DNA from: a bacterium
GTDB lineage: Bacteria > UBA8248 > JACPRG01 > G963555815
Length of the DNA: 64,000 nucleotides
Direction of reading: 5' to 3'
Assembly (NCBI GenBank): GCA_965218795.1
Contig: OZ244653.1
Location: 2,880,001-2,944,000 of the forward strand
Below the pieces are notes generated by a model. The model made no database searches, was not told the origin of the DNA, and was given only the letters and a program-made list of their open reading frames with translations. The position numbers were made by a program, and so were the translations under genes. Every line of letters begins with the position of its first letter. Within the stretch, counting starts at the first letter, position 1. Below are positions 1 to 64,000 of this stretch, one piece after another.

Positions 1-1
1 G

Positions 2-1027
2 GTCGTAGCTGCGCGTCTCGTCGAAGAGGGCCATCAGGTCAGCAGACCCGATTCGGCCAACCACCCGGGCTTTGACCTGATCGTCGACGGCCGGCCATTT
101 CAAGTGAAGTGCCTGAGCAACCTCGACAGCCTCGCCGACCACTTCGAAAAATATCCCGACATTCCGGTTCTCGCTAACGCCGAACTAGCGACCGGGATCG
201 AGGAAGCCGGTTACGCCTGGAGCGACAAGGTGTTCTTTGTCGAAGGCTACGACTACGAACATATCAATCAGATCATGGAGGCGTCGCTTGATGCAGGCGC
301 AGAACTCGACGATCTCGACATTCCTGCCTTCGCAGTCGCCGTGTCGGCGGCAAAGAACATCCACGCTTGGTGGAAAGGGTCCTTGCCGCTTGCAGATATC
401 CCCTTCGAGGTTGCTGTCGATGGCGCCGTCAAGGGTAGCTTGTCGGCGGCGGGCGGATTTGTCGGCAACACGCTTGGACTTCTGGTCTTTGGGCCGGCCG
501 GCGCCATCGTCTTTAGCGGCGTCGGCGGAGCCGCCGCTCTTTTCGGCTCGGGTCGGGTGCGACAAAAGGTCGATCGTGCCCTGGTCGGCGAATGGCTCGG
601 GCTTGTGGATGCAGACTCCGAGCGGTTTCGGGCATCGCTGAAAAACGCCATGCGGCAAAAGATCGATATCCTCCGTCAAAAGGCCAATCAACTCGACGCA
701 TTCGATAACGAGCATGTTCCATGGCTAAAACTGCGCCTCTTCGATAACGCGCTTACGATCGCAGAATGCATGGCGGACCTGGAAATCGATTCGGTCAAGC
801 GCGATCAGCCGGAGCGTGCAACGGCGTATGTACGCCTTATGAGAGAAGCGAGCGTCCACCCCTGGTCGGTCAATTCCGAGCTTACAGCGCTCATGGACAA
901 TCTCGCCGGAAAGCCGGGCTTGACGGATATTGGGCGCGATCATCTCGATAATGCGATTCGGAAAACCAAGGACTTGGCAACACGAACCCGCACCCGATGG
1001 TTCGAATCGAACAGGTCTTCGGATTGA
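2..1027 (+). CDS. 5'-truncated hypothetical protein with PD-(D/E)xK-like motif and glycine-zipper hydrophobic segment
   Basis: Frame open from base 2: VVAARLVEEGHQVSRPDSANHPGFDLIVDGRPFQVKC; later GGFVGNTLGLLVFGPAGAIVFSGVGGAAALFG. Confidence 0.7.
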   Translation, partial: VVAARLVEEGHQVSRPDSANHPGFDLIVDGRPFQVKCLSNLDSLADHFEKYPDIPVLANAELATGIEEAGYAWSDKVFFVEGYDYEHINQIMEASLDAGAELDDLDIPAFAVAVSAAKNIHAWWKGSLPLADIPFEVAVDGAVKGSLSAAGGFVGNTLGLLVFGPAGAIVFSGVGGAAALFGSGRVRQKVDRALVGEWLGLVDADSERFRASLKNAMRQKIDILRQKANQLDAFDNEHVPWLKLRLFDNALTIAECMADLEIDSVKRDQPERATAYVRLMREASVHPWSVNSELTALMDNLAGKPGLTDIGRDHLDNAIRKTKDLATRTRTRWFESNRSSD

Positions 1028-1062
1028 ACGAAGGCTTTATACGGGCGTTGACCGACCACAGA

Positions 1063-1400
1063 CCTCGCGCAATCTCGATCTCCTGCTTTACACCCGTTCG
1101 GTGATCGCCAATATGGTCCGGGGAGGGGACGGCAAGGGGTGCACCATGTCCCACGAGAAGCTCTATACCTCGAAGACGTTGATCGGCGCCCTGTATCGAA
1201 GCGAGCTGGTGTGCGATCTGGACAGGCTCGTCTAGCGGGATCGAGAAGACCCATGTGGACGGGCGGTTCGAGATCGCGGGCATGTCGAGATCGACGCGGC
1301 GATGGCCGAGCGGGGTCTCAGCGATGCGGGGGAGACTCCGCGCCTCGCCTAGCGCGCAGTGCTCATGACCCGCGCCCACAAGTGCGACATGGACAAGGCG
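1063..1400 (+). pseudogene. Degenerate internal fragment of MOBF (TrwC-like) relaxase
   Basis: SRNLDLLLYTRSVIANMVRGGDGKGCTMSHEKLYTSKTLIGALYRSEL aligns with SRNLDPQLHTHAVLANMVQGGDGKWRTMANEALYRRQKLIGMIYRSEL of the intact relaxase at 40985-44002; also LMTRAHK; stops and frameshifts. Confidence 0.85.
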
Positions 1401-1679
1401 GCGCAGGAGAAGGTTCCAGAGCCGAAATCCATCAGGCACGATCTCAGGCTGTCGCCCACGCTATCATGCGGGCGCCGATCGGTTACGAGAACTGGCGGAC
1501 ACAGCGCTGGTCGACCTGCGTGTAGAGTCGGCACCACGCCATCGGTGAATATCTTTCGGTATTCGAGAGTGTCGCAGACCCGGAAGACAGGATGTCGGAG
1601 GAAAGAGGAGATGGCTCAAAGCGTTCGGCTCAGGTCAAGGCGGGAGTTCACCGGGAAGGGTGCAAATACTCGACCGCCG

Positions 1680-2645
1680 TCAATCGTCGATGGCGGCCTC
1701 CTCGATCAGTTCGGACACTCGCTTTACACAGTTCACGAGCGATCCGACATCTGAGCGCCGGGTGATGTACCACCGGGGGCCGTGAGCAACTTTGTTTCTG
1801 TATCGTTCCAGAAACCGGATTTCCTTGCTCTTAATCGTTATGAAACCCTCGCGTTTCGCAGCTCGTAGCAGCGATCCGAATTTGAACCGCTCTATTTCTC
1901 TTTCTGGACCAGAGCCCATTTTGCCCAGCGAACCCATGTCCAATCCCTCGTCGGTTCGGACAATGTCCAGCAACTGCGGTTGCCTGATGCACAATTGCCG
2001 CGCAAGCAAAGTTTCCAGATGAGAAAATTTTGTAAAGAGCAGAACGCGCACGGGGAGCCTTTGCAGATCTTCGACGTCGATAGTCCCGAGTTTCTCCCCG
2101 GCTAGTTGGACCAACCGAAAGGGCCGTACGTCCGCCGTGAGGAGGTAATCGATCAAAGGGCTGTCCCCATGCAGCCAGTTGTCCGGGCCCAACGGTTCGA
2201 ATACATCTTTCACGAGCAGGTTCTGTTTTGGGTCGTTGTGCTGGACCTCCCCACGAGCTCTATCCAGATCAAGGACGCCAGTTGCGTTTGTTCCGTCTAT
2301 TACCGCCATGTATCTGAGCCGCCGGACTTCCGGATGCGCAATCAGATCTCTAACTTCACGGGACTCTTGGCAGGCAAAGATCGTTTCCTTTTGGCAAACG
2401 GAACTCACCGGGAAGCCCTGCCTGATGATGGTCTCGACCACTTCTGTTGGCGTTCCTCCGCTAGCCGATGGATCCGGCAGCCACGGGTCGACGGCCAAGG
2501 ATGCGGCCGATCCTGTGGTGCCGTCATCTTTGACCCATATCTGCAATGCGCCCGCCGGTATGTAAACCCTGTCTCCCGCGCGTATTTCAACGCCGGTGCT
2601 CCTGTTTTCCGAGTCAGCTTCGCTGCTCTTTTTTTGATCGTTCAT
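1680..2645 (-). CDS. CBS-like domain protein with C-terminal HEPN motif
   Basis: 321 aa; CBS-like segments (MAVIDGTNATGVL, GEKLGTIDVEDLQRLPVR); C-terminal RNKVAH fits Rx4H. Confidence 0.6.
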   Translation of the reverse strand: MNDQKKSSEADSENRSTGVEIRAGDRVYIPAGALQIWVKDDGTTGSAASLAVDPWLPDPSASGGTPTEVVETIIRQGFPVSSVCQKETIFACQESREVRDLIAHPEVRRLRYMAVIDGTNATGVLDLDRARGEVQHNDPKQNLLVKDVFEPLGPDNWLHGDSPLIDYLLTADVRPFRLVQLAGEKLGTIDVEDLQRLPVRVLLFTKFSHLETLLARQLCIRQPQLLDIVRTDEGLDMGSLGKMGSGPEREIERFKFGSLLRAAKREGFITIKSKEIRFLERYRNKVAHGPRWYITRRSDVGSLVNCVKRVSELIEEAAIDD

Positions 2646-2961
2646 TTCCGCTCCGTTGCAGCCGCTTTCCGGTAAATCGTTGCCGCACGCTGTCGCGGTG
2701 AAAAGCTCGATTTTCTCCTATGCGTACCGATGGTTCTCCGTTGTCCTCATGATGAAGGATCTGTCAAGCTTCGGTTCGTCCCAGCAGGTGACGGCCCAGA
2801 AGATACCGGTTTTCCTGCTTGATGTCGTCGCCCGAGAGGGCGATCTCGTACTTTTCCGCAAGCCATTCTTGATAGTGCGGATACTATCTGTCTCGTCGAA
2901 TCCTTCCGTTTCATTCTCACGGTCACCCATGAGTGTTGTCTTATTATGAAATTCCAGACTC

Positions 2962-3294
2962 TTATCGCCTGTTCCGCAAATTGGCGGACGTCTTATCCGG
3001 TGCCTCGTCCGGCAATTCCGGCGCGATCTCGGAGATGTTCCGACTGATTTCCTCGACCTCCTCCTCTCGTCCGGCCCTCTCCATGTCCCTGGCCATGGCC
3101 TGGGCCGCGAACATCGCCGACCGAAGGAGCTGGATCTCGTGCTCCGTGCACGGCCACTCCCTGTGGTCGAGGGCCTCCATCGCAAGCTCGACCACGAGCC
3201 GGTTCGCCGAGATCCCTCGCTCCTCCGCCTCCTTTTCGATCCGATTCCATTGCCCGGGCGTGACCCGAATGTTCTTTTGCAGTGTCCGAACCAT
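2962..3294 (-). CDS. Ribbon-helix-helix DNA-binding protein (copy A)
   Basis: MVRTLQKNIRVTPGQWNRIEKEAEERGISANRLVVELA shows the RHH strand-helix-helix pattern; similar to 16774-17169. Confidence 0.7.
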   Translation of the reverse strand: MVRTLQKNIRVTPGQWNRIEKEAEERGISANRLVVELAMEALDHREWPCTEHEIQLLRSAMFAAQAMARDMERAGREEEVEEISRNISEIAPELPDEAPDKTSANLRNRR

Positions 3295-3961
3295 CAGCTT
3301 TGCCGATCCTTTTGTGAAGACTTCAGTCCATTCCGGTCCCGAAATAACAACAAAAAGTCTGCTCCTTGGCGCCTGACGCACCCGTTCCGGACTGAAAAAG
3401 CTTCCCAACGACCCGGAGGCTGGACTACCAGATTGGTAGCCATTATAGCCCGGCGCATCCCCGCGCGCGACCATTTTGATAGTCGGCGTATGCTCATCAG
3501 ATATCCTGCTCGAACTCCAGGCGCGATGCGCCCTTCGATAAGTATAACAATATCAGATAGATAGCGCCGTATATCCATGGGCTACCATATTGGTAGGACT
3601 TTTTCCGGCATCAGGGAGGCACCTTAAGTCGTCGATTGCGCACAGGACTGCAGGACAAGCGCGCGCAGGGAGCACAGGGCACCCCAGGTGCGTTAGGTGT
3701 GAGAGTAAAAGCGCCGACCGGCGTCCGACAGACCAAAATGCGAGGAACGAGCGAAGAGGGGATCTCCGCGGGCGCGGGACGCGCGTGGGAGCCGCCGCGG
3801 CGATTGAGCGGGCGGCCGTGCGGAGCACGGTGCATGGAGCAGTGCGGGACGGAGTCAGCAGTGGGGTTCGCACCGGTGCGGTGCGAAGTGCAGCGGGACG
3901 TGAAGGAAGGAAGAACGGGCCGCACCGCCGGGTGGCGATGCGACCCGCGAGGTCGCTCGGA

Positions 3962-4885
3962 TCAGGCGGCAACGCACTGGACCGGGATACCGAGCTTGCG
4001 CGCCTTGTCGACCAGATTGTCCGTGATGCCCGAACCCGGGAACGCGATGACGCCCTTGGGGAGGAGATCGAGCAGCTCGTCATTGCGCCGGAAGGGAGCG
4101 GCGCGTCCGTGTGCGTCCCAGTCGGGCTTGCAGACGATCTGATGCACGCCGTTGCGGTCCGCCCACTTGGCCGCGATGCGCTCGACGCCGGGGCCGCCGC
4201 CGTGGACCAGGACCACATCGTCGTACTTGGCCTTGAGCCTCTCCAGATGCCGGATGACCGTACCGGCGTCGGTGGCCTGCTTGCCGCCTGCCACCGCCAC
4301 GAGCGTTCCCTGTGGCAGGAGCGCCTTGTTCTCCCGGTCCCTGCGGGCACGCTGGAAGTCGCGGGCGTCGATCATGGCCGAAGTGAGCTTGCCGGTCTGG
4401 CTGGTGTGGGACCCGCGCCGGGGCCGCCAGACATCGCCGGTCTCGATGCGGTAGGCCTCGGCCGCTGCATCTCTGAGCTGCTCGAAGGCGTCCCGCCGGT
4501 CCGTGAGGTTCTTGGTCCGGTCGGTGACGAGTTCGAGCTCTCGGGACCGGATCTCGGAGCCGTCCTGCTCTCGCTGGAGGTCGCGCATGTCGGGGACGAG
4601 CCTGTCGGCCGCGCGGTCGAGGCGCTGGGTCTGCGCGTCGAGCATGTTGACGAAGCCCCAGAGCAGGCTCTCGCGCTCGTCGGCGAGCTGCGTTCCGTCG
4701 GGCGCGACGCCGTGTGCCATGATGCGGAAGGCTTCCGTGACGGCGGAGAGGGCGTTTTCCGGGTCCCAGAGCTCCCGGTTGTCGAATTCGTCTTGCTCCG
4801 GGGTTGCTCCGAAGAGAGCCGCCTGGTCGCAGACGGTGGCGGTGACGGACTGCGCTTGCGCTTGGATGTTGTCGATATCGTTCAT
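3962..4885 (-). CDS. DUF2493 (YspA/SLOG-like) domain protein, copy A
   Basis: 307 aa; VAVAGG, VLVHGGGPGVERIAAKWA, AAPFRRNDELL, IAFPGSGITDNLVDKARKLGIPV. Confidence 0.85.
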   Translation of the reverse strand: MNDIDNIQAQAQSVTATVCDQAALFGATPEQDEFDNRELWDPENALSAVTEAFRIMAHGVAPDGTQLADERESLLWGFVNMLDAQTQRLDRAADRLVPDMRDLQREQDGSEIRSRELELVTDRTKNLTDRRDAFEQLRDAAAEAYRIETGDVWRPRRGSHTSQTGKLTSAMIDARDFQRARRDRENKALLPQGTLVAVAGGKQATDAGTVIRHLERLKAKYDDVVLVHGGGPGVERIAAKWADRNGVHQIVCKPDWDAHGRAAPFRRNDELLDLLPKGVIAFPGSGITDNLVDKARKLGIPVQCVAA

Positions 4886-5533
4886 GATGCTCTCCTTATG
4901 GATTGAGTGTAGAGAACCGTTACGGTTCGTTGTGCGGAGAGAGTCTCCGAACGTGATGGTTGAGTGGCCCACGCGCACGCAGCAAAGCCACCGTGGCCGC
5001 AAGGCCTGGCGCGGCGAGTGGCGCGAGTGGTGCGGGCGCACAAGCGACCGCAGGGAGCGCGGAGCCTCGGTCGCGTTTCTCGCCGCGCCTAGGCGCTTCA
5101 GCGCCGTAGCCTTGCGAGCCAAGGCCGGAACGGAGCGTAGCGGAGAGTAGGACCCCTTAGGGGTTGGCGCAGCGAGCACGTGTGGGACAATGGGCCATCA
5201 CGTCGAGAGGGATATTGTTAGCGATTGGCACGGACCCCCTGGGCGGTTCCGGGATTGAGACCCGGGTCTCGGGCGCCGGCCCGGCAAGCGGAGATTGCAG
5301 CGGATAGCCCGGTCCGAAGGGATCGCCGGCATACTGCATGGCCCGTCACTGCAACGGACGCGTATCGACGAGTCGCTCCGCAACCTCGCCGACGCGATTG
5401 CCATCGTGGTAGACCCTCGACTCGTACGGGCGATGCTCCTCAAGGTAACGGTTTGCATTTCGGTTCTCCTTCCGTGTTGCCGATGCCCGGGGCCCTCTCT
5501 CTCCCTCCTCGCGGCGTTCGCCCCTCTCCCGCT

Positions 5534-5849
5534 TCACTCTCCCCTCCGTTCCGCCAGAACGGAGGCCGCCCATGCCGCGGCGCGGGCGAGGACCTGCCCA
5601 TGGCAGGCCAGCGGCTTGCCGTGAAGGGCGGCGAGTTCGTCGAGCCCGACCTCGGCGGCGCGAATGCGGCGCCAGAGATCGGCGCGATAGCGCGCGATCA
5701 CTTCATCGCGCGGTCCGTTCGGACCGATGCGGAACCGGTTTCCCCCATTGAGAGCGGTGGTCGATCCGCACGGTCCCGCCGTGCTCCGCCTTGCCGTCGA
5801 GCGCCGCCCGCAGGGCGGGCGCATGCCTGAGATTGACGATGTGCGCCAC
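5534..5849 (-). pseudogene. DUF4326 family protein, frameshifted, with internal deletion (copy A)
   Basis: SQWG/NRFRIGPNGPRDEVIARYR...LHGKPLAC-HGQVL; frameshift at gggggaaacc; 21-bp deletion removes WCAPLPC. Confidence 0.75.
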
Positions 5850-5873
5850 GCTCCCTTTCTCCTTTGGATCCGT

Positions 5874-6905
5874 TCACCCCTCCCCCGCTCTTCCCTCCCT
5901 CTCTCCGACCCGCTGCGGCGCGGGGAACAGGGCGGCGAGCCGAAGGGCCAGGGCCCGGGGTCCGAGAGTGACCAGATCGTCGTTGAAGTCGCCGTATTCG
6001 GAGACGATGACGTGGGCGGCGACGCCCGCCCGCGCGCAGCGCCGGGCGAGGCGTTGGGCGGCCCGTTCGCCCTCGGAATCGTTGTCGCGGGCGATGACGA
6101 GGCGCGCGACGCCGCCAGGCGGAGCGAACGCGCCGAGGCTTCCGGCCGAGAGCGCGGCGGCCGAAATGACCCCGGGCGCCGCGGTGACGATCGACAGAAC
6201 GGTCTCGATGCCTTCGCCGACGAGCAGCGAAGCGCCGTCGGCGGGCCTGCCGAAGCGCACGGCGCGTCCGTGGATGCGGCCGAGCGCCTTGCGCGGGGCC
6301 GCGACGTCCGCCTTGGCGGGCAAGCGCGGATCGAGCCAGGTGCGCTGCACGCCGTGGATGGCGCCGTCGTCGCCGGTCACGGCGGCGACCAGCGCCGGAA
6401 AACGGCGCAGGGAAGAGCCTTCGCGATAGCGAAGCTCGGGATGAAAGCGCAATGCCGGGAACCGGCAGCGCGCGAGCCCGCGGGCGCGGAGATAGGCCTC
6501 GGCATGGGTGCCGCCGATGGCGAGGCAACGCCGCCAGAGGCGGCGGGCCGCTTCTGTGGCGTCGTAGCTCTCGCCTGACGCCGGCGGAGCCTGCAGGGCG
6601 AGGAAGGCGCGGGCCTCGGCGAGCGCCGCGCGCAGCGTCGGCGCGCCAGAGCGATGCCGGACGAGATCGAGCAGGTCGCCGTGCTCTCCGGTGGCCGCGT
6701 CGGTCCACTTCCCGGGGACGCCGGGACCGTGCAGGCGGACGAAGAGCGAACGCCCGCGAGCGCCTTCGAGATCGCCGGCGACCCAGTACCGGCCCTGCTT
6801 GCGGCCCTGGGGCAGGTAACGCCGGCACACGGCCTCGGCGCTCGCGCCGAGCGCGGCGGCGATGTCGGCGGCGGGAGATGCGGAACGGGACGATGGGGGC
6901 GGCAT
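5874..6905 (-). CDS. Toprim-domain primase-like protein (plasmid/IME type), copy A
   Basis: GKWTDAATGEHGDLLDL, AEAYLRARGL, GVQRTWL, LLVGEGIETVLS, IARDNDSEG, GDFNDDL. Confidence 0.85.
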   Translation of the reverse strand: MPPPSSRSASPAADIAAALGASAEAVCRRYLPQGRKQGRYWVAGDLEGARGRSLFVRLHGPGVPGKWTDAATGEHGDLLDLVRHRSGAPTLRAALAEARAFLALQAPPASGESYDATEAARRLWRRCLAIGGTHAEAYLRARGLARCRFPALRFHPELRYREGSSLRRFPALVAAVTGDDGAIHGVQRTWLDPRLPAKADVAAPRKALGRIHGRAVRFGRPADGASLLVGEGIETVLSIVTAAPGVISAAALSAGSLGAFAPPGGVARLVIARDNDSEGERAAQRLARRCARAGVAAHVIVSEYGDFNDDLVTLGPRALALRLAALFPAPQRVGEREGRAGEG

Positions 6906-7037
6906 GACGGGCCTCCTCTGGATGGACGGGGAACGCCCGATACCGGCCGGCCTCCGCCTCCGGCCGGCGCCGGAGGACGAAGCGCCGCGCGTAGCGCTGG
7001 CGCGAGGCCCGAACGGGCGCTGTCTCGGAACAGGCGG

Positions 7038-7072
7038 CAAAAAGAAAGGGCCGACGCGCGAAGCGCCGGCCC
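7038..7072 (-). terminator. Intrinsic terminator after ssb (copy A)
   Basis: GC stem gggccggcgc-ttcg-cgcgtcggccc followed by T tract on the minus strand. Confidence 0.65.
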
Positions 7073-7100
7073 GGGTAGAGGGAGGAAACGGAATGGCCGA

Positions 7101-7532
7101 TCAGAACGGGATCTCGTCCACCGCCGCATCGGCGGACGGCATCGCCGGGTCCGCCCCCGACACCGGCGCGCCGTTGCCGTTGGGCTTGTCGAGGAACTGC
7201 ACGCGCCCGCCCGGAACCAGCAGGATCTCGGTCGAGAACCGGTCGGAGTCCTCGTCGTCCTTCTTCCAGCGCCGGGTCTGCAGCTTGCCCGCCACATAGA
7301 CCAGCCGGCCCTTCGTCGCGTGCTTTTCGAACATGTCCACCAGCCCGGGCTGGAAGGTCACGACCCGGTGCCACTCGGTCTTGTCGACCCGGTCTCCGGT
7401 CTGCTTGTCGATGTAGCCCTCGTCGGTGGCGATCGACAGGTTGGCCACGCGTCCTCCGGTGGCGAGGTGGTTGACGGTGACGTCGGCGCCGAGGCGTCCG
7501 ATCAGTTCTGCGCGATTGAGTCCGAAGGCCAT
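7101..7532 (-). CDS. ssb: Single-stranded DNA-binding protein
   Basis: LNRAELIGRLGAD, KTEWHRVV, KGRLVYVAGKLQTRRW, acidic tail DEIPF. Confidence 0.95.
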   Translation of the reverse strand: MAFGLNRAELIGRLGADVTVNHLATGGRVANLSIATDEGYIDKQTGDRVDKTEWHRVVTFQPGLVDMFEKHATKGRLVYVAGKLQTRRWKKDDEDSDRFSTEILLVPGGRVQFLDKPNGNGAPVSGADPAMPSADAAVDEIPF

Positions 7533-7626
7533 GATCATTCTCCTTCTATGTGAGGGTGTGGATGACAACGGGTGATGGGAGCGACCGGGACCGGGGTCCT
7601 CTCTCCCCGGCCCCCTTCGGTTCACC

Positions 7627-7768
7627 CTATGAAAGCTCCTCTCCTTCGCCGGTGTCGGCATGGACCGCTTCGGTGAGGATCCTGCGGATGGTGTGCGAGT
7701 CGAGGCCGATCTCGGCGAGCAGTTCGTCATGGGTCGGGATGTCGGGTTCGAAGTCACGGTCGAGCATG
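7627..7768 (-). CDS. Small acidic hypothetical protein
   Basis: MLDRDFEPDIPTHDELLAEIGLDSHTIRRILTEAV, preceded by AGGAGG. Confidence 0.5.
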
Positions 7769-8293
7769 GGCTGGCCTCCTGTTCCGGGTTGCCGTTCCCG
7801 GCATCGGGACCGGGAGACCGTCTCCCTCTTCCCCGCCGGGCGTTCGCCCGGCTCTTGCTTCCCTCTGGCTCTACGGCGAAAAGGCGCTCTGAGACCGTGC
7901 GCGGCCTTCGTTCTCGCCCGGTTGTCGTCGAACACGGACCCGGTCGGGCTTGCGTGCGGTGCGAGTTTCGAGTCGGATAAGGCGCATGGACGACGAGGGA
8001 TTCATCAAACGGCGCAGGTTTTGGCTTCTGGTCTTCTGTGGCTGCCCGCCGGAGTGGTCGCGACCGCCGCTCTCCGCTTCGCGCCGGAGGCGGGACCGGA
8101 GGTGGAGCCCGGGATGTGGCTGTCGATGCTGCTGATGTCGACGGCGTCGCTGATGGCGGGACTGCTTGGCCCAATCGTCATCGCCGACTACGCGATGGTC
8201 TTGAGCCTTCCGGTGTGGATCGCGTGGTGGTGGCGAGCGCGGCGGGGTTGAGGCCGGATGACGTCGGGCCGGCTGCGCAGCAATGCAGTCGGC

Positions 8294-8476
8294 TCACTGC
8301 ACGGTCTTGCTATCCGGTGCGCCGTTCTCGGCGCGCATGGACCGTGCGGCCAGGGTGGTGGGAATGTAGCCGCTCATGTCGTGGATAACGATTCTGATCT
8401 GCTGTAGATCGTTGTCGAGGTCGTAGGCCGGGGAGAAGGCGTAGTAGGGGTTCTTCGGCAGGGTGTGCGCGGTCAT
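8294..8476 (-). CDS. Small hypothetical protein, possibly truncated
   Basis: MTAHTLPKNPYYAFSPAYDL with GGAGG RBS. Confidence 0.4.
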   Translation of the reverse strand: MTAHTLPKNPYYAFSPAYDLDNDLQQIRIVIHDMSGYIPTTLAARSMRAENGAPDSKTVQ

Positions 8477-8589
8477 GTGCGGGCCTCCCTTGAGGGGTCG
8501 ACGGTGCGCCGGGGGGCGCGGGTGATAGTCCCCCCGCTGGCGGGCGGCAGGTCGGCAGTACGTACCCCCGGCGAGCCGGCGCATAGAGG

Positions 8590-9399
8590 TCACTGCCCCG
8601 TAAAAGACGCCATCGGTGACGTATCCGAAATAATCTCCACCTGTTGGTGGGACAGCCGCGCGAAGGCCAGACACATGGCCACCTCCTCCCAGCTGTCCCA
8701 GGTCCCGTGGTCCTCGCCCGTGGCGACCTCGATCACGGTGTAGCGAGGCGGAAGGATCGGAAGGCCGCGATGTTCGGCCGAGCGCACCCAGGACCGGTGC
8801 GCGCACGGCACGCACCGCGCCGCTCCCTGCGAGGGCTCGCCGCAGTCAGTGCAACGCCACCCCACGCGCCTGTGGGCGTAGCGCCTTCGGCTGGCCGCGT
8901 TCTTCCGTGGATGGCGCCCGACCTCGAGAGCCGCGCAGGGACCGCAGCGCGAGGCGTGGTCAAGGATATGTCTTCCGCATCGACCGCACATACCCTCGGC
9001 CCGCCGGGCGGCATACAGCTCCCGTTCGGACGCTTGCCGGGCGTCACGGCAAGACTGGCAGGTCGTACCGCCCTGGACGGGTGCATGACGGCCACAGCGC
9101 GTGCACAGGCCGGCGTCCCGGTATGTCCTGAGACGCTTCCTGCTTCTCTCCCGCCCGATCCTTCGGCGGTCCTGCGGATCCCGGCCGCCGTAGAGCCTGC
9201 CCTCGGCCTTGCCCCTGGCGTACCGGGCGCGTTCGGCCTTGCGCTTCTTCTCGCCGCAGGCATGGCACAGGCTGCGGCCGGGAGGAAGGGACTCTCTTCC
9301 GCATTTGGGGCACAGGCCCTGGGCGATACGCTCCTTGGTGAGCCGGCGGTAGCGTTCCCGGTCTTGCTCCCGGGCCTTGCCGGGATCCTTGAAGGGCAC
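8590..9399 (-). CDS. Arg-rich protein with four tandem C4 zinc-finger-like repeats
   Basis: GLCPKCG..CHAC, GLCTRCG..CQSC, GMCGRCG..CGPC, RCTDCG..CVPC; GGAGG upstream of GTG. Confidence 0.75.
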   Translation of the reverse strand: MPFKDPGKAREQDRERYRRLTKERIAQGLCPKCGRESLPPGRSLCHACGEKKRKAERARYARGKAEGRLYGGRDPQDRRRIGRERSRKRLRTYRDAGLCTRCGRHAPVQGGTTCQSCRDARQASERELYAARRAEGMCGRCGRHILDHASRCGPCAALEVGRHPRKNAASRRRYAHRRVGWRCTDCGEPSQGAARCVPCAHRSWVRSAEHRGLPILPPRYTVIEVATGEDHGTWDSWEEVAMCLAFARLSHQQVEIISDTSPMASFTGQ

Positions 9400-10279
9400 C
9401 AGCATGTCCTCCATACGGTTGGAATCGGGACGACGGACGACCGGCCGTCGGTGGGCCGGCGGGACGTCCCTTGAGAACGCCACTCAGCGCTGCAACATGT
9501 TCCGCCACACAACAGATTCGCCCCAGTACTGGACCCCGGAGTTCCGGAGGTTGGTTCCGGTTGCAATGATGATCTCGTCCCGCGCGGGCCGCATCTTCCG
9601 AACCGCTTGCCGGGACAATATCCTCCCCGTAGCCTCGCGCCGGTTCTTGGCCCTCGTACTCCCGTTGCGCAGGGGCCGGATGTCGCCGTCGGCCATGGAC
9701 CGGAAGCGCTCGACTACGTAGCGGTCGTCATCGAGACCTTGGCCGAACAGGTGGGTGAGGAAGGTGCTTGCGTTGCCGGGATGGGTCTGGACCGTGTGCA
9801 TGGCGCCGTCTCCTTCGGGTGGGTGATCGGGAATGGCGGCGACGTCCTCCCCCGGGACATCCGACCGCCGCCCGCTCACGGCCCGGCTCGGCCTCTTCGG
9901 GATGCACCACGCGTCCGGGGGAACGACCCCTGTGGCAGTCGTTCAGCCGGCAATCCGTTTGCTGAACGGACGAACTGCGGTCCGGCCCGGTGCTATTGAC
10001 CGGCTTTGCTGAAGGGGTTTGGTGAGCGATAGCTGGTGGACGTAATGTTTTCCCCAAAACCGGAAGATAGGGTCTCTCCAGAGGAAATTCCTTTCCTTCC
10101 GGCTCGCTGCTCCGGGAAGCACTTGGGACGACGTCTTGAGCCGGTTGCAGCCATAGGCCGGATGATCCAGCGTCGGCTCTTTGCTCCTCGCAGAGTTGGA
10201 CCCTAGTAGTTGGGCAGTGGACGGGGCCTGAACAGTGGTATCTTCTGCCGTACAGTTCTCCGAGGAGAAGGAGCGGAAG

Positions 10280-10570
10280 ATGACCCGAAGAAAGCGACGT
10301 CACCATTCATCGGCCTTTAAGGCGAAGGTCGCGCTGGCGGCTGTGAAGGCAGAGAAGACCTTGGCAGTGCTTGCCGAACAGTTCGATGTGCATCCGAATC
10401 AGATCCAGGACTGGAACAGACGCCTGGTGGAGGGAGCCGAGGACGTGTTCGGGGGGAACGCAGTGCAAGCCCAGCACACGGACCGCGAGTTCGAGAAGCT
10501 GCACGCCAAGATCGGGCAGTTGACGATGGAGAATGATTTTTTATCCAACGGGCTCGGTCGCGACCGATGA
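10280..10570 (+). mobile_element. IS3-family orfA remnant (orfB lost)
   Basis: RRHHSSAFKAKVALAAVKAEKTLAVLAEQFDVHPNQIQDW...LHAKIGQLTMENDFL. Confidence 0.85.
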
Positions 10571-10661
10571 GTGAGCGCCGGGCACAGATTCACACGCCAC
10601 ATCGGTTAACGAAGAGGCTGTCAAGATCGATTAAAATCTAGGACGAGAGGGAGGACCCAAA

Positions 10662-11291
10662 ATGGAAGTGGTTGAGGTTTATGATGACAGGGGGTACTTT
10701 CGCATCAAGGGGATATGCCCACATTGCAAAACAACAACCACATTCCCTACACTCGAAAGACCATGCAAGGAGTCAGATGAGTATGGGAACGCCCAGTTGA
10801 TCGGGGCTTGCAGATGCGATGCCTGCTCTGATTTCATTCTCGCAATTTTGGTATGGGATCACGAGCATCGTGAGTACCGATATAAAGAACACCACCCCGT
10901 CGGTGACCCCAACGATTCCGTTTCCGAGGAAGTGCCCCCCGAAATTTCAGAAGATTTTAAGGAGGCGCTCAGGTGCATGTGGGCAAAATCGTTCAAGGCA
11001 ACCGTTCTGATGTGCAGAAGGGCGCTACAGGTGAGTTGCGACAGGGAGAGTGCGGAAGGGAGGGATCTTTTCACTCAGATTGATGATTTGGCATCCAAGC
11101 AGCATATTACAAAACCACTAAAAGACTTGGCACACGGAATACGACTCCTGGGAAAAAGGGGAGCGCACGGTGATTTCTCCGACGTGGACGACACGATAAC
11201 CAAAAAAGATGCGGAAGATGCAATCAAATTCATGGCCCACTATTTGGATCACGTTTATGTTTTGCCAAAGCGGCTAGAAGATAGTCTATAA
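10662..11291 (+). CDS. DUF4145 (HEPN-like) protein with N-terminal zinc ribbon
   Basis: CPHC...CDAC; EDFKEALRC, ATVLMCRRALQ, LFTQIDDL, IRLLGKRGAH; low GC; GGAGG RBS. Confidence 0.8.
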   Translation: MEVVEVYDDRGYFRIKGICPHCKTTTTFPTLERPCKESDEYGNAQLIGACRCDACSDFILAILVWDHEHREYRYKEHHPVGDPNDSVSEEVPPEISEDFKEALRCMWAKSFKATVLMCRRALQVSCDRESAEGRDLFTQIDDLASKQHITKPLKDLAHGIRLLGKRGAHGDFSDVDDTITKKDAEDAIKFMAHYLDHVYVLPKRLEDSL

Positions 11292-11344
11292 TCCCCTTGC
11301 GAGCGGGTTTTCAGGAATAGTCGCAAAAAACATTAGGTATCCCC

Positions 11345-11461
11345 ATGCCCTCCCCCGAAATCCTCAACGTAGAGCCCCGCGAGGCCGTGGAGTTCTTCCG
11401 CTCCAAGGGATACCACGTCGCCTTCTCCTGGAAGGACACCGAGGCCCTGGCAACAAGGTAA
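11345..11461 (+). pseudogene. N-terminal fragment of Mu-like phage head morphogenesis (gpF-like) protein
   Basis: MPSPEILNVEPREAVEFFRSKGYHVAFSWKDTEA then stop. Confidence 0.5.
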
Positions 11462-11647
11462 AGCCGGAAGACGTCGCAAAAAGTTTGAAGGAGGACCCAG
11501 GAACAATCGAACACCAAATTGCCCTTGCCATTGCTGAAGACCTTATCGCTGCGAATGCGAACTTTGAAGACTCAATGGACGGCCCCGTCATTGGCCAGGT
11601 GAAAATAATCTACGGTTTAACCCGTAAAGGAATGGAGGTAATTGGCA

Positions 11648-11875
11648 ATGATGACCGCCTATAAAACAGTTTGGGCTCCCGGAACGGATGCTCTGTGGTG
11701 GTCGCCGATCAAGGATCGCTTGGAACCGCTATGGCCGCCAGACACCCCCAGGGAGGAGATGCTGTCTGCATGTGAGGCCGCCTTCAAGAAAAAAGGAATG
11801 AAAATGGATGAGCATGTGTTGGTTCGGCCCGATGTCCACGGGAATCTTATTCCAACTCATCCAGGCCGATCTTGA
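11648..11875 (+). CDS. Small hypothetical protein
   Basis: MMTAYKTVWAPGTDALWWSPIKDRLEPLW, preceded by GGAGG. Confidence 0.45.
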   Translation: MMTAYKTVWAPGTDALWWSPIKDRLEPLWPPDTPREEMLSACEAAFKKKGMKMDEHVLVRPDVHGNLIPTHPGRS

Positions 11876-12066
11876 CCAAGCCCATCTTATGTCAACGGGA
11901 TAATCGCCTCCCCAAAACCCTTGATTCCCCGCCGATTCGTCGCACCCCGTCGCATTTCCAATTATTTCCGTCACCCTGACCAGAGGCGTCGGTGCGAGCT
12001 GCTCGATGTGGCCCGTTCAACGGCGTACTACCGTGATGAGCTTTCTCTGCGGTAAGTGACTTAGGA

Positions 12067-12150
12067 TTAATGCCGAGTGAATGTGCCGAAAAACCCCATA
12101 AGCAAGCCGTCTTCAGCCCATCACTCGGCATTAACAACTACTCGGCATTA
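12067..12150. repeat. 14-bp perfect inverted repeat plus third partial copy (recombinase-end-like)
   Basis: ttaatgccgagtga (12067-12080), tcactcggcattaa (12121-12134), actcggcatta (12140-12150). Confidence 0.8.
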
Positions 12151-12625
12151 CCTCCTTGGGTGGGGTGGATGATGGCGGCGAGGAACGTCCTCTCCCGGAC
12201 GCCCCGCCCCGGCGAGGCATGGCTCGGCGCCGGCTGTCATGGGATATGGATGGTTCGTGAGGACGCATGGCGGATGAGCCGGGACGGGATGCTCCCGGGT
12301 AGGTTCGAGAGGGTTTCCGGAGCGTTCCCATCCCGCCCGGCTCTGGCTGGCGGCCTTCGTGGCCGATGGAAATCATCGAGAGATGGACACCGGCCTTGAC
12401 GACCATGCCGGCTAGCGCAGGGTGGTCAACTCATCAAGGGAAAATATGGGAAACCGTATCTATGACCAGGTGGGTTGCGGAGGTTGAACCCTTCACCGAA
12501 ACGGAACATCATTGTCGTTCTCACCCGGGCGCAGGCAAACGATGTCGTGTTTATGATCGATGCGTCGTGTTGCAATAGTGTTGACAATAATTATCTAGTA
12601 AATCAATTTATCAATAAATTATTTA

Positions 12626-12662
12626 TATTCAATAGTTTATATCACATAAAAACTATTGAATA
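12626..12662. repeat. AT-rich 13-bp perfect inverted repeat at duplication junction
   Basis: tattcaatagttt-N11-aaactattgaata ending where the truncated ssb begins. Confidence 0.85.
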
Positions 12663-12897
12663 CATGTTCGAGAAGCACGCGACGAAGGGCCGGCTGGTCT
12701 ATGTGGCGGGCAAGCTGCAGACCCGTCGCTGGAAGAAGGACGACGAGGACTCCGACCGGTTCTCGACGGAGATCCTGCTGGTTCCGGGCGGGCGCGTGCA
12801 GTTCCTCGACAAGCCCAACGGCAACGGCGCGCCGGTCGCGGGGGCGGACCCGGCGATGCCGTCCGCCGAGGCGGCGGTGGAAGACATTCCGTTCTGA
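12662..12897 (+). pseudogene. ssb: 5'-truncated ssb (copy B)
   Basis: Only MFEKHATKGRLVYVAGKLQ...EDIPF remains. Confidence 0.9.
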
Positions 12898-12925
12898 GGC
12901 CGCATTCCGTTTCCTCTCTCCACCT

Positions 12926-12956
12926 GGGCCGGCGCTTCGCGCGTCGGCCCTTTTTC
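12926..12956 (+). terminator. Intrinsic terminator after ssb (copy B)
   Basis: gggccggcgcttcgcgcgtcggccctttttc. Confidence 0.65.
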
Positions 12957-13091
12957 TTGCTGCCCGTTCCGAGACAGCGCCCGTTCGGGCCTCGCGCCAG
13001 CGCTGCGCGCGGCGCTTCGCCCTCCGGCGCCGGCCGGAGGCAAAGGCCGGCCGGTATCGGGCGTTCCCCGTCCATCCAGAGGAGGCCCGTC

Positions 13092-14123
13092 ATGCCGCCC
13101 CCATCGTCCCGTTCCGCATCTCCCGCCGCCGACATCGCCGCCGCGCTCGGCGCGAGCGCCGAGGCCGTCTGCCGGCGTTATCTGCCGCAGGGCCGCAAGC
13201 AGGGCCGGTACTGGGTCGCCGGCGATCTCGAAGGCGCTCGCGGCCGCTCGCTCTTCGTCCGCCTGCACGGTCCCGGGGTCCCCGGGAAGTGGGCCGACGC
13301 GGCCACCGGAGAGCACGGGGACCTGATCGATCTCGTCCGGCATCGCTCGGGCGCGCCGACGCTTCGCGCGGCGCTCGCCGAGGCCCGCGCCTTCCTCGCC
13401 CTGCCGGCTCCGCCGCCGTCGGGCGAGAGCTACGACGCAACGGAAGCGGCCCGCCGCCTCTGGCGGCGTTGCCGCGCCATCGGCGGCACCCATGCGGAGG
13501 CCTATCTCCGCGCCCGCGGGCTCGCGCGCTGCCGGTTCCCGGCATTGCGCTTCCATCCCGAGCTTCGCTATCGCGAAGGCTCTTCCCTGCGCCGTTTCCC
13601 GGCGCTGGTCGCCGCCGTGACCGGCGACGACGGCGCCATCCACGGCGTGCAGCGCACCTGGCTCGATCCGCGCTTGCCCGCCAAGGCGGACGTCGCGGCC
13701 CCGCGCAAAGCGCTCGGCCGCATCCACGGACGCGCCGTGCGCTTCGGCAGGCCCGCCGCCGACGCTTCGCTGCTCGTCGGCGAAGGCATCGAGACGGTGC
13801 TGTCGATCGTCACCGCGGCGCCCGGGGTCATTTCGGCCGCCGCGCTCTCGGCCGGAAGCCTCGGCGCCTTCGCTCCGCCTGGCGGCGTCGCGCGCCTCGT
13901 CATCGCCCGCGACAACGATTCCGAGGGCGAACGGGCCGCCCAACGCCTCGCCCGGCGCTGCGCGCGGGCGGGCGTCGCCGCCCACGTCATCGTCTCCGAA
14001 TACGGCGACTTCAACGACGATCTGGTCACTCTCGGACCCCGGGCCCTGGCCCTTCGGCTCGCCGCCCTGTTCCCCGCGCCGCAGCGGGTCGGAGAGAGGG
14101 AGGGAAGAGCGGGGGAGGGGTGA
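13092..14123 (+). CDS. Toprim-domain primase-like protein, copy B
   Basis: Near-identical to 5874-6905. Confidence 0.85.
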   Translation: MPPPSSRSASPAADIAAALGASAEAVCRRYLPQGRKQGRYWVAGDLEGARGRSLFVRLHGPGVPGKWADAATGEHGDLIDLVRHRSGAPTLRAALAEARAFLALPAPPPSGESYDATEAARRLWRRCRAIGGTHAEAYLRARGLARCRFPALRFHPELRYREGSSLRRFPALVAAVTGDDGAIHGVQRTWLDPRLPAKADVAAPRKALGRIHGRAVRFGRPAADASLLVGEGIETVLSIVTAAPGVISAAALSAGSLGAFAPPGGVARLVIARDNDSEGERAAQRLARRCARAGVAAHVIVSEYGDFNDDLVTLGPRALALRLAALFPAPQRVGEREGRAGEG

Positions 14124-14147
14124 ACGGATCCAAAGGAGAAAGGGAGC

Positions 14148-14457
14148 GTGGCGCACATCGTCAATCTCAGGCATGCGCCCGCCCTGCGGGCGGCGCTCGA
14201 CGGCAAGGCGGAGCACGGCGGGACCGTGCGGATCGACCACCGCTCTCAATGGGGGAAACCGGTTCCGCATCGGTCCGAACGGACCGCGCGATGAAGTGAT
14301 CGCGCGCTATCGCGCCGAGGTCGGGCTCGACGAACTCGCCGCCCTTCACGGCAAGCCGCTGGCCTGCTGGTGCGCGCCGCTCCCCTGCCATGGGCAGGTC
14401 CTCGCCCGCGCCGCGGCATGGGCGGCCTCCGTTCTGGCGGAACGGAGGGGAGAGTGA
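14148..14457 (+). pseudogene. DUF4326 family protein, frameshifted (copy B)
   Basis: Retains LACWCAPLPCHG; same frameshift as copy A; 27-bp deletion in the DLWRRIR segment. Confidence 0.75.
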
Positions 14458-15104
14458 AGCGGGAGAGGGGCGAACGCCGCGAGGAGGGAGAGAGAGGGCC
14501 CCGGGCATCGGCAACACGGAAGGAGAACCGAAATGCAATCCGTTACCTTCAGGAGCATCGCCCGTACGAGTCGAGGGTCTACCACCATGGCAATCTCGCC
14601 GGCGAGGTTGCGGAGCGACTCGTCGATACGCGTCCCTTGCGGTGACGAGCCATGCCGTCTTCGGGCGATCCCTTCGGGCCGGGCTATCCGCTGCAATCTC
14701 CGCTTGCCGGCGCCCGAGACCCGGGTCTCAATCCCGGAACCGCCCAGGGGGTCCACGCCAGTGGCTAACAAACACTACTCCTCCCGACGTGATGGACCAT
14801 TGTCCCACACGTGCTCGCTGCGCCAACCCCTAAGGGGTCCTACTCTCCGCTCCGCTCCGTTCCGGCCCTGGCTCGCAAGGCTACGGCGCTGAAGCGCCTA
14901 GGCGTGGCGAGAACCGCGACCGAGGCTCCGCGCTCCCTGCGGTCGCTTGTGCGCCCGCACCACTCGCGCCCCTCGCCGCGCCAGGCCTTGCGGCCACGGT
15001 GGCTTTGCTGCGCGCGCGTGGGCCAAATCAACCATCACGTCCGGAGACAGACTCCGCACAACGAACCGTAACGGTTCTCTACACTCTATCCAAAGGAGAG
15101 CATC

Positions 15105-16028
15105 ATGCACGATATCGACAACATCTCAGAGCAGAACCAGTCCGTCACCGCCACCGTCTGCGACCAGGCGGCTCTCTTCGGCGCAACTCCAGAGCGCGAT
15201 GAATTCGACAACCGGGAGGTCTGGGACCCGGAGAACGCCCTCTCCGCCGTCACGGAAGCCTTCCGCATCCTCGCACTGGGCGTCGGGCCAGACGGAATGC
15301 AACTCGCCGACGAACGCGAGAGCCTGCTCTGGGGCTTCGTCAACATGCTCGACGCGCAGACCCAACGCCTCGACCGCGCGGCCGACAGGCTCGTCCCCGA
15401 CATGCGCGACCTCCAGCGAGAGCAGGACGGCTCCGAGATTCGGTCCCGAGAGCTCGAACTCATCACCGACCGAACCAAGAACCTCACGGACCGGCGGGAC
15501 GCCTTCGAGCAACTCAGAGATGCAGCGGCCGAAGCCTACCGGGTCGAGACCGGCGATGTCTGGCGGCCCCGGCGCGGTTCCCACACCTCCCAGACCGGCA
15601 AGCTCACTTCAGCCATGATCGACGCCCGCGACTTCCAGCGTGCCCGCAAGGACCGCGAGAACAAGGCGCTCCTGCCCCAGGGAACGCTGGTCGCGGTGGC
15701 AGGCGGCAAGCAGGCCGGCGACGCCAACGCCGTCATCCGCACCCTCGAGAAGCTCAGGGCCAAGTACGACGACGTGGTCCTGGTCCACGGAGGCGGCCCC
15801 GGCGTCGAGCGCATCGCGGCCAAGTGGGCGGATCGCAACGGCGTCCACCAGATCGTCTGCAAGCCCGACTGGGACGCACACGGCAGGGCGGCTCCCTTCC
15901 GGCGCAATGACGAGCTGCTCGATCTCCTGCCCAAGGGCGTCATCGCGTTCCCGGGTTCGGGCATCACGGACAATCTGGTCGACAAGGCGCGCAAGCTCGG
16001 TATCCCGGTCCAGTGCGTTGCCGCCTGA
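15105..16028 (+). CDS. DUF2493 (YspA/SLOG-like) domain protein, copy B
   Basis: 307 aa paralog of 3962-4885; AAGGAG RBS. Confidence 0.85.
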   Translation: MHDIDNISEQNQSVTATVCDQAALFGATPERDEFDNREVWDPENALSAVTEAFRILALGVGPDGMQLADERESLLWGFVNMLDAQTQRLDRAADRLVPDMRDLQREQDGSEIRSRELELITDRTKNLTDRRDAFEQLRDAAAEAYRVETGDVWRPRRGSHTSQTGKLTSAMIDARDFQRARKDRENKALLPQGTLVAVAGGKQAGDANAVIRTLEKLRAKYDDVVLVHGGGPGVERIAAKWADRNGVHQIVCKPDWDAHGRAAPFRRNDELLDLLPKGVIAFPGSGITDNLVDKARKLGIPVQCVAA

Positions 16029-16414
16029 TCCGAACGACCCGCGGGTCGCGTCGCCAACCGGCGGCGCGGTCCGTTCTTCTTCCGCGTTGCCCGCTGCAGC
16101 ACCGCCCGCCGCACTTCGCACCGCACCGGTGCGGACCCCACTGCTCACTCCGTCCCGCACTGCTCCATGCACCATGCTCCGCACGGCCGCCCGCTCAATC
16201 GCCGCGGCGGCTCCCACGCGCGTCCCGCGCCCGCGGAGATCCCCTCTTCGCTCGTTCCTCGCATTTTGGTCTGTCGGACGCCGGTCGGCGCTTTTACTCT
16301 CACACCCCACGCACCTGGGGTGCCCTATGCTCCATGCGCGCGCCTGTCATGCAGTGCCTTGCGCAAACAACGTCAGGGTCAGCCCGGTTGTTGTTGGACC
16401 GAGCGCATGTCGCA

Positions 16415-16547
16415 CCGATATACGTCATCAACCCATTGATATATAATGAACTTCGTCCGGACCAATACACGTCCGATATACGGCCGTCACCAATTTGGGT
16501 GTGCGCGGGAATGCGCCGGGTCAATAGCGACATACGACCGATACACG
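16415..16547 (+). promoter_or_regulatory. Five 10-bp direct repeats (consensus ccgatayacg), putative RHH binding sites
   Basis: Start positions 16415, 16462, 16473, 16527, 16538; two pairs at 11-bp period. Confidence 0.55.
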
Positions 16548-16773
16548 AGAGGATTCCCAATGTCCGCGGCAATGTCACCATGTTCCCGCCGGGCCATCAT
16601 GCCTCCCGGGGTCGCAGGTGACGTCCGGTATCGTTGCCAGGCCGGTGTTTCATGCCTTGCGGGGCCGTCATGACATGAGCAGTTCGGTACTGAACGGTTA
16701 CAGGATCGCGCCATTCTTTCACCCAAAGCGGCCCCGTATCATCACCCATCGGGCACCAGGAAGGAGCAAGACC

Positions 16774-17169
16774 GTGGCCGAAAACAGTTCGATCAAACCC
16801 GAAGCCAGCGACAGCGGAGACCCGGGACATGACGGCGCGCGCAGGACCAGGGGCATCCGGTTCTCCGATTCCGAGTGGGAAGTGGTCAGGAAGGCGGCCG
16901 AAGAACGTGACGTTGCGGCCGGGAAGCTTGTCCGGGACGCGGTTTTGGATCTGGCCCGTGGCAGGACCGGCGCCGCATCCGCGTCGCTTCCGCCCGGTCA
17001 CGCCGCCCTTCTTGAGGGCGTCTACCGCGGCGTATACATCCTTTCGACCCTGAAACGTGAAGAGATGCTCCGAGAGGGCCGGGACAAAGAGCTGGACGAG
17101 GTCGTTCAGGCCGCGCGCAACGCGCAGGCGGAGGCGCTGAAGCAATCACGGCCGGGGCGGCGTGAATGA
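16774..17169 (+). CDS. Ribbon-helix-helix protein (copy B), coupled to recD2
   Basis: RTRGIRFSDSEWEVVRKAAEERDVAAGKLVRDAV; AAGGAG RBS; ATGA overlap with next gene. Confidence 0.75.
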   Translation: MAENSSIKPEASDSGDPGHDGARRTRGIRFSDSEWEVVRKAAEERDVAAGKLVRDAVLDLARGRTGAASASLPPGHAALLEGVYRGVYILSTLKREEMLREGRDKELDEVVQAARNAQAEALKQSRPGRRE

Positions 17170-19145
17170 CGGGCGGCCCCGGCGGTGATTCCACCCGGCG
17201 CGCGTGGGGAAGAGCGCCGGAACCCGTTTCCGGCCGCGAGGTTCTGGCCGGTCTTGTCGAGCGGGTGACCTTCCACAACCCGGAGAACGGGTTCTGCGTG
17301 CTGCGGATCAAGGCGCGGGGCCAGCGCGATCTCGTTACCGCGGTCGGCCATGCCGCCACGATTTCCGCCGGCGAATGGGTGACCGCCTCTGGAGAATGGG
17401 CCAACGACCGCGCCCACGGCCTGCAGTTCCGCGCCCGGCTGCTCAAGACCTCCGCTCCCTCCTCGCTGGACGGCATCGAGAAGTACCTGGGTTCGGGCAT
17501 GATCCGGGGCATCGGGCCGGTCTACGCGAAGCGCATGGTGCGGCTGTTCGGCAAGGACGTGTTCGACATCATCGAGGCCAGCCCGGAGCGCCTGCGCGAG
17601 GTCGAAGGCATCGGTCCGAAGCGGGCGGAGAGAATTACCTCGGCCTGGGCCGACCAGAAGGCGATCCGCGAGATCATGGTGTTCCTGCACCAGCACGGCG
17701 TGGGCACGGCCCGGGCCGTGCGCATCTTCAAGACCTATGGCGCGGACGCGGTCGAGGTCATGAGCGAAAATCCCTACCGTCTGGCCCGGGACATCCGGGG
17801 GATCGGCTTCCTCACCGCCGACCAGATTGCCGAAAAGCTCGGCATCGGAAAGACCGCGATGATCCGGGTGCGCGCCGGGATCTCGTTCGCCCTGTCCGAA
17901 GCCATGAGCGACGGCCATTGCGGCTTGCCCACTACGGAGCTGAAGAAGCTCTCGGAGAAGCTGCTCGAGGTTCCCGAAGAACTGGTGACAACCGCGCTGG
18001 ACATGGAGCTGTCCGAGGGGACCGTGATTGCGGACAGCGTGGGAGAGACCCCGTGCATCTTCCTGAGCGGACTGCACCATGCCGAACGGTCCGTCGGGGA
18101 GCACGTGCAAAGGATAGCCGCCGGGCCGCTTCCCTGGGCCGGGATCGACACGGACAAGGCCCTGCCCTGGGTCGAGGCCCGCACCGGGCTCACCCTCGCC
18201 GGGAGCCAGGCCGATGCGGTGCGCCTCGCTCTGCGCTCGAAGGCGACGGTCATCACGGGCGGACCCGGTGTCGGCAAGACCACCATCGTCAACGCCATCC
18301 TGCGGATCCTCCTGGCCAAGGATGTGAAACTCCTGCTGTGCGCACCCACCGGCCGTGCCGCCAAGCGCATGTCCGAAGCCACCGACATGGAGGCGAAGAC
18401 CATCCACCGGCTGCTGGAGTTCGACCCCAGGGCCTTCGGGTTCCGGCGCAACGAGGACAGTCCGCTCGACTGCGACCTCCTGGTGGTGGACGAAAGCTCG
18501 ATGGTGGATGTGATGCTCATGCAGTCGCTGGTGAAGGCAGTGCCCGGCCCTGCCGCGCTATTGCTCGTAGGCGACATCGACCAGTTGCCTTCCGTGGGTC
18601 CGGGTCAGGTGCTCTCCGACATCATCGCCTCGGGGGCCGTTCCCGTGGTGCGCCTGACCGAGGTGTTCCGTCAGGCCTCCCGGAGCCGGATCGTGACCAA
18701 TGCCCACCGGATCAACGCCGGCAGGATGCCGGAGTTGGACGAGGCCGATGGCGCGAGCGACTTCTACTTCGTGCCGGCGGATGATCCTGAGCAGGCGGTC
18801 GAGCGCGTTCTGACCCTGGTCCAGGAGCGCATTCCCCGCCGATTCGGCCTGGATCCGGTGCGCGACATCCAGGTGCTGTGCCCGATGAACCGTGGGGGTG
18901 CCGGGGCGAGGTCGCTCAATATCGAGCTGCAGGCGGTGTTGAACCCGGCCGGGGAGGAGAAGGTCGAGCGCTTCGGCTGGACCTTCGCACCGGGCGACAA
19001 GGTCATGCAGATCGAGAACGACTATGACAAGGATGTCTACAACGGCGACATCGGAAGGGTGGAAGCCGTGGATGAGGTGGAGGGCGAGGTGATTGCGGTG
19101 TTCGACGGCCGCGGGGTGTCCTATGGGTTCGGGGAGCTGGACATG

Positions 19146-20192
19146 CTAGTGGCCTGTACCAACTGATTTTGACCCAAGGCGTCGCCTTGGGTCATGGTAT
19201 TTCCACTTCACGGTTTTGGGAGCTTTGTTATAGAGCTTGATATAGCGCATCAGCTTTCGGTTGAGGTCTTTTACGGAGGTGAAGATGCCGCGCGAGATGA
19301 CGTGGCGTTGGATTTTGCCGAACCACAACTCGACTTGGTTGAGCCAGGACGAGTAGGTGGGCGTGAAGTGCATGTGCACGGTGGGGTGTTGGTCAAGGAA
19401 GCGCCGGACCTGCGGGGTCTTGTGGGCGGTGAGATTGTCGGCGATGACATGGATATCCTTGTCGCGGGGCTGAGTTGCCACCAAGTCCGCCAGAAAGGCA
19501 ACAAACTGCGCCGAGGTGTGGCGTTCGGCGGTCTTGCCCAGCACTTCGCCCGTCTGGGTATTGAAGGCGGCGTACAGCGACAGCGTGCCATGGCGGCGGT
19601 ACTCGAAACCATGGCGCTCGGCGCGGCCCGGGGAGAGCGGCAAAACCGGCACGGTCCGATCCAGGGCCTGGATCGCCGTCTTTTCGTCCACACAAAACAC
19701 CGCGGCATGCTGCGGTGGGTTCAAATAGAGGCCGATAATGTCCGCCGCCTTCGCCTCGAAGTCCGGGTCGCTCGACGCCATGTAGCGATCCAGCCGATGC
19801 GGCTTCAGCCCGTGCTTGGCCCACACGCGCGCAACCATCATGTGCGAGACGCCCAGCCTAGCCCCCAGGCGGCGTGTGCTCCAATGCGTCGTTCCATCGG
19901 TGGGCGGCTTGCGCGTCGCGTTCAGAATCCGCGCCTCGAGCTTTGGGGTCAGCCGCCGTGCGGCCTGACCCTGATGGCGGCTGTACAGGCCCGCAAGTCG
20001 CTGCTCCGCGAAGCGCCTGCTCCAACTGGCCACGAAACCCCGACTGCATTCGAGTCGGTCGCAGACTTGGTCCCAGGTGTATCCGTCTGCCAGCATCACA
20101 ATCACCCGTGCCCGGCGCGCATCTTCTGCTCGGCCGGTTCGACTTCTTGCTCGCCGCAACAGTTCGGCTCGTTCATAGGCGGTCAGTTCCAT
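19146..20192 (-). CDS. IS630 transposase
   Basis: CVDEKT, IADNLTAHK, PTYSSWLNQVELWF. Confidence 0.95.
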   Translation of the reverse strand: MELTAYERAELLRRARSRTGRAEDARRARVIVMLADGYTWDQVCDRLECSRGFVASWSRRFAEQRLAGLYSRHQGQAARRLTPKLEARILNATRKPPTDGTTHWSTRRLGARLGVSHMMVARVWAKHGLKPHRLDRYMASSDPDFEAKAADIIGLYLNPPQHAAVFCVDEKTAIQALDRTVPVLPLSPGRAERHGFEYRRHGTLSLYAAFNTQTGEVLGKTAERHTSAQFVAFLADLVATQPRDKDIHVIADNLTAHKTPQVRRFLDQHPTVHMHFTPTYSSWLNQVELWFGKIQRHVISRGIFTSVKDLNRKLMRYIKLYNKAPKTVKWKYHDPRRRLGSKSVGTGH

Positions 20193-20252
20193 CGCGCTCC
20201 TCCTTACTGTGAGCGCAATTATTATAGTCTATAAATGGTTGTTACACTACAC
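19149..20252 (-). mobile_element. IS630-family element with TA duplication
   Basis: Ends gtggcctgtaccaac / gtgtagtgtaacaac; flanking TA at 19147-48 and 20253-54 within a CTAG target. Confidence 0.92.
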
Positions 20253-21379
20253 TAGTCCCTGCCTATGCGGCGACGGTGCACAAGAGTCAGGGTTCCGAAT
20301 ATCCCGCCGTGGTCCTGCCCGTGCTGACGCAGCATTACGCCATGCTCCAGCGCAACCTGCTCTACACCGGGATCACGCGCGGCAAGCGTCTGGTTGTGCT
20401 CGTGGGTCAGAAGAAGGCCGTGGCCATCGCGGTCAAGAACGTCTCGGGCAGGCGCCGCTGGTCGAAGCTCGATGAGTGGTTGCGGTCCGGGAACATGTCA
20501 TGTTGAAGGCGACGCGGCCCGTCATTGGCGATTTGACCTCTCGGTCTGAAAGACTCAAGCGGCTCTGGGGCCGCTTCCTTGCCATGCCTCCTTCCTAACC
20601 CGAAAATCCTAACACTCAATCTGGACTGGCTTTTAGAGGGCAAGGTCTTTTCAAGTCCTGAAGACTCCGGCTATGAACCACGATCTGTCAGGTCGGATCG
20701 CGGCAATCACCTCAAGAGAATTGATCCATTTCGGATCTCTATGGCAAAAACTCAAATGACATTTGGATTTCGTCTTGCTCTGGCACATCGCAATGCAGTT
20801 GCGTAAGCACTAGCCAGCTTGGTTTGGGACTTGCGTGCCATCCCTCCAATTCGTCGTTTTTGTTGCACTGGCTTCGCAGCAGAATCTGAATCAGGAGCAA
20901 CACCAGTCGGATATTGGCGTGGAATTGACGAATAACTGGATCATCATCGGCAGAGTCTTCAGAAGACTCTCCCCAATCCTCCGGCTCCGGCGGCCGAATC
21001 TTACCGTGGATCACGGAATTACGAAAGCGTCGAAGATGCTCAGCTCCAATAGCAGCGATAGACCCTGCTGCGATGAGCCGGCGCATCTCTTTTGTTCTAA
21101 AGTATTCCATCTCAGTGGCACACAATTCGAATGCTCCATACACGACCTGCCGGAGATGAGGAAAGCATCGGTTTTTCATGAGGCGGAAAATCACCTCACG
21201 ACCAAGCGCACCCTTGCCGTAGTAATTTCTTCTCTCTGAGGATTGGCTTGCCATTTTGCTGGCCGCTTCGTAGGCAATCCATACCAGATGGAAGACAATA
21301 ACACCGGCAATGTGAGGTGGTCCCAGCAAATCGGACAGGTTGCTAAGGTGTATTCCACCGACTGAGGGAGGGATACGCA

Positions 21380-21661
21380 ATGACGACACGACGGCGATTC
21401 ACGGGGGAGTTCAAGGCGAAGGTAGCGCTGGAAGCACTGCGCGGGGACAAGACGGTTCAAGAAATCGCGGTGCGGCACAAGGTGCATCCGAACCAGGTGA
21501 GCGCCTGGAAGCAGCGAGCGGTGGAGGGGCTGAAGGAGGTATTCTCCAAGGGGGCGGAGCGGGCACGTGGGGACCATGAGGTGGAGATCCGGGACCTGCA
21601 TGCGAAGATCGGGGAGTTGACGGTGGAGCGGGATTTTTTGTCCAAAGGGCTCAAGTGGTGA
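21380..21661 (+). CDS. IS3 transposase OrfA
   Basis: RRRFTGEFKAKVALEAL...VHPNQVSAWK. Confidence 0.92.
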   Translation: MTTRRRFTGEFKAKVALEALRGDKTVQEIAVRHKVHPNQVSAWKQRAVEGLKEVFSKGAERARGDHEVEIRDLHAKIGELTVERDFLSKGLKW

Positions 21662-22587
21662 GCCGGGAGGGACGCAGGGCCATGATCCGTCGCGACCATC
21701 CCAAACTCAGCTTGAGCGGTCAATGCCGCCTGCTTTCCATCAGCCGATCCTCGCTGTACCACACGCCCAAGGGCGAGAGTGCGCAGAACCTGGCGTTGAT
21801 GCGGCGGATCGATGAGTTGTTCTTGAAATACCCGTTCTACGGCAGCCGCCAGATGGTCCGTCATTTGTGGCGCGAGGGAGTCCGTGTCGGTCGTCACCGG
21901 GTTCGGCGTCTGATGCGGCTGATGGGCCTACAGGCCATCTACCAAGCGCCGAGAACCACCAGACCACATCCCGAACACCGGGTTTATCCCTATCTTCTCA
22001 AGGGACTCGCCATCGAGCGGCCCAATCAGGTCTGGACCGCGGACATAACCTATATCCCCGTCCAGCGCGGCTTCCTGTACCTGGTAGCCGTCATGGACTG
22101 GGCCACCCGCCGTGTGCTCGCCTGGCGGCTGTCCAACACCCTGGATGCCCGCTTCTGCGTCGAGGCCCTGACCGAAGCCCTGGACCGCTACGGCCGGCCT
22201 CGGATCTTCAATACCGACCAAGGCAGCCAGTTCACCAGCCTCGCGTTTACCGCTGTCCTCCAAGACGCCGGCGTCGCCATCTCCATGGACGGCCGGGGCC
22301 GATGCATGGACAACATCTTCATCGAGCGCCTCTGGCGTTCGCTCAAATACGAAGCGGTGTATCTGCACGAGCTCACCGACGGCTTCGCAGCCCAAAGGGC
22401 CATTGCCAAGTGGCTCGACTTCTATAACACCGAAAGACCTCATTCCGCCCTGGCTGGCTCTACCCCGGCCGAGGCCTACGAAAAAGGACTGCCGCCGCAG
22501 ATGCAGGCCAAGCCCCACCGCTTGCCTGCCCCTCTGCCGGCTCAACCAGAACAGAAAGACGGGTCAAACAGGACGCTGGCGGCATGA
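21658..22587 (+). CDS. IS3 transposase OrfB (DDE)
   Basis: WTADITY, NTDQGSQF, DNIFIERLWRSLKYE. Confidence 0.95.
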   Translation: MSREGRRAMIRRDHPKLSLSGQCRLLSISRSSLYHTPKGESAQNLALMRRIDELFLKYPFYGSRQMVRHLWREGVRVGRHRVRRLMRLMGLQAIYQAPRTTRPHPEHRVYPYLLKGLAIERPNQVWTADITYIPVQRGFLYLVAVMDWATRRVLAWRLSNTLDARFCVEALTEALDRYGRPRIFNTDQGSQFTSLAFTAVLQDAGVAISMDGRGRCMDNIFIERLWRSLKYEAVYLHELTDGFAAQRAIAKWLDFYNTERPHSALAGSTPAEAYEKGLPPQMQAKPHRLPAPLPAQPEQKDGSNRTLAA

Positions 22588-23503
22588 TCAATGAACCGAA
22601 TACACCTTCACTCAGCCGCCTAACTGTCCAAGATAGTGGGACCACCTCAATGTGCTTAGATACTACCTCACTGTTCGCCGCTTCTAATTCCAAGGCGGGA
22701 CTGCACCAGTTGGCGGTGCCATCTATGTCAGTATCAACCGAAAGATCATTTAGAGATGCAGCCACGCGGAGGTTTACTCTGACAGAGTCCAAATGATCCG
22801 ACGCCAACGATTCCGACAATTCATTGGTGATGGACAACAGCCGCTTGATATGTTCTCGCAGTGGTATCATGCCCTCCGATGCAACAGAATTTGATCTCCA
22901 AATTGGATCCAAAGCGCGGTATGGATTGTTTACGAAACCTTGAGGCTGGTCGAGTGGCTCAGTATTCGGTTTCGCCTTCACAGATTTGCAAGTGCGGCTT
23001 TCTTGCATTCGGTTCCTCTTGTAGATAAACCGAAACGTCAAAGTCACGACGTTTCATTCACCCGTTGTAGGTGCGATGGCAAGGATGCCTAGCCTTACGT
23101 CCGGGCCTTCGACGACGCCTGAAGCACCGCGCGGTGCCCCAGACTCACATTGGAAACCTCTCGCCTCCCGGCCCGGTAACAGCGTCGTCGTGCATGACAC
23201 CGACGGCGATGATGCTCAGCACATCCGCTGGAGACAAAAGCGTGCGGTGTGTTTTTTCATCTCGCGCTTGCCGCTCCACTCCTTCGTTTCCTTCGGGGGC
23301 TTCAACTGAGGTGGTCCTGATTTTCATCGCTTCAGAATTGGTATGGTGTAATTATGGTGAAAAATGGTGGTTACGTCAGGGAGTCGCCAAGACGCTCCGC
23401 CCTAAGTCCAAGAAACATAGCGTATGCCTTTGGGTGACGCTTGACGAAACCGAGTCGCGGAGTTGACGTGGCTCGGCGAAGAGCTTGATATTTCGGCGGC
23501 TTG

Positions 23504-23527
23504 GATGAGCCGATGAGCCGATGAGCC
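23504..23527 (+). repeat. Octamer tandem repeat (gatgagcc)x3
   Basis: Seen directly, ~135 bp upstream of the probable helicase start. Confidence 0.8.
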
Positions 23528-23662
23528 GTGTCGGGATTTGTGGCGCGGCATCGTGACAGCATCGCAGGCGATCTTCCTCTTCGAGCACCCGAATTGGAAG
23601 TGGTGGGAGACAAGAAAGTGGGGGGATCGCGTGGCAAATGTCCCGCAGTACAGGATGACGCC

Positions 23663-25808
23663 GTGACCGTGACGGAAAACCGTTTGCTACGGTTTCTGGA
23701 GGGTGTCCGGCCACTGTATATACTGCCGGTCGATCCGATCGCCCAAGAAGTGCTGATTCCAGGATTTAAGGCGGCGGGCAAAGTGGACTGCATGGTCGGA
23801 TTCTTCTCAAGCGAGGTGTTGGCTTCGCTTGCGCCCGGTCTGGCAACCTACATCGAAGGTTCGGAGAGCAGTTTCCGGCTGATCATAAGCCCCATTCTCC
23901 GTGCCGAGGACCAGGCCGCGATCGAGGACGGGCTGAGGTCTGCGGAAGAAGTTGCCGATAGGATTCTGGAAGATCTGACGGTTACAGAAGACCTGCTTCA
24001 ACGCCACACGTTGAAGTGCCTCTCCTGGCTCCTTCGAGAAGGTCGCATTGAGATCAAAGTCGCCTTGATGAAGGATGCGCTTTTTCACCCGAAAGTCTGG
24101 TTATTTGAAAACGATGGCGATGTCGTTGCAGCGCACGGGTCGAGCAATATGACCTATGCTGGTATCCGCAAAAACATTGAACAGATCGCGATATCGAGGT
24201 CATGGCAGGATCCGAACCAGCGCTACATCACCGACAAGCTCGGCTATGAGTTCGGTCGCTTGTGGGAGAACAAGGACGATAGCTGCATCGTCATTGCGAT
24301 GCCGGAGGCCGTCAGGCAGCGCCTGTTGTGCACCTACAGTTCTGAAACGCCGCCGACGGAAGATGACCTGAGGGCTCTGTACGGCCGCGCAACCGGGTTT
24401 GCCGAAGAGCCGGAATCTTACGAACCCGCACCTGTGCCGACGACGGGCTTTGCGATCCCAGACTGGTTGCGATACGAAGACGGTCCATTCGAACATCAGG
24501 GCAAAGCAGTAATCGCCTGGTGCGAAGCCGGGTATCGCGGCGTGCTGGAAATGGCGACCGGCTCGGGGAAAACCATCACCTCGATGATTGGCGCACACCG
24601 CCTCTACGACGGACACAAGCCGCTCCTGATCGTGGTCGCCGCCCCCTATGTGCCGCTGATCGAACAATGGTGCGATGAAATCGTCCCGTTCGGGCTGAAA
24701 CCGGTCAACCTCACCACGGCGCGTGGCGCTGCCAAACGCGCGATCGAACTGCAAAAACTGAAACGACGATTTCGCACCGGCCTGTCCGATGTCGAAGCGG
24801 TCGTGGTCAGTCACGACACCCTATGCACGCCGGAATTCCTCGACGTTATCGAGGGGTTCGATTGCGCAAGGCTGCTGATCGCGGATGAAGCGCATAATCT
24901 GGGCCGCGCGTCATTCATAGAAGACCCACCGGAGTTTTTCGAGCACCGGATCGGCCTGTCAGCCACGCCGATCCGCCAGTATGACGAGGAAGGAACGGAA
25001 GCCCTTTTCGGCTTTTTCGGTCCCGTGGTCTGCCGGTTCACGCTCGAACAAGCGATCGGGCGCTGCCTCGTCGATTACGCCTACTACCTCCACCCTCCAC
25101 CCTGTCTATCTCACCGAAAGCGAGATGGACGAATGGTTCGACCTGACGGGGAAGATCAAGCAAAACCTCTGGCGCGACAAGGGCTGCAAGCCGGACGATT
25201 ATCTCGCGAAGTTGTTGCGCAACCGGAGGGCGTTGCTGGAAACCGCATCAGACAAGGTGTCCATGTTGAGGACTCTTCTCGACGAAGAGGATACCGGCAG
25301 CCTGCGCCACACACTAGTCTACACCTCGGACAAGGGACCGGACCAGCTCGACAACGTCAACCGGCTGCTGCGTGACAGGAACATCCTGTTTCATCAGCTC
25401 ACGGCGGAAGAGACAGCCAGCCGCGACCAGACGAAGCGCATCATCAGGTCGTTCCAGGACGGCGAAATCCAGGTCCTCACGGCCAAGCGCGTGCTCGACG
25501 AAGGCGTGAACATTCCGCAAATTTGCAAGGCGTTCATCCTCGCGAGCACCACGGTCGAACGGCAATGGGTGCAGCGGCGCGGACGCCTGCTGCGAACTTG
25601 CAGAGCGATCGGCAAGACGCACAGTGTCATTCATGACCTGCTGGCCTTGCCGCCGGGAATGGAAGAAGGGCTTGATCCCGATGCGCGCGGCCTCGTGCGT
25701 TCGGAGCTGCGCCGTGCGCAGGAATTCGCGCGGCTCGCAAGAAATGCGGGCCGACCGGACGGGCCGCTGGCGATGATCGATAAAATGGTTGATGCAGCGT
25801 ACCTGTAG
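23663..25808 (+). pseudogene. PLD(HKD)-nuclease + SF2 DEAH helicase (Dnd-associated restriction-type), frameshifted
   Basis: FHPKVWLF..GSSN, ATGSGKT, DEAH, SATP; LDEGVNIP and QRRGRLLR lie in a second frame; 7-bp duplication ctccacc at 25088-25101; start approximate. Confidence 0.88.
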
Positions 25809-25824
25809 CGCTGGGGGAAGTGAA

Positions 25825-26070
25825 ATGCCGCTAAACGACAAAAAGATAATCTCGATCATCCTTGAGCAATGCGTCGGAATAGACGAACGGTGTGACGGCT
25901 ATAGGGAGGAGATTATCGAAGTGATTTCGGAGATTCTCGAATACGAGCGGGGCCATCGTGTTTCGGCGACGAATATCCAGAAAAAGATAAATGACAAATG
26001 CAATGCTGCCGGGCGGTTCCTTGAGGAACAACGCGGTCAGGATACGGGCACGGAGGAACTGGACTCATGA
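25825..26070 (+). CDS. Small protein associated with CxC/DndD-like ATPase
   Basis: 81 aa MPLNDKKIISIILEQ...; ATGA overlap with the ATPase. Confidence 0.75.
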   Translation: MPLNDKKIISIILEQCVGIDERCDGYREEIIEVISEILEYERGHRVSATNIQKKINDKCNAAGRFLEEQRGQDTGTEELDS

Positions 26071-28208
26071 AACTGCTCCGCGCTGAATTTGAGAATTTCC
26101 GGTTGCTCCGCGATCTGGAGCTTGAGTTTGCCAACGGAGCTGACCAGAACCTGACGATCATTCGAGCGGCAAACGAGTCGGGAAAAACGACGATCCTTCA
26201 TGCGTTGCAATGGGCGCTCTACGGTGACGCCGCGTTGCCCGGCAAGGGCGAGGGTTTCCGCCTGCATCCCATCGACTGGGATGCAAGCGACGGCAAGCGG
26301 GTTCCGATTACGGCGACGGTCGAATTCGAGCTGACGACCCACCGGCAGGTCGCAGGTGAAATGCGCAAATCACGGCGGCGTTTCCGTCTGGTGCGTTCCG
26401 CATTCGAGGATGTGGACAGCCAGTCACGCCGCTCGGCCTCCACGGCAAAGCTCTTCGCGCTGAACGAGACCGGGGCTGCTCCCATCGACGCCCCGGAAGC
26501 GCTGATCAACGATGAATTGCCACCTGAACTCCGCGAAGTGTTCTTTACTGACGGCGACCGCGCCCTGAGTTTCATCGAAGCGGATGTCGCACTGTCAACC
26601 AAGCGCGAGCGCGTACAGCGGGCTATCCGTTCGCTACTTGGCCTCGGTGTGATCGACGACGCGATCAAGCATGTCCGCAAGACGGCTGCTGAGGTGAACA
26701 AGAAGGCGAAACAGATCGGCACCGACAGCGAGCTGAACAGAATCGCGTCGCGTCTGGAAGCGATCGACGAAACCTGGAACAAGTTGGAGGACGACCTCGA
26801 AGATGCGAAACAACAATTCGCGGCGTTCGAAGAGAAGGTAAACGAAACCGACCGCAAAATCGCGGCGGCGCTCCAGAAGGGCGACAAGGAGGAGCTGCGC
26901 AAAGACCTCGAAAACGCGAAGCGAGAGATCAAGCAGCTCGACGATCAGCTCACCGCCGCGAACAAAGAGCATTCAGCGTTGTTCCGCAGCCGCTCGATCG
27001 CAACCGATCTGCTCGCGCCTCTGCTCGGCCGTGCTTTCGAAAAGCTCGAAGATCTGCACGATCAGGGCAAGATTCCGAACACGACGATCCCGGTCCTGCA
27101 AGACCGGCTCTCGGCGGAACTCTGTATCTGCGGCGAGACGCTCGAACCCGGCGATCCGGACGGTGAGAAACGTCGCGAGCATATCCAGAAACTGATCGAC
27201 GACAGCCAGCGCGCCGACGAGATTCAGGAAATCATCACGGACCTCTATTACGGCGCAAAGCCGCTACAGAGCGATGGGGATGCCGGAAGCAGCGTCTGGC
27301 TGGAAGAATACAAGAAGGTCGTCCAACGCCGGGACGGTATTCAGAACCTGCGCGATGAGGCGGGCCGCAAATACCGGGCGCTCGAACTGCAACTGGATGA
27401 GCTACCGGATACGGACATACAGGGCCTGCGAGAGACGCTCCGTCAGTATAAGGATCAGCGCGACCGGTGCCTGTCCAAGCGTTCGGCCATCGAAACCCAG
27501 CTCACCGGGCTTCGACGTGAACGCGAAGAGCTTGAAACCGAACGTGACCGGCTACTGCGCGAGCAGAAAAAAGGTGCGCGGATACTGGCCGAACTGCACG
27601 TCACACAGGATGTAATGGCCGTCCTGCAGAACGCCTATGAGCGGATTACCAACGAGGAACTCGCCAAGGTCAGCGAGCTGATGAACGACATCTTCCTTGA
27701 AATGATCGGGGCTGACCCTGAACAGGGTGCAATCATCCGACGCGCCGAAATCAGCCGTGAATTCGACATTATCGTTTACGGGCCGAATGACAGGACGCTC
27801 AATCCGGACCGCGACCTGAACGGCGCGTCGCGTCGCGCCCTTACGCTTGCATTCATCCTCGCACTGACAAAGGTCAGCGAAGTCAAAGCGCCGAATGTCA
27901 TCGATACGCCGCTCGGCATGACCAGCGGCTTTGTGAAGCGGTCTATCCTGAGAACAGCGGTGCGGGAAAGCGCTCAGCTCGTTTTGTTCCTGACGCACGA
28001 TGAAATCGCCGGATGCGAAGAGATCATCGACGCAGCGGCGGGCGTGGTCTTCACGCTGACCAACCCGGCACATTACCCGAAGATGCTCGTCAACGACCCC
28101 GACGTTGTCGAACGCAAGGTTCTTCGGTGTGCATGCGATCACCGGAGCGAATGTCAACTCTGCCAGCGCCGGGTCGATGCGCTGGTCGAGCTGGAAATAG
28201 CGTCATAG
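26067..28208 (+). CDS. DndD-like SMC/ABC ATPase with C-terminal CxC Cys cluster
   Basis: AANESGKTT, FFTDGD, long coiled coils, central CICG, LNGAS, VIDTPLG, LTHDE, C-terminal CACDHRSECQLC. Confidence 0.88.
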   Translation: MKLLRAEFENFRLLRDLELEFANGADQNLTIIRAANESGKTTILHALQWALYGDAALPGKGEGFRLHPIDWDASDGKRVPITATVEFELTTHRQVAGEMRKSRRRFRLVRSAFEDVDSQSRRSASTAKLFALNETGAAPIDAPEALINDELPPELREVFFTDGDRALSFIEADVALSTKRERVQRAIRSLLGLGVIDDAIKHVRKTAAEVNKKAKQIGTDSELNRIASRLEAIDETWNKLEDDLEDAKQQFAAFEEKVNETDRKIAAALQKGDKEELRKDLENAKREIKQLDDQLTAANKEHSALFRSRSIATDLLAPLLGRAFEKLEDLHDQGKIPNTTIPVLQDRLSAELCICGETLEPGDPDGEKRREHIQKLIDDSQRADEIQEIITDLYYGAKPLQSDGDAGSSVWLEEYKKVVQRRDGIQNLRDEAGRKYRALELQLDELPDTDIQGLRETLRQYKDQRDRCLSKRSAIETQLTGLRREREELETERDRLLREQKKGARILAELHVTQDVMAVLQNAYERITNEELAKVSELMNDIFLEMIGADPEQGAIIRRAEISREFDIIVYGPNDRTLNPDRDLNGASRRALTLAFILALTKVSEVKAPNVIDTPLGMTSGFVKRSILRTAVRESAQLVLFLTHDEIAGCEEIIDAAAGVVFTLTNPAHYPKMLVNDPDVVERKVLRCACDHRSECQLCQRRVDALVELEIAS

Positions 28209-28218
28209 GAGACAACCG

Positions 28219-28680
28219 ATGGCCGACCGTTATTTCAATCCATTTCAAGCGATCGACATCAACGTGCCGGTCGAATTCCACGAGGTTTTCACCCGGTACT
28301 GCCAAAGGAGCGCCGATGCGGTCATCGACCAGAGTCCGTTTCCCCGCATGGTCGATCTCTGGTTCTTGTCCGTCTGCGTTGCGGCGCGGCTCGGGTTGGA
28401 ACCTGCTGATATTGGCAAATACGAAACGCGGAAGATCATAGACGGCTCGATCTTCGGCAGCGATCCGTGGCGTGTTCACACCCTCATGTTGATCTCGATC
28501 GGCAAGACGGGCGACGAGCAAATCGTATCGGAACCGCGAAAGATGATGGCGCTTGCCAATGGCCTCGCTGTTGCGGGACTGCCGAAAGTTATCGAAATGC
28601 TCAAGGACGGAGATGCAGAACCAATCTGGAACCTGTCGGATGCGGTTGACTCTCTCTTGAGGAAAGAGAAAGCGGCATAG
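28219..28680 (+). CDS. 153-aa ATPase partner (DndE/Dnd-associated position)
   Basis: AGGAG RBS directly after the ATPase; PFPRMVDLWFLSVCVA...ANGLAVAGL; assignment mostly positional. Confidence 0.6.
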   Translation: MADRYFNPFQAIDINVPVEFHEVFTRYCQRSADAVIDQSPFPRMVDLWFLSVCVAARLGLEPADIGKYETRKIIDGSIFGSDPWRVHTLMLISIGKTGDEQIVSEPRKMMALANGLAVAGLPKVIEMLKDGDAEPIWNLSDAVDSLLRKEKAA

Positions 28681-28794
28681 GACAGGATGCATGACAATGT
28701 TGGTCGCGGAGTACAGACGAAGGATAGTCGAAGTCGGTAGAGATGTTGTCCCACCAATGTTCGGCAAGTCTGACAACAAACGGAGATAAGTGGC

Positions 28795-31167
28795 TTGTTC
28801 AAGATTTGCGCTCGGACGGTACTGGAACTTGGAGCTGAGCTTATCAGCTCCGATGTCATTGCGTTTTATGAGTTGATCAAAAACACGTTTGACGCAGGAT
28901 CGCCTAAAGGTGCGGAAATCTATTTCGAAGTCGTTCTAAGACGAAACGACTACCTGAAATTCCGCCAGAGGGCGATTGACAGGTCGGCGGAAATTGACCG
29001 GCTGAAGGCGGATGTCGAGAATGCGCTCGACGCGTCTGCACCGGAAGACTCCCTGGATTTCTTCCGGGCGGCGGTAGATGAGGCCGAAGACATAGAAGCG
29101 TTTGTCGAGGCTCTTGATGCGGCATACGCCGCCAAGAACCGGATCGTCGTGTCCGACGAGGGAACGGGGATGTCGAAACAGGATTTGATCGACAACTACC
29201 TCGTAATCGGTACTGCGTCGCGAAGGCGCGCGATAGATGCTGCGCTTGCAGAACATGCCGCTGGAAAACATCGCGCGCCCTATCTCGGCGAAAAGGGGAT
29301 CGGACGGCTTTCGGCCATGCGGCTGGGCGACATGCTGACGGTCGAAACGGCTGAAAAGAAGGACAAGCTCCTAAACCTGCTCAAAATTGACTGGTCGGCA
29401 TTTAGCGACCTCGATGTAATGCTTGATGAGATTGATGTCGTACCCGAGCGTGGCGGGACGAAGCCGGAGCCGGACTGGAGTGGCACACGTCTTATCATCG
29501 GCGCTCTCGGGGCCGACTGGACCTATGACCGCGTTAAATACCTTGGCGAGCATGACTTTGTGCGGTTGACCGATCCGTTCGCCGACGCCAAGCGGAGACC
29601 CCGTATCGCGGTATTCTGGAACGGTACGCGCGTTCCCGTAGCCCATATGGATCACCACCTCTTGGCGCATGCACACGCATCGGTGAAAGGACGTTTTGTT
29701 TACGGTGACTCCGGTCCGGCCCTTGAATGCAGCCTCAGAGCTTTCGACCTCGGTTTCGAGCACCCGCATGAAGTTGAGAAACGGGTGTTTGCTCTGCCCG
29801 ATCTCGAAGGGTCGATCACCGGAACATCAGGCGAAGTTCCGCTTTCAGCACTCGACGATTTGGGCGAGTTCGAATTCGAGGCGTATTGGTTTAACCGGCA
29901 ACGCCTGGGTGCCATTGACAGCATTGGAAACCGAAACCAGGTGCGGGAACTGCAACGGCGCTGGTCCGGAATCCTTCTATTCCGAGATGGATTCCGGGTG
30001 TTGCCGTACGGAGAGGACGACGACGACTGGCTGGCTCTGGACCGGCGCGCACTGGGAAGCACGGGATATCTTCTCAACAAGGCGCAATTCGTAGGTCGCG
30101 TGACGATATCGCGGCTCGGCAATCCGTTACTCATTGACCAGACAAACCGTGAAGGCTTGCATGTTTGCCCCGAACAGCAGGCATTCATTGGTTTACTTCA
30201 GCTTGCAATTCAGTATCACCTTCGGGACTTCCTAAAGGATGTCCAGCGGCGTCACAAAGACCAGCCTCTTGACATGACAGAGGCCAAGACGGACGTGTCT
30301 AACCTCGAAAAAAGGGCGAACACCGCGCTCCGGAAGATAAAACGCATTGCTCCGGAGTCGGCGGATACCGTCGAGGAATTGCAGCACACCTTCTTTGAGA
30401 TTAAGGAATTCTTTGACCGTGCACAGAACCGGATCGCCGAAGTCGAAAGCGAGAATCGCCAGATGATGCAGATGGCGGGCGTCGGGCTGCTTGTCGAGGT
30501 CGTGGCACATGAGCTGGCGCGATCGACAGAGAACGCGCTCGCGGCTCTTGAGGCCCTACGCGGCAGGGACGTCCCGGACCAGATAGGCGGGCTGCTGAAC
30601 TCACTTCGGTCCGAGATGACATCAGTAAGCAAGCGTCTTCGCGTTCTTGATCCGCTTAGCGTGTCGGGTCGTCAACGTAAGGGAACCTTCAATCTGGGCA
30701 CCCTGATCGATGACATCCTGAGCGGGCACGAGCTACAATTTGACCGTCACAATGTGAAGCTGAAGGTCACGATGCCTGAGCACGCTGTTCGTATACGTGC
30801 CGTCAAAGGCATGATTGTGCAGATAATCGAGAACCTGGTATCGAACTCCCTTTACTGGCTCGATCTCCGCAGGCAGCACGAACCCGGCTTCCAGCCGCGC
30901 ATCACGATTGCGATGGAAGACGATCCCCTGACGATTACCTACAAAGATAACGGCCGGGGAATCGCGAAGGAAAACCGCGAGAACGTCTTCCGTGCATTCT
31001 TTTCCCTGAAGGAGAAATCCAAGCGCCGGGGGCTCGGCCTATACATCGCCCGCGAGTGCGCCGAATACCACGGCGGAAGCCTAACGCTGGATGAGCATGT
31101 CAACCGCGCGACGGGACGTCTCCATCGTTTCATTCTGCAATTGCCCGATGAGGTCGTTGTCTCATGA
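28795..31167 (+). CDS. GHKL/MORC-type ATPase fused to histidine kinase
   Basis: ELIKNTFDA, DEGTGMS, GEKGIGRLS, FRDGFRVLPYG, DQTNREG; then VAHEL, ENLVSNS, DNGRGI, GLGLYIARE. Confidence 0.88.
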   Translation: MFKICARTVLELGAELISSDVIAFYELIKNTFDAGSPKGAEIYFEVVLRRNDYLKFRQRAIDRSAEIDRLKADVENALDASAPEDSLDFFRAAVDEAEDIEAFVEALDAAYAAKNRIVVSDEGTGMSKQDLIDNYLVIGTASRRRAIDAALAEHAAGKHRAPYLGEKGIGRLSAMRLGDMLTVETAEKKDKLLNLLKIDWSAFSDLDVMLDEIDVVPERGGTKPEPDWSGTRLIIGALGADWTYDRVKYLGEHDFVRLTDPFADAKRRPRIAVFWNGTRVPVAHMDHHLLAHAHASVKGRFVYGDSGPALECSLRAFDLGFEHPHEVEKRVFALPDLEGSITGTSGEVPLSALDDLGEFEFEAYWFNRQRLGAIDSIGNRNQVRELQRRWSGILLFRDGFRVLPYGEDDDDWLALDRRALGSTGYLLNKAQFVGRVTISRLGNPLLIDQTNREGLHVCPEQQAFIGLLQLAIQYHLRDFLKDVQRRHKDQPLDMTEAKTDVSNLEKRANTALRKIKRIAPESADTVEELQHTFFEIKEFFDRAQNRIAEVESENRQMMQMAGVGLLVEVVAHELARSTENALAALEALRGRDVPDQIGGLLNSLRSEMTSVSKRLRVLDPLSVSGRQRKGTFNLGTLIDDILSGHELQFDRHNVKLKVTMPEHAVRIRAVKGMIVQIIENLVSNSLYWLDLRRQHEPGFQPRITIAMEDDPLTITYKDNGRGIAKENRENVFRAFFSLKEKSKRRGLGLYIARECAEYHGGSLTLDEHVNRATGRLHRFILQLPDEVVVS

Positions 31168-33065
31168 CGGAATTGCGGCAGCTTCTTGAAGAAAGCGGAA
31201 TCGGAAAGGCTGTCGTCATCGACGACGTGTTCGACAATGCACCGCGTCCTGACGAACTGAACGAAGGCGATTGGTCGAATTTCTTTGATGACCTTGGCGA
31301 GGCCGGAAACACGCTTCTGTCGGAACTGCACGCGGGATACGAAGACGCTTCAACGGATGACCTGAAAGCCTCACGGGAATTTGTCGAGGTTGTGTGGGAG
31401 AACCGCCACAAACTGCCCCCCGCTACAAGCGATCACCTGTTCAGCGACTACGAACACACGCAGGCCACCGAACTGAAGAGACTCGCCGCGCTCGTCGAGG
31501 CATTGGAGACGCTAGGGCTGATCTGCACGACAATGGGGCGCGACTTCGATGAAGATGCCAAAGAGGCGGATCTGATCTTTGTCGATCTGTTCCTCGGCTT
31601 TCATCAGTCTGAAAGCGACATGGAACGTGCAATCCGCCGTGTCTCGAAACTCATAGCCGACCGCACACAAAGCCCCCCGCTGGTAGTCTTGATGTCTCGG
31701 AGCACCCAGCTCTGGGAAAAGCGTAATGAATTTCGTGATGAAGCGGGTCTTCTCGGCGCGACCTTCCGGGTTGTCAGCAAGGCCGACCTTGCCAAAGACG
31801 GTAAGCTGGAGACCATGTTGACGAGGCTGGCCAAGCACTACGAGGACGCCAGGCGGGTGGCCGCGTTCGTCCACGCGTGGGACGCTGGTCTGGACCAGGC
31901 ACGAAAGGACTTCGTTCAGATTCTTCGTCGTCTTGATTTATCCGACTTAGCGCAGATACGAGCGCTGTTGCTGGATTTCGAAGGGCAAATGCTGGGCGAA
32001 TACCTCTTGGATGTTGCAGATCGCGTCTTACAGCACGAGATAGAATCCCAAACAGGTACGATCTCGGCAGCCCAAGAATTAAACAAGATCGATTTAAGCA
32101 AATACCCAGCGCCGCATTTGGCCGGTTCTCCTGATTTGCAGGACCTTGTGCACCGGATGATCTTTCAACACGTTGAGCGGTTGAAACTCTCCTTCGATGG
32201 TGAGACGCCGACAATTCAGTTCGGGGACGTGCTGCGGTGCAAGGACGAGAGGTCCGAAGACTTAACAAATGATGTTTTCCTCATTGCAACGCCCGCTTGC
32301 GATCTAGCCCGTGGGGGGACGGAGTACGTGCTGGTTCTGCCGGGGACTCTCACTCCACTCGCCGCCGAAGATTGGTCTTATGGGGCGACGATGACCAAGA
32401 CTCCAATCTTCACATCCCAAGATGGATCAAGGTATTGGATTAGGTGGCATCTGAAAAATCGGCAAACAATCCCACTGACAACACTTTGCGAGGGCTGCCA
32501 GAATGGGAAAAGTTACGAGCGGCTAGGTCGTATTCGTGAGATGTATGCCACTGAGATTCAGCAGAAAATGCTGGCGGATATGGGACGTATCGGACAGCCT
32601 GCAAACCCTCCGGCAACCTTTCCGGTTTCTATTTTCCTGTTTGTAGTGTCTTCCAAAAGGAGAGCGCATTCCGTTGCGGTCGATGGCATAGATACGGCTG
32701 TATGTTTCGTGGGTCGAGATGCAAAAGGAAAGAGAGTGGATCATTTGGTACTCGGCGAAACGGCGTGTGATGCGTTTAAGGGCATGATCCAGGATTATCC
32801 GTCTGATGACGTATACCATGCGGCGCGGCCAAGCTTGGAAGACATGAAGACTGATCTTAATTTCTTCGAGCGATTTGAAAGTGGATTAATTGAAGTCCCA
32901 CAAAAAAATGGAAAATGGCAGGAGGAAAAGGGAGACGGCGATCGGGTGTATCTTCACATCGTACGCAATGAAGGTGTCGAAGATGGCCACGCTGCCCAAG
33001 GCAATCACCTCAATGCGCCCTTCGTCATGAAAGTCTCCGATATTCTCCCACCACAGGAGAAATAA
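31164..33065 (+). CDS. Atypical receiver-domain protein with long C-terminal extension
   Basis: AVVIDD, IFVDLFLG, VLMSRS, VSKADL; IATPACDL; ATGA overlap with the kinase. Confidence 0.7.
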   Translation: MTELRQLLEESGIGKAVVIDDVFDNAPRPDELNEGDWSNFFDDLGEAGNTLLSELHAGYEDASTDDLKASREFVEVVWENRHKLPPATSDHLFSDYEHTQATELKRLAALVEALETLGLICTTMGRDFDEDAKEADLIFVDLFLGFHQSESDMERAIRRVSKLIADRTQSPPLVVLMSRSTQLWEKRNEFRDEAGLLGATFRVVSKADLAKDGKLETMLTRLAKHYEDARRVAAFVHAWDAGLDQARKDFVQILRRLDLSDLAQIRALLLDFEGQMLGEYLLDVADRVLQHEIESQTGTISAAQELNKIDLSKYPAPHLAGSPDLQDLVHRMIFQHVERLKLSFDGETPTIQFGDVLRCKDERSEDLTNDVFLIATPACDLARGGTEYVLVLPGTLTPLAAEDWSYGATMTKTPIFTSQDGSRYWIRWHLKNRQTIPLTTLCEGCQNGKSYERLGRIREMYATEIQQKMLADMGRIGQPANPPATFPVSIFLFVVSSKRRAHSVAVDGIDTAVCFVGRDAKGKRVDHLVLGETACDAFKGMIQDYPSDDVYHAARPSLEDMKTDLNFFERFESGLIEVPQKNGKWQEEKGDGDRVYLHIVRNEGVEDGHAAQGNHLNAPFVMKVSDILPPQEK

Positions 33066-33414
33066 ATGGAGGCGGACGATCTTTTGGCAGAATCTGTATC
33101 CGTACGGTCAGTTGGCGGTCAAGACACGCTGTACAAACCGCCAGTTTTTTCGTGCGCAGATCTAACTCATGAACCCTTTCGCCTGTTAGGGGAACTAGCT
33201 CGCCTCGATGGCGACGATCAAGTGCTTCTTTGGGGGGGTTGTTAGAACCTCGGGCACACAGTTCGACGGCGATCGGACCGACGTACATGACGTGTTATCA
33301 CTGATTTTGGGTGCGGTGTTACGAGCATTCGGTCTCAGCTCTGTGTGGCTAGTAGATGAGCGGCACGGCTTTGTTCCGGGAGAAGTCGGGGCGCGGCAAA
33401 TAAGGTGGATTTAC

Positions 33415-34254
33415 CTATTTGTGACAGGCAAGACAAACCTTTGCTTTACCGTAAAGATCATCAATGTCCAGAGGCTTGCTATCCGGCCTTAACGGGTTGG
33501 GCGGTCCCTTCGACCGCATGCGGGCGAGCCGTTGTTCATAGTCCTGTCTGATCTGCTCGATCCGTTCCGGTTTCTCCAACTCTTCCAATGACTCGCCCTC
33601 GCTCCACGTAAACGGCGAGCCTTGATCGACGGCATCCTTTTCATAAGCCTTGGCTTCCTCGAAGGCGTCAGGGTGCCGCTCTTTGAGCCGCACCCATTCG
33701 ATCTTCTGCTGGAAGAAACAGAAGGTGCAGCCGCTACGGGTGCGCCAAGCATAGTATGTCGGCAACCCCAAGCCCGCGCTTTCCAGAATCTCCAGCACCT
33801 CTGCTTTATCGACGCCGGCTTCTTTGAAAGGAAGTCGCACGATGAGGTTGTCGTGCTTGGAAGAATACCCCTCGCGGTATTCCTCGTCCGCTCTGATGGC
33901 AACGTAGCTGTACACCTTGCCCCCGTTTTCGAGCGAGGTCCTGAGCCACTGCTCGAAGGGCCGCAGCTTCAGTTGCCGTGTGCACCAGCGCGTCTGCGGG
34001 GACGGTAGAAAATTGTTGTACTGTTTGAGCCAGAAATCGAAATCCCGGTCAGGGTTCAGGCGCAGTATCGGTTGCCCGAGAAAACCTTCCAGCCGCCCGA
34101 GATATTCGTAGACCTCGGGCAGTTCCTTGCCCGTGTCCGTAAAGAAATATTCGATATCCAGTTCGGGGTGATGTTGCCGCATATAGACGGCGAGGGCCGC
34201 GCTGTCGCGCCCGCCGGAAAGACCGAGTACGTGTTTCACAGGATCGGTCGTCAT
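33415..34254 (-). CDS. PAPS-reductase-family PP-loop protein (DndC/SspD-like)
   Basis: SGGRDS, DTGKELPE, RWCTRQLK, RSGCTFCFFQ, CLACHK. Confidence 0.92.
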   Translation of the reverse strand: MTTDPVKHVLGLSGGRDSAALAVYMRQHHPELDIEYFFTDTGKELPEVYEYLGRLEGFLGQPILRLNPDRDFDFWLKQYNNFLPSPQTRWCTRQLKLRPFEQWLRTSLENGGKVYSYVAIRADEEYREGYSSKHDNLIVRLPFKEAGVDKAEVLEILESAGLGLPTYYAWRTRSGCTFCFFQQKIEWVRLKERHPDAFEEAKAYEKDAVDQGSPFTWSEGESLEELEKPERIEQIRQDYEQRLARMRSKGPPNPLRPDSKPLDIDDLYGKAKVCLACHK

Positions 34255-37200
34255 GAAACGGCTCTTCCTTTCTCATTGTGCTGCTGCTTCGGTTTTTGCA
34301 TGTACCGTGTGCTGATTTTCGCCAGCGCCGCCAGAATGATGCTGCGACGGCTGGTGTCGGCCTCTTCCAGTGCGGCCGAGACACGCTCGATGAGCGCGTT
34401 CACGGCTGCATGGTCAGAGTCTGCGATATCGAATTCCTCCAGTATCGGCGCCGGTCGACCGTCCATGCCAATAACGACAGCCATCGCTTGGCGTTTCTCG
34501 GGTCGGCCCTTGACGCGCGCGTACGTCTCGGCGCGGAGGAATTTCTGCGCCATGTCGGCAAGCTCAATCGCCGCTTTGTCGAGATCGGGATCGACCCAAT
34601 CACGCGGCGGTTTGTTCGCGGCGAGACTGGCGATGCCCTCGAAACTCTCGTCGCTGCCGTCGAACTGCGATAGCCTGCCGACGAAGGCATCGAGCCGGAA
34701 GTCCCCGGCGAGCTGCCGGATGTTCTCGGCCCGGTCGCGCAATTCGGCCAGCGATTGCGGGGAGACGTTCGGGACTTGCAACTCCAAAAGCATGATATCG
34801 CGTAAGCGGTGGAGCATCGAGGGATAGGCCTGAACCAATTCCTCCAAACCGTCGCGGACGCTTCCAACGATCCGGCGCAGGTCCTCGTCATTGGCAAGGG
34901 AAACGTCTTCGCCGAGCGTTCCTGGAATGTCGTCGAACAGGAACTGGTTCGGATCGTGCGCGCGTTTGAAGAGATCGCGAATGTTCACGGCGTTCGTGGA
35001 AAGCCGCATCGTCCGCGTGGTCCATTGGGGGAGCTGATCGTAGATCGCCACAAGGCCGCGCCCGACATCGATGGGCTCCAAATGAGCAAGATCGTTGGCT
35101 TTGTCGAGATTGCGAACGACCTCCGCCATGTCTGACAACAGGCGGCGCGCGATATCGGTCAGGTCCATCCAGCGCAACTGGATGAAGGCCGCGTCCTTGG
35201 CCAGATAGCCGACATCCACATCATCGAATCGGGCCCTGAAAATACCGTCCCGATAGACCGCAAGCTTGTCTCGCCCTGACAGCACGAACGCGACGGCAAG
35301 TATCGGCATCAGCCCGTGCCTGACACCGAACGGCGGCTTGCGCCACAGGTCGAACAGTTCGGAGACGGCAACCGTGCGATTGGCGTGCTTCTTCACATGT
35401 GCGAGCGCCTCGTCCCACATGGGTGCCAGGCGGTGAGGATCAGCGCTGCTCTTCTTCGGGGAAACGAACCGCCATCCCTTGCCCTCTTGCGTGTAAAGTC
35501 CCGTCGCTTCCAATACGGATGCGAACAAGCCGCCTTCGGCCGGAAAACCCTTGATGCCAAGACGCGGCTCTCCCTCGTTCAGGACCATGCGCCGCAACAG
35601 GCTGTTTTGCGCCGCGATGGCGTTGCTTGACGGCTTCTGGCGATTCAGCAACTCGTTGTGCAGGCACGGCGATTGTTCGAAGCGGCGGTCGGCCAGCTCG
35701 GAAGCGATGCTGTTCAAATCGGCCTGCCGCAAGCATTTGGGCTGGTGGTTCTTGCGGAACCACAATGCATTGTCGAATGCCTTGTGCAGTTCCGCCTCAA
35801 GGAGAGCCTGCAAGGCCGCGAGACGGGCGGAGACTTCCCGCCGTGCGACGGGATCGCCGGCAAGTTCCGGGTGATCGTTGCTTACGTTATCGAGCGCAGA
35901 CAGCTCACGCGCCAGCGGCACGACAGCCCAGGACCGCTGCGAAATCCCGACGACCACATCCCATGCATCGCCATAGCGTGCCGCCTTTCGGCAAAGGTTC
36001 TCGGCGTATTCTTCGCTTTCTTCCTCGGTCGGGACCGCTAGCAGGAACTGGCCTATTGCGCCGTTCTTCGGCGCAAGGTTGGCGGCGAATTCGACGAGGC
36101 CGCTGACGGGAACGATGTTCACGTCGAACCATCGCAGCGCGCCTGTTTCATGGTAGTGGCGTTTAGCGAGAATCGGCTGAAGCCCGGCGAGGGATTTGAG
36201 TTCCTTGAAATCGACCTCGTCGATATCGTCGAGCGCGGCGCGGACCGCTAGATCGATATCGAAATCGCTTCCGGCGAAAATGGCGCGGGCGTCGAGGAAC
36301 TTCTTGAAGATTGTAAACGACCAGTCGTCGAGCTGCGACAGCGCTTTCTCAAGGGCCTTGGGGGATATTTCGGGGAAACAGGTTCGCAGCAGATCCGCTT
36401 TCGCAACGAGCCCCGAGCGCTCTTTGAACAGGTCAATGACAGAGATGGTCTTGAGCAGATTGATGTGAAGCGCGTCGCCGCCGATGGATTCGCAGCGTTC
36501 AAGCGCTTCTGCCGTCAAGGCCCATCGGTGTCCGTCGGGTGAGGCCAGGATGGATGGTTCCAGATTGGTGCGCAGATAGTCCCAAAGGCGATCCGGCCCG
36601 TACAGCTCGCCGTCCCCGGCGTGATTGAGAAAATCCTGAAAGCCGTGCGGTTCGGATGAGTTCAGAAAACCGAAGATGCTCCGCTGGTTTTGACCGAAGC
36701 GCCGCCGCGATATCGGCCCAAGCAAACAAGCCACGACGGGATGCAGCGGCCAGCACGCTTCCAACGTGGTAGCTAGCCGCACGGCGTCGCCGCCACGTTC
36801 CCGGAGCGCGAAGGCGGCGACCTTGGAACCTAGCCCACCGGGTTTTTTCGGAAGATGATCGCTCTCGATGGCGCGGGAGATCAGGTCGATCTGCTCTTCG
36901 CCAGCGGCATCGACGATGAGATCGATAAACCGTCCCTGGACTTTCGCCCACTCGTCACGCATCTCATGCGAGAGCCGATGCGCGTATTCCTCGAATGCCT
37001 GGTGCAGCACGCCCACCACGAGAAAACGGCCGTTGCTCCGCGATGCAACCTCGGCAAGCTGTTGGAGGATGTAGATGTCGGAGCCGTCCTGCGCGGCGGC
37101 TTCGAGAAACTTGCCCATCTCGTCGATGAACAGGATCAGTCCGCCGTGCGTCTTCGGCTTGGACGCGGCCGCCTCCATCAGGGCGGCGATCAAATTGCTC

Positions 37201-37640
37201 TCGGTCCAGCCGCCGCGCGGCACGCGCGATACAAGTCCTCCCCTTTTGACGGCTTCACCGATGACACTGACGGGATTGTCTCGCCTTCCGACAACGGGAA
37301 CGACGCGCCATCCCTTCGCGCCTGTCGGCAACGCGTTCCAGATCGCTTTCGTCAGCTTCTGCCCGAAGACCTTGGCCGCGTCTTTTTGCAATCCCGCATC
37401 GCCGTTCAGCAAGGCGCTCAACGCAACCACAAGGCTTGACTTGCCGCTGCCGTAGGGGCCGGTCCACGTAAACGCGCCTTGTCCCGTTTCGGAGACGTGA
37501 CGCGCCATCATGATCAGAACATCGGCCGACGATTGCGGACAGACAAATCCTTCGAGTGCGGTGGCATCGCCGAGATCGGCGTCGATACGGACCGATCTCA
37601 GAAAGCGCCGGGCTATGCGGACTCGTTCGTTGAGTGCCAT
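34251..37640 (-). CDS. Large P-loop ATPase, BrxC/SspC-like
   Basis: FLRSVRI, GPYGSGKSS, FIDEMGKFLE, EWAKVQGRF, WPLHP, FGQNQRSIF. Confidence 0.85.
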   Translation of the reverse strand: MALNERVRIARRFLRSVRIDADLGDATALEGFVCPQSSADVLIMMARHVSETGQGAFTWTGPYGSGKSSLVVALSALLNGDAGLQKDAAKVFGQKLTKAIWNALPTGAKGWRVVPVVGRRDNPVSVIGEAVKRGGLVSRVPRGGWTESNLIAALMEAAASKPKTHGGLILFIDEMGKFLEAAAQDGSDIYILQQLAEVASRSNGRFLVVGVLHQAFEEYAHRLSHEMRDEWAKVQGRFIDLIVDAAGEEQIDLISRAIESDHLPKKPGGLGSKVAAFALRERGGDAVRLATTLEACWPLHPVVACLLGPISRRRFGQNQRSIFGFLNSSEPHGFQDFLNHAGDGELYGPDRLWDYLRTNLEPSILASPDGHRWALTAEALERCESIGGDALHINLLKTISVIDLFKERSGLVAKADLLRTCFPEISPKALEKALSQLDDWSFTIFKKFLDARAIFAGSDFDIDLAVRAALDDIDEVDFKELKSLAGLQPILAKRHYHETGALRWFDVNIVPVSGLVEFAANLAPKNGAIGQFLLAVPTEEESEEYAENLCRKAARYGDAWDVVVGISQRSWAVVPLARELSALDNVSNDHPELAGDPVARREVSARLAALQALLEAELHKAFDNALWFRKNHQPKCLRQADLNSIASELADRRFEQSPCLHNELLNRQKPSSNAIAAQNSLLRRMVLNEGEPRLGIKGFPAEGGLFASVLEATGLYTQEGKGWRFVSPKKSSADPHRLAPMWDEALAHVKKHANRTVAVSELFDLWRKPPFGVRHGLMPILAVAFVLSGRDKLAVYRDGIFRARFDDVDVGYLAKDAAFIQLRWMDLTDIARRLLSDMAEVVRNLDKANDLAHLEPIDVGRGLVAIYDQLPQWTTRTMRLSTNAVNIRDLFKRAHDPNQFLFDDIPGTLGEDVSLANDEDLRRIVGSVRDGLEELVQAYPSMLHRLRDIMLLELQVPNVSPQSLAELRDRAENIRQLAGDFRLDAFVGRLSQFDGSDESFEGIASLAANKPPRDWVDPDLDKAAIELADMAQKFLRAETYARVKGRPEKRQAMAVVIGMDGRPAPILEEFDIADSDHAAVNALIERVSAALEEADTSRRSIILAALAKISTRYMQKPKQQHNEKGRAVS

Positions 37641-38596
37641 CAGGCAGCCTCTTTACCGGCACGCTCGCCGTAATCACCTGTCACCCAGGAAAGCGCCGTG
37701 TCCTCGCTGATATCGATACTGCGCACGACTTGCTTCAGACCGGCGGTCTCGGACCATCTGAGCGCACCGTCTGTCACATCGTCGAGCGTGGCGAGGCGGT
37801 CCGCCACATCATTTTCGTCGAAGAGGAACACACGCCCCGGGCCACCGGGCGCGTGGGCGATAGCCTCGAATGACAGTGTGGCTGCATCGGAATAGCGCGA
37901 CCAGAAATCTCTCAGCGCATAGATGAACACGCCGTCGCCCAATGTGGTCTTCGGGCCGCGCACAAAACGGAATCCGTCCTTTTTGCCGATAGCCTTGATG
38001 AGCCCCAACTCTGTCAGGGGCGACTCAAGCGCGTCGTCATGTCCAACCTTCCCGGACGGTTGGCGTGCGACGTAGGTGCGAATAAAACATGCGACATCGT
38101 TCTTGATGGTTGTATCGGCAGCTCGCGGCCAAGATCGAGCCTTCGCGAGTCGGCCGAGCTTCTTTACGAGATGGTCCCGCTCAAAGGTAATGGCGGGAAA
38201 GTGGCTGAATGCCCAGAACCAGGTTGTTTTCTCTTCGCGGGCCGCCAATTGCCAATGGATCAGCCATAGCGTGGCGGGGTGCTCCATATACGGATCGAGG
38301 CCGTTGGGCGCGAACAGAAGGCGTCCAAACTCCGTCGTCTGAACCGAGTTCGCCCCGGTCTCCTCGATCACGCGGGCAGCCTTCGCCCAATGGCGAATGG
38401 ACGCGACCATATTCTTGCCGACGCCAAATCGCGCGATGGCGTCTTCGCCCCAACAGGCAGCCCTGTTATCGGCTTCGGCCTCGGTTTCTGCGGCGCGGTC
38501 GAACGCCTTCTTCAGCCACCCGTAGCGTAGCGGGAAGGTCTCGTGGCCTGAAAGCTGCGGGTTATAGCCGTCTTGAAATAATGGTCCACGCGCCAT
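37640..38596 (-). CDS. DUF4007 family protein (SspB-like)
   Basis: SGHETFPLRYGWLKKA, FGVGKNMVASIRHW, DPYMEHPATLWLIHW, SPLTELGLI, ETAGLKQ. Confidence 0.92.
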   Translation of the reverse strand: MARGPLFQDGYNPQLSGHETFPLRYGWLKKAFDRAAETEAEADNRAACWGEDAIARFGVGKNMVASIRHWAKAARVIEETGANSVQTTEFGRLLFAPNGLDPYMEHPATLWLIHWQLAAREEKTTWFWAFSHFPAITFERDHLVKKLGRLAKARSWPRAADTTIKNDVACFIRTYVARQPSGKVGHDDALESPLTELGLIKAIGKKDGFRFVRGPKTTLGDGVFIYALRDFWSRYSDAATLSFEAIAHAPGGPGRVFLFDENDVADRLATLDDVTDGALRWSETAGLKQVVRSIDISEDTALSWVTGDYGERAGKEAA

Positions 38597-38752
38597 GCCT
38601 TCTCCGGCTCCTGGATGCTATCTCCAGTTCGCCTGTAGCCTACGTGCTGTGTATGCTATGGTCAACAGAAATTGGAGGAGTCCTTTAGCAACGAGCCACC
38701 TCGGAAAATCGGCCGTGAGCAAAGCGTTTCAGCCTTGGATCATTGAGACACA

Positions 38753-39955
38753 ATGAAAATGCGAAAGACCATCTATCTGGATCATCAGGCGACGACGCCG
38801 GTTGATGCGCATGTTTTGGCCGAAATGGCCCCATACTTTACTGATTCGTTCGGCAATCCGCATTCATCGGATCACTGTCTCGGGTGGGAGTCTTCGCGCG
38901 CCGTGGAAGACGCCGCTGCACGTGTGGCGAGACTGATCGGCGCGGATGCTGATGAGATCACCTTCACGTCAGGAGCCACTGAATCAAACAATCTGGCGCT
39001 GCTCGGACTAGGCCGGCGGGCAGTTGGGGGCAAGCGCCGTCGCATTCTGATCAGCGCGATCGAGCACAAAAGCATACTCGCTGTGGGGAGAGTACTGCAA
39101 AAGCAGTTCGGTTTCGCAGTCGAACAGATACCTGTCGATGGCGAGGGGTTCGTAGAGTTTTCAGCTCTGGAAGAAGCGCTGGACAGCGATGTTCTCGCTG
39201 TATCGATCATGGCGGTCAACAACGAGATTGGAACAATTCAAAACATAGAAAATATTTCGGAAATCATCAGGAGCAATGGAGCTGTCTTTCATTGCGATGC
39301 TGCGCAGGCGCCAACTGCGATGAACATGGGTTGTTTTGCGCAATACGCAGATATGATCAGCCTTTCGTCGCACAAGATGTACGGTCCCAAAGGGCTCGGG
39401 GTCATCTATATCTCGCGCGAATTCCACGGCAAAATCGAGCCGGTGATCTATGGTGGTGGGCAGCAGAACGGGCTGCGCTCGGGTACGGTCCCCGTTCCGC
39501 TCTGCGTCGGAATGGGTGCTGCAGCGGATAGGCTCATGGTCGACGATTTCGAAGACAGGTGCGAACAATTGCGCCATCGGCGCGATACATTCATCGAGAA
39601 ACTAGGGAAGCTGTCTTGGCCAATAGCCGTGAACGGTCCCCACGGGCAAGCTCGACATCCCGGCAACGCAAATATCCAATTCACCGGGTTTTCGGCGCAT
39701 GACATTCTTGGCTCTTTACAGCCGCATCTTGCTGCATCGACCGGTTCCGCCTGCACCTCGGGCATCCCGGAACCTTCGCATGTTCTCAAGGCCATCGGCC
39801 TGAGGGGCGACGAGGCCGAATCGTCCGTGCGTTTCAGTCTCGGTTTCGGCACATATGACGATGATGTTGATGAGGCCGTGAGCCTGATCGAGAACGCATT
39901 GGACAGGCTTTCGAAGGCCGATCGGGTTCGCCTTGCTGAATCACGATTTGGCTGA
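38753..39955 (+). CDS. Cysteine desulfurase (DndA/SspA/IscS-like)
   Basis: YLDHQATTP, GNPHS, FTSGATESNN, HCDAAQ, SSHKMYGPKG, GSACTS. Confidence 0.95.
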   Translation: MKMRKTIYLDHQATTPVDAHVLAEMAPYFTDSFGNPHSSDHCLGWESSRAVEDAAARVARLIGADADEITFTSGATESNNLALLGLGRRAVGGKRRRILISAIEHKSILAVGRVLQKQFGFAVEQIPVDGEGFVEFSALEEALDSDVLAVSIMAVNNEIGTIQNIENISEIIRSNGAVFHCDAAQAPTAMNMGCFAQYADMISLSSHKMYGPKGLGVIYISREFHGKIEPVIYGGGQQNGLRSGTVPVPLCVGMGAAADRLMVDDFEDRCEQLRHRRDTFIEKLGKLSWPIAVNGPHGQARHPGNANIQFTGFSAHDILGSLQPHLAASTGSACTSGIPEPSHVLKAIGLRGDEAESSVRFSLGFGTYDDDVDEAVSLIENALDRLSKADRVRLAESRFG

Positions 39956-40086
39956 ACGCCCTCGTCATTGATGGCCAACGCTCTGATCCGGTCTAGAGGC
40001 TTGCTTGTGGTTGCGGGGGTACGCAATAGCCGAGACTGACGTTCACTCGCTATCACGAGTTGAACGAGACAAGGAGGTACGAGCGC

Positions 40087-40608
40087 ATGACATCGAGCAA
40101 GACCCTGTATCTGGCGAACCCCTATGGGTTTTCCGCGCAGCAGCGCGGAGGGCCGCTGGCGGCGTTGGTGGCCGCCCTGGAAGCGATGGGCGCGGAGGTC
40201 TGGGAGCCGTTCGCCCGCAACAACCAGATCGACCGGACGAGCCCCGGCTGGGCCTACCGGATCGGGCAGGCCGACCTTGGCGACGTGCGCGACGCCGACG
40301 GGCTGTTCGCGGTGGTCAACGGCTGTCCTCCGGACGAGGGAGTGATGGTGGAGCTTGGCATGGCGATCGCGTGGGGGAAACCGGTGTTTCTGTTCCGGGA
40401 CGATTTTCGCCGCTGTACCGACAGCGAGGCCTATCCGCTGAACCTGATGGTGTTCACCGGCCTGCCGGAGACGGGTTGGGAGGCCTACTGGTATAGCTCG
40501 GTTGAGGAGATCGCCCGTCCGGACAAGGCGCTCGCGCGGTGGCTGAAGGGCAGCGTGGCGGCTGTCGAAACCGTCCCGATGTCCGCTACGGGCCGAACCG
40601 GCGAATGA
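40087..40608 (+). CDS. Nucleoside 2-deoxyribosyltransferase family protein
   Basis: LYLANPYGFS, DLGDVRDAD, PPDEGVMVELGMAIAWGKPV, NLM; AAGGAGG RBS. Confidence 0.88.
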   Translation: MTSSKTLYLANPYGFSAQQRGGPLAALVAALEAMGAEVWEPFARNNQIDRTSPGWAYRIGQADLGDVRDADGLFAVVNGCPPDEGVMVELGMAIAWGKPVFLFRDDFRRCTDSEAYPLNLMVFTGLPETGWEAYWYSSVEEIARPDKALARWLKGSVAAVETVPMSATGRTGE

Positions 40609-40984
40609 TTGCCAGGCGCACGACGCCGAGATCGTTCTCGATCGTGTAAGCGCACGGCCTCGGAGGATTGTCCGGCCCGCAACGGTTCTCGCCGGAGCGG
40701 TTCACGTAATGGGCGCTCCGCCCGAAATTCAACGACGCGCCTTCGAGCGGCAGCGTCCAGGCATCGGCCAGTGGAACTTCCACACCCGTACCGATTGGAG
40801 TTGCACCGTTTAGGTGGACCCCTTCAGACTGGAGTTACTTTTCGATGGACGGCTTAAGGCTTTCGCCACCAGCCCTGAGGTGGATGGAGCCCGGTCCCCA
40901 GCCGGTTGTGTATGGCGCCGAAGGCCTCGCCGAGCTTGTCGTCCTTTGGATTGATCCTGGCCTCAGCGAGCGCAGATCTTGCTC

Positions 40985-43900
40985 TCAAAGGCCCAAGTCC
41001 ATCTCGCCCCGTTTCCCACGGTCCGGCGCAGCCGGCTCCCGGTTCCTCACGACCGGCTCGGTCTCTTTCCCGGCCGCCTCGCTCCCGCCGCGGTCCGTAT
41101 CCCGGGTGGCTTCTGCCTCCCGATCCGCCGTCCGTCCCGCGTTCGCATCGACTTCCATGCCCTTTGCCGGCGCGTCCCGCGCCGCCTCTCCGATCCCCTC
41201 CAGCGCGGATATGCGCTCGCCGGTCACTGCCTCCAACTGCTCGCGCAGCCGCACGGCGTCGTCCGTCACCAGCTCGGCCCGGTCGCGGGCGCGGCTGATC
41301 TCCACATAGAAGCTCTTCTGCGTGGTGAGATGGGGGTGATTGGCCTCCATCGCCGCGATCACGTTGTCCACCGTCCGCCCCTGGAAGGCATGCACGGTCG
41401 AGGCCCAGGCGTGGTCGAGATGGCGCAGCTGGGGATCGCCCGCCTTCATGTCGAGCATGCGCCCGTCCTCCAGACGGAAGGTCACACGACCGTCCTTCAC
41501 GCTCGCGACCTCGGCGGTGCGGCTGTTGACGAGGCCGAGGCCCTTGTCGTTGCGGGTCCAGCGGATGCGGTCTCCGGCGCGAAGTTCGATGCCCTCGGCT
41601 TGGTAGACCTCGGCGCCGCCTGTCCGCCCGGCGATCCGCCCCGGCTTCCAGAGAACGGTCCCGCCGTCCCCGCCTTCGAGCATCACCGTATGGCTCCTGT
41701 GATCCACGCCGGCGACCCGGCGCTCGTCACCCTTGTCGACCCCGAGCGTCTTGTAGGAGCGGTGGAAGGCGACGATATCGCCCTCGGCGTAGTTGGCCGC
41801 GAGCGATTTCTCGGCGTTCGTGTAGCCGTGGGAGACCAGCCGCTCGCCCGTGAAGGCGGGGCCGTGGATCCTGCCATCGCGCGCGAGGCGCTCCCGGATA
41901 TGGCCGTTGATCTCCCGGCGAAGCTCATGGCTCGGCGCCATGACGCCGGTGTTCTCTCTCGCCTCGGGGGACAGCTTGAGCCAGCGCGCCGCCACCGCGC
42001 CTGCGATGTTGTCGGCCTTCACTTCCGCGACGTTGGGGCCGAGCTTCTCGAAGGCCTTGCCGATCTCGCCGGCGAGGCTCGCCTCCACGGCCGCCTTCAG
42101 CTCCGGGTCGCGCTGGCGCAGGATCTCGTCCATGGTCGCGGTCTTCATGCCTGCCTGCTGCAGCTGGGCAAATGGCTTTCCCGCATCCACCGCGTCGAGC
42201 TGCTTCGCATCACCCACCAGCACGACACGGGGAAGGCGCAAGGTGTTGGCGATCCTGAGCAGATCGCGGGCCTGGACGGTGGAGGCGAGGGATCCCTCGT
42301 CCACCACGAGCACGGTCTTCCGCCAGGCGGCGCGCATCTCCCGCGCGCCCTTGGCCGTAAGACGGCCCTCGGCGACCCCGGCGTTCCGCGCGAGGAACAA
42401 TTGCAACGTCTCGCTCTCGATCCCGGCTTCGGTCGCCAGCGTCTTCACCGCCGAGGCCGACGGCGCCAGTCCCATCATGCGGTAGCCGTTCTTCTCCGCG
42501 AGCGCGCGGGCGCGGTTCAGCATGGTGGTCTTGCCGGTCCCGGCATAGCCCTGCACGCCGATAACGCGGTCCTTCGAAGACAGGATCAGCTTGACGGCCT
42601 GCTTCTGGCCCTCGGTGAGCGGTCCCTTGTGCAGCCGCGCCTGTACCATCCAGCTCCGCATCGCCGCCCGGCCCCGGTCCTGGCCGTCCCGCATCAGCCC
42701 GATCGTCTCGCGTTCGTGGGCTAGGGCCTTGTCGGTGGTCATGCCGTCGCCCGCATGCAATGCCGGCGCGGCATGGAGCCGTCCCTGTCCTTCGAGATCG
42801 CCCAACGCCTTCTCCGCCGCCTCGACGGACACGGCGCCCGGTTGCCAGGCCAGCGCGGCGGCGAGCAGATCGGCGCGCAAGAACACCGCCTCGCGCTCGG
42901 CGAGATGCGCCATCGCCCATTCCACGGCCTCGGCCGCCGGCTCCTTCGTTACCGGTTTCCGCCGCGTTGGGTCGGTTTCCGCGATGGCGGCGGGAGACCC
43001 GACGGCATCCGCCGGAGCGGGATCGACATCCCGCGCGGGAGCGTTCTCCCGGCCGGAGTCCCTGCCGGCTTCCCTCGCCATGGCCTCGGCGGCGAGCGCC
43101 CGTGCGTCGAATCCCAGGCCGCCGGCCTGCTTCTCCCAGCTTGCCCTGAGCGCCGCCTTGTCGACCTCGCGCTTGTGGGCGCGGGTCATCAGCGCCGCGC
43201 GCTCGGCGAGGCGCTGGTTCCCGGCGGTGCCGCTCATGCCCCGCTCGGCCATGGCCGCTTCGATCTCCGCCCGCCGGGTCGAGAACGCCTCGATCGCCTT
43301 GCGTGGGACCCCGGCGATCTCGAAGCGTCCGTCGGCATGGCTCTTCTCGATGCCGTAACCGAGCTTGCCCAACTCCCGCGCGAGCTCGCTCCGGTAGATC
43401 ATGCCGATCAGCTTCTGGCGGCGGTAGAGCGCCTCGTTGGCCATGGTCCGCCACTTGCCGTCCCCGCCCTGGACCATGTTGGCGAGGACCGCGTGGGTGT
43501 GGAGCTGGGGATCGAGATTGCGCGAGGCGTCGTGCCGGAAGGTCGCGGCCACCGTCTTCTGGTCCCCGGCCCGGACCATGCGTCCGGTCTCCGGGTCCTT
43601 CAACCGGGTCTCGGCGGCGTTGCCCTCGATCCAGGCCAGCGAGCGCTTGACCGCCCGGTCATGGGCGTCGACCACGCGCCCGTCGCCGCCGATCAGCGCC
43701 GCCAGCGAGACGGATTTTGGGGCCGAGAAGGTGAGATCCCGCCCGGGCCGGTGCTGCAGGGCCCCATCGGGTCCCCCGCGTCCGAGTTGCCGTCCGGTCC
43801 CGTCGAGTACCTTGCCCTCCAGCACCGCCTTGAAGAGGTCCGGCTCGACCGGACCGGAGAGGCCGAGGTCCTCCGCGCCCTTGCCGGTCCAGGCGCTCGC

Positions 43901-44002
43901 GTCCCTGTGGGCCGGGTCGTCCCTGGCGTAGTAGCCGTCCTTTTCGTAATAGGAGATGCCCTGGGCCGAGGACGCGACGGCGCCGATCGAGACGACCATC
44001 AC
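40985..44002 (-). CDS. MOBF relaxase-helicase (TrwC/TraI-like)
   Basis: SYYEKDGYY, DLTFSAPKSVS, HDASRNLDPQLHTH, FSTRR, GYAGTGKTT, VDEGS, TVHAFQGRT. Confidence 0.95.
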   Translation of the reverse strand: MMVVSIGAVASSAQGISYYEKDGYYARDDPAHRDASAWTGKGAEDLGLSGPVEPDLFKAVLEGKVLDGTGRQLGRGGPDGALQHRPGRDLTFSAPKSVSLAALIGGDGRVVDAHDRAVKRSLAWIEGNAAETRLKDPETGRMVRAGDQKTVAATFRHDASRNLDPQLHTHAVLANMVQGGDGKWRTMANEALYRRQKLIGMIYRSELARELGKLGYGIEKSHADGRFEIAGVPRKAIEAFSTRRAEIEAAMAERGMSGTAGNQRLAERAALMTRAHKREVDKAALRASWEKQAGGLGFDARALAAEAMAREAGRDSGRENAPARDVDPAPADAVGSPAAIAETDPTRRKPVTKEPAAEAVEWAMAHLAEREAVFLRADLLAAALAWQPGAVSVEAAEKALGDLEGQGRLHAAPALHAGDGMTTDKALAHERETIGLMRDGQDRGRAAMRSWMVQARLHKGPLTEGQKQAVKLILSSKDRVIGVQGYAGTGKTTMLNRARALAEKNGYRMMGLAPSASAVKTLATEAGIESETLQLFLARNAGVAEGRLTAKGAREMRAAWRKTVLVVDEGSLASTVQARDLLRIANTLRLPRVVLVGDAKQLDAVDAGKPFAQLQQAGMKTATMDEILRQRDPELKAAVEASLAGEIGKAFEKLGPNVAEVKADNIAGAVAARWLKLSPEARENTGVMAPSHELRREINGHIRERLARDGRIHGPAFTGERLVSHGYTNAEKSLAANYAEGDIVAFHRSYKTLGVDKGDERRVAGVDHRSHTVMLEGGDGGTVLWKPGRIAGRTGGAEVYQAEGIELRAGDRIRWTRNDKGLGLVNSRTAEVASVKDGRVTFRLEDGRMLDMKAGDPQLRHLDHAWASTVHAFQGRTVDNVIAAMEANHPHLTTQKSFYVEISRARDRAELVTDDAVRLREQLEAVTGERISALEGIGEAARDAPAKGMEVDANAGRTADREAEATRDTDRGGSEAAGKETEPVVRNREPAAPDRGKRGEMDLGL

Positions 44003-46101
44003 AGCCAGTCGGGCGGACAGCGTTCGTCCGCGCCGCCGGCGCCGCTGTCCTCGGGTTCATCCGGAGCGGCCGCGGGGTCTTCCCGTCGCCCGGAAAGGAC
44101 GGAATTCCGGCCGCCCGAACCGGCAGCCGGAACCTCGGGCATTTCCGCGCCTTCCGCTTCGACCGCGCGGCATTCGGCCGGGGCCGGCTCGAAACCGAGC
44201 TCGGGTTGATCGCCGGTCCATCCGGCCGCCGAACCCGCCGCGCCCGTATCGCCATGCTCGCTTTCGTTCCCGGCATTGCCCGGGGCCGGGGCATCGGTGT
44301 CGCGCCTGCTTCCGGAATAGGCCGCGGTCACATCGGAGACCCAACCGCCTTGCTCCGAAGGCCCTTCCTCCCTTGGCACGAAGCGTTCGGCCGCCTTGGG
44401 CCTCTTGACGTAGTCGAGCTTGATCCGGGCCACGGGCCACGGCCCCGGGAACTTCAGATACCCCTGCAGGTTCTCCAGCCGCATGATCTCCGACGGCAGG
44501 GCCAGGGAACGCATCTCCCGCCGCTGGGTCAGCGAGACCCCGTCGCGCAGCACGCTGGCCCCGTAGCTCATCCCGTGGGAATATTCCTCCACCTCGCCCC
44601 GCCCCAGGCTCTCGGCCGACCACCGGGCCGTCTCCTGATCGGGCGCGGCCAGCACCACCCGGGTACCGCAGAGCCCCGAGATCGTCTCCGCCCCGTTCTT
44701 TCCGTAGAGGTCGCGCAGGGCCGAGATCACCTGGATCCCGAGGACGAAGCACCCCCCGAACTGGCGGGACTCGGCCAGACCGGGCTGGAGGCTCGGCACC
44801 TGGTGGAGGGTGGGCAGTTCGTCCAGGACCACCCAGACCCGGCGCGCATCGTCCTGATGGAGGGAAAGAAGGGCGTTGACCGCGATCTCGAGCCAGGTGG
44901 AGATGAGCCCCCTCAGGCTCGCGTGCTGGTCGCCGCGGGAGGTCAGGAACAGGAACCCGGTCCCGTCCTCCCGTCCCACCCAGTCCCGGATCGAGAAGGG
45001 CTCGCCCGTATCGGGCAGGAACTCCAGCGCTCCCAGGTGCGCGGTCAGCATGGCGCGGACGGAGAGCGCGGTCTTGGGGTTGTCCGGGTCCACGATGGAC
45101 TGGGCCACCGTGCCCTCCATGGCCTGGGCCAGGGCCGTCAGGTCGGTCTTGAGCAGGTGGTCGACCAGCACCCGGTTCTCGGTGACCCCCTGCTTCCAGA
45201 GCCCGCCGGCGCCGTTGGAGAACAATTGCCTGGCGGCCGTGACCCAGAAGGGGTCCACCGTGTCCTTCTGCTGGGGGATGAGGGCCGCGGCCATCATGTC
45301 GAAGTCCCGGGGGGATCCGGCCTCGAAGAAGGGGGACCAGCAGGGGGATCTGGCGTCCAGGGGGTTCATGAGCACGTCACGAGAGGGATCGAAGAAGGAG
45401 CGGGTATAGGTCCCCATCTTGTCGTAGAGGATGCAGCGCTCGCCGCGTTTTCGGATCCGGGCGACCAGGTCCGAGATCAGGACGGTCTTGCCGGATCCCG
45501 TGGTGCCCGAGACCATGGTGTGCTGGGTCTCGGCTCTCCGGGGCCAGGGGATCCCGGCGATGCGGGGGGAGGATCTACGCGCCCTGGGAGACAAAGCCTC
45601 CATAAGACGCACGGACAGGGGCTGGACCCGCCTTCTCAGGTCCCGGGCCGTGGTCATCTCCGCTCCCCGGACCCGTCTGGCCCGGTCCAGGCGCCTTCCC
45701 CGGACAGAGAACAGGACCGCGCACAGGGCCATGCCCCCCGTTCCGAGCCACAGGCCGAGCCAAGCCTTTGAGTAGATCGTATGGAGCAGGCGTCTTCGGA
45801 TCCTTTCGATCCTGGGGTCATTGGCGATATCCACGATCCTCAGGAGTGTCGTTTTGCCTTCCCTCCACTCGTACTTCTGGAGGGAGTGGCGGGAATACCC
45901 CAGTGCGAGCTTGGCCTGGGCGAGGGTGCCCGTTCCCACCAGGCGCCATTCATGGGCGGTGGTGGTTCGGAAGAGAGCTACGGAAGGGACCAGGACGATT
46001 GTCAGCGCGATGCCCAAAAGTCCCCACCTGACCAGCTGGCCCCACATGTGGACGTCGTGGGCCAGGGTCTGGCCGCCCCGGAGCGTGGCGTTGCCGAACA
46101 T
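43999..46101 (-). CDS. Type IV coupling protein (TraD/TrwB-like)
   Basis: Two N-terminal TM segments, GTTGSGKT, NPLDARS, DPFW, VLDELPTL, RQFGG. Confidence 0.93.
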   Translation of the reverse strand: MFGNATLRGGQTLAHDVHMWGQLVRWGLLGIALTIVLVPSVALFRTTTAHEWRLVGTGTLAQAKLALGYSRHSLQKYEWREGKTTLLRIVDIANDPRIERIRRRLLHTIYSKAWLGLWLGTGGMALCAVLFSVRGRRLDRARRVRGAEMTTARDLRRRVQPLSVRLMEALSPRARRSSPRIAGIPWPRRAETQHTMVSGTTGSGKTVLISDLVARIRKRGERCILYDKMGTYTRSFFDPSRDVLMNPLDARSPCWSPFFEAGSPRDFDMMAAALIPQQKDTVDPFWVTAARQLFSNGAGGLWKQGVTENRVLVDHLLKTDLTALAQAMEGTVAQSIVDPDNPKTALSVRAMLTAHLGALEFLPDTGEPFSIRDWVGREDGTGFLFLTSRGDQHASLRGLISTWLEIAVNALLSLHQDDARRVWVVLDELPTLHQVPSLQPGLAESRQFGGCFVLGIQVISALRDLYGKNGAETISGLCGTRVVLAAPDQETARWSAESLGRGEVEEYSHGMSYGASVLRDGVSLTQRREMRSLALPSEIMRLENLQGYLKFPGPWPVARIKLDYVKRPKAAERFVPREEGPSEQGGWVSDVTAAYSGSRRDTDAPAPGNAGNESEHGDTGAAGSAAGWTGDQPELGFEPAPAECRAVEAEGAEMPEVPAAGSGGRNSVLSGRREDPAAAPDEPEDSGAGGADERCPPDWL

Positions 46102-46268
46102 GGCGGATCCCTCCTTGTTCCAAAGGCTAACGGCGGTTCCTGCACCGTTCCGTTGCCACGGGCCGGCAAGAGGCCGGGGCGGGCCGCAGTCCGGGTAGGG
46201 GACGCTTGGGCCGGAGAGGCCCGGTCACGTCCGAGACGCCTTGAACCTCGACCCCGGAGGAACGAACC

Positions 46269-46634
46269 ATGGCCGACCCCAATCCTTCTTGTAGCTGGCG
46301 CGCCCGGCCCTTTGTCCTGGGCGGGCTTGCCTTCGCCCTTGCCGTCACGGTCTTTGCCGTGGCCACGGGGACCGGCATCCGCCTCCTCGGAGGCGTCTGG
46401 TTCTGGGCGGCGATCTGGACCGTCCTGGCGGCCCTGGCGAGCGCCCTGTGGCAAGGGTTCCGCCATGGGGACTGGTCCGCCTTCAGGGGGTACGACCTCA
46501 CGGAAGACAACGGCGACCGGTTCGACTGGGCGACAAAGACCGGCCGCTACGCCTGGCTCCGCGACGCCGAGGACGGGGATCTCCACGACGAGGATCCCCT
46601 TCGCGGTCATGGCCCGAGCACCTGGTCTTCGTAG
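46269..46634 (+). CDS. Small membrane protein
   Basis: Two hydrophobic helices then acidic tail; GGAGG RBS. Confidence 0.6.
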   Translation: MADPNPSCSWRARPFVLGGLAFALAVTVFAVATGTGIRLLGGVWFWAAIWTVLAALASALWQGFRHGDWSAFRGYDLTEDNGDRFDWATKTGRYAWLRDAEDGDLHDEDPLRGHGPSTWSS

Positions 46635-46843
46635 AAGGGGCCGTCGCGGGTGCTCGTCCAGGGGCAGGTCGGAGCGGGCGCCGGGCGTTGTCATGGGAAG
46701 GAACATAAGGGGAAGGTTCGTGTTCGCCAACAGGTATCGATAGTGTATGGCCTACAGTTGGTTGACATTCCTGCGCACGTCCGCAATGGAATGCGCGGGG
46801 GTGCGGCAAAAAACCGGGGATTACGGCAGGTGGAAGGGAAAAG

Positions 46844-46984
46844 ATGGGTTCAGAGAGGAACAGGGACGAGAGAGAGGCGATCAGGCGGGACCCGGTCCGG
46901 CTCAGGCTGATCTCCGCCAACCCGGACGACGCCCCGTACTCATGCTTCGCCCAGGACGTCGACGGCGTCGGCAAGGTGCTCTGA
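46844..46984 (+). pseudogene. Internally deleted paralog of HTH-S24 repressor
   Basis: MGSERNRDEREAIRRDPVRLRL joined to ISANPDDAPYSCFAQDVDGVGKVL, matching the N- and C-termini of 59143-59865. Confidence 0.85.
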
Positions 46985-47268
46985 ACTTTGCGTCAGGTGA
47001 GAGAAAAAAACGCCGCAGGGCGTTCCCGTCCCCCTCCCTGGCCACTCAAGTCAAGCGACCGGGCGATGCAAACCGTTTTGTATCCGGTGGTCAGCCTGCG
47101 CGGTTCCTGTCGCGGGCCGTGCACGGCATCGGTCAGGGCGCTGTATCGCTTGGGCGAAGAGACGAGCCGGAGCCCGGCGAGGCTGCCGCCCGCGTCGCGC
47201 ACCAGCGCCGCGAACGCCGGCACGCCGGGCGCTCCGGTCCCGCGGGGCGCGGAGGGAACGCCCCGCCG

Positions 47269-50200
47269 TCACCAGCGGATCGTGCCGCGCAGCATCAAGC
47301 CGTGCTCGGGCGCGTCGTCGTTGGCCGGCTCGCGCCGCGTGCCTTCGAGGCTGAACGTCACGTCCGGCGCCACCAGCCAGCGCGCGCCCGTGCGCCATGA
47401 CCGCCCGCCGCCGTCGGCCAGCGAGAGCCCCGCATAGGGCGTCACCAGCCCGAGGCCGCGCGGCACGCCCAGACCGTAGCCGAGCTCGGCCTCCAGACGG
47501 CGCTCCGCCTCGAACGCTTCCTCACGCACCAGCCCCGCCGCGTCGCGCGCCGACCACAGACGCTCCACGCCGCTCGACGGCGTCCCCCACACCGGCGCCA
47601 GCGTCAGCGAGAGGCCCCGCCCCGAGGCGCCGGGGTTGAACCGCACCGAGCCGCCCGCGCCCCACTCCTCGTAAGACCCGTCCTCGTGCGCGATGAGCGC
47701 GCGAACGCTCGCCTCCACCGTCAGGCCCGACCCCGCGTCGGCGAAGCGGATCCGCCCGCCGACCTCGATTCCGGTCCCCGTCTCCGCGTCACCGCCGTCG
47801 TGGCGCAGGCCCACCTCCAGGCCCGGCGTCAGCGCCGCGCCCTCGCCCAGCGCGAACGCCCGCCCGGCCTCCAGCACCAGCCGCAGCCGGCTCGCATCGG
47901 CCTTCGTGGCCACCGTGTTCGCCGCCTTCTCCGACTCCATCCGCACCCAGAACGCGTCGCCGCGAAGCGCCAGGTCGATCAAGCCGGTCTCGCCCGCCTC
48001 CAGCACCGCGCCCCGCGCACCCGCGGCGCCGAGTCGCATCGAGAGGTCGGTGCGCACGGACGAGTTGCCCCGGACCGTCATGTCGCCCGTGCCGTAGCCC
48101 AAGAGGCCCCAGGCCGAGAGCCGGTCGCTCAGCGTCACCCGCACGTAGGGGTTCACGCTCGTGAGCGTGCTCTCGATCTTGCCCGAATCCACGTCCGGCT
48201 GGTCGAAGGCGCCCTTGCCCCTGCTCACCGAGACCGCCACGCCCGCGAGCCAGCGCTCCCATTGGGCGTCGGCACCCAGGATCCCGGTCGTCACCTCGCC
48301 GTCCAGGCGCACCTTGCCCTTGTCGGCCGGCGCCTTGGCGTCAAAGCCGCCCACCGTCACCCGGCCCCAGGCCGCGAAGCCCGGTCCCCCGTCCTCGCCG
48401 CCGCCGGCCGTCAGGTGGAACGAGCTGCCGAGCAGCAGCTCGCGCCCGGTCAGGGTCCGCGACGTGGTGCCGGCCGTGTCCAGGTCCGCCCGGGAGCCGG
48501 ACCGCGCCTCAACGTCTTCCGCGCCCGGGGCCCCGGCAAGCGCCCGCCGGGCGTCGACGGTCCCGGCCGACAGGTCGATGCTCCGACCGCCCAGCGTCAC
48601 CCGCGAGCCCTGGGGCGGACCTGACAGGCGTCCGGACACCGCGTCCACCACCTGGCCCGCCACCGTGCGCCCGAAGCGCGACAGCCACATCTTCTGCAAC
48701 GGATCGGAGTTCTCGATGGCGCCCGTCGCGACCCCGTCGGCGATCACCGCCCCCGAGGCGCTCGTGAGCCGGAGCGTGAAGGTCTCCTCGCCCTCGTCCA
48801 CCGCGTCGTCCAGCACCGGCACCGAGACCGTCTTCGCCGTCTCGCCCGGATCGAAGCTGAGCGCGCCGCCGCTGCGCGTATAGTCCTCGCCCGCGGTCGC
48901 CGTCCCGTCGGCGGTCGCATAGGCCACCGCCACCGTCACCGATGCCGCCCGGCTCAGCGTCACCGCGAAGTCGATGGTCTCGTCCGCGCCTTCCCTGGCC
49001 CGCGCGTCCGCCACCGACACCGCCACAGGACCCCGCACCGTCGTCGAGATGGTGTTCGACAGCGCGCGGCCGTCCGACGTGCAGACCGCCGCCGGGGTCC
49101 GGCAGGCCGCCCCGGCCGCGAGCGTCACCGTCACGTCCGCCAGCGAGTCCGGCTCGACCGTCACCTGCCACAGGTCCCGGCGCCGGTCCACCCGGCTGGC
49201 CGACGTCGCCCGGCCCCCGGCCACCGCCACCACGTCCTCGCGCAACCGCCGGCCGTTCATCCACCCGATCCGCTCGCTGAACGCGATCCTGAACGTGAAC
49301 GCGCTCTCCCCGTCATGCTCCGCCGGCACGTCCACGAACGACGCCGTCAGCGGTGCCGGGCCGGTCTCCTCCGCCGGGCCGGCCACCGTCGTCGTGGGCG
49401 TGTTGGTCAATGGCTTGCGGGGCGGCCCCCAGGTGCAGATCGCGCCCGAGACCGTGCACTCGCGACCCGCCGGCAGCGTAATGCTCACGTCGCCCGCGCC
49501 GTCCGGCTCGACCGTGATCTCGAACAGGTCCTTCCGCCGGTCCACCCGGCGGCCCCGTGTCACCCGGCCCCCGGTTACCGTGAACGCGTCCTCGCGCAGG
49601 CTCCGGAAGCTGATCGCGATGGGCTCGCTGAACGCCACCCGGAAGCGGAACAGGCTCTCCCCGTCATGCTCCGCCGGCACGTCCTCGAAGGATGCCGTCA
49701 GCGCATTCTGCGCTGCTGCACTCTCCCTGCGCAGCGACACCGCGACCTGGACGCCGTCCGACGCCCCGTCCTCATAGCGCGAATACTCACTACTCGGCTG
49801 TGGCGTGGGGCCCACCAGCATCGGCAACTTGCCGCGCTTCACTGAACTCGCTTCCAGCCCCGAGATCCGGTATCCGTTCCAGTACGCCACCAGCCCAGAC
49901 GCGTCGGGCAGAGTCGAACCCGTTGCCAGCGCGAACAGCCCTCTCGAATTCACGAGGAACGCATCGATCGCATAAGTCGCGCCGCCGTCCTCGAACGAGA
50001 CGACGTCCATCTCTCCGAACGACTCGCCCAGCATCCGGCCGTACCCCGCCACCGAAAAGGGGAACTGATGCGAGCCCAGTGTCACCGTCGCCGACAGCAG
50101 CTCTTCCTCACCGTCCGCGAGCGGCGGATTGACGGGTGCCGACCACACCGGCGGCGTTTCCGCGTTCGTTACCGAGCCATCGCCGCTCTCGACCCGCACT

Positions 50201-52560
50201 GAGAGCCGTGCGCCCACGTCCGCCACCGTCAGGACATAGGTGCTCGCCGTCGCTCCCGCGATCTCTTCCGATCCGCGCAGCCACTGATACGCCCAAGCGC
50301 CACTCGGCGGTACCGCGCGGGCCGCTCGGCGGTACCGCGCTCGCCGCTCGTCAACCAACACCCTCAAGGTGTTTCCGACCTGCGGCACCCCGTCGATCCG
50401 CAGCGTCGACTCAACCGTCGGTTCCTCGTCGGCAATCGTGCCGGTCGCCTCGCCGTCAGCGATTGTCGCGCCCGACGCGTTGCTCAACCGGAGTGTGAAG
50501 ATTTCTCCGCTGTCGTCCTCTGCATCATTCAGAACGGCGACGCGGACCGTCTTGCTCGTCTCCCCGGGCCCAAAGGTGAGCGTCCCTTTGGCCCCGGTGT
50601 AGTCCTCGCCCGCGGTCGCAGTGCCGTCGACGGTTGTCCAATGGACCGTCTCGGTCGCGCAATCGTCCAAGGCGTTGAGCGTCACGGTGAAATCCATCGT
50701 CGCGTCGGGGCCCTCCGTAGCGCTCGCATCTGCAACCGACACCGTTCGGTTAATTGCGAATCGCAAGGTCCCAGACGCCGTATTGGGATTGCCCTCCAGA
50801 TCCGTAGCGACGCCGGCCGGAACCGTAACCGTCCACTGGCTGGTTTCTTCATCAGGCGTTGCCACGCCACCCGCAAACCAGCCACTCGCACCGTCTTGAC
50901 CCGGACTTGTGACATTGGTTATGAGGGTGACAACTTGGGGTTGACTCGTGATCTCCGTTTCCGCCCCCAAACGGAAACCCGTCACCACCTCATTGAAGGC
51001 AACATTGAAACCAAAGTTGCTCTTTCGCGGGTGGTGTTCTCTTGTGCATCTCAAGTTCGCTGTTGGATTGCCGTCCAGCCAAGCGGGCCCACCCGCATAG
51101 ATAGTCCAGATGTCGAACACCGCCGATGCCGTGTTCGCGTTGCCCTCCGCGTCCGTCGCCACTCCGGCCGGAACCGCAATCGTGATCTCACCTGTGAAGG
51201 TATCCGACCGCTGTATCGTTACCGTGTAGCGCGTTCCATCGCTGTTGCTCGACATGCTTTGGGCGGAGCCGTTTGTGACTTCCAGCTCGGACATCTCGAA
51301 CCCCGACACCGGCTCGCTGAACGTCACCACGGCGACGAAATCATCTGTGCTATGCGGTTCAAATTGCTCACTCGTCACCGTCACTGTCGGCGGTCCAGGC
51401 CGCTCGGTATCAGCGACGTCGTCATTGGTGATCGTGCCTGCCGCCGTAGCGTCGACGATCGTCGCGCCCAAGGCGCGGCTGAGTTGCAGTGTGAAGGTTT
51501 CGTCGCTCTCTGGTCCCGTATCGTCCAGCACGGCGACGCTGACCGTCTTGGTCGTCTCCCCGGGTCCGAAGGTGAGCGTCCCGCTCGCCGCAGTGTAGTC
51601 CGTGCCGGCGATTGCGGTGCCGTCCGCTGTGGTCCAGTCCACCGTCGCGGTCTCGCAATCGTTTCTGGCGTCGAGCGTCACAATGAAGCCAACTTTTGCG
51701 TCGGTTCCCTCAGTGGCCCTCGCGTCCGCGACCGACACCTTGCGGTTTCGCGCGATGTGCAGGGTCTGAGGCGCGGTGTTGGAATTTCCCACCTCGTCCG
51801 TAGCCTTGCCGGCTGGAACCGTAATGGTCGTCTCCCCACCCGCTGGCTCCGGCTCCACATTAAGTGTGTAGATCCACCAATCGCCGTTGAACCATGGCCG
51901 AGTGTTGACAAGCGACAACGCCTGCGGAAGGCGGATGTTGGTATACTGGATATCGTTCTCATCGAACCCCAGGACCGGTTCGCTGATTGCGATTTTCACC
52001 TGCGTCTCGCTGTCTGAATCCGGCGTCTCGACCCCGCAAATCACCCGCACGTTTGGAGGGTCCGTATCGGTGGTCAACGTGAACGACGCGGTGAGCGTCG
52101 TCTGCAGCGGGCCGTACATATCCGCCGCTGGATAGGCCCTAGCTCTCAACTGATAGGTCCCTGCTGGAAGGGAACGGCCAATTATGTCCTCGAACAGCGT
52201 GAAGGGCGCGGTGTTGTCGACGCGCGATATGGTTTGAGGACCTGTGAGCTCCAGTCGCACACTGCCAAGTGTATTCAACGCGGACTCGAAGGCGCGAAGG
52301 TTCACTTTCTTCCCGGCGGTCACGCCCGCACGCGCCATAGACCCGCCTACGCCCATGAGCCCGTAGGAATATGCACGACTCGCTTGCTGCTCATCGGAGA
52401 GTCCCGCGAAGTCGGGAGTGTCCCTGTAATCGGGATGGACCGACATGATCGCCAGGTCGGTGATTGCGTCCGTAGCATATGCGGTACTCCACGGCGTTGA
52501 GGCCACCAGAAAGACAAGAGCACCGAAGGTCAGAGCGAATGAGCGGATGCATACCCGCAT
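47269..52560 (-). CDS. Large autotransporter-like adhesin with three Calx-beta and several Ig-like domains
   Basis: Signal peptide (FALTFGALVFLVASTPWSTAYA); 3x VSVADA..TADGTA.AG.DY..L.F.PGET; FSEPV.GF repeats; 2x LTASF.DVPAEHDGES; C-terminal barrel ending in W. Confidence 0.88.
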   Translation of the reverse strand: MRVCIRSFALTFGALVFLVASTPWSTAYATDAITDLAIMSVHPDYRDTPDFAGLSDEQQASRAYSYGLMGVGGSMARAGVTAGKKVNLRAFESALNTLGSVRLELTGPQTISRVDNTAPFTLFEDIIGRSLPAGTYQLRARAYPAADMYGPLQTTLTASFTLTTDTDPPNVRVICGVETPDSDSETQVKIAISEPVLGFDENDIQYTNIRLPQALSLVNTRPWFNGDWWIYTLNVEPEPAGGETTITVPAGKATDEVGNSNTAPQTLHIARNRKVSVADARATEGTDAKVGFIVTLDARNDCETATVDWTTADGTAIAGTDYTAASGTLTFGPGETTKTVSVAVLDDTGPESDETFTLQLSRALGATIVDATAAGTITNDDVADTERPGPPTVTVTSEQFEPHSTDDFVAVVTFSEPVSGFEMSELEVTNGSAQSMSSNSDGTRYTVTIQRSDTFTGEITIAVPAGVATDAEGNANTASAVFDIWTIYAGGPAWLDGNPTANLRCTREHHPRKSNFGFNVAFNEVVTGFRLGAETEITSQPQVVTLITNVTSPGQDGASGWFAGGVATPDEETSQWTVTVPAGVATDLEGNPNTASGTLRFAINRTVSVADASATEGPDATMDFTVTLNALDDCATETVHWTTVDGTATAGEDYTGAKGTLTFGPGETSKTVRVAVLNDAEDDSGEIFTLRLSNASGATIADGEATGTIADEEPTVESTLRIDGVPQVGNTLRVLVDERRARYRRAARAVPPSGAWAYQWLRGSEEIAGATASTYVLTVADVGARLSVRVESGDGSVTNAETPPVWSAPVNPPLADGEEELLSATVTLGSHQFPFSVAGYGRMLGESFGEMDVVSFEDGGATYAIDAFLVNSRGLFALATGSTLPDASGLVAYWNGYRISGLEASSVKRGKLPMLVGPTPQPSSEYSRYEDGASDGVQVAVSLRRESAAAQNALTASFEDVPAEHDGESLFRFRVAFSEPIAISFRSLREDAFTVTGGRVTRGRRVDRRKDLFEITVEPDGAGDVSITLPAGRECTVSGAICTWGPPRKPLTNTPTTTVAGPAEETGPAPLTASFVDVPAEHDGESAFTFRIAFSERIGWMNGRRLREDVVAVAGGRATSASRVDRRRDLWQVTVEPDSLADVTVTLAAGAACRTPAAVCTSDGRALSNTISTTVRGPVAVSVADARAREGADETIDFAVTLSRAASVTVAVAYATADGTATAGEDYTRSGGALSFDPGETAKTVSVPVLDDAVDEGEETFTLRLTSASGAVIADGVATGAIENSDPLQKMWLSRFGRTVAGQVVDAVSGRLSGPPQGSRVTLGGRSIDLSAGTVDARRALAGAPGAEDVEARSGSRADLDTAGTTSRTLTGRELLLGSSFHLTAGGGEDGGPGFAAWGRVTVGGFDAKAPADKGKVRLDGEVTTGILGADAQWERWLAGVAVSVSRGKGAFDQPDVDSGKIESTLTSVNPYVRVTLSDRLSAWGLLGYGTGDMTVRGNSSVRTDLSMRLGAAGARGAVLEAGETGLIDLALRGDAFWVRMESEKAANTVATKADASRLRLVLEAGRAFALGEGAALTPGLEVGLRHDGGDAETGTGIEVGGRIRFADAGSGLTVEASVRALIAHEDGSYEEWGAGGSVRFNPGASGRGLSLTLAPVWGTPSSGVERLWSARDAAGLVREEAFEAERRLEAELGYGLGVPRGLGLVTPYAGLSLADGGGRSWRTGARWLVAPDVTFSLEGTRREPANDDAPEHGLMLRGTIRW

Positions 52561-52913
52561 ACGGTTCGACCGGATGAATCGGGACATGTTCACGAACCTC
52601 CAGAAATTTCGACGGGCGGGGAATGCGGGTCGCTGCTGGCGCGGAGGCAAAGACGGAATGATGTGCATCCGCCACGCGGCCGAGTGCTCAACCGGCACGC
52701 GCGCGCAGGGGCGCGTCTCGCCGCGGCGGCCAGCGTTCGGGCGGAGCGGAGAGGCGAGCGTGCGAGACCCGCCGGCCGACCGGCGGCAGATGCATATGTA
52801 TAAGGAGAGGCGTCGCCGCCCCGATGGGGCGGCCGGCGGTCAGGCGGCGTGGCGGGCGGCGTTGCTCCTGCGGCCGAGGCGCTCGGGCGAGGCGTCCCGC
52901 TGGCCGGAACTCC

Positions 52914-52997
52914 GAGGCTTGAGGCTTGAGGCTTGAGGCTTGAGGCTTGAGGCTTGAGGCTTGAGGCTTGAGGCTTGAGGCTTGAGGCTTGAGGCTT
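52914..52997. repeat. Heptamer simple sequence repeat (gaggctt)x12
   Basis: Counted directly; followed by a degenerate gagctt and a T run. Confidence 0.97.
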
Positions 52998-53208
52998 GAG
53001 CTTTTTTATTTAAGCCGAACATTTCACACAAAGTCAAGTCTATCTCCGACTCCCCCCGCAATCTCATTCGGTCCTCCCGTCCGCTAGTTTCAGGAAGCCC
53101 CGCATGAAACCGGTATATCGGGCTTCGGTGACGCGTCGAATGACACCGGACGCCGACCCTCGGTCCGGAACTTCAAGCGTGTCCACACCAGAGTTTGATC
53201 ACCTAGTA

Positions 53209-53301
53209 GGATAGGCGTGGCTCATCCGAGTTGTGAAACGGAAAGTTTTTGGGCTATGGGATATTTCAGCTTGGGCAAATGTGCGGCCCTTGCCGCGGTC
53301 G
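53209..53301. repeat. Orphan copy of the LysR upstream region (partner 56270-56360)
   Basis: cgagttgtgaaacg...atgggatatttcag.ttgggcaaatg...cccttgccgcggtcg present in both. Confidence 0.8.
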
Positions 53302-53723
53302 TTGCGGGGTCTCGACGGCGATGCGGGATGGAACGCGCGATGCGCACGGGCGTCGACGGGAAGGTGCCGTCGCTGTCGGCGCCGCACCGCGACATGGAGT
53401 TGAAGGTGCCGACGAAGCCGGGACGGCGCGCAATGGCGCCTAAATGGATCGAACAGGCTTTCAGCAGCCTGTCCGAGTATCCCCAATAGTGAACGGCAGC
53501 GCCGAGCAATCGGCCAAACCCAGCGACCCGTCGCAGCTCCACGGTACGGTTGTCCGGCGTCGCGGAAGTCCACGCTTTATCACGGCCGTAAACCCCAAAC
53601 GATTGACGCCCCTCTCTACTTCTTAACAATCAAGCGGTTCTCCATTGGCAACTGACGAATCTCGATCACACGAACCTTTATTTTTTCAGGGGAGAAGGTC
53701 AGAGGTACTCGCCTGGCGGCCGT

Positions 53724-55049
53724 CTAGAAGTCATACTTCATGCCGAGCTGGATGCGCGAGGCTTGGCCGTCCGTCGCCTTGGTCGGGTCGACCACCTTGC
53801 CGTCGACTTGGGGGTTGGCCTCGCGCCAGCCGTGCATGAACTCCAGTCCGACGGTGAGCCGCGGTACCGGGTTCCAGAAGACGTTGGCGTGCAACGACCG
53901 CAACCCCGTGTTTTCCGTTGCCGCAGCCTTGGCGGCCAACCCGTTATTGGTGTCGTGGTTGACCCATCCGTAATGGAGGCCCGAGCGCAAGCTGTCGGTC
54001 CACCTATGCGTGATGCCGACGAACCCGCCCATCATGGCCTGGCCCTCGAGCTTGCTGTCCTTCAAGGTCGCGATGGCTCCGCCACCGACCAGGTAGCCCG
54101 CTATGCCGCTGCCTATGTTGACCGTGGCCATCAGCCTGGTGCCTTCGGCTACGTTGACATGGGCGCCTGCATGGAATCCGTAGACGACCAGGCTGTCGTC
54201 TGCGGTACTGACCTCGCGCAGCACACCGCTCAAATTGACAGCGCCCCAGCCAGGCCGGTAACGCAAAGCCGCCAGGAAATTCGGCATCCGGTCACCCGAG
54301 TCCGACGTTTGAACACTATCGTCATCGACTTTCAATTTCGCCTGCAGGATCGTACCGCTGGGTGTCTCGACCGCGATCTGGCCGGTGAGATTCTTCCCCA
54401 AGTTTCGGGTATACCGGAACTGGGGCTTGCGAGAGATGATCATCCCTACCGGTCCCTCGGAATCCACCGTCGAGGCAAACGTGTCTTCTTCCATGAGAAT
54501 CGACCAGGTCTGCCCCGCGAGCGCTCCGCCGACCGCGCCATAGGCGTGGCGCAGCCTGAGGACATTGCCGCCACCGAAGAAATCGGTTTCGATCCGCGTG
54601 GTCAGAGGCCCCCATGTCGTGGCCGTATGGCTGTCGAACCGGAGGCGCGACTGCCTGGCGTGGAAAGTGAAACTCCCGTCCTTGCTGTCGGATTTGGCGC
54701 CATCAAGCTCAATTTTACCGACAGCAAAGGCGGGGCCGAGATTGTTGCGGGTGTCGTAGATCGTATCGCCTTTGACAAAGCCACCAAAAGAGAGCGAGGT
54801 GTCGGACCCCGGTACCTTCCAGGAACCGGGGCGGTTCCCGGCGACCACAGCCTTCGCCGAGGCGGCTGATTTCATCTTCAGTTCTGCCTGCTTCTGCGAG
54901 GCCTCGAGCCGAGCCAGCCGTTCACGAAGAGCTTCAATCTGCGCCTTCAACTCGTCGATCTCTGCGGCGTTGACCGACGCAACGCCCAGGATGACCGCAG
55001 TGCCCACACCGATCAGCGCGGCCTTAACATGAACTTTTCCGATCACCAT
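53724..55049 (-). CDS. DcaP-like outer membrane porin
   Basis: Signal peptide, coiled coil (EIDELKAQIEALRERLARLE), FGGFVKGD, ARQSR, LRLRHAYG, GQTWS, C-terminal KYDF. Confidence 0.85.
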   Translation of the reverse strand: MVIGKVHVKAALIGVGTAVILGVASVNAAEIDELKAQIEALRERLARLEASQKQAELKMKSAASAKAVVAGNRPGSWKVPGSDTSLSFGGFVKGDTIYDTRNNLGPAFAVGKIELDGAKSDSKDGSFTFHARQSRLRFDSHTATTWGPLTTRIETDFFGGGNVLRLRHAYGAVGGALAGQTWSILMEEDTFASTVDSEGPVGMIISRKPQFRYTRNLGKNLTGQIAVETPSGTILQAKLKVDDDSVQTSDSGDRMPNFLAALRYRPGWGAVNLSGVLREVSTADDSLVVYGFHAGAHVNVAEGTRLMATVNIGSGIAGYLVGGGAIATLKDSKLEGQAMMGGFVGITHRWTDSLRSGLHYGWVNHDTNNGLAAKAAATENTGLRSLHANVFWNPVPRLTVGLEFMHGWREANPQVDGKVVDPTKATDGQASRIQLGMKYDF

Positions 55050-55330
55050 TAGAAAGTGCCTCTTTTCAAATCAACGTGTTGACACCATTTCCCGACACAC
55101 ACATGCCGGGCCATTGCGAACGTCTCGTGGAATAAGAGAAGTCCCCGCTTATTCACCAAGCTTATGGAGCTACCCTGAACTGGACAGAAGGCTATCGTAT
55201 TCAGCTGCCAGTATCAGCATGTCTCACACGAGCGTCGACGGGGAGGTGCCGCCGGGGCGGCGCGGAGTGGCGCTTCACGACCCCGTCCAGCCTGAAACGA
55301 AGCCCGTCGTCCTGTTCCCCGGCGGCCGGT

Positions 55331-56221
55331 TCAAGCCTCCTTCAGTATCCAGTCCCGGAATGCCTGGACTCCCGGATTGCGCCTCGAGTCGGCTGTCGTG
55401 ATGAGGCAGCACCGCGCGGGTGCTTCGACCTGCCGGTCGAACACAGGGACCAGCGCGCCCCGTTCCATCTCTTGCTCGATCACCCTCGAGTGTCCGATAG
55501 CCGTGCCGATGCCCTCCACGGCGGCGGCGACCACCATGCTGTAGAGGCGGAAGCCCGACGCCCGCGACAGGTCCGGCGACGGTGCGCCCTGGCGCGCGAA
55601 CCAGTACGGCCAGTCGGTGTCCCATCCGAGATCGTACAGCAGGGGCCAGCCGTGCAGGTCGGCCGGGGCGACGGGCCTTCTGCGCGCCTCGATAAGGGCC
55701 GGACTGCAGACCGGAAGCAGGTCCTCCTCGTACAGCGTCTCCTCGAACAGCCCCTCCGGGCGCGGCGCAGCGGTCTCGCCCACATAGGCGATCCACAAAT
55801 CGAAATCGCGCCTGGCCGGGTCGACGCCGCGATGGTTGGTCTCCAACTCGATGACGACGCCGGGGTGGGACAGCTTGAAATTCGCGAGCCTCGGCATGAG
55901 CCACTTCTCGGCCACGGCCTCGACCGAAACCAGTTTCAGCCGCTGGGTCCCGGAATCGCCGCGGCGGCGTTCCGTGGCGACCTGGACCTCGGCCAGAATG
56001 CGCTGGACATCCTTCAGATACGCCTTGCCGCGCCCGTTCAGGCGGACGCCGCGATAACCGCGCTCGAACAGCGCGCCACCGAGATGCTCTTCGAGTACCT
56101 TGATGCGGTGCGCAACGGCCGACGATGAGACGTGGAGTTCCTCAGCCGCCTTGGCGAAGCTCTCGCGGCGGGCCGCGACTTCGAAAAAGCGCAGGCATTC
56201 AAGCGGTGGAAGGGGCGGCAT
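55331..56221 (-). CDS. LysR-family regulator (GcvA-like)
   Basis: LPPLECLRFFEVAARRESFAKAAEELHVSSSAVAHRIKVLE; WLMPRLANF; FRDWI. Confidence 0.93.
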   Translation of the reverse strand: MPPLPPLECLRFFEVAARRESFAKAAEELHVSSSAVAHRIKVLEEHLGGALFERGYRGVRLNGRGKAYLKDVQRILAEVQVATERRRGDSGTQRLKLVSVEAVAEKWLMPRLANFKLSHPGVVIELETNHRGVDPARRDFDLWIAYVGETAAPRPEGLFEETLYEEDLLPVCSPALIEARRRPVAPADLHGWPLLYDLGWDTDWPYWFARQGAPSPDLSRASGFRLYSMVVAAAVEGIGTAIGHSRVIEQEMERGALVPVFDRQVEAPARCCLITTADSRRNPGVQAFRDWILKEA

Positions 56222-56426
56222 GGTCTCGGAGCTTCGAACAGGAATGGTTGTCCATTTGATCGCCTGCAAGGATAAGCGTACTTCACACGAGTTGTGAAAC
56301 GTAATTCTTTGGGACCATGGGATATTTCAGTTTGGGCAAATGCGACCCTTGCCGCGGTCGATAGCCCGCGCGTCTTCCTGAAACAACCGTACGCGCGACG
56401 GCGGCTTCAGGCCGGGTGGGGTGGTG

Positions 56427-56830
56427 ATGCTCGACTTCGAACGGTTCATCGCAAACTGTCGCATGCGAACGAGGAGGCGGGGTCGCAGATGGATTGCGGG
56501 CGGCCGTAGCGGGAATACTTCCCGCAACACGACCCGGGTGTGGGGCCGATGCCAGCGGATGCGACGGATCCTGTGCTTGAGATCGACAGAAATCGGTCTT
56601 CGCGCCGAGCCCCTCGAGAAACGGGAAGTACCCGCCGCTACGACACCCCCGGAAACCGGGAAGGGAAGCTTCGATCATACGCCGGACAATCCAATGGCGA
56701 TGGCGAGGGAAACTGCAAGGCCGTGACGATGTCGAGCGGCTTGGCGCTGTCGTCCGGCAACATCCGAGACTTGCGTCTTCGACGCTACATGGTCTCCGGC
56801 ATTCAATCGATGTGGGCGGCAATGCCTGAT
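56427..56830 (+). pseudogene. Highly degenerate gene divergent from LysR, possibly cupin-like
   Basis: Starts MLDFERFIANCR; multiple frameshifts; family guess only. Confidence 0.3.
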
Positions 56831-56987
56831 GCGATCTCCGCGTGTGTCTGACCGGCTCTGATCCGTTCTCTGATCTCGAGGCGATCACTCCGGTTTAGCC
56901 TTCCATGCTCCTCCCGTGGCCGCATCACCACCCCCTGGCAATGAGTTGATCATTACCAAGATGTTGCGTCGACCACTTGAGACCGCC

Positions 56988-57060
56988 CCCTGGCGGTAGG
57001 ACTCGAACCTACAACCTGTCGGTTAACAGCCGACTGCTCTGCCAATTGAACTACGCCGCG
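56988..57060 (-). tRNA. tRNA-Asn(GTT)-like, acceptor stem defective (probable pseudo-tRNA)
   Basis: tagttcaattggcagagca, gtcgg-ctgttaa-ccgac, gtagg-ttcgagt-cctac; two acceptor mismatches; no CCA. Confidence 0.75.
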
Positions 57061-57173
57061 AGGCGGCTCGGGGGGCGATCTGATAGAGATCACATCGCGT
57101 ACTCCATCGACTTTCATCTTGCATGGGCCGCTCATACTGTGTTATTTTCGCTTTTTATTCTCCTCGGTGAGCT

Positions 57174-58412
57174 ATGCGCCGACCAACCAAACCGAAGCGG
57201 CTCTATATCGATTTCGATGGCTTTTTCGCGTCCTGCGAGGAGCAGGCGGACCCCGGCCTGCACGGCCGCCCCGTTGGAGTCATACCGTTTGCGGGGGCGC
57301 GCAACAGTTGCGTGATCGCTGCAAACGCAGCGGCCAAGAGGTTCGGCGTCACGACCGGGACTTCAATCGCCGAGGCGCGCCGGTTGTGCCCCCGGATAGC
57401 TCTCCCGCCGCAGCGGCCGGATCTGTACGTCCGGATCCACCACCGGATCGTGGCTGCGGTGCTCTCCGTGTTGCCGCTTGATGTCGTTTGCTCGATCGAC
57501 GAGTGCGCCGCCGTTCTGGGGAATCGGGACTGCCCTGAAGAGATCGCGGGAAGGATCAAGAGCCGCGTGCGAGCAGCAGTCGGGGAACGCATCACCTGCT
57601 CCATCGGCTGTGCGCCCAACAGGTGGCTCGCCAAGATCGCCGCAGGCCTGGAAAAGCCGGACGGTCTGACGGTGCTGCTTCCCGGCGACCTGCCGGGTCC
57701 TCTGCTCCACCTCGGGCTGGAGGCGTTGCCCGGGGTCGGCAGGCGCATACGCGCACGTTTGAAGCGGAGTGGGATAACGACGATCGAGGACATTTGGAAC
57801 AGTGAGCCCGGACGGCTGAGTTCGGTCTGGGGCAATGTGACCGGCGCGCGTTGTTGGTACGCGCTCCACGGCTACGCCGTGGAACCACCGGTGACGCAAC
57901 GCGGCTCGATCGGCCACGGCCGGGTCCTGCCTCCAGGGGAGCGCAACGCGCAGTCCGCCCGGCCGATGGCCAGGCAACTGGTGGTGAAGGCGGCCCGGCG
58001 CCTGCGCCGGGAGGGGTTCCTCGCCCGGAGGCTCACCCTGTCGGCCGACTGTTTCGATGCGCCCTCCTGGACGGCCTCGACGGTCGTCGCAAGAGCGAAC
58101 GATGATCTGACCTGCCTCGACGCCATCTCGGCGCTCTGGGCCGCACTCACCACGGCGCGGAGCCGGGCCACCCTGTTCCGGATCGCCGTGTCGTTCGACC
58201 GATTCATCCCGTCGGATGAAGCGCAGCTCGAACTGCCTCTTGAAAAGCCGGACGACAGGCGCCGGCTGACAAGGCTGAGCGCCGCCGTCGATTCGATCAA
58301 TGGCCGCTATGCGCGCACCGTCGTCGGCTACGGCGGGTGTGCTCCTCCGGGCGGCTACGCGGGGGCCAAGATTGCGTACGGCCGCGTTCCTCAACTGGAG
58401 GATTTCCAGTAG
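57174..58412 (+). CDS. Y-family DNA polymerase (UmuC/DinB-like)
   Basis: LYIDFDGFFASCE, AAKRFGV, SIDE, CSIGCAPNRWLAKIA, KPDG, LPGVG. Confidence 0.93.
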   Translation: MRRPTKPKRLYIDFDGFFASCEEQADPGLHGRPVGVIPFAGARNSCVIAANAAAKRFGVTTGTSIAEARRLCPRIALPPQRPDLYVRIHHRIVAAVLSVLPLDVVCSIDECAAVLGNRDCPEEIAGRIKSRVRAAVGERITCSIGCAPNRWLAKIAAGLEKPDGLTVLLPGDLPGPLLHLGLEALPGVGRRIRARLKRSGITTIEDIWNSEPGRLSSVWGNVTGARCWYALHGYAVEPPVTQRGSIGHGRVLPPGERNAQSARPMARQLVVKAARRLRREGFLARRLTLSADCFDAPSWTASTVVARANDDLTCLDAISALWAALTTARSRATLFRIAVSFDRFIPSDEAQLELPLEKPDDRRRLTRLSAAVDSINGRYARTVVGYGGCAPPGGYAGAKIAYGRVPQLEDFQ

Positions 58413-58663
58413 TGGCGCTTTGTTTGGGCGATTATGCCGAGGGCGACTGGTATTTCATCGCGGTATGCAAGACCTGCGGCCGGGAGACGGCCTTGGAGCC
58501 CGCCGAGCTCCTGGCCCGGCCGGGGACGGAAAAAGTGCATCGCGGAATGCGCGTGGAAGACCTGGAGCCCCTCCTGCGCTGCCGGGAATGCCACTGTAGG
58601 AAGGCGCATCTCGAACCGGTCGCCAGAATTCGCAAGCAGGGTTTCGTCGGTGGGATGATCTGA
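58412..58663 (+). CDS. Small zinc-ribbon protein
   Basis: CKTC...LRCREC; TAGTG overlap with the polymerase stop. Confidence 0.65.
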   Translation: MALCLGDYAEGDWYFIAVCKTCGRETALEPAELLARPGTEKVHRGMRVEDLEPLLRCRECHCRKAHLEPVARIRKQGFVGGMI

Positions 58664-58694
58664 AAGGCAAGACGCTTTTCGATAATGCCGGGTA

Positions 58695-59000
58695 TGAGGT
58701 GACCCCTTCAAACGAGACCAGTTTATAAATTAGTATTTCTGGATTTTCGGAAGGAGGCGAAGGATGGCGAGGAAGCGGTTTACGGCCGAGCAGATCGTCC
58801 TCAAGCTGCGAGAGGCGGAGGTGGCCCAAGCCCTGGGGAAGACGGTGGTCCAGGTGTACAAGCAGATTGGGGTGACCGAGCAGACCGACTACCGGTGGAG
58901 GAAGGAGTATGGGGGTCTGAGGATGGACCAGGCCAAGCGTCTGAAGTCGCTGGAGAAGGAAAACGCCCGTCTGGAGAAGCTGGTAGCGGGACTGCCTCGT
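58695..59000 (+). mobile_element. IS3-family remnant (left IR + orfA)
   Basis: tgaggtgaccccttcaaacgagacca; MARKRFTAEQIVLKLREAEV...QAKRLKSLEKENARL. Confidence 0.85.
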
Positions 59001-59108
59001 GTTGGGACAGGCCAGAACCACCCAGCGAATAGTTCGTTCAGGCCGGCAATCTGATCAAGCAGAACACGGCCCAGCTCCCGGACCGCCTCACCCCGCTCGC
59101 ACGAATCT

Positions 59109-59865
59109 ATGACCGTCCACGAAACCGGGGCAACTCCAGACGGACGAGAAAGAGGCGATCAGGCGGGACCCGGTCCAGCTCAGGCTGAGGGACCTGCTCA
59201 GGCGCAGCGACCTCACCCTCGCCGCCGCGTCCCTGGCCATCGGCCGGAACAAGACCTATCTGCAGCAGTACGTGGACCGGGGCGTGCCCGCGGTGCTCGG
59301 CTACCGCGACAGCGAGGCCCTGGCCGACCTGCTCGGCTGCGACGGCGGGGAGTTGCGCCACGAGAGCGTGCCGAAACGCAGGCCCATGAAGCGCAGACGG
59401 CCCCGTCCGCCTGCCGGGATTCCCGGCGCGCCGGTGGCGGCCATCCCGGAGATCGCGGTGGAGGCCGGAGCCGGGGCGGGGGCGCTCAGCGAGGAGTTCG
59501 TCTCCGAGACGGCGCGCTGGCACTGGCCGGAGAACATGCTCCGCTACGAGGGCGGCGCGGCGCCCGAGAACGTGCGCATCCTCAGGGTGCGGGGCAACTC
59601 GATGGAGCCGGAGATGGGCGAGGGCGACCGGATCGTGGTGGACGTCTCGCGGCGGCTGCCGGCAACGGGCGAGACGTTCGTGCTGTGGGACGGCAACGGG
59701 CTGGTGATCAAGCAGGTCGAGAGGGTGCAAGGCCATGGGGAGGGCGGGGAGGAGCCGCCCCGGCTCAGGCTGCTCTCGGCCAACCCGGACTACGCCCCCT
59801 ACACGTGTCTTGCCCAGGACGCCCACATCCTCGGCAAGGTGTTGTGGGTGGTCAGGAAGGTGTGA
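59109..59865 (+). CDS. HTH + S24 peptidase (CI/LexA-like) regulator; start uncertain or frameshifted
   Basis: ASLAIGRNKTYLQQYVDRGVP, AGAGA, VRGNSMEP, LVIKQV, SANPDY; ATG at 59109 is out of frame with the body. Confidence 0.8.
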
Positions 59866-60022
59866 GGGATGAACGGCCACAAGGTTGCGAAGACAGTTCG
59901 CCGTTACAAGGGATTGATGGGGAACGGTCGCCGCTGCGTCCGGGTGTGTTTCCTTGGCAAGGCTGACGGTAACATTGGCGTATGGTCCAGGAATTCTCAC
60001 CGCGACGATGGAGAGTGATGCA

Positions 60023-60111
60023 ATGGCGAAACGGAGAAGGGCAGATCAAACGAAAGGCATATTCTGCCTGGAGGGATACTGGGACAAGGGCAAGACCTCT
60101 GTTGAAAGGCT
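60023..60111 (+). pseudogene. N-terminal gene fragment truncated by IS630 remnant
   Basis: MAKRRRADQTKGIFCLEGYWDKGKTSVERL with GGAG RBS; resembles DUF6642-type N-termini (recall only). Confidence 0.35.
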
Positions 60112-61016
60112 GCGATGCCCGGTATGTGAGCCGATGGAAGACCCGGTTCCAACAAGAGGGACTGGCCGGCTTGTATTCCAGACATTGCGGTCGAGCGGTT
60201 CACAAGCGCACCCCCCGGCTGGAGGCTCGGATTCTGGACTGGACCAGGCGCCGACCACCGGACGGAGCGACGCACTGGAGTAGTCGCAAGCTGGCGCGGC
60301 AGTTGGGCACCAACCACATGATGGTGGCCCGGGTTTGGAAACGTGCGGGTCTGCAACCCCACCGCATTCAACGTTACATGGCATCGAATGATCCGGACTT
60401 TGAGAAGAAGGCGGCCGATATCATTGGCCTCTATGTCAACCCGCCGCAACACGCCGCCGTTTTCTGTGTGGATGAAAAAACCGCCATTCAGGCCTTGGAC
60501 CGATTCGATCCCGTGTTGCCGCTTTCTCCGGGTCGCGCCGAGCGTCACGGTTTCGAGTATTACCGGCACGGAACGCTCTCGCTGTATGCGGCCCTGAATA
60601 CAAAGACCGGCGAGGTCATCGGCAAGACCGCAGCGAGGCACACCAGCGAGGCCTTTGTGGCTTTCCTTTCTGGCATCGTGGCCAGACAACCCAAGCGGCG
60701 TGAAATTCACATCATCGCAGACAATCTGTCGGCTCATAAGAGCCGCCGCGTGCGACAGTTTCTTGACGCTCACCCGCGCGTGCATTTGCATTTCACCCCA
60801 ACTTATTCCTCTTGGTTGAATCAGGTCGAAATCTGGTTCGCAAAAATCCAACGCGACGTCATTGCCCGCGGCGTCTTCACTTCGGTTCCTGATTTGGCTC
60901 GAAAACTGATGCGCTATATTCGACAGTGCAACAAGAAACCCAAACCCATCAAGTGGAGCTATACTGATGGCTCACGGCGAATCACCACTAGCAAAGTCTC
61001 TGTTACAAGGTACTAG
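60112..61016 (+). mobile_element. 5'-truncated IS630 element
   Basis: YVSRWKTRF...CVDEKT...PTYSSWLNQVEIWF; ends gttacaaggtac-tag. Confidence 0.9.
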
Positions 61017-61262
61017 ATCGCGCCCGGCGCTCTTCTGCTCGACGAGCAGGACGCCCGGCCAGAACAGGTCGATGTAGCCGTGCGTGTTGTCGAGGTTCCT
61101 GACGGGTTCCTCGAAGGCGGCCACCCTGCGGACGGGCACGCCGAAGACATCGAAGAAGTCGTTGTAGAAGAGCTGGGTCTGCCCCTTCTCGTAGCCCTCG
61201 CCCGCCCATTCCCGCGCGAAGGCGGCGGCGCGGGCGCGAATCTCATTCCACGACAGGCGCAT
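61013..61262 (-). pseudogene. N-terminus of MmeI-like type IIL/IIG restriction-modification enzyme, truncated by IS630
   Basis: MRLSWNEIRARAAAFAREW..YEKGQTQLFYNDFF..FEEPV..IDLFWPGVLLVEQKSAGRDL. Confidence 0.85.
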
Positions 61263-61414
61263 TCAGTCGGGTCTTTCTGCTTTGTCCGGGAGCGAATTTC
61301 CGGGTCAGGCGGCGGTACGCCTGCGCGGGAATGACGACCCGCAGAGCGTCCAAGTCCTCATCCAGCCTGTCCGATCGTATTGCTTCACGCCGTCGATCCG
61401 ACCGGAGCCCGGCT

Positions 61415-62239
61415 TCAGAACGCATAGCGAAAGGAGAGCATAAACCCATGACTCGCCAGATCTGCCTGGGTTGAAGCGAGATCGAGATCCAGCGGCGCGC
61501 GGCTTCCGTCGCGCCAGACGATCCGGCCCCGGCCCCTGCCGGTTTCGACGGCGCCGTAATCCGTGTAACGCCAGGCGAGATCGAGGGTCACCTTCTCCCC
61601 GAGCGGCGCCGAGACTCCTGCGGTCAGCATCCAGGCGAGATTGACCCGTTGTCCGCCCGGAACGATGGTCGTCGTCCTCGTGAACTCCATGCGCGTCTCT
61701 TCGATGTCGATGCGGACGAGACCAACACCGGCGCCGATGAACGGGCCGAAGGGACCGAGCCGGGGCAGGCCGAGTTCGGAGAGGTCGAGATAGGCGGCGA
61801 GCATACCGGTCAAGGAGGACAGATCCGCGGAGACGGCCTGCCGGCCCGTGGTCTGGGTAAAATTGGCGCGGCCCTCGAAGGAGAAGCCCGGGCGGTGCTG
61901 AACGAGGGCTTCGAGCCGCAGGGCGGGCGCCGCGGCATAACCGATGCCGAGCGCGAAACCGGCCGTGATCCCGAAATCGCCGAGGGAGCTCAGGGGCGCG
62001 CCGTCGTTACCGCTTCCGCAGCCATAGAGGGCCGCCGGGGAGGTGCTCGAACAGTCCTCATCCTTGAACCGCGTTTGTGCCGACCCGTCCAGAACAAACC
62101 CGGCCCGGAAATAGAAATCATCCGGGGCCACGGATCCCGAGGACACCGGCCTCTGCGCGGATGTGATGGCCGGAACAGCCGTGGCCGCGACCGCCGCGAT
62201 GAGCGCTGTCCGAAACCATGACGCACAATGATGGATCAT
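61415..62239 (-). CDS. Outer membrane beta-barrel (opacity/OmpA-like) protein
   Basis: Signal peptide, GIGY, PFIGAGVG, LDLAWRYTDYG, C-terminal FRYAF. Confidence 0.85.
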   Translation of the reverse strand: MIHHCASWFRTALIAAVAATAVPAITSAQRPVSSGSVAPDDFYFRAGFVLDGSAQTRFKDEDCSSTSPAALYGCGSGNDGAPLSSLGDFGITAGFALGIGYAAAPALRLEALVQHRPGFSFEGRANFTQTTGRQAVSADLSSLTGMLAAYLDLSELGLPRLGPFGPFIGAGVGLVRIDIEETRMEFTRTTTIVPGGQRVNLAWMLTAGVSAPLGEKVTLDLAWRYTDYGAVETGRGRGRIVWRDGSRAPLDLDLASTQADLASHGFMLSFRYAF

Positions 62240-62407
62240 GGGTTTTCCCCGGTCTTCGCGCCGACCGAGGCGGCGGCGCAGACGCGAATCTCGTTCCACG
62301 ACAGGCGCATGTCATCGGGTTCTTTTCTCACCGGGATTCTCCGAACGGTCCTCGTCTGCCACCGGAATCATAACCGGGCGGGACGAACCGATGGCCTTTG
62401 GGGGGCC

Positions 62408-62933
62408 TTATGACGGTTTTCCGAACGTGGCGACCCGATCCACGCGACACTCGAACAGGACGCGCTTCTCCTCGATCACGGGGTCTCTGAGCGCGTAGGG
62501 CGGGTCCTGGCCCGTGTATTTCGTCCAGATGCGGTCGAGCTGCTCACCGGCTTTCTCCCCGCCCGGCTCGCCTTCTCGTATCTCGTTGGTGACCGTGCAC
62601 TTGATGCTCATCCAGTGGTAAGGGTTCTCGGGGTTCACGAGCAGGATCGTGAGGCGCGGGTTTTCTCTTATCCACCCGCATTTCGCTCGGTGCGAGGCCG
62701 TGTTCACCAAAATCGTATCGCCCTCGTAGTCAAACCACATGGGCGTTCAGATTCACCCGCCCGTCCGGGCCGGTTAAACCCAGCGTGACCGTGATCGGCA
62801 TGTCCAGCAATTGTTTGTAGATGGGGTCCAGCTCCGCCAGGCCGCTCGCCTTTTTCCTCTCGCCCACCGCGAACTGGCCCTCCTGCACGCCCTCGGACAC
62901 ATCCTTGAACCGGGCTACGGTGAATTCCGCCAT
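62408..62933 (-). pseudogene. Pyridoxamine 5'-phosphate oxidase-like protein, +1 frameshift
   Basis: TLGLTGPDGRVNL / MWFDYEGDTILVNT..RAK..NPENPYHW; extra base near 62747. Confidence 0.8.
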
Positions 62934-63344
62934 CGCGCGCCTCCTCCTGATGAAAAGAAATGGATTTTCCGAACGCTAGCAGAGGGGAGGCGATGCGGCA
63001 AGAGGAGTGGATGATGCCCTTGACATGTACTGAGGCGGTCATCACCTGACAGTTTGACCGTCAGCTCGCGACCGCAAGCGTCGGGCGCGCCGGCTTCGCC
63101 TGCGCAATCATGCGTGATGCCGAAGGGCGTTAGCGCCGAACGACAGGCGCGATAGCCATGGCCGCGGGGCCGGGATGACGGCGCAGCGCGAACGAGCATG
63201 GGCGGACATCTTGCATATCGGGCCGCGCTTTGTGATAAATTAGGGACGGGAATGAACAAGCGGTCGCGACCTGTTCCCCCCGATCGGGGGCGCTTTTTCG
63301 GCGCCGGCGTGTTTGTTGCTGGATACGAAAGGGAGGGGTGAAGG

Positions 63345-64000
63345 ATGAAGAAATTCAGGATGACGTTGGGAGCGGTTCTTTTTTCCCTGGCAACGATGCC
63401 GTTCCTGGTCGCCAACGCCGCCGGGATGGACGGATGGTACGGCGGCCTGGAGCTGGGAATGGCGATGTCTCCGGAGATCGCGATATCCGGTCAGGACAAC
63501 GATTTCCAAGGAAGTAGCAACGTTTGCGACGGGTTCATTGGAGGTGATCCAGGTCATTCTGACTGCGTTGCCCGCGGCAACACATGGGAAAACGCGTTCG
63601 ACGGAGGCACCGGGATTCTGTCCGGTTTGACGTTGGGCTACCGTCTGGGTTCGATCAGAATCGAGGGGGAGTATTTCTATCGCACCGCAGGCTATGACCA
63701 TGAGAACACGCCGACGATTGCGGGCTTGTCAGAGGAGAAGCTCAACGAATTGGGCGTCGGCATCAACAGTTCCGTCCATCTCGGCGACCTCGCATCCCAC
63801 AGTCTTTTCTTCAACGTCTACTATGACATCCCCATCGGCACGAAGTTTCGGCCGTACGTGGGAGCGGGAGCGGGTTATTCAAGCATCTCGTTTGATTATG
63901 CCGCCAACTTCACGCGGTCCGTAGATCTGGATCCCCCTGTTGCCGGAACGACCACCGTTGCCAAAGAGACGTTTTCGGATGACGGGTTTGGTTATCAGTT
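63345..64000 (+). CDS. Outer membrane beta-barrel protein, runs off window
   Basis: MKKFRMTLGAVLFSLA, GWYGGLELG, LGYRLGSIRIEGEYFYR, NVYYDIP, PYVGAGAG. Confidence 0.82.
   Translation, partial: MKKFRMTLGAVLFSLATMPFLVANAAGMDGWYGGLELGMAMSPEIAISGQDNDFQGSSNVCDGFIGGDPGHSDCVARGNTWENAFDGGTGILSGLTLGYRLGSIRIEGEYFYRTAGYDHENTPTIAGLSEEKLNELGVGINSSVHLGDLASHSLFFNVYYDIPIGTKFRPYVGAGAGYSSISFDYAANFTRSVDLDPPVAGTTTVAKETFSDDGFGYQ

What the first reader, a model, noticed from the sequence alone, without database searches (positions are those of the whole stretch)
23663..39955. Hybrid DNA sulfur-modification defence locus: Ssp/BREX4-like core plus CxC/DndD-like arm
Seen: one operon (DUF4007, BrxC/SspC-like ATPase, PAPS reductase) with a divergent cysteine desulfurase converges on a second operon (HKD-SF2 helicase, 81-aa protein, SMC ATPase ending CACxxxxxCxxC, 153-aa protein, kinase, receiver). 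Several genes are coupled by overlapping stop/start codons. Known: Dnd uses desulfurase + DndC + DndD + DndE; Ssp uses desulfurase + DUF4007 + ATPase + PAPS reductase; CxC-clade ABC ATPase systems have been predicted bioinformatically as thiolation systems. Inference: a 10-gene phosphorothioation-type system matching neither canonical DndABCDE-FGH nor SspABCD-E. No dndB, sspE or pglZ is recognisable, and the PAPS reductase is a short standalone protein. I am not aware of experimental characterisation.
Basis: partly seen in the sequence, partly recalled or inferred. Interest (0 to 1): 0.85.

Follow-up and report, generated by a model that had tools for sequence, protein, structure and literature searches.

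The report
DNA-sulfur defence island with kinase relay
This is a mobile gene cassette that tags the host's DNA backbone with sulfur and pairs that tag with a known anti-virus module plus an uncharacterised kinase-to-receiver signalling pair; the same cassette recurs in many bacterial phyla, but here two of its DNA-cutting genes are broken.

Summary
The ten genes are real and at the stated coordinates. The minus-strand operon plus the divergent desulfurase is a canonical SspABCD phosphorothioate (PT) modification module, with full-length PADLOC hits. It is not BREX type 4. The first four plus-strand genes are PbeABCD, the CxC-ABC ATPase system, which has been characterised with Dnd in archaea. 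The "kinase" is a paraMORC-type histidine kinase. The "receiver" (REC633) belongs to no Pfam family. Its model has a REC fold with a conserved D-D-D-S-K set, then a MazF/CcdB-like domain.

The layout recurs. 12 of 27 loci found through REC633 share the whole arrangement, across several phyla. In 401 Binatia-class genomes, all 11 PbeC-like matches and all 5 full-length REC633 matches lie beside sspD. On rhizobial plasmids the kinase-receiver pair sits beside ssp genes with SspFGH.

In this genome pbeA carries a 7-bp duplication frameshift. An eleventh gene, an Mrr-like nuclease, is a 112-codon stub.

Verdict: a new variant of a known kind. I found the Ssp+Pbe pairing and the Ssp-linked kinase-receiver pair described only in passing remarks.

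The parts
23528..25808 (+). pbeA pseudogene: HKD (PLD) nuclease fused to an SF2 helicase. Broken by a 7-bp tandem duplication at 25088-25101 (+1 frame). The true start is probably near 23630-23645.
   Evidence: PADLOC PbeA 1.4e-118 for the N part and 8e-66 for the C part. Pfam PLDc_2, ResIII, DEAD and Helicase_C. TIGR04095 dnd_restrict_1. Frame switch mapped at 25093-25096. Duplication seen against three intact homologues. Contigs of 4 runs span the site with 0 gaps.
25825..26070 (+). pbeB: 81-aa small protein. Its stop overlaps the pbeC start.
   Evidence: No family hit. Conserved 81-aa gene at the same position in 13 of the 27 other loci (cluster; sequences). Assigned by position and size, following PMC10853773 and PMC6459918.
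26067..28208 (+). pbeC: CxC-clade coiled-coil ABC ATPase. Walker A at residues 37-44, CICGE hook at 363-367, C-terminal CxCxH..CxxC cluster.
   Evidence: PADLOC PbeC 2.1e-52, DndD 5.6e-32. Pfam AAA_23. Motifs conserved in 17 of 17.
28219..28680 (+). pbeD: 153-aa partner of PbeC. PMC10853773 calls PbeD the clade-2 DndE cognate.
   Evidence: No Pfam, PADLOC or PDB sequence hit. ESM Atlas nearest clusters score 0.97-0.93 and carry PF27807 DNA_S_mod_dnd_assoc_4 (a lead only). Same size as the 152-aa archaeal PbeD (PMC6459918). Conserved next to pbeC.
28795..31167 (+). HK790: soluble histidine kinase. N-terminal MORC/Hsp90-like GHKL ATPase, a long helical linker, DHp with H572, and a C-terminal kinase ATPase domain.
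   Evidence: Pfam HATPase_c_3 5.9e-15 (75-201), HATPase_c 2.8e-20 (674-785). HEF_HK 8.1e-4, 20.3 bits, below the cut-off of 24.1. PDB kinases match 528-786. GHKL motifs, H-box, N, G1 and G2 boxes conserved over 23 sequences.
31164..33065 (+). REC633: receiver domain (about residues 12-228, with a roughly 85-residue helical insert), a helical linker, a MazF/CcdB-like barrel (about 349-477, with invariant C379 and near-invariant D380), and a last ~150-residue domain of unidentified fold. Start overlaps the HK790 stop.
   Evidence: No Pfam, PADLOC, NCBIfam or PDB sequence hit. AF2 model pLDDT 84. REC fold at Z 11.8, rmsd 2.5 A, 117 residues. MazF/CcdB fold at Z 9.1, rmsd 3.3 A, 98 of 105 residues. 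Foldseek MazF prob 1.00, best E 8.8e-4. D20, D21, D141, S178 and K206 invariant in 46 members of 20-39% identity.
33066..33402 (+). Remnant of an eleventh gene ('X490', ~490 aa with a C-terminal Mrr-type nuclease). Only codons 1-112 remain, with a frameshift near 33236. About 1160 bp are deleted.
   Evidence: Intact gene directly after REC633 in L002, L003, L005, L012, L018 and L021. Pfam Mrr_cat 2.8e-5. Remnant mapped by tblastn and blastn.
33415..34254 (-). sspD: PAPS-reductase-family ATP pyrophosphatase.
   Evidence: PADLOC SspD 3.9e-138, profile positions 1-277 of 277. BrxP only 5.3e-11 and DndC 2.3e-6. Pfam PAPS_reduct.
34251..37640 (-). sspC: large ATPase.
   Evidence: PADLOC SspC E=0, 1349 bits, profile 1-1044 of 1045. 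Best BrxC 1.2e-104.
37640..38596 (-). sspB: DUF4007 protein.
   Evidence: PADLOC SspB 1.3e-107. Pfam DUF4007 2.3e-87.
38753..39955 (+). sspA: class-V PLP cysteine desulfurase, divergent from sspBCD.
   Evidence: PADLOC SspA 1.6e-124, DndA 2.1e-121. Pfam Aminotran_5 9.8e-77. The same divergent position is seen in the 12 full-layout loci.

Best explanation
The locus is a horizontally mobile, composite phosphorothioate (PT) defence cassette with three modules. It sits in a low-GC island inside a conjugative element.

1. SspABCD writes the PT mark on host DNA. SspA mobilises sulfur from cysteine. SspD, SspB and SspC install it. This is inferred from family membership.

2. PbeABCD (HKD-helicase, small protein, CxC-ABC ATPase, DndE-like partner) is the interference arm that uses the mark to spare self DNA. 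This was shown for Dnd-linked PbeABCD in a haloarchaeon. For Ssp it is inferred here from tight genomic linkage.

3. HK790 and REC633 form a cytoplasmic phosphorelay that belongs to Ssp systems in general.
- The kinase's N-terminal MORC-like ATPase is the likely sensor, of DNA or PT status or of an infection cue.
- H572 would phosphorylate D141 of REC633.
- That would switch REC633's MazF/CcdB-like output domain, acting as a toxic or growth-arresting effector or as a checkpoint.
- In some relatives an Mrr-type nuclease is co-transcribed.
- The domains and their linkage to ssp rest on tool results. Every step of this mechanism is inferred.

In this genome both nuclease genes are broken (pbeA, and the Mrr-like gene). 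The cassette therefore probably still modifies DNA but restricts weakly or not at all.

Confidence by part: composite Ssp+Pbe cassette about 0.85. Kinase-receiver pair as a true Ssp accessory about 0.75. Effector role of the MazF-like domain about 0.35.
For: Module identity:
- Full-length PADLOC hits to SspA, SspB, SspC and SspD, and hits to PbeA and PbeC.
- CxC hook conserved in 17 of 17 homologues.

Linkage, ascertained through REC633 (27 genome loci):
- HK790 lies directly upstream in 27 of 27, fragments included.
- sspD is present in 24 of 27, pbeC in 17 of 27.
- The whole convergent layout is present in 12 of 27.
- Protein identities are 42-93%, in MAGs labelled Latescibacterota, Terriglobia, Binatia, Thermodesulfobacteriota and alpha-, beta- and gamma-proteobacteria.

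Linkage, ascertained through sspD (401 Binatia-class genomes):
- sspD occurs in 28 genomes, at 30 places.
- All 5 full-length REC633 matches lie under 1 kb from sspD. None lies in the 373 genomes without sspD.
- All 11 genomes with a PbeC-like match have it within 5 kb of sspD. 4 of them also have REC633 and 7 do not.

Plasmids (5 of the 11 matching records inspected):
- REC633 relatives of 23-40% identity have a kinase gene immediately upstream in all 5.
- sspD and sspC lie within 12 kb in 4 of the 5. The fifth shows only FtsK/SpoIIIE-type neighbours.
- In pAtK224b the pair sits beside PADLOC-verified SspF, SspG and SspH.

Receiver:
- REC fold at Z 11.8, rmsd 2.5 A, 117 residues.
- D20, D21, D141, S178 and K206 are invariant across 46 members of 20-39% identity.

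Kinase: H572 and the GHKL, N, G1 and G2 motifs are conserved in 23 sequences.

Output domain:
- MazF/CcdB/Kid chains take 10 of the top 12 VIA rows, best Z 9.1.
- Every listed Foldseek row is a MazF-family chain.

Mobility:
- GC is 53-60% across 20-40 kb, against 65-73% in the flanks.
- IS630, IS3, a TrwC relaxase and a TrwB coupling protein flank the locus.
- 0 of the 50 other genomes of the host's phylum have REC633.

Decay:
- 7-bp duplication in pbeA.
- Truncated X490.
Against: - No experiment links Pbe to Ssp-type PT. PMC10853773 argues that CxC/Pbe systems also occur without PT genes, and doubts that they are dedicated PT-dependent restriction modules.
- Most Ssp loci do without the kinase-receiver pair. 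In the Binatia sample 15 of 20 close-clade Ssp loci lack it, and 6 of 20 have none of the partner modules I searched for.
- REC633 has no sequence match to any REC family or to PemK/MazF. That holds for Pfam at E up to 10, for 46 relatives, and for the PDB profile search.
- The MazF-like Z of 9.1 is only a little above the 7-8 that unmatched models typically reach, and the C-terminal-only model is mediocre (pLDDT 70.5).
- MazF has no counterpart of the invariant Cys379 (my recall), so the chemistry may differ.
- The HEF_HK hit is below Pfam's cut-off.
- With pbeA and X490 broken, the locus may not defend at all in this host.
Confidence: 0.7

Rival explanations
1. The kinase-receiver pair is a regulator rather than an effector. 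It would tune expression or activity of the ssp genes or of the restriction genes. One example is holding restriction back until DNA is marked, the job DndB does for Dnd.
For: - Two papers speculate this for histidine kinase genes seen next to Ssp in Acinetobacter. PMC7464106 (passage read) reports 211 strains and suggests 'regulate the expression of SspE'. [quoted passage not shown]
- The pair accompanies different restriction partners: Pbe, SspFGH, X490 and c11. That fits a general controller.
- Ssp systems have no DndB-like regulator (PMC10853773, passage read).
Against: - No DNA-binding output domain was found in REC633. There were no Pfam hits, and no helix-turn-helix structures appeared among the listed structure matches.
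- The last ~150 residues were barely tested by the structure searches, so a DNA-binding domain there is not excluded.
- The output domain that was recognised resembles toxins.
- Most close Ssp loci (15 of 20) work without the pair.
Confidence: 0.25
2. The three modules are independent systems that merely share a defence island and have no functional coupling.
For: - Defence genes cluster in islands (general knowledge).
- The slot between pbeD and sspD is variable. It holds SspE in L041, HK-REC in some loci, X490, c17 or c118 in others, or nothing.
- PMC10853773 stresses decoupling of PT modification from restriction modules.
Against: - The linkage is near-absolute in the samples. 5 of 5 full-length REC633 matches and 11 of 11 PbeC-like matches lie beside sspD in 401 genomes, and there were no REC633 matches in the 373 genomes without sspD.
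- REC633 relatives of only 23-25% identity still sit beside ssp genes on plasmids.
- Gene order and overlapping stop/start codons are kept across phyla.
Confidence: 0.1
3. In this particular genome the cassette is a decaying remnant. It would be at most an orphan PT 'epigenetic' modification system, with no defence function left.
For: - pbeA is frameshifted by a 7-bp duplication, which is present in contigs of all four runs laid.
- The Mrr-like gene is reduced to 112 codons.
- IS elements sit next to the locus.
- Other loci show similar decay: L005, L019, L021, L023, L025 and L027.
- PMC8092258 found no sspE or sspFGH beside most sspBCD clusters in its survey (reported as 2,211 of 2,678, 83.9%), and raises orphan PT modification as one possibility.
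Against: - The other nine genes are full-length with their key motifs intact.
- In the archaeal system, deleting pbeA still left low-level protection, whereas pbeB, pbeC and pbeD were essential (PMC6459918, passage read).
- If the kinase-receiver arm is an effector, it is intact.
Confidence: 0.35

Closest known systems
[quoted passage not shown]
   Same: All four proteins match the PADLOC Ssp models over their full length. sspB-sspC-sspD form one operon with overlapping codons.
   Different: No sspE or sspFGH partner was found here. sspA is divergent from the operon. The partners are instead PbeABCD and a kinase-receiver pair. The PT motif of this clade is unknown.
DndCDEA-PbeABCD of Haloterrigena jeotgali (PMC6459918), equated with the CxC-ABC ATPase system by PMC10853773
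   Same: Same four-gene order and sizes: HKD+SF2 helicase, small protein, CxC ATPase, and a ~152-aa partner. PADLOC PbeA and PbeC hits. CxC hook conserved.
   Different: It is linked to Ssp rather than Dnd modification genes. It is bacterial. PbeC carries an extra conserved C-terminal Cys/His cluster. pbeA is a pseudogene in this genome. No paper I searched reports Pbe beside Ssp.
HEF_HK / Response_reg_2 two-component-like pairs next to restriction-modification systems (Bellieny-Rabelo 2021, PMC8011034; bioinformatic only)
   Same: The kinase architecture is the same: HATPase_c_3 + DHp + HATPase_c. It is soluble, sits immediately next to a divergent receiver protein, and lies beside a DNA-modification system.
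   Different: HEF_HK scores below its cut-off. REC633 and 46 relatives do not match Response_reg_2 at all. The partner here is PT rather than methylation. That paper does not mention phosphorothioation, Dnd or PAPS reductase.
Detocs, a defensive two-component system of kinase, buffer receiver and receiver-effector (recalled from memory; no paper fetched)
   Same: The idea of a phosphorelay that switches an effector domain fused to a receiver in phage defence.
   Different: No PADLOC hit other than weak REase_II for the kinase, and none for the receiver. There is no buffer receiver gene. The output is a MazF/CcdB-like domain rather than a nucleosidase. The pair is tied to a DNA-modification system.
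MazF/Kid/CcdB toxins of toxin-antitoxin systems
   Same: Predicted fold of REC633 residues ~349-477: Z 9.1, rmsd 3.3 A, 98 of 105 residues; Foldseek prob 1.00.
   Different: No sequence similarity (9-15% identity in the structural alignments, no Pfam hit). It is embedded in a 633-aa protein between a receiver and another domain. It has an invariant Cys379 with near-invariant Asp380. No antitoxin gene is present.

Membership tests
SspABCD PT modification module | SspA: class-V PLP cysteine desulfurase | tested here: met
   PADLOC SspA 1.6e-124, profile 1-373 of 374. Pfam Aminotran_5 9.8e-77.
SspABCD PT modification module | SspB: DUF4007 protein | tested here: met
   PADLOC SspB 1.3e-107. Pfam DUF4007 2.3e-87.
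SspABCD PT modification module | SspC: ~1050-aa ATPase | tested here: met
   PADLOC SspC E=0, 1349 bits, profile 1-1044 of 1045.
SspABCD PT modification module | SspD: standalone PAPS-reductase-family protein | tested here: met
   PADLOC SspD 3.9e-138, profile 1-277 of 277.
SspABCD PT modification module | Single-strand PT modification of host DNA | not testable with these tools
   Needs LC-MS/MS, iodine cleavage or SMRT/nanopore data.
SspABCD-SspE system | SspE (DUF262 + DUF1524) next to sspBCD | tested here: not met
   PADLOC SspE models PDLC02783 and PDLC02789 find nothing in the whole genome (two of ten models tried). tblastn with the verified SspE of L041 finds nothing in the window.
SspABCD-SspFGH system | SspF, SspG and SspH next to sspBCD | tested here: not met
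   No such genes in the locus. The SspH model hits only one FtsK-like C-terminal domain elsewhere in the genome, and the same model rings in 8 control genomes. SspF and SspG models were not run on the genome.
PbeABCD / CxC-ABC ATPase system | PbeA: HKD nuclease fused to an SF2 helicase | tested here: met
   PADLOC PbeA 1.4e-118 and 8e-66. Pfam PLDc_2, ResIII and Helicase_C. The gene is frameshifted here.
PbeABCD / CxC-ABC ATPase system | PbeB: small protein between pbeA and pbeC | tested here: inconclusive
   A conserved 81-aa gene sits in the right place, but it matches no model.
PbeABCD / CxC-ABC ATPase system | PbeC: coiled-coil ABC ATPase with a CxC motif at the coiled-coil apex | tested here: met
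   PADLOC PbeC 2.1e-52. CICGE at 363-367 conserved in 17 of 17.
PbeABCD / CxC-ABC ATPase system | PbeD: clade-2 DndE (double RHH) partner | tested here: inconclusive
   No Pfam, PADLOC or PDB hit. ESM Atlas lead to PF27807 dnd_assoc_4.
PbeABCD / CxC-ABC ATPase system | Adjacent DndCDEA modification genes, as in the characterised archaeal system | tested here: not met
   None of the locus's genes takes a Dnd model as its best match. DndC, DndD and DndA models score below SspD, PbeC and SspA, and there is no DndE match. The neighbours are sspABCD.
BREX type 4 | PglZ and BrxL, with a long BrxP-type PAPS reductase | tested here: not met
   None of the locus's proteins matches PglZ or BrxL models. 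SspD matches BrxP only at 5.3e-11, against SspD at 3.9e-138. The ATPase matches SspC at E=0, against BrxC at 1.2e-104.
Two-component phosphorelay (histidine kinase + receiver) | Kinase: DHp histidine plus N, G1 and G2 boxes | tested here: met
   H572 with 'HELAR', and the N, G1 and G2 boxes, conserved in 23 sequences. PDB kinases align to 528-786.
Two-component phosphorelay (histidine kinase + receiver) | Receiver: (beta-alpha)5 fold with acidic pair, acceptor Asp, Ser/Thr and Lys | tested here: met
   Predicted fold at Z 11.8, rmsd 2.5 A, 117 residues against KdpE; nearly all of the 50 listed rows are receiver or CheY-like domains. D20, D21, D141, S178 and K206 invariant in 46 divergent members. 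This rests on a predicted model.
Two-component phosphorelay (histidine kinase + receiver) | Phosphotransfer from kinase to receiver | not testable with these tools
   Needs an in vitro phosphotransfer assay.
HEF_HK / Response_reg_2 pair (PMC8011034) | Kinase with HATPase_c_3 + HEF_HK + HATPase_c | tested here: inconclusive
   Both ATPase domains score above their cut-offs. HEF_HK scores 20.3 bits against a cut-off of 24.1.
HEF_HK / Response_reg_2 pair (PMC8011034) | Partner carries Response_reg_2 (PF19192) | tested here: not met
   No Pfam hit for REC633 at E up to 10. 0 of 46 relatives hit it at E up to 0.01.
MazF/PemK/CcdB toxin superfamily | SH3-like barrel fold of the toxin | tested here: met
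   Z 9.1, rmsd 3.3 A, 98 of 105 residues. 10 of the top 12 VIA rows and all listed Foldseek rows belong to this superfamily. Based on a predicted model, and the margin over noise is modest.
MazF/PemK/CcdB toxin superfamily | Sequence membership and catalytic residues | tested here: not met
   No PemK_toxin or CcdB Pfam hit in REC633 or in 46 relatives. Catalytic residues were not compared.

The most novel reading that the evidence does not exclude
HK790-REC633 is a phosphorelay dedicated to Ssp systems that reads the state of the DNA-backbone sulfur mark (or an attack on it) and answers by switching on a MazF/CcdB-like toxin domain. It would work as a two-component 'alarm' or checkpoint arm of an epigenetic defence. 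It would be shared by Ssp cassettes that otherwise use quite different restriction partners (Pbe, SspFGH, an Mrr-like nuclease). It is possibly the same kind of pair as the unexplained kinase genes beside Ssp in Acinetobacter.
Probability: 0.3. Interest if true: 0.85.

Novelty: new variant of a known kind. Interest (0 to 1): 0.62.

Why it matters
In the survey of PMC8092258 most sspBCD clusters had no sspE or sspFGH beside them, and what completes those systems is an open question in the PT field.

This locus and its relatives point to two candidate answers that can be tested directly:
- PbeABCD serves Ssp as well as Dnd. In the Binatia sample it was the commonest neighbour of this Ssp clade, at 11 of 20 loci.
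- A conserved kinase-receiver pair is a regular, unstudied Ssp accessory. Its receiver family has no Pfam entry and counts 972 clusters at 50% identity.

A phosphorelay tied to a DNA-backbone modification would be a new way of coupling an epigenetic mark to a cellular response.

Two papers note unexplained histidine-kinase genes beside Ssp in Acinetobacter, including the major clinical clone of A. baumannii. Whether those belong to this family was not tested here.

Tried and rejected
- **BREX type 4 reading.** Rejected. Ssp models beat Brx models by a wide margin, and there is no PglZ or BrxL.
- **Sequence searches for REC633.** Pfam at E up to 10, PADLOC, NCBIfam and a PDB profile search found nothing. 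A Pfam scan of 46 relatives gave only two chance-level hits.
- **Sequence searches for PbeD.** Pfam, PADLOC and a PDB profile search found nothing.
- **ESM Atlas on REC633 residues 230-633.** Only unnamed clusters, plus one cluster at 0.87 with Response_reg_2 on 18% of its members. That is a weak lead, and the Pfam scans did not bear it out.
- **Complex prediction.** Kinase DHp-CA dimer with the REC domain gave no verdict (score 0.01, controls not run). It says nothing either way.
- **Last ~150 residues of REC633.** The structure-search lists were filled by the REC and MazF-like domains, so this part was barely tested. No fold can be claimed or excluded.
- **Promoter and terminator scan.** Counts equal to shuffled controls, so uninformative.
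- **The search of earlier findings.** Closed.
- **The look-up of sequencing runs.** Unreachable four times, then answered. No RNA holder was listed, so there is nothing on expression.
- **SspH model on the own genome.** It hit only an FtsK-like domain.
- **Not done.** A census outside the Binatia-class sample and the plasmid collection. A test of whether the Acinetobacter kinase genes belong to this family. Supplementary tables of the PT papers, which may list Pbe or kinase genes beside ssp, were closed and not seen.
- **Literature searches behind 'not described'.** 'PbeABCD', 'SspABCD'+'PbeA', 'SspFGH', 'sspBCD'+'histidine kinase', GHKL/kinase/receiver/conflict systems, 'HEF_HK', 'phosphorothioat'+'paraMORC'.

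Full report
**1. What is in the sequence**

It lies in a 20-kb patch of 53-60% GC, inside a window that is otherwise 65-73% GC.

The patch is bounded by mobile-element genes:
- On one side, an IS630-family transposase, an IS3-family transposase and a RecD2 helicase gene.
- On the other side, a nucleoside 2-deoxyribosyltransferase, a TrwC relaxase and a TrwB coupling protein.

So it sits in an integrated conjugative element. The window is part of a single 5.17-Mb contig. None of the 50 other genomes held for the host's phylum has the 633-aa gene. The cassette was therefore most likely acquired horizontally.

**2. The modification arm is a plain SspABCD**

PADLOC models match all four proteins end to end:
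- SspA, 1.6e-124
- SspB, 1.3e-107 (Pfam DUF4007, 2.3e-87)
- SspC, E=0, 1349 bits, 1044 of 1045 profile positions
- SspD, 3.9e-138, 277 of 277 profile positions

The BREX models score far lower: BrxC 1.2e-104 and BrxP 5.3e-11. No PglZ or BrxL is present, so this is not BREX type 4. The 'short standalone PAPS reductase' is simply what SspD looks like.

No SspE was found. Two of the ten PADLOC SspE models found nothing in the genome. tblastn with a verified SspE found nothing in the window. No SspFGH was found either. The SspH model hits only an FtsK-like domain elsewhere.

**3. The first four genes of the other arm are PbeABCD**

- The split helicase matches PADLOC PbeA at 1.4e-118 and 8e-66, and TIGR04095 'dnd_restrict_1'.
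- The 713-aa ATPase matches PbeC at 2.1e-52, ahead of DndD at 5.6e-32.
- PMC10853773 (passages read) states that PbeABCD is the CxC-ABC ATPase system: PbeA is HKD+SF2 helicase, PbeB is a fast-evolving small protein, PbeC is the CxC ATPase and PbeD is a clade-2 DndE.
- The CxC motif is CICGE at residues 363-367. Both are conserved in 17 of 17 homologues.
- PbeB (81 aa) and PbeD (153 aa) match no model. They are assigned by position, size and conservation. For PbeD there is also an ESM Atlas lead to PF27807 'DNA_S_mod_dnd_assoc_4'.
- PbeABCD was shown to protect a haloarchaeon only together with DndCDEA. pbeB, pbeC and pbeD were essential, and pbeA was partly dispensable (PMC6459918, passages read).

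**4. The kinase and the receiver**

HK790 has the following features:
- An N-terminal HATPase_c_3 domain (5.9e-15), of MORC/Hsp90 type.
- A sub-threshold HEF_HK match (20.3 bits, cut-off 24.1).
- A C-terminal HATPase_c domain (2.8e-20).
- PDB kinases align to residues 528-786.
- The three GHKL motifs of the N-terminal domain, H572 and the N, G1 and G2 boxes are conserved in 23 sequences.

REC633 has no hit in Pfam (E up to 10), PADLOC, NCBIfam or the PDB sequence search. An AlphaFold model built from 68 sequences has pLDDT 84.
- *Residues 12-228* align to receiver domains at Z 11.8, rmsd 2.5 A over 117 residues for KdpE. Nearly all of the 50 listed rows are receiver or CheY-like domains. The topology is (beta-alpha)5 with a long helical insert in place of helix 1.
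- *Conserved residues.* In 46 relatives of only 20-39% identity, 13 columns are invariant. They include D20, D21, D141, S178 and K206, the classic receiver set.
- *Residues ~349-477* match MazF/CcdB/Kid toxins. VIA gives Z 9.1, rmsd 3.3 A, 98 of 105 residues, with 10 of the top 12 rows from this superfamily. Every listed Foldseek row is a MazF-family chain, with best E 8.8e-4, prob 1.00 and target TM about 0.6.
- *Caveat.* This fold call is moderately supported. The C-terminal-only model has pLDDT 70.5, and Z 9 is only a little above typical noise.
- *Other points.* The domain carries an invariant Cys379 and a near-invariant Asp380. The last ~150 residues were barely tested by the structure searches.

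The family is sizeable and unannotated. A profile search of 1.84 billion cluster representatives found 972 at E<=1e-3, 750 at E<=1e-10 and 384 at E<=1e-30.

**5. Do the parts belong together?**

*Sample A: 27 loci found through REC633 in one-genome-per-species contigs, annotated by tblastn and ORF clustering.*
- The kinase lies directly upstream of REC633 in 27 of 27, fragments included.
- sspD is present in 24 of 27. The exceptions are a contig end, a relic and a remnant.
- pbeC is present in 17 of 27.
- The complete convergent layout (pbeABCD, kinase, receiver facing sspDCB, with sspA divergent) is present in 12 of 27. Two of those 12 have disrupted genes.
- Identities run from 42 to 93%, in MAGs labelled as at least seven phyla or classes.
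- Seven loci have the kinase-receiver pair with ssp genes but no Pbe: L007, L010, L011, L013, L016, L023 and L026.

*Sample B: 401 Binatia-class genomes, ascertained by sspD.*
- sspD occurs in 28 genomes, at 30 places.
- REC633 has 5 full-length matches, all within 1 kb of sspD. A sixth, partial match lies 12.5 kb from sspD. There are none in the 373 genomes without sspD.
- PbeC-like matches occur in 11 genomes, all within 5 kb of sspD.

I fetched the other 29 sspD places of this sample (the thirtieth, in G051, was already held as L004). The 20 loci of the window's Ssp clade divide as follows:

| Neighbours of sspD | Loci |
|---|---|
| Pbe + kinase-receiver | 4 |
| Unknown 810-aa gene (c11) + kinase-receiver | 1 |
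| Pbe without kinase-receiver | 7 |
| c11 only | 2 |
| None of the searched partners | 6 |

Among the seven loci with Pbe but no kinase-receiver pair, one has a verified SspE in the slot between pbeD and sspD (9.2e-208).

*Sample C: plasmids.* REC633 relatives of 23-40% identity were found on 11 plasmid records, and I inspected five.
- All five have a ~785-aa kinase gene immediately upstream.
- Four have sspD and sspC within 12 kb.
- The fifth shows only FtsK/SpoIIIE-type neighbours.
- In pAtK224b the three genes between the pair and sspD are SspF (2e-246), SspG (2.9e-219) and SspH (E=0).
- For the other plasmids, the SspFGH reading is my inference from product names and sizes.

Conclusion. 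Pbe is a recurrent partner of Ssp. The kinase-receiver pair is an optional accessory tied to Ssp systems whatever restriction partner they carry.

**6. State of the locus in this genome**

pbeA is broken by a 7-bp tandem duplication at 25088-25101, seen against three intact homologues. Contigs from four public runs of one study span the site with no difference. These runs may be the source sample, and contigs hide rare variants.

In six relatives an extra gene of ~490 aa with a C-terminal Mrr-type nuclease domain (Pfam 2.8e-5) follows REC633 directly. Here only its first 112 codons remain, with a frameshift and a deletion of about 1160 bp.

So both clearly nucleolytic genes are dead, while the modification genes, pbeBCD and the kinase-receiver pair look intact.

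**7. How it most likely works**

- Shown by family membership and by published work on relatives: SspABCD installs PT, and PbeABCD interferes with invaders in a PT-dependent way.
- Inferred from linkage: Pbe uses the Ssp mark here.
- Inferred from domains: the kinase's MORC-like module senses DNA or mark status, H572 phosphorylates D141, and the receiver's MazF/CcdB-like domain is the output.
- I favour an effector or checkpoint role over transcriptional control, because no DNA-binding output domain was found. The last domain of REC633 is unresolved, however, so the regulator reading stays open (0.25).

**8. Comparison with what is in print**

- The closest description of the kinase-receiver pair is the bioinformatic report of HEF_HK/Response_reg_2 pairs next to restriction-modification systems (PMC8011034; abstract, section 7 and passages read). 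It does not mention PT, and its receiver model does not match this family.
- Two papers mention histidine-kinase genes beside Ssp in Acinetobacter in one or two sentences (PMC7464106 and PMC12421847, passages read).
- None of the seven literature searches returned a paper, among those listed or read, that describes Pbe paired with Ssp or characterises the kinase-receiver pair.
- Supplementary tables were closed and may hold such neighbourhoods.
- The comparison with Detocs is from memory only.

**9. Verdict**

The two core modules are known and model-matched. Their pairing, and above all the Ssp-linked phosphorelay with a MazF/CcdB-like output, make this a new variant of a known kind. It is testable with standard phage-defence assays.

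Noticed in passing
L010:5158-7590, L016, L011, L036, L045 (not in the window): An ~810-aa protein family ('c11') with no Pfam or PADLOC hit sits directly next to sspD or directly upstream of the kinase. It occurs in three of the REC633 loci and in two further Binatia Ssp loci (L033 is the same place as L010). It is a candidate further Ssp partner.
   Followed up: partly
L001:11948-14881 and L011: A ~977-aa HNH + STAND NTPase + TPR protein is inserted between REC633 and the ssp genes in two loci.
   Followed up: partly
L047 (G230:C2:2199000-2218999): A distant kinase (36% identity) and REC633-like gene (24% identity) lie about 9 kb from a distant-clade sspD. The pairing seems to extend to other Ssp clades.
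   Followed up: no
L028:10402-12552 and L037: A 716-aa protein of no PADLOC family, with a sigma-70 region-4-like stretch, sits between sspD and a distant pbeA in two Binatia loci.
   Followed up: partly
window 17166-20192: The RecD2-type helicase ORF ends inside the end of an IS630-family transposase gene and lacks the usual C-terminal helicase domain in Pfam. It looks cut by the insertion.
   Followed up: no
window 40060-40608: A nucleoside 2-deoxyribosyltransferase gene lies directly after sspA at the island's edge, where GC rises. Whether it belongs to the island is unknown.
   Followed up: no
window 20739-21389 and 22460-23047 (minus strand): Two ORFs of 216 and 195 aa in the low-GC island, between the IS elements and pbeA, have no Pfam hit.
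   Followed up: partly
window 10001-12000: A second low-GC patch (53%) stands out within otherwise 67-71% GC sequence.
   Followed up: no
window 25104-25166, run X4: Short contigs with loose ends carry a related pbeA sequence without the 7-bp duplication. A relative with an intact gene seems to live in the same community.
   Followed up: no
A1 alignment (REC633 family), columns ~350-650: REC633 is less conserved than its kinase (48-76% against 67-88% identity to the window). Its C-terminal half falls into two sequence types, which hints at a diversifying output domain.
   Followed up: no
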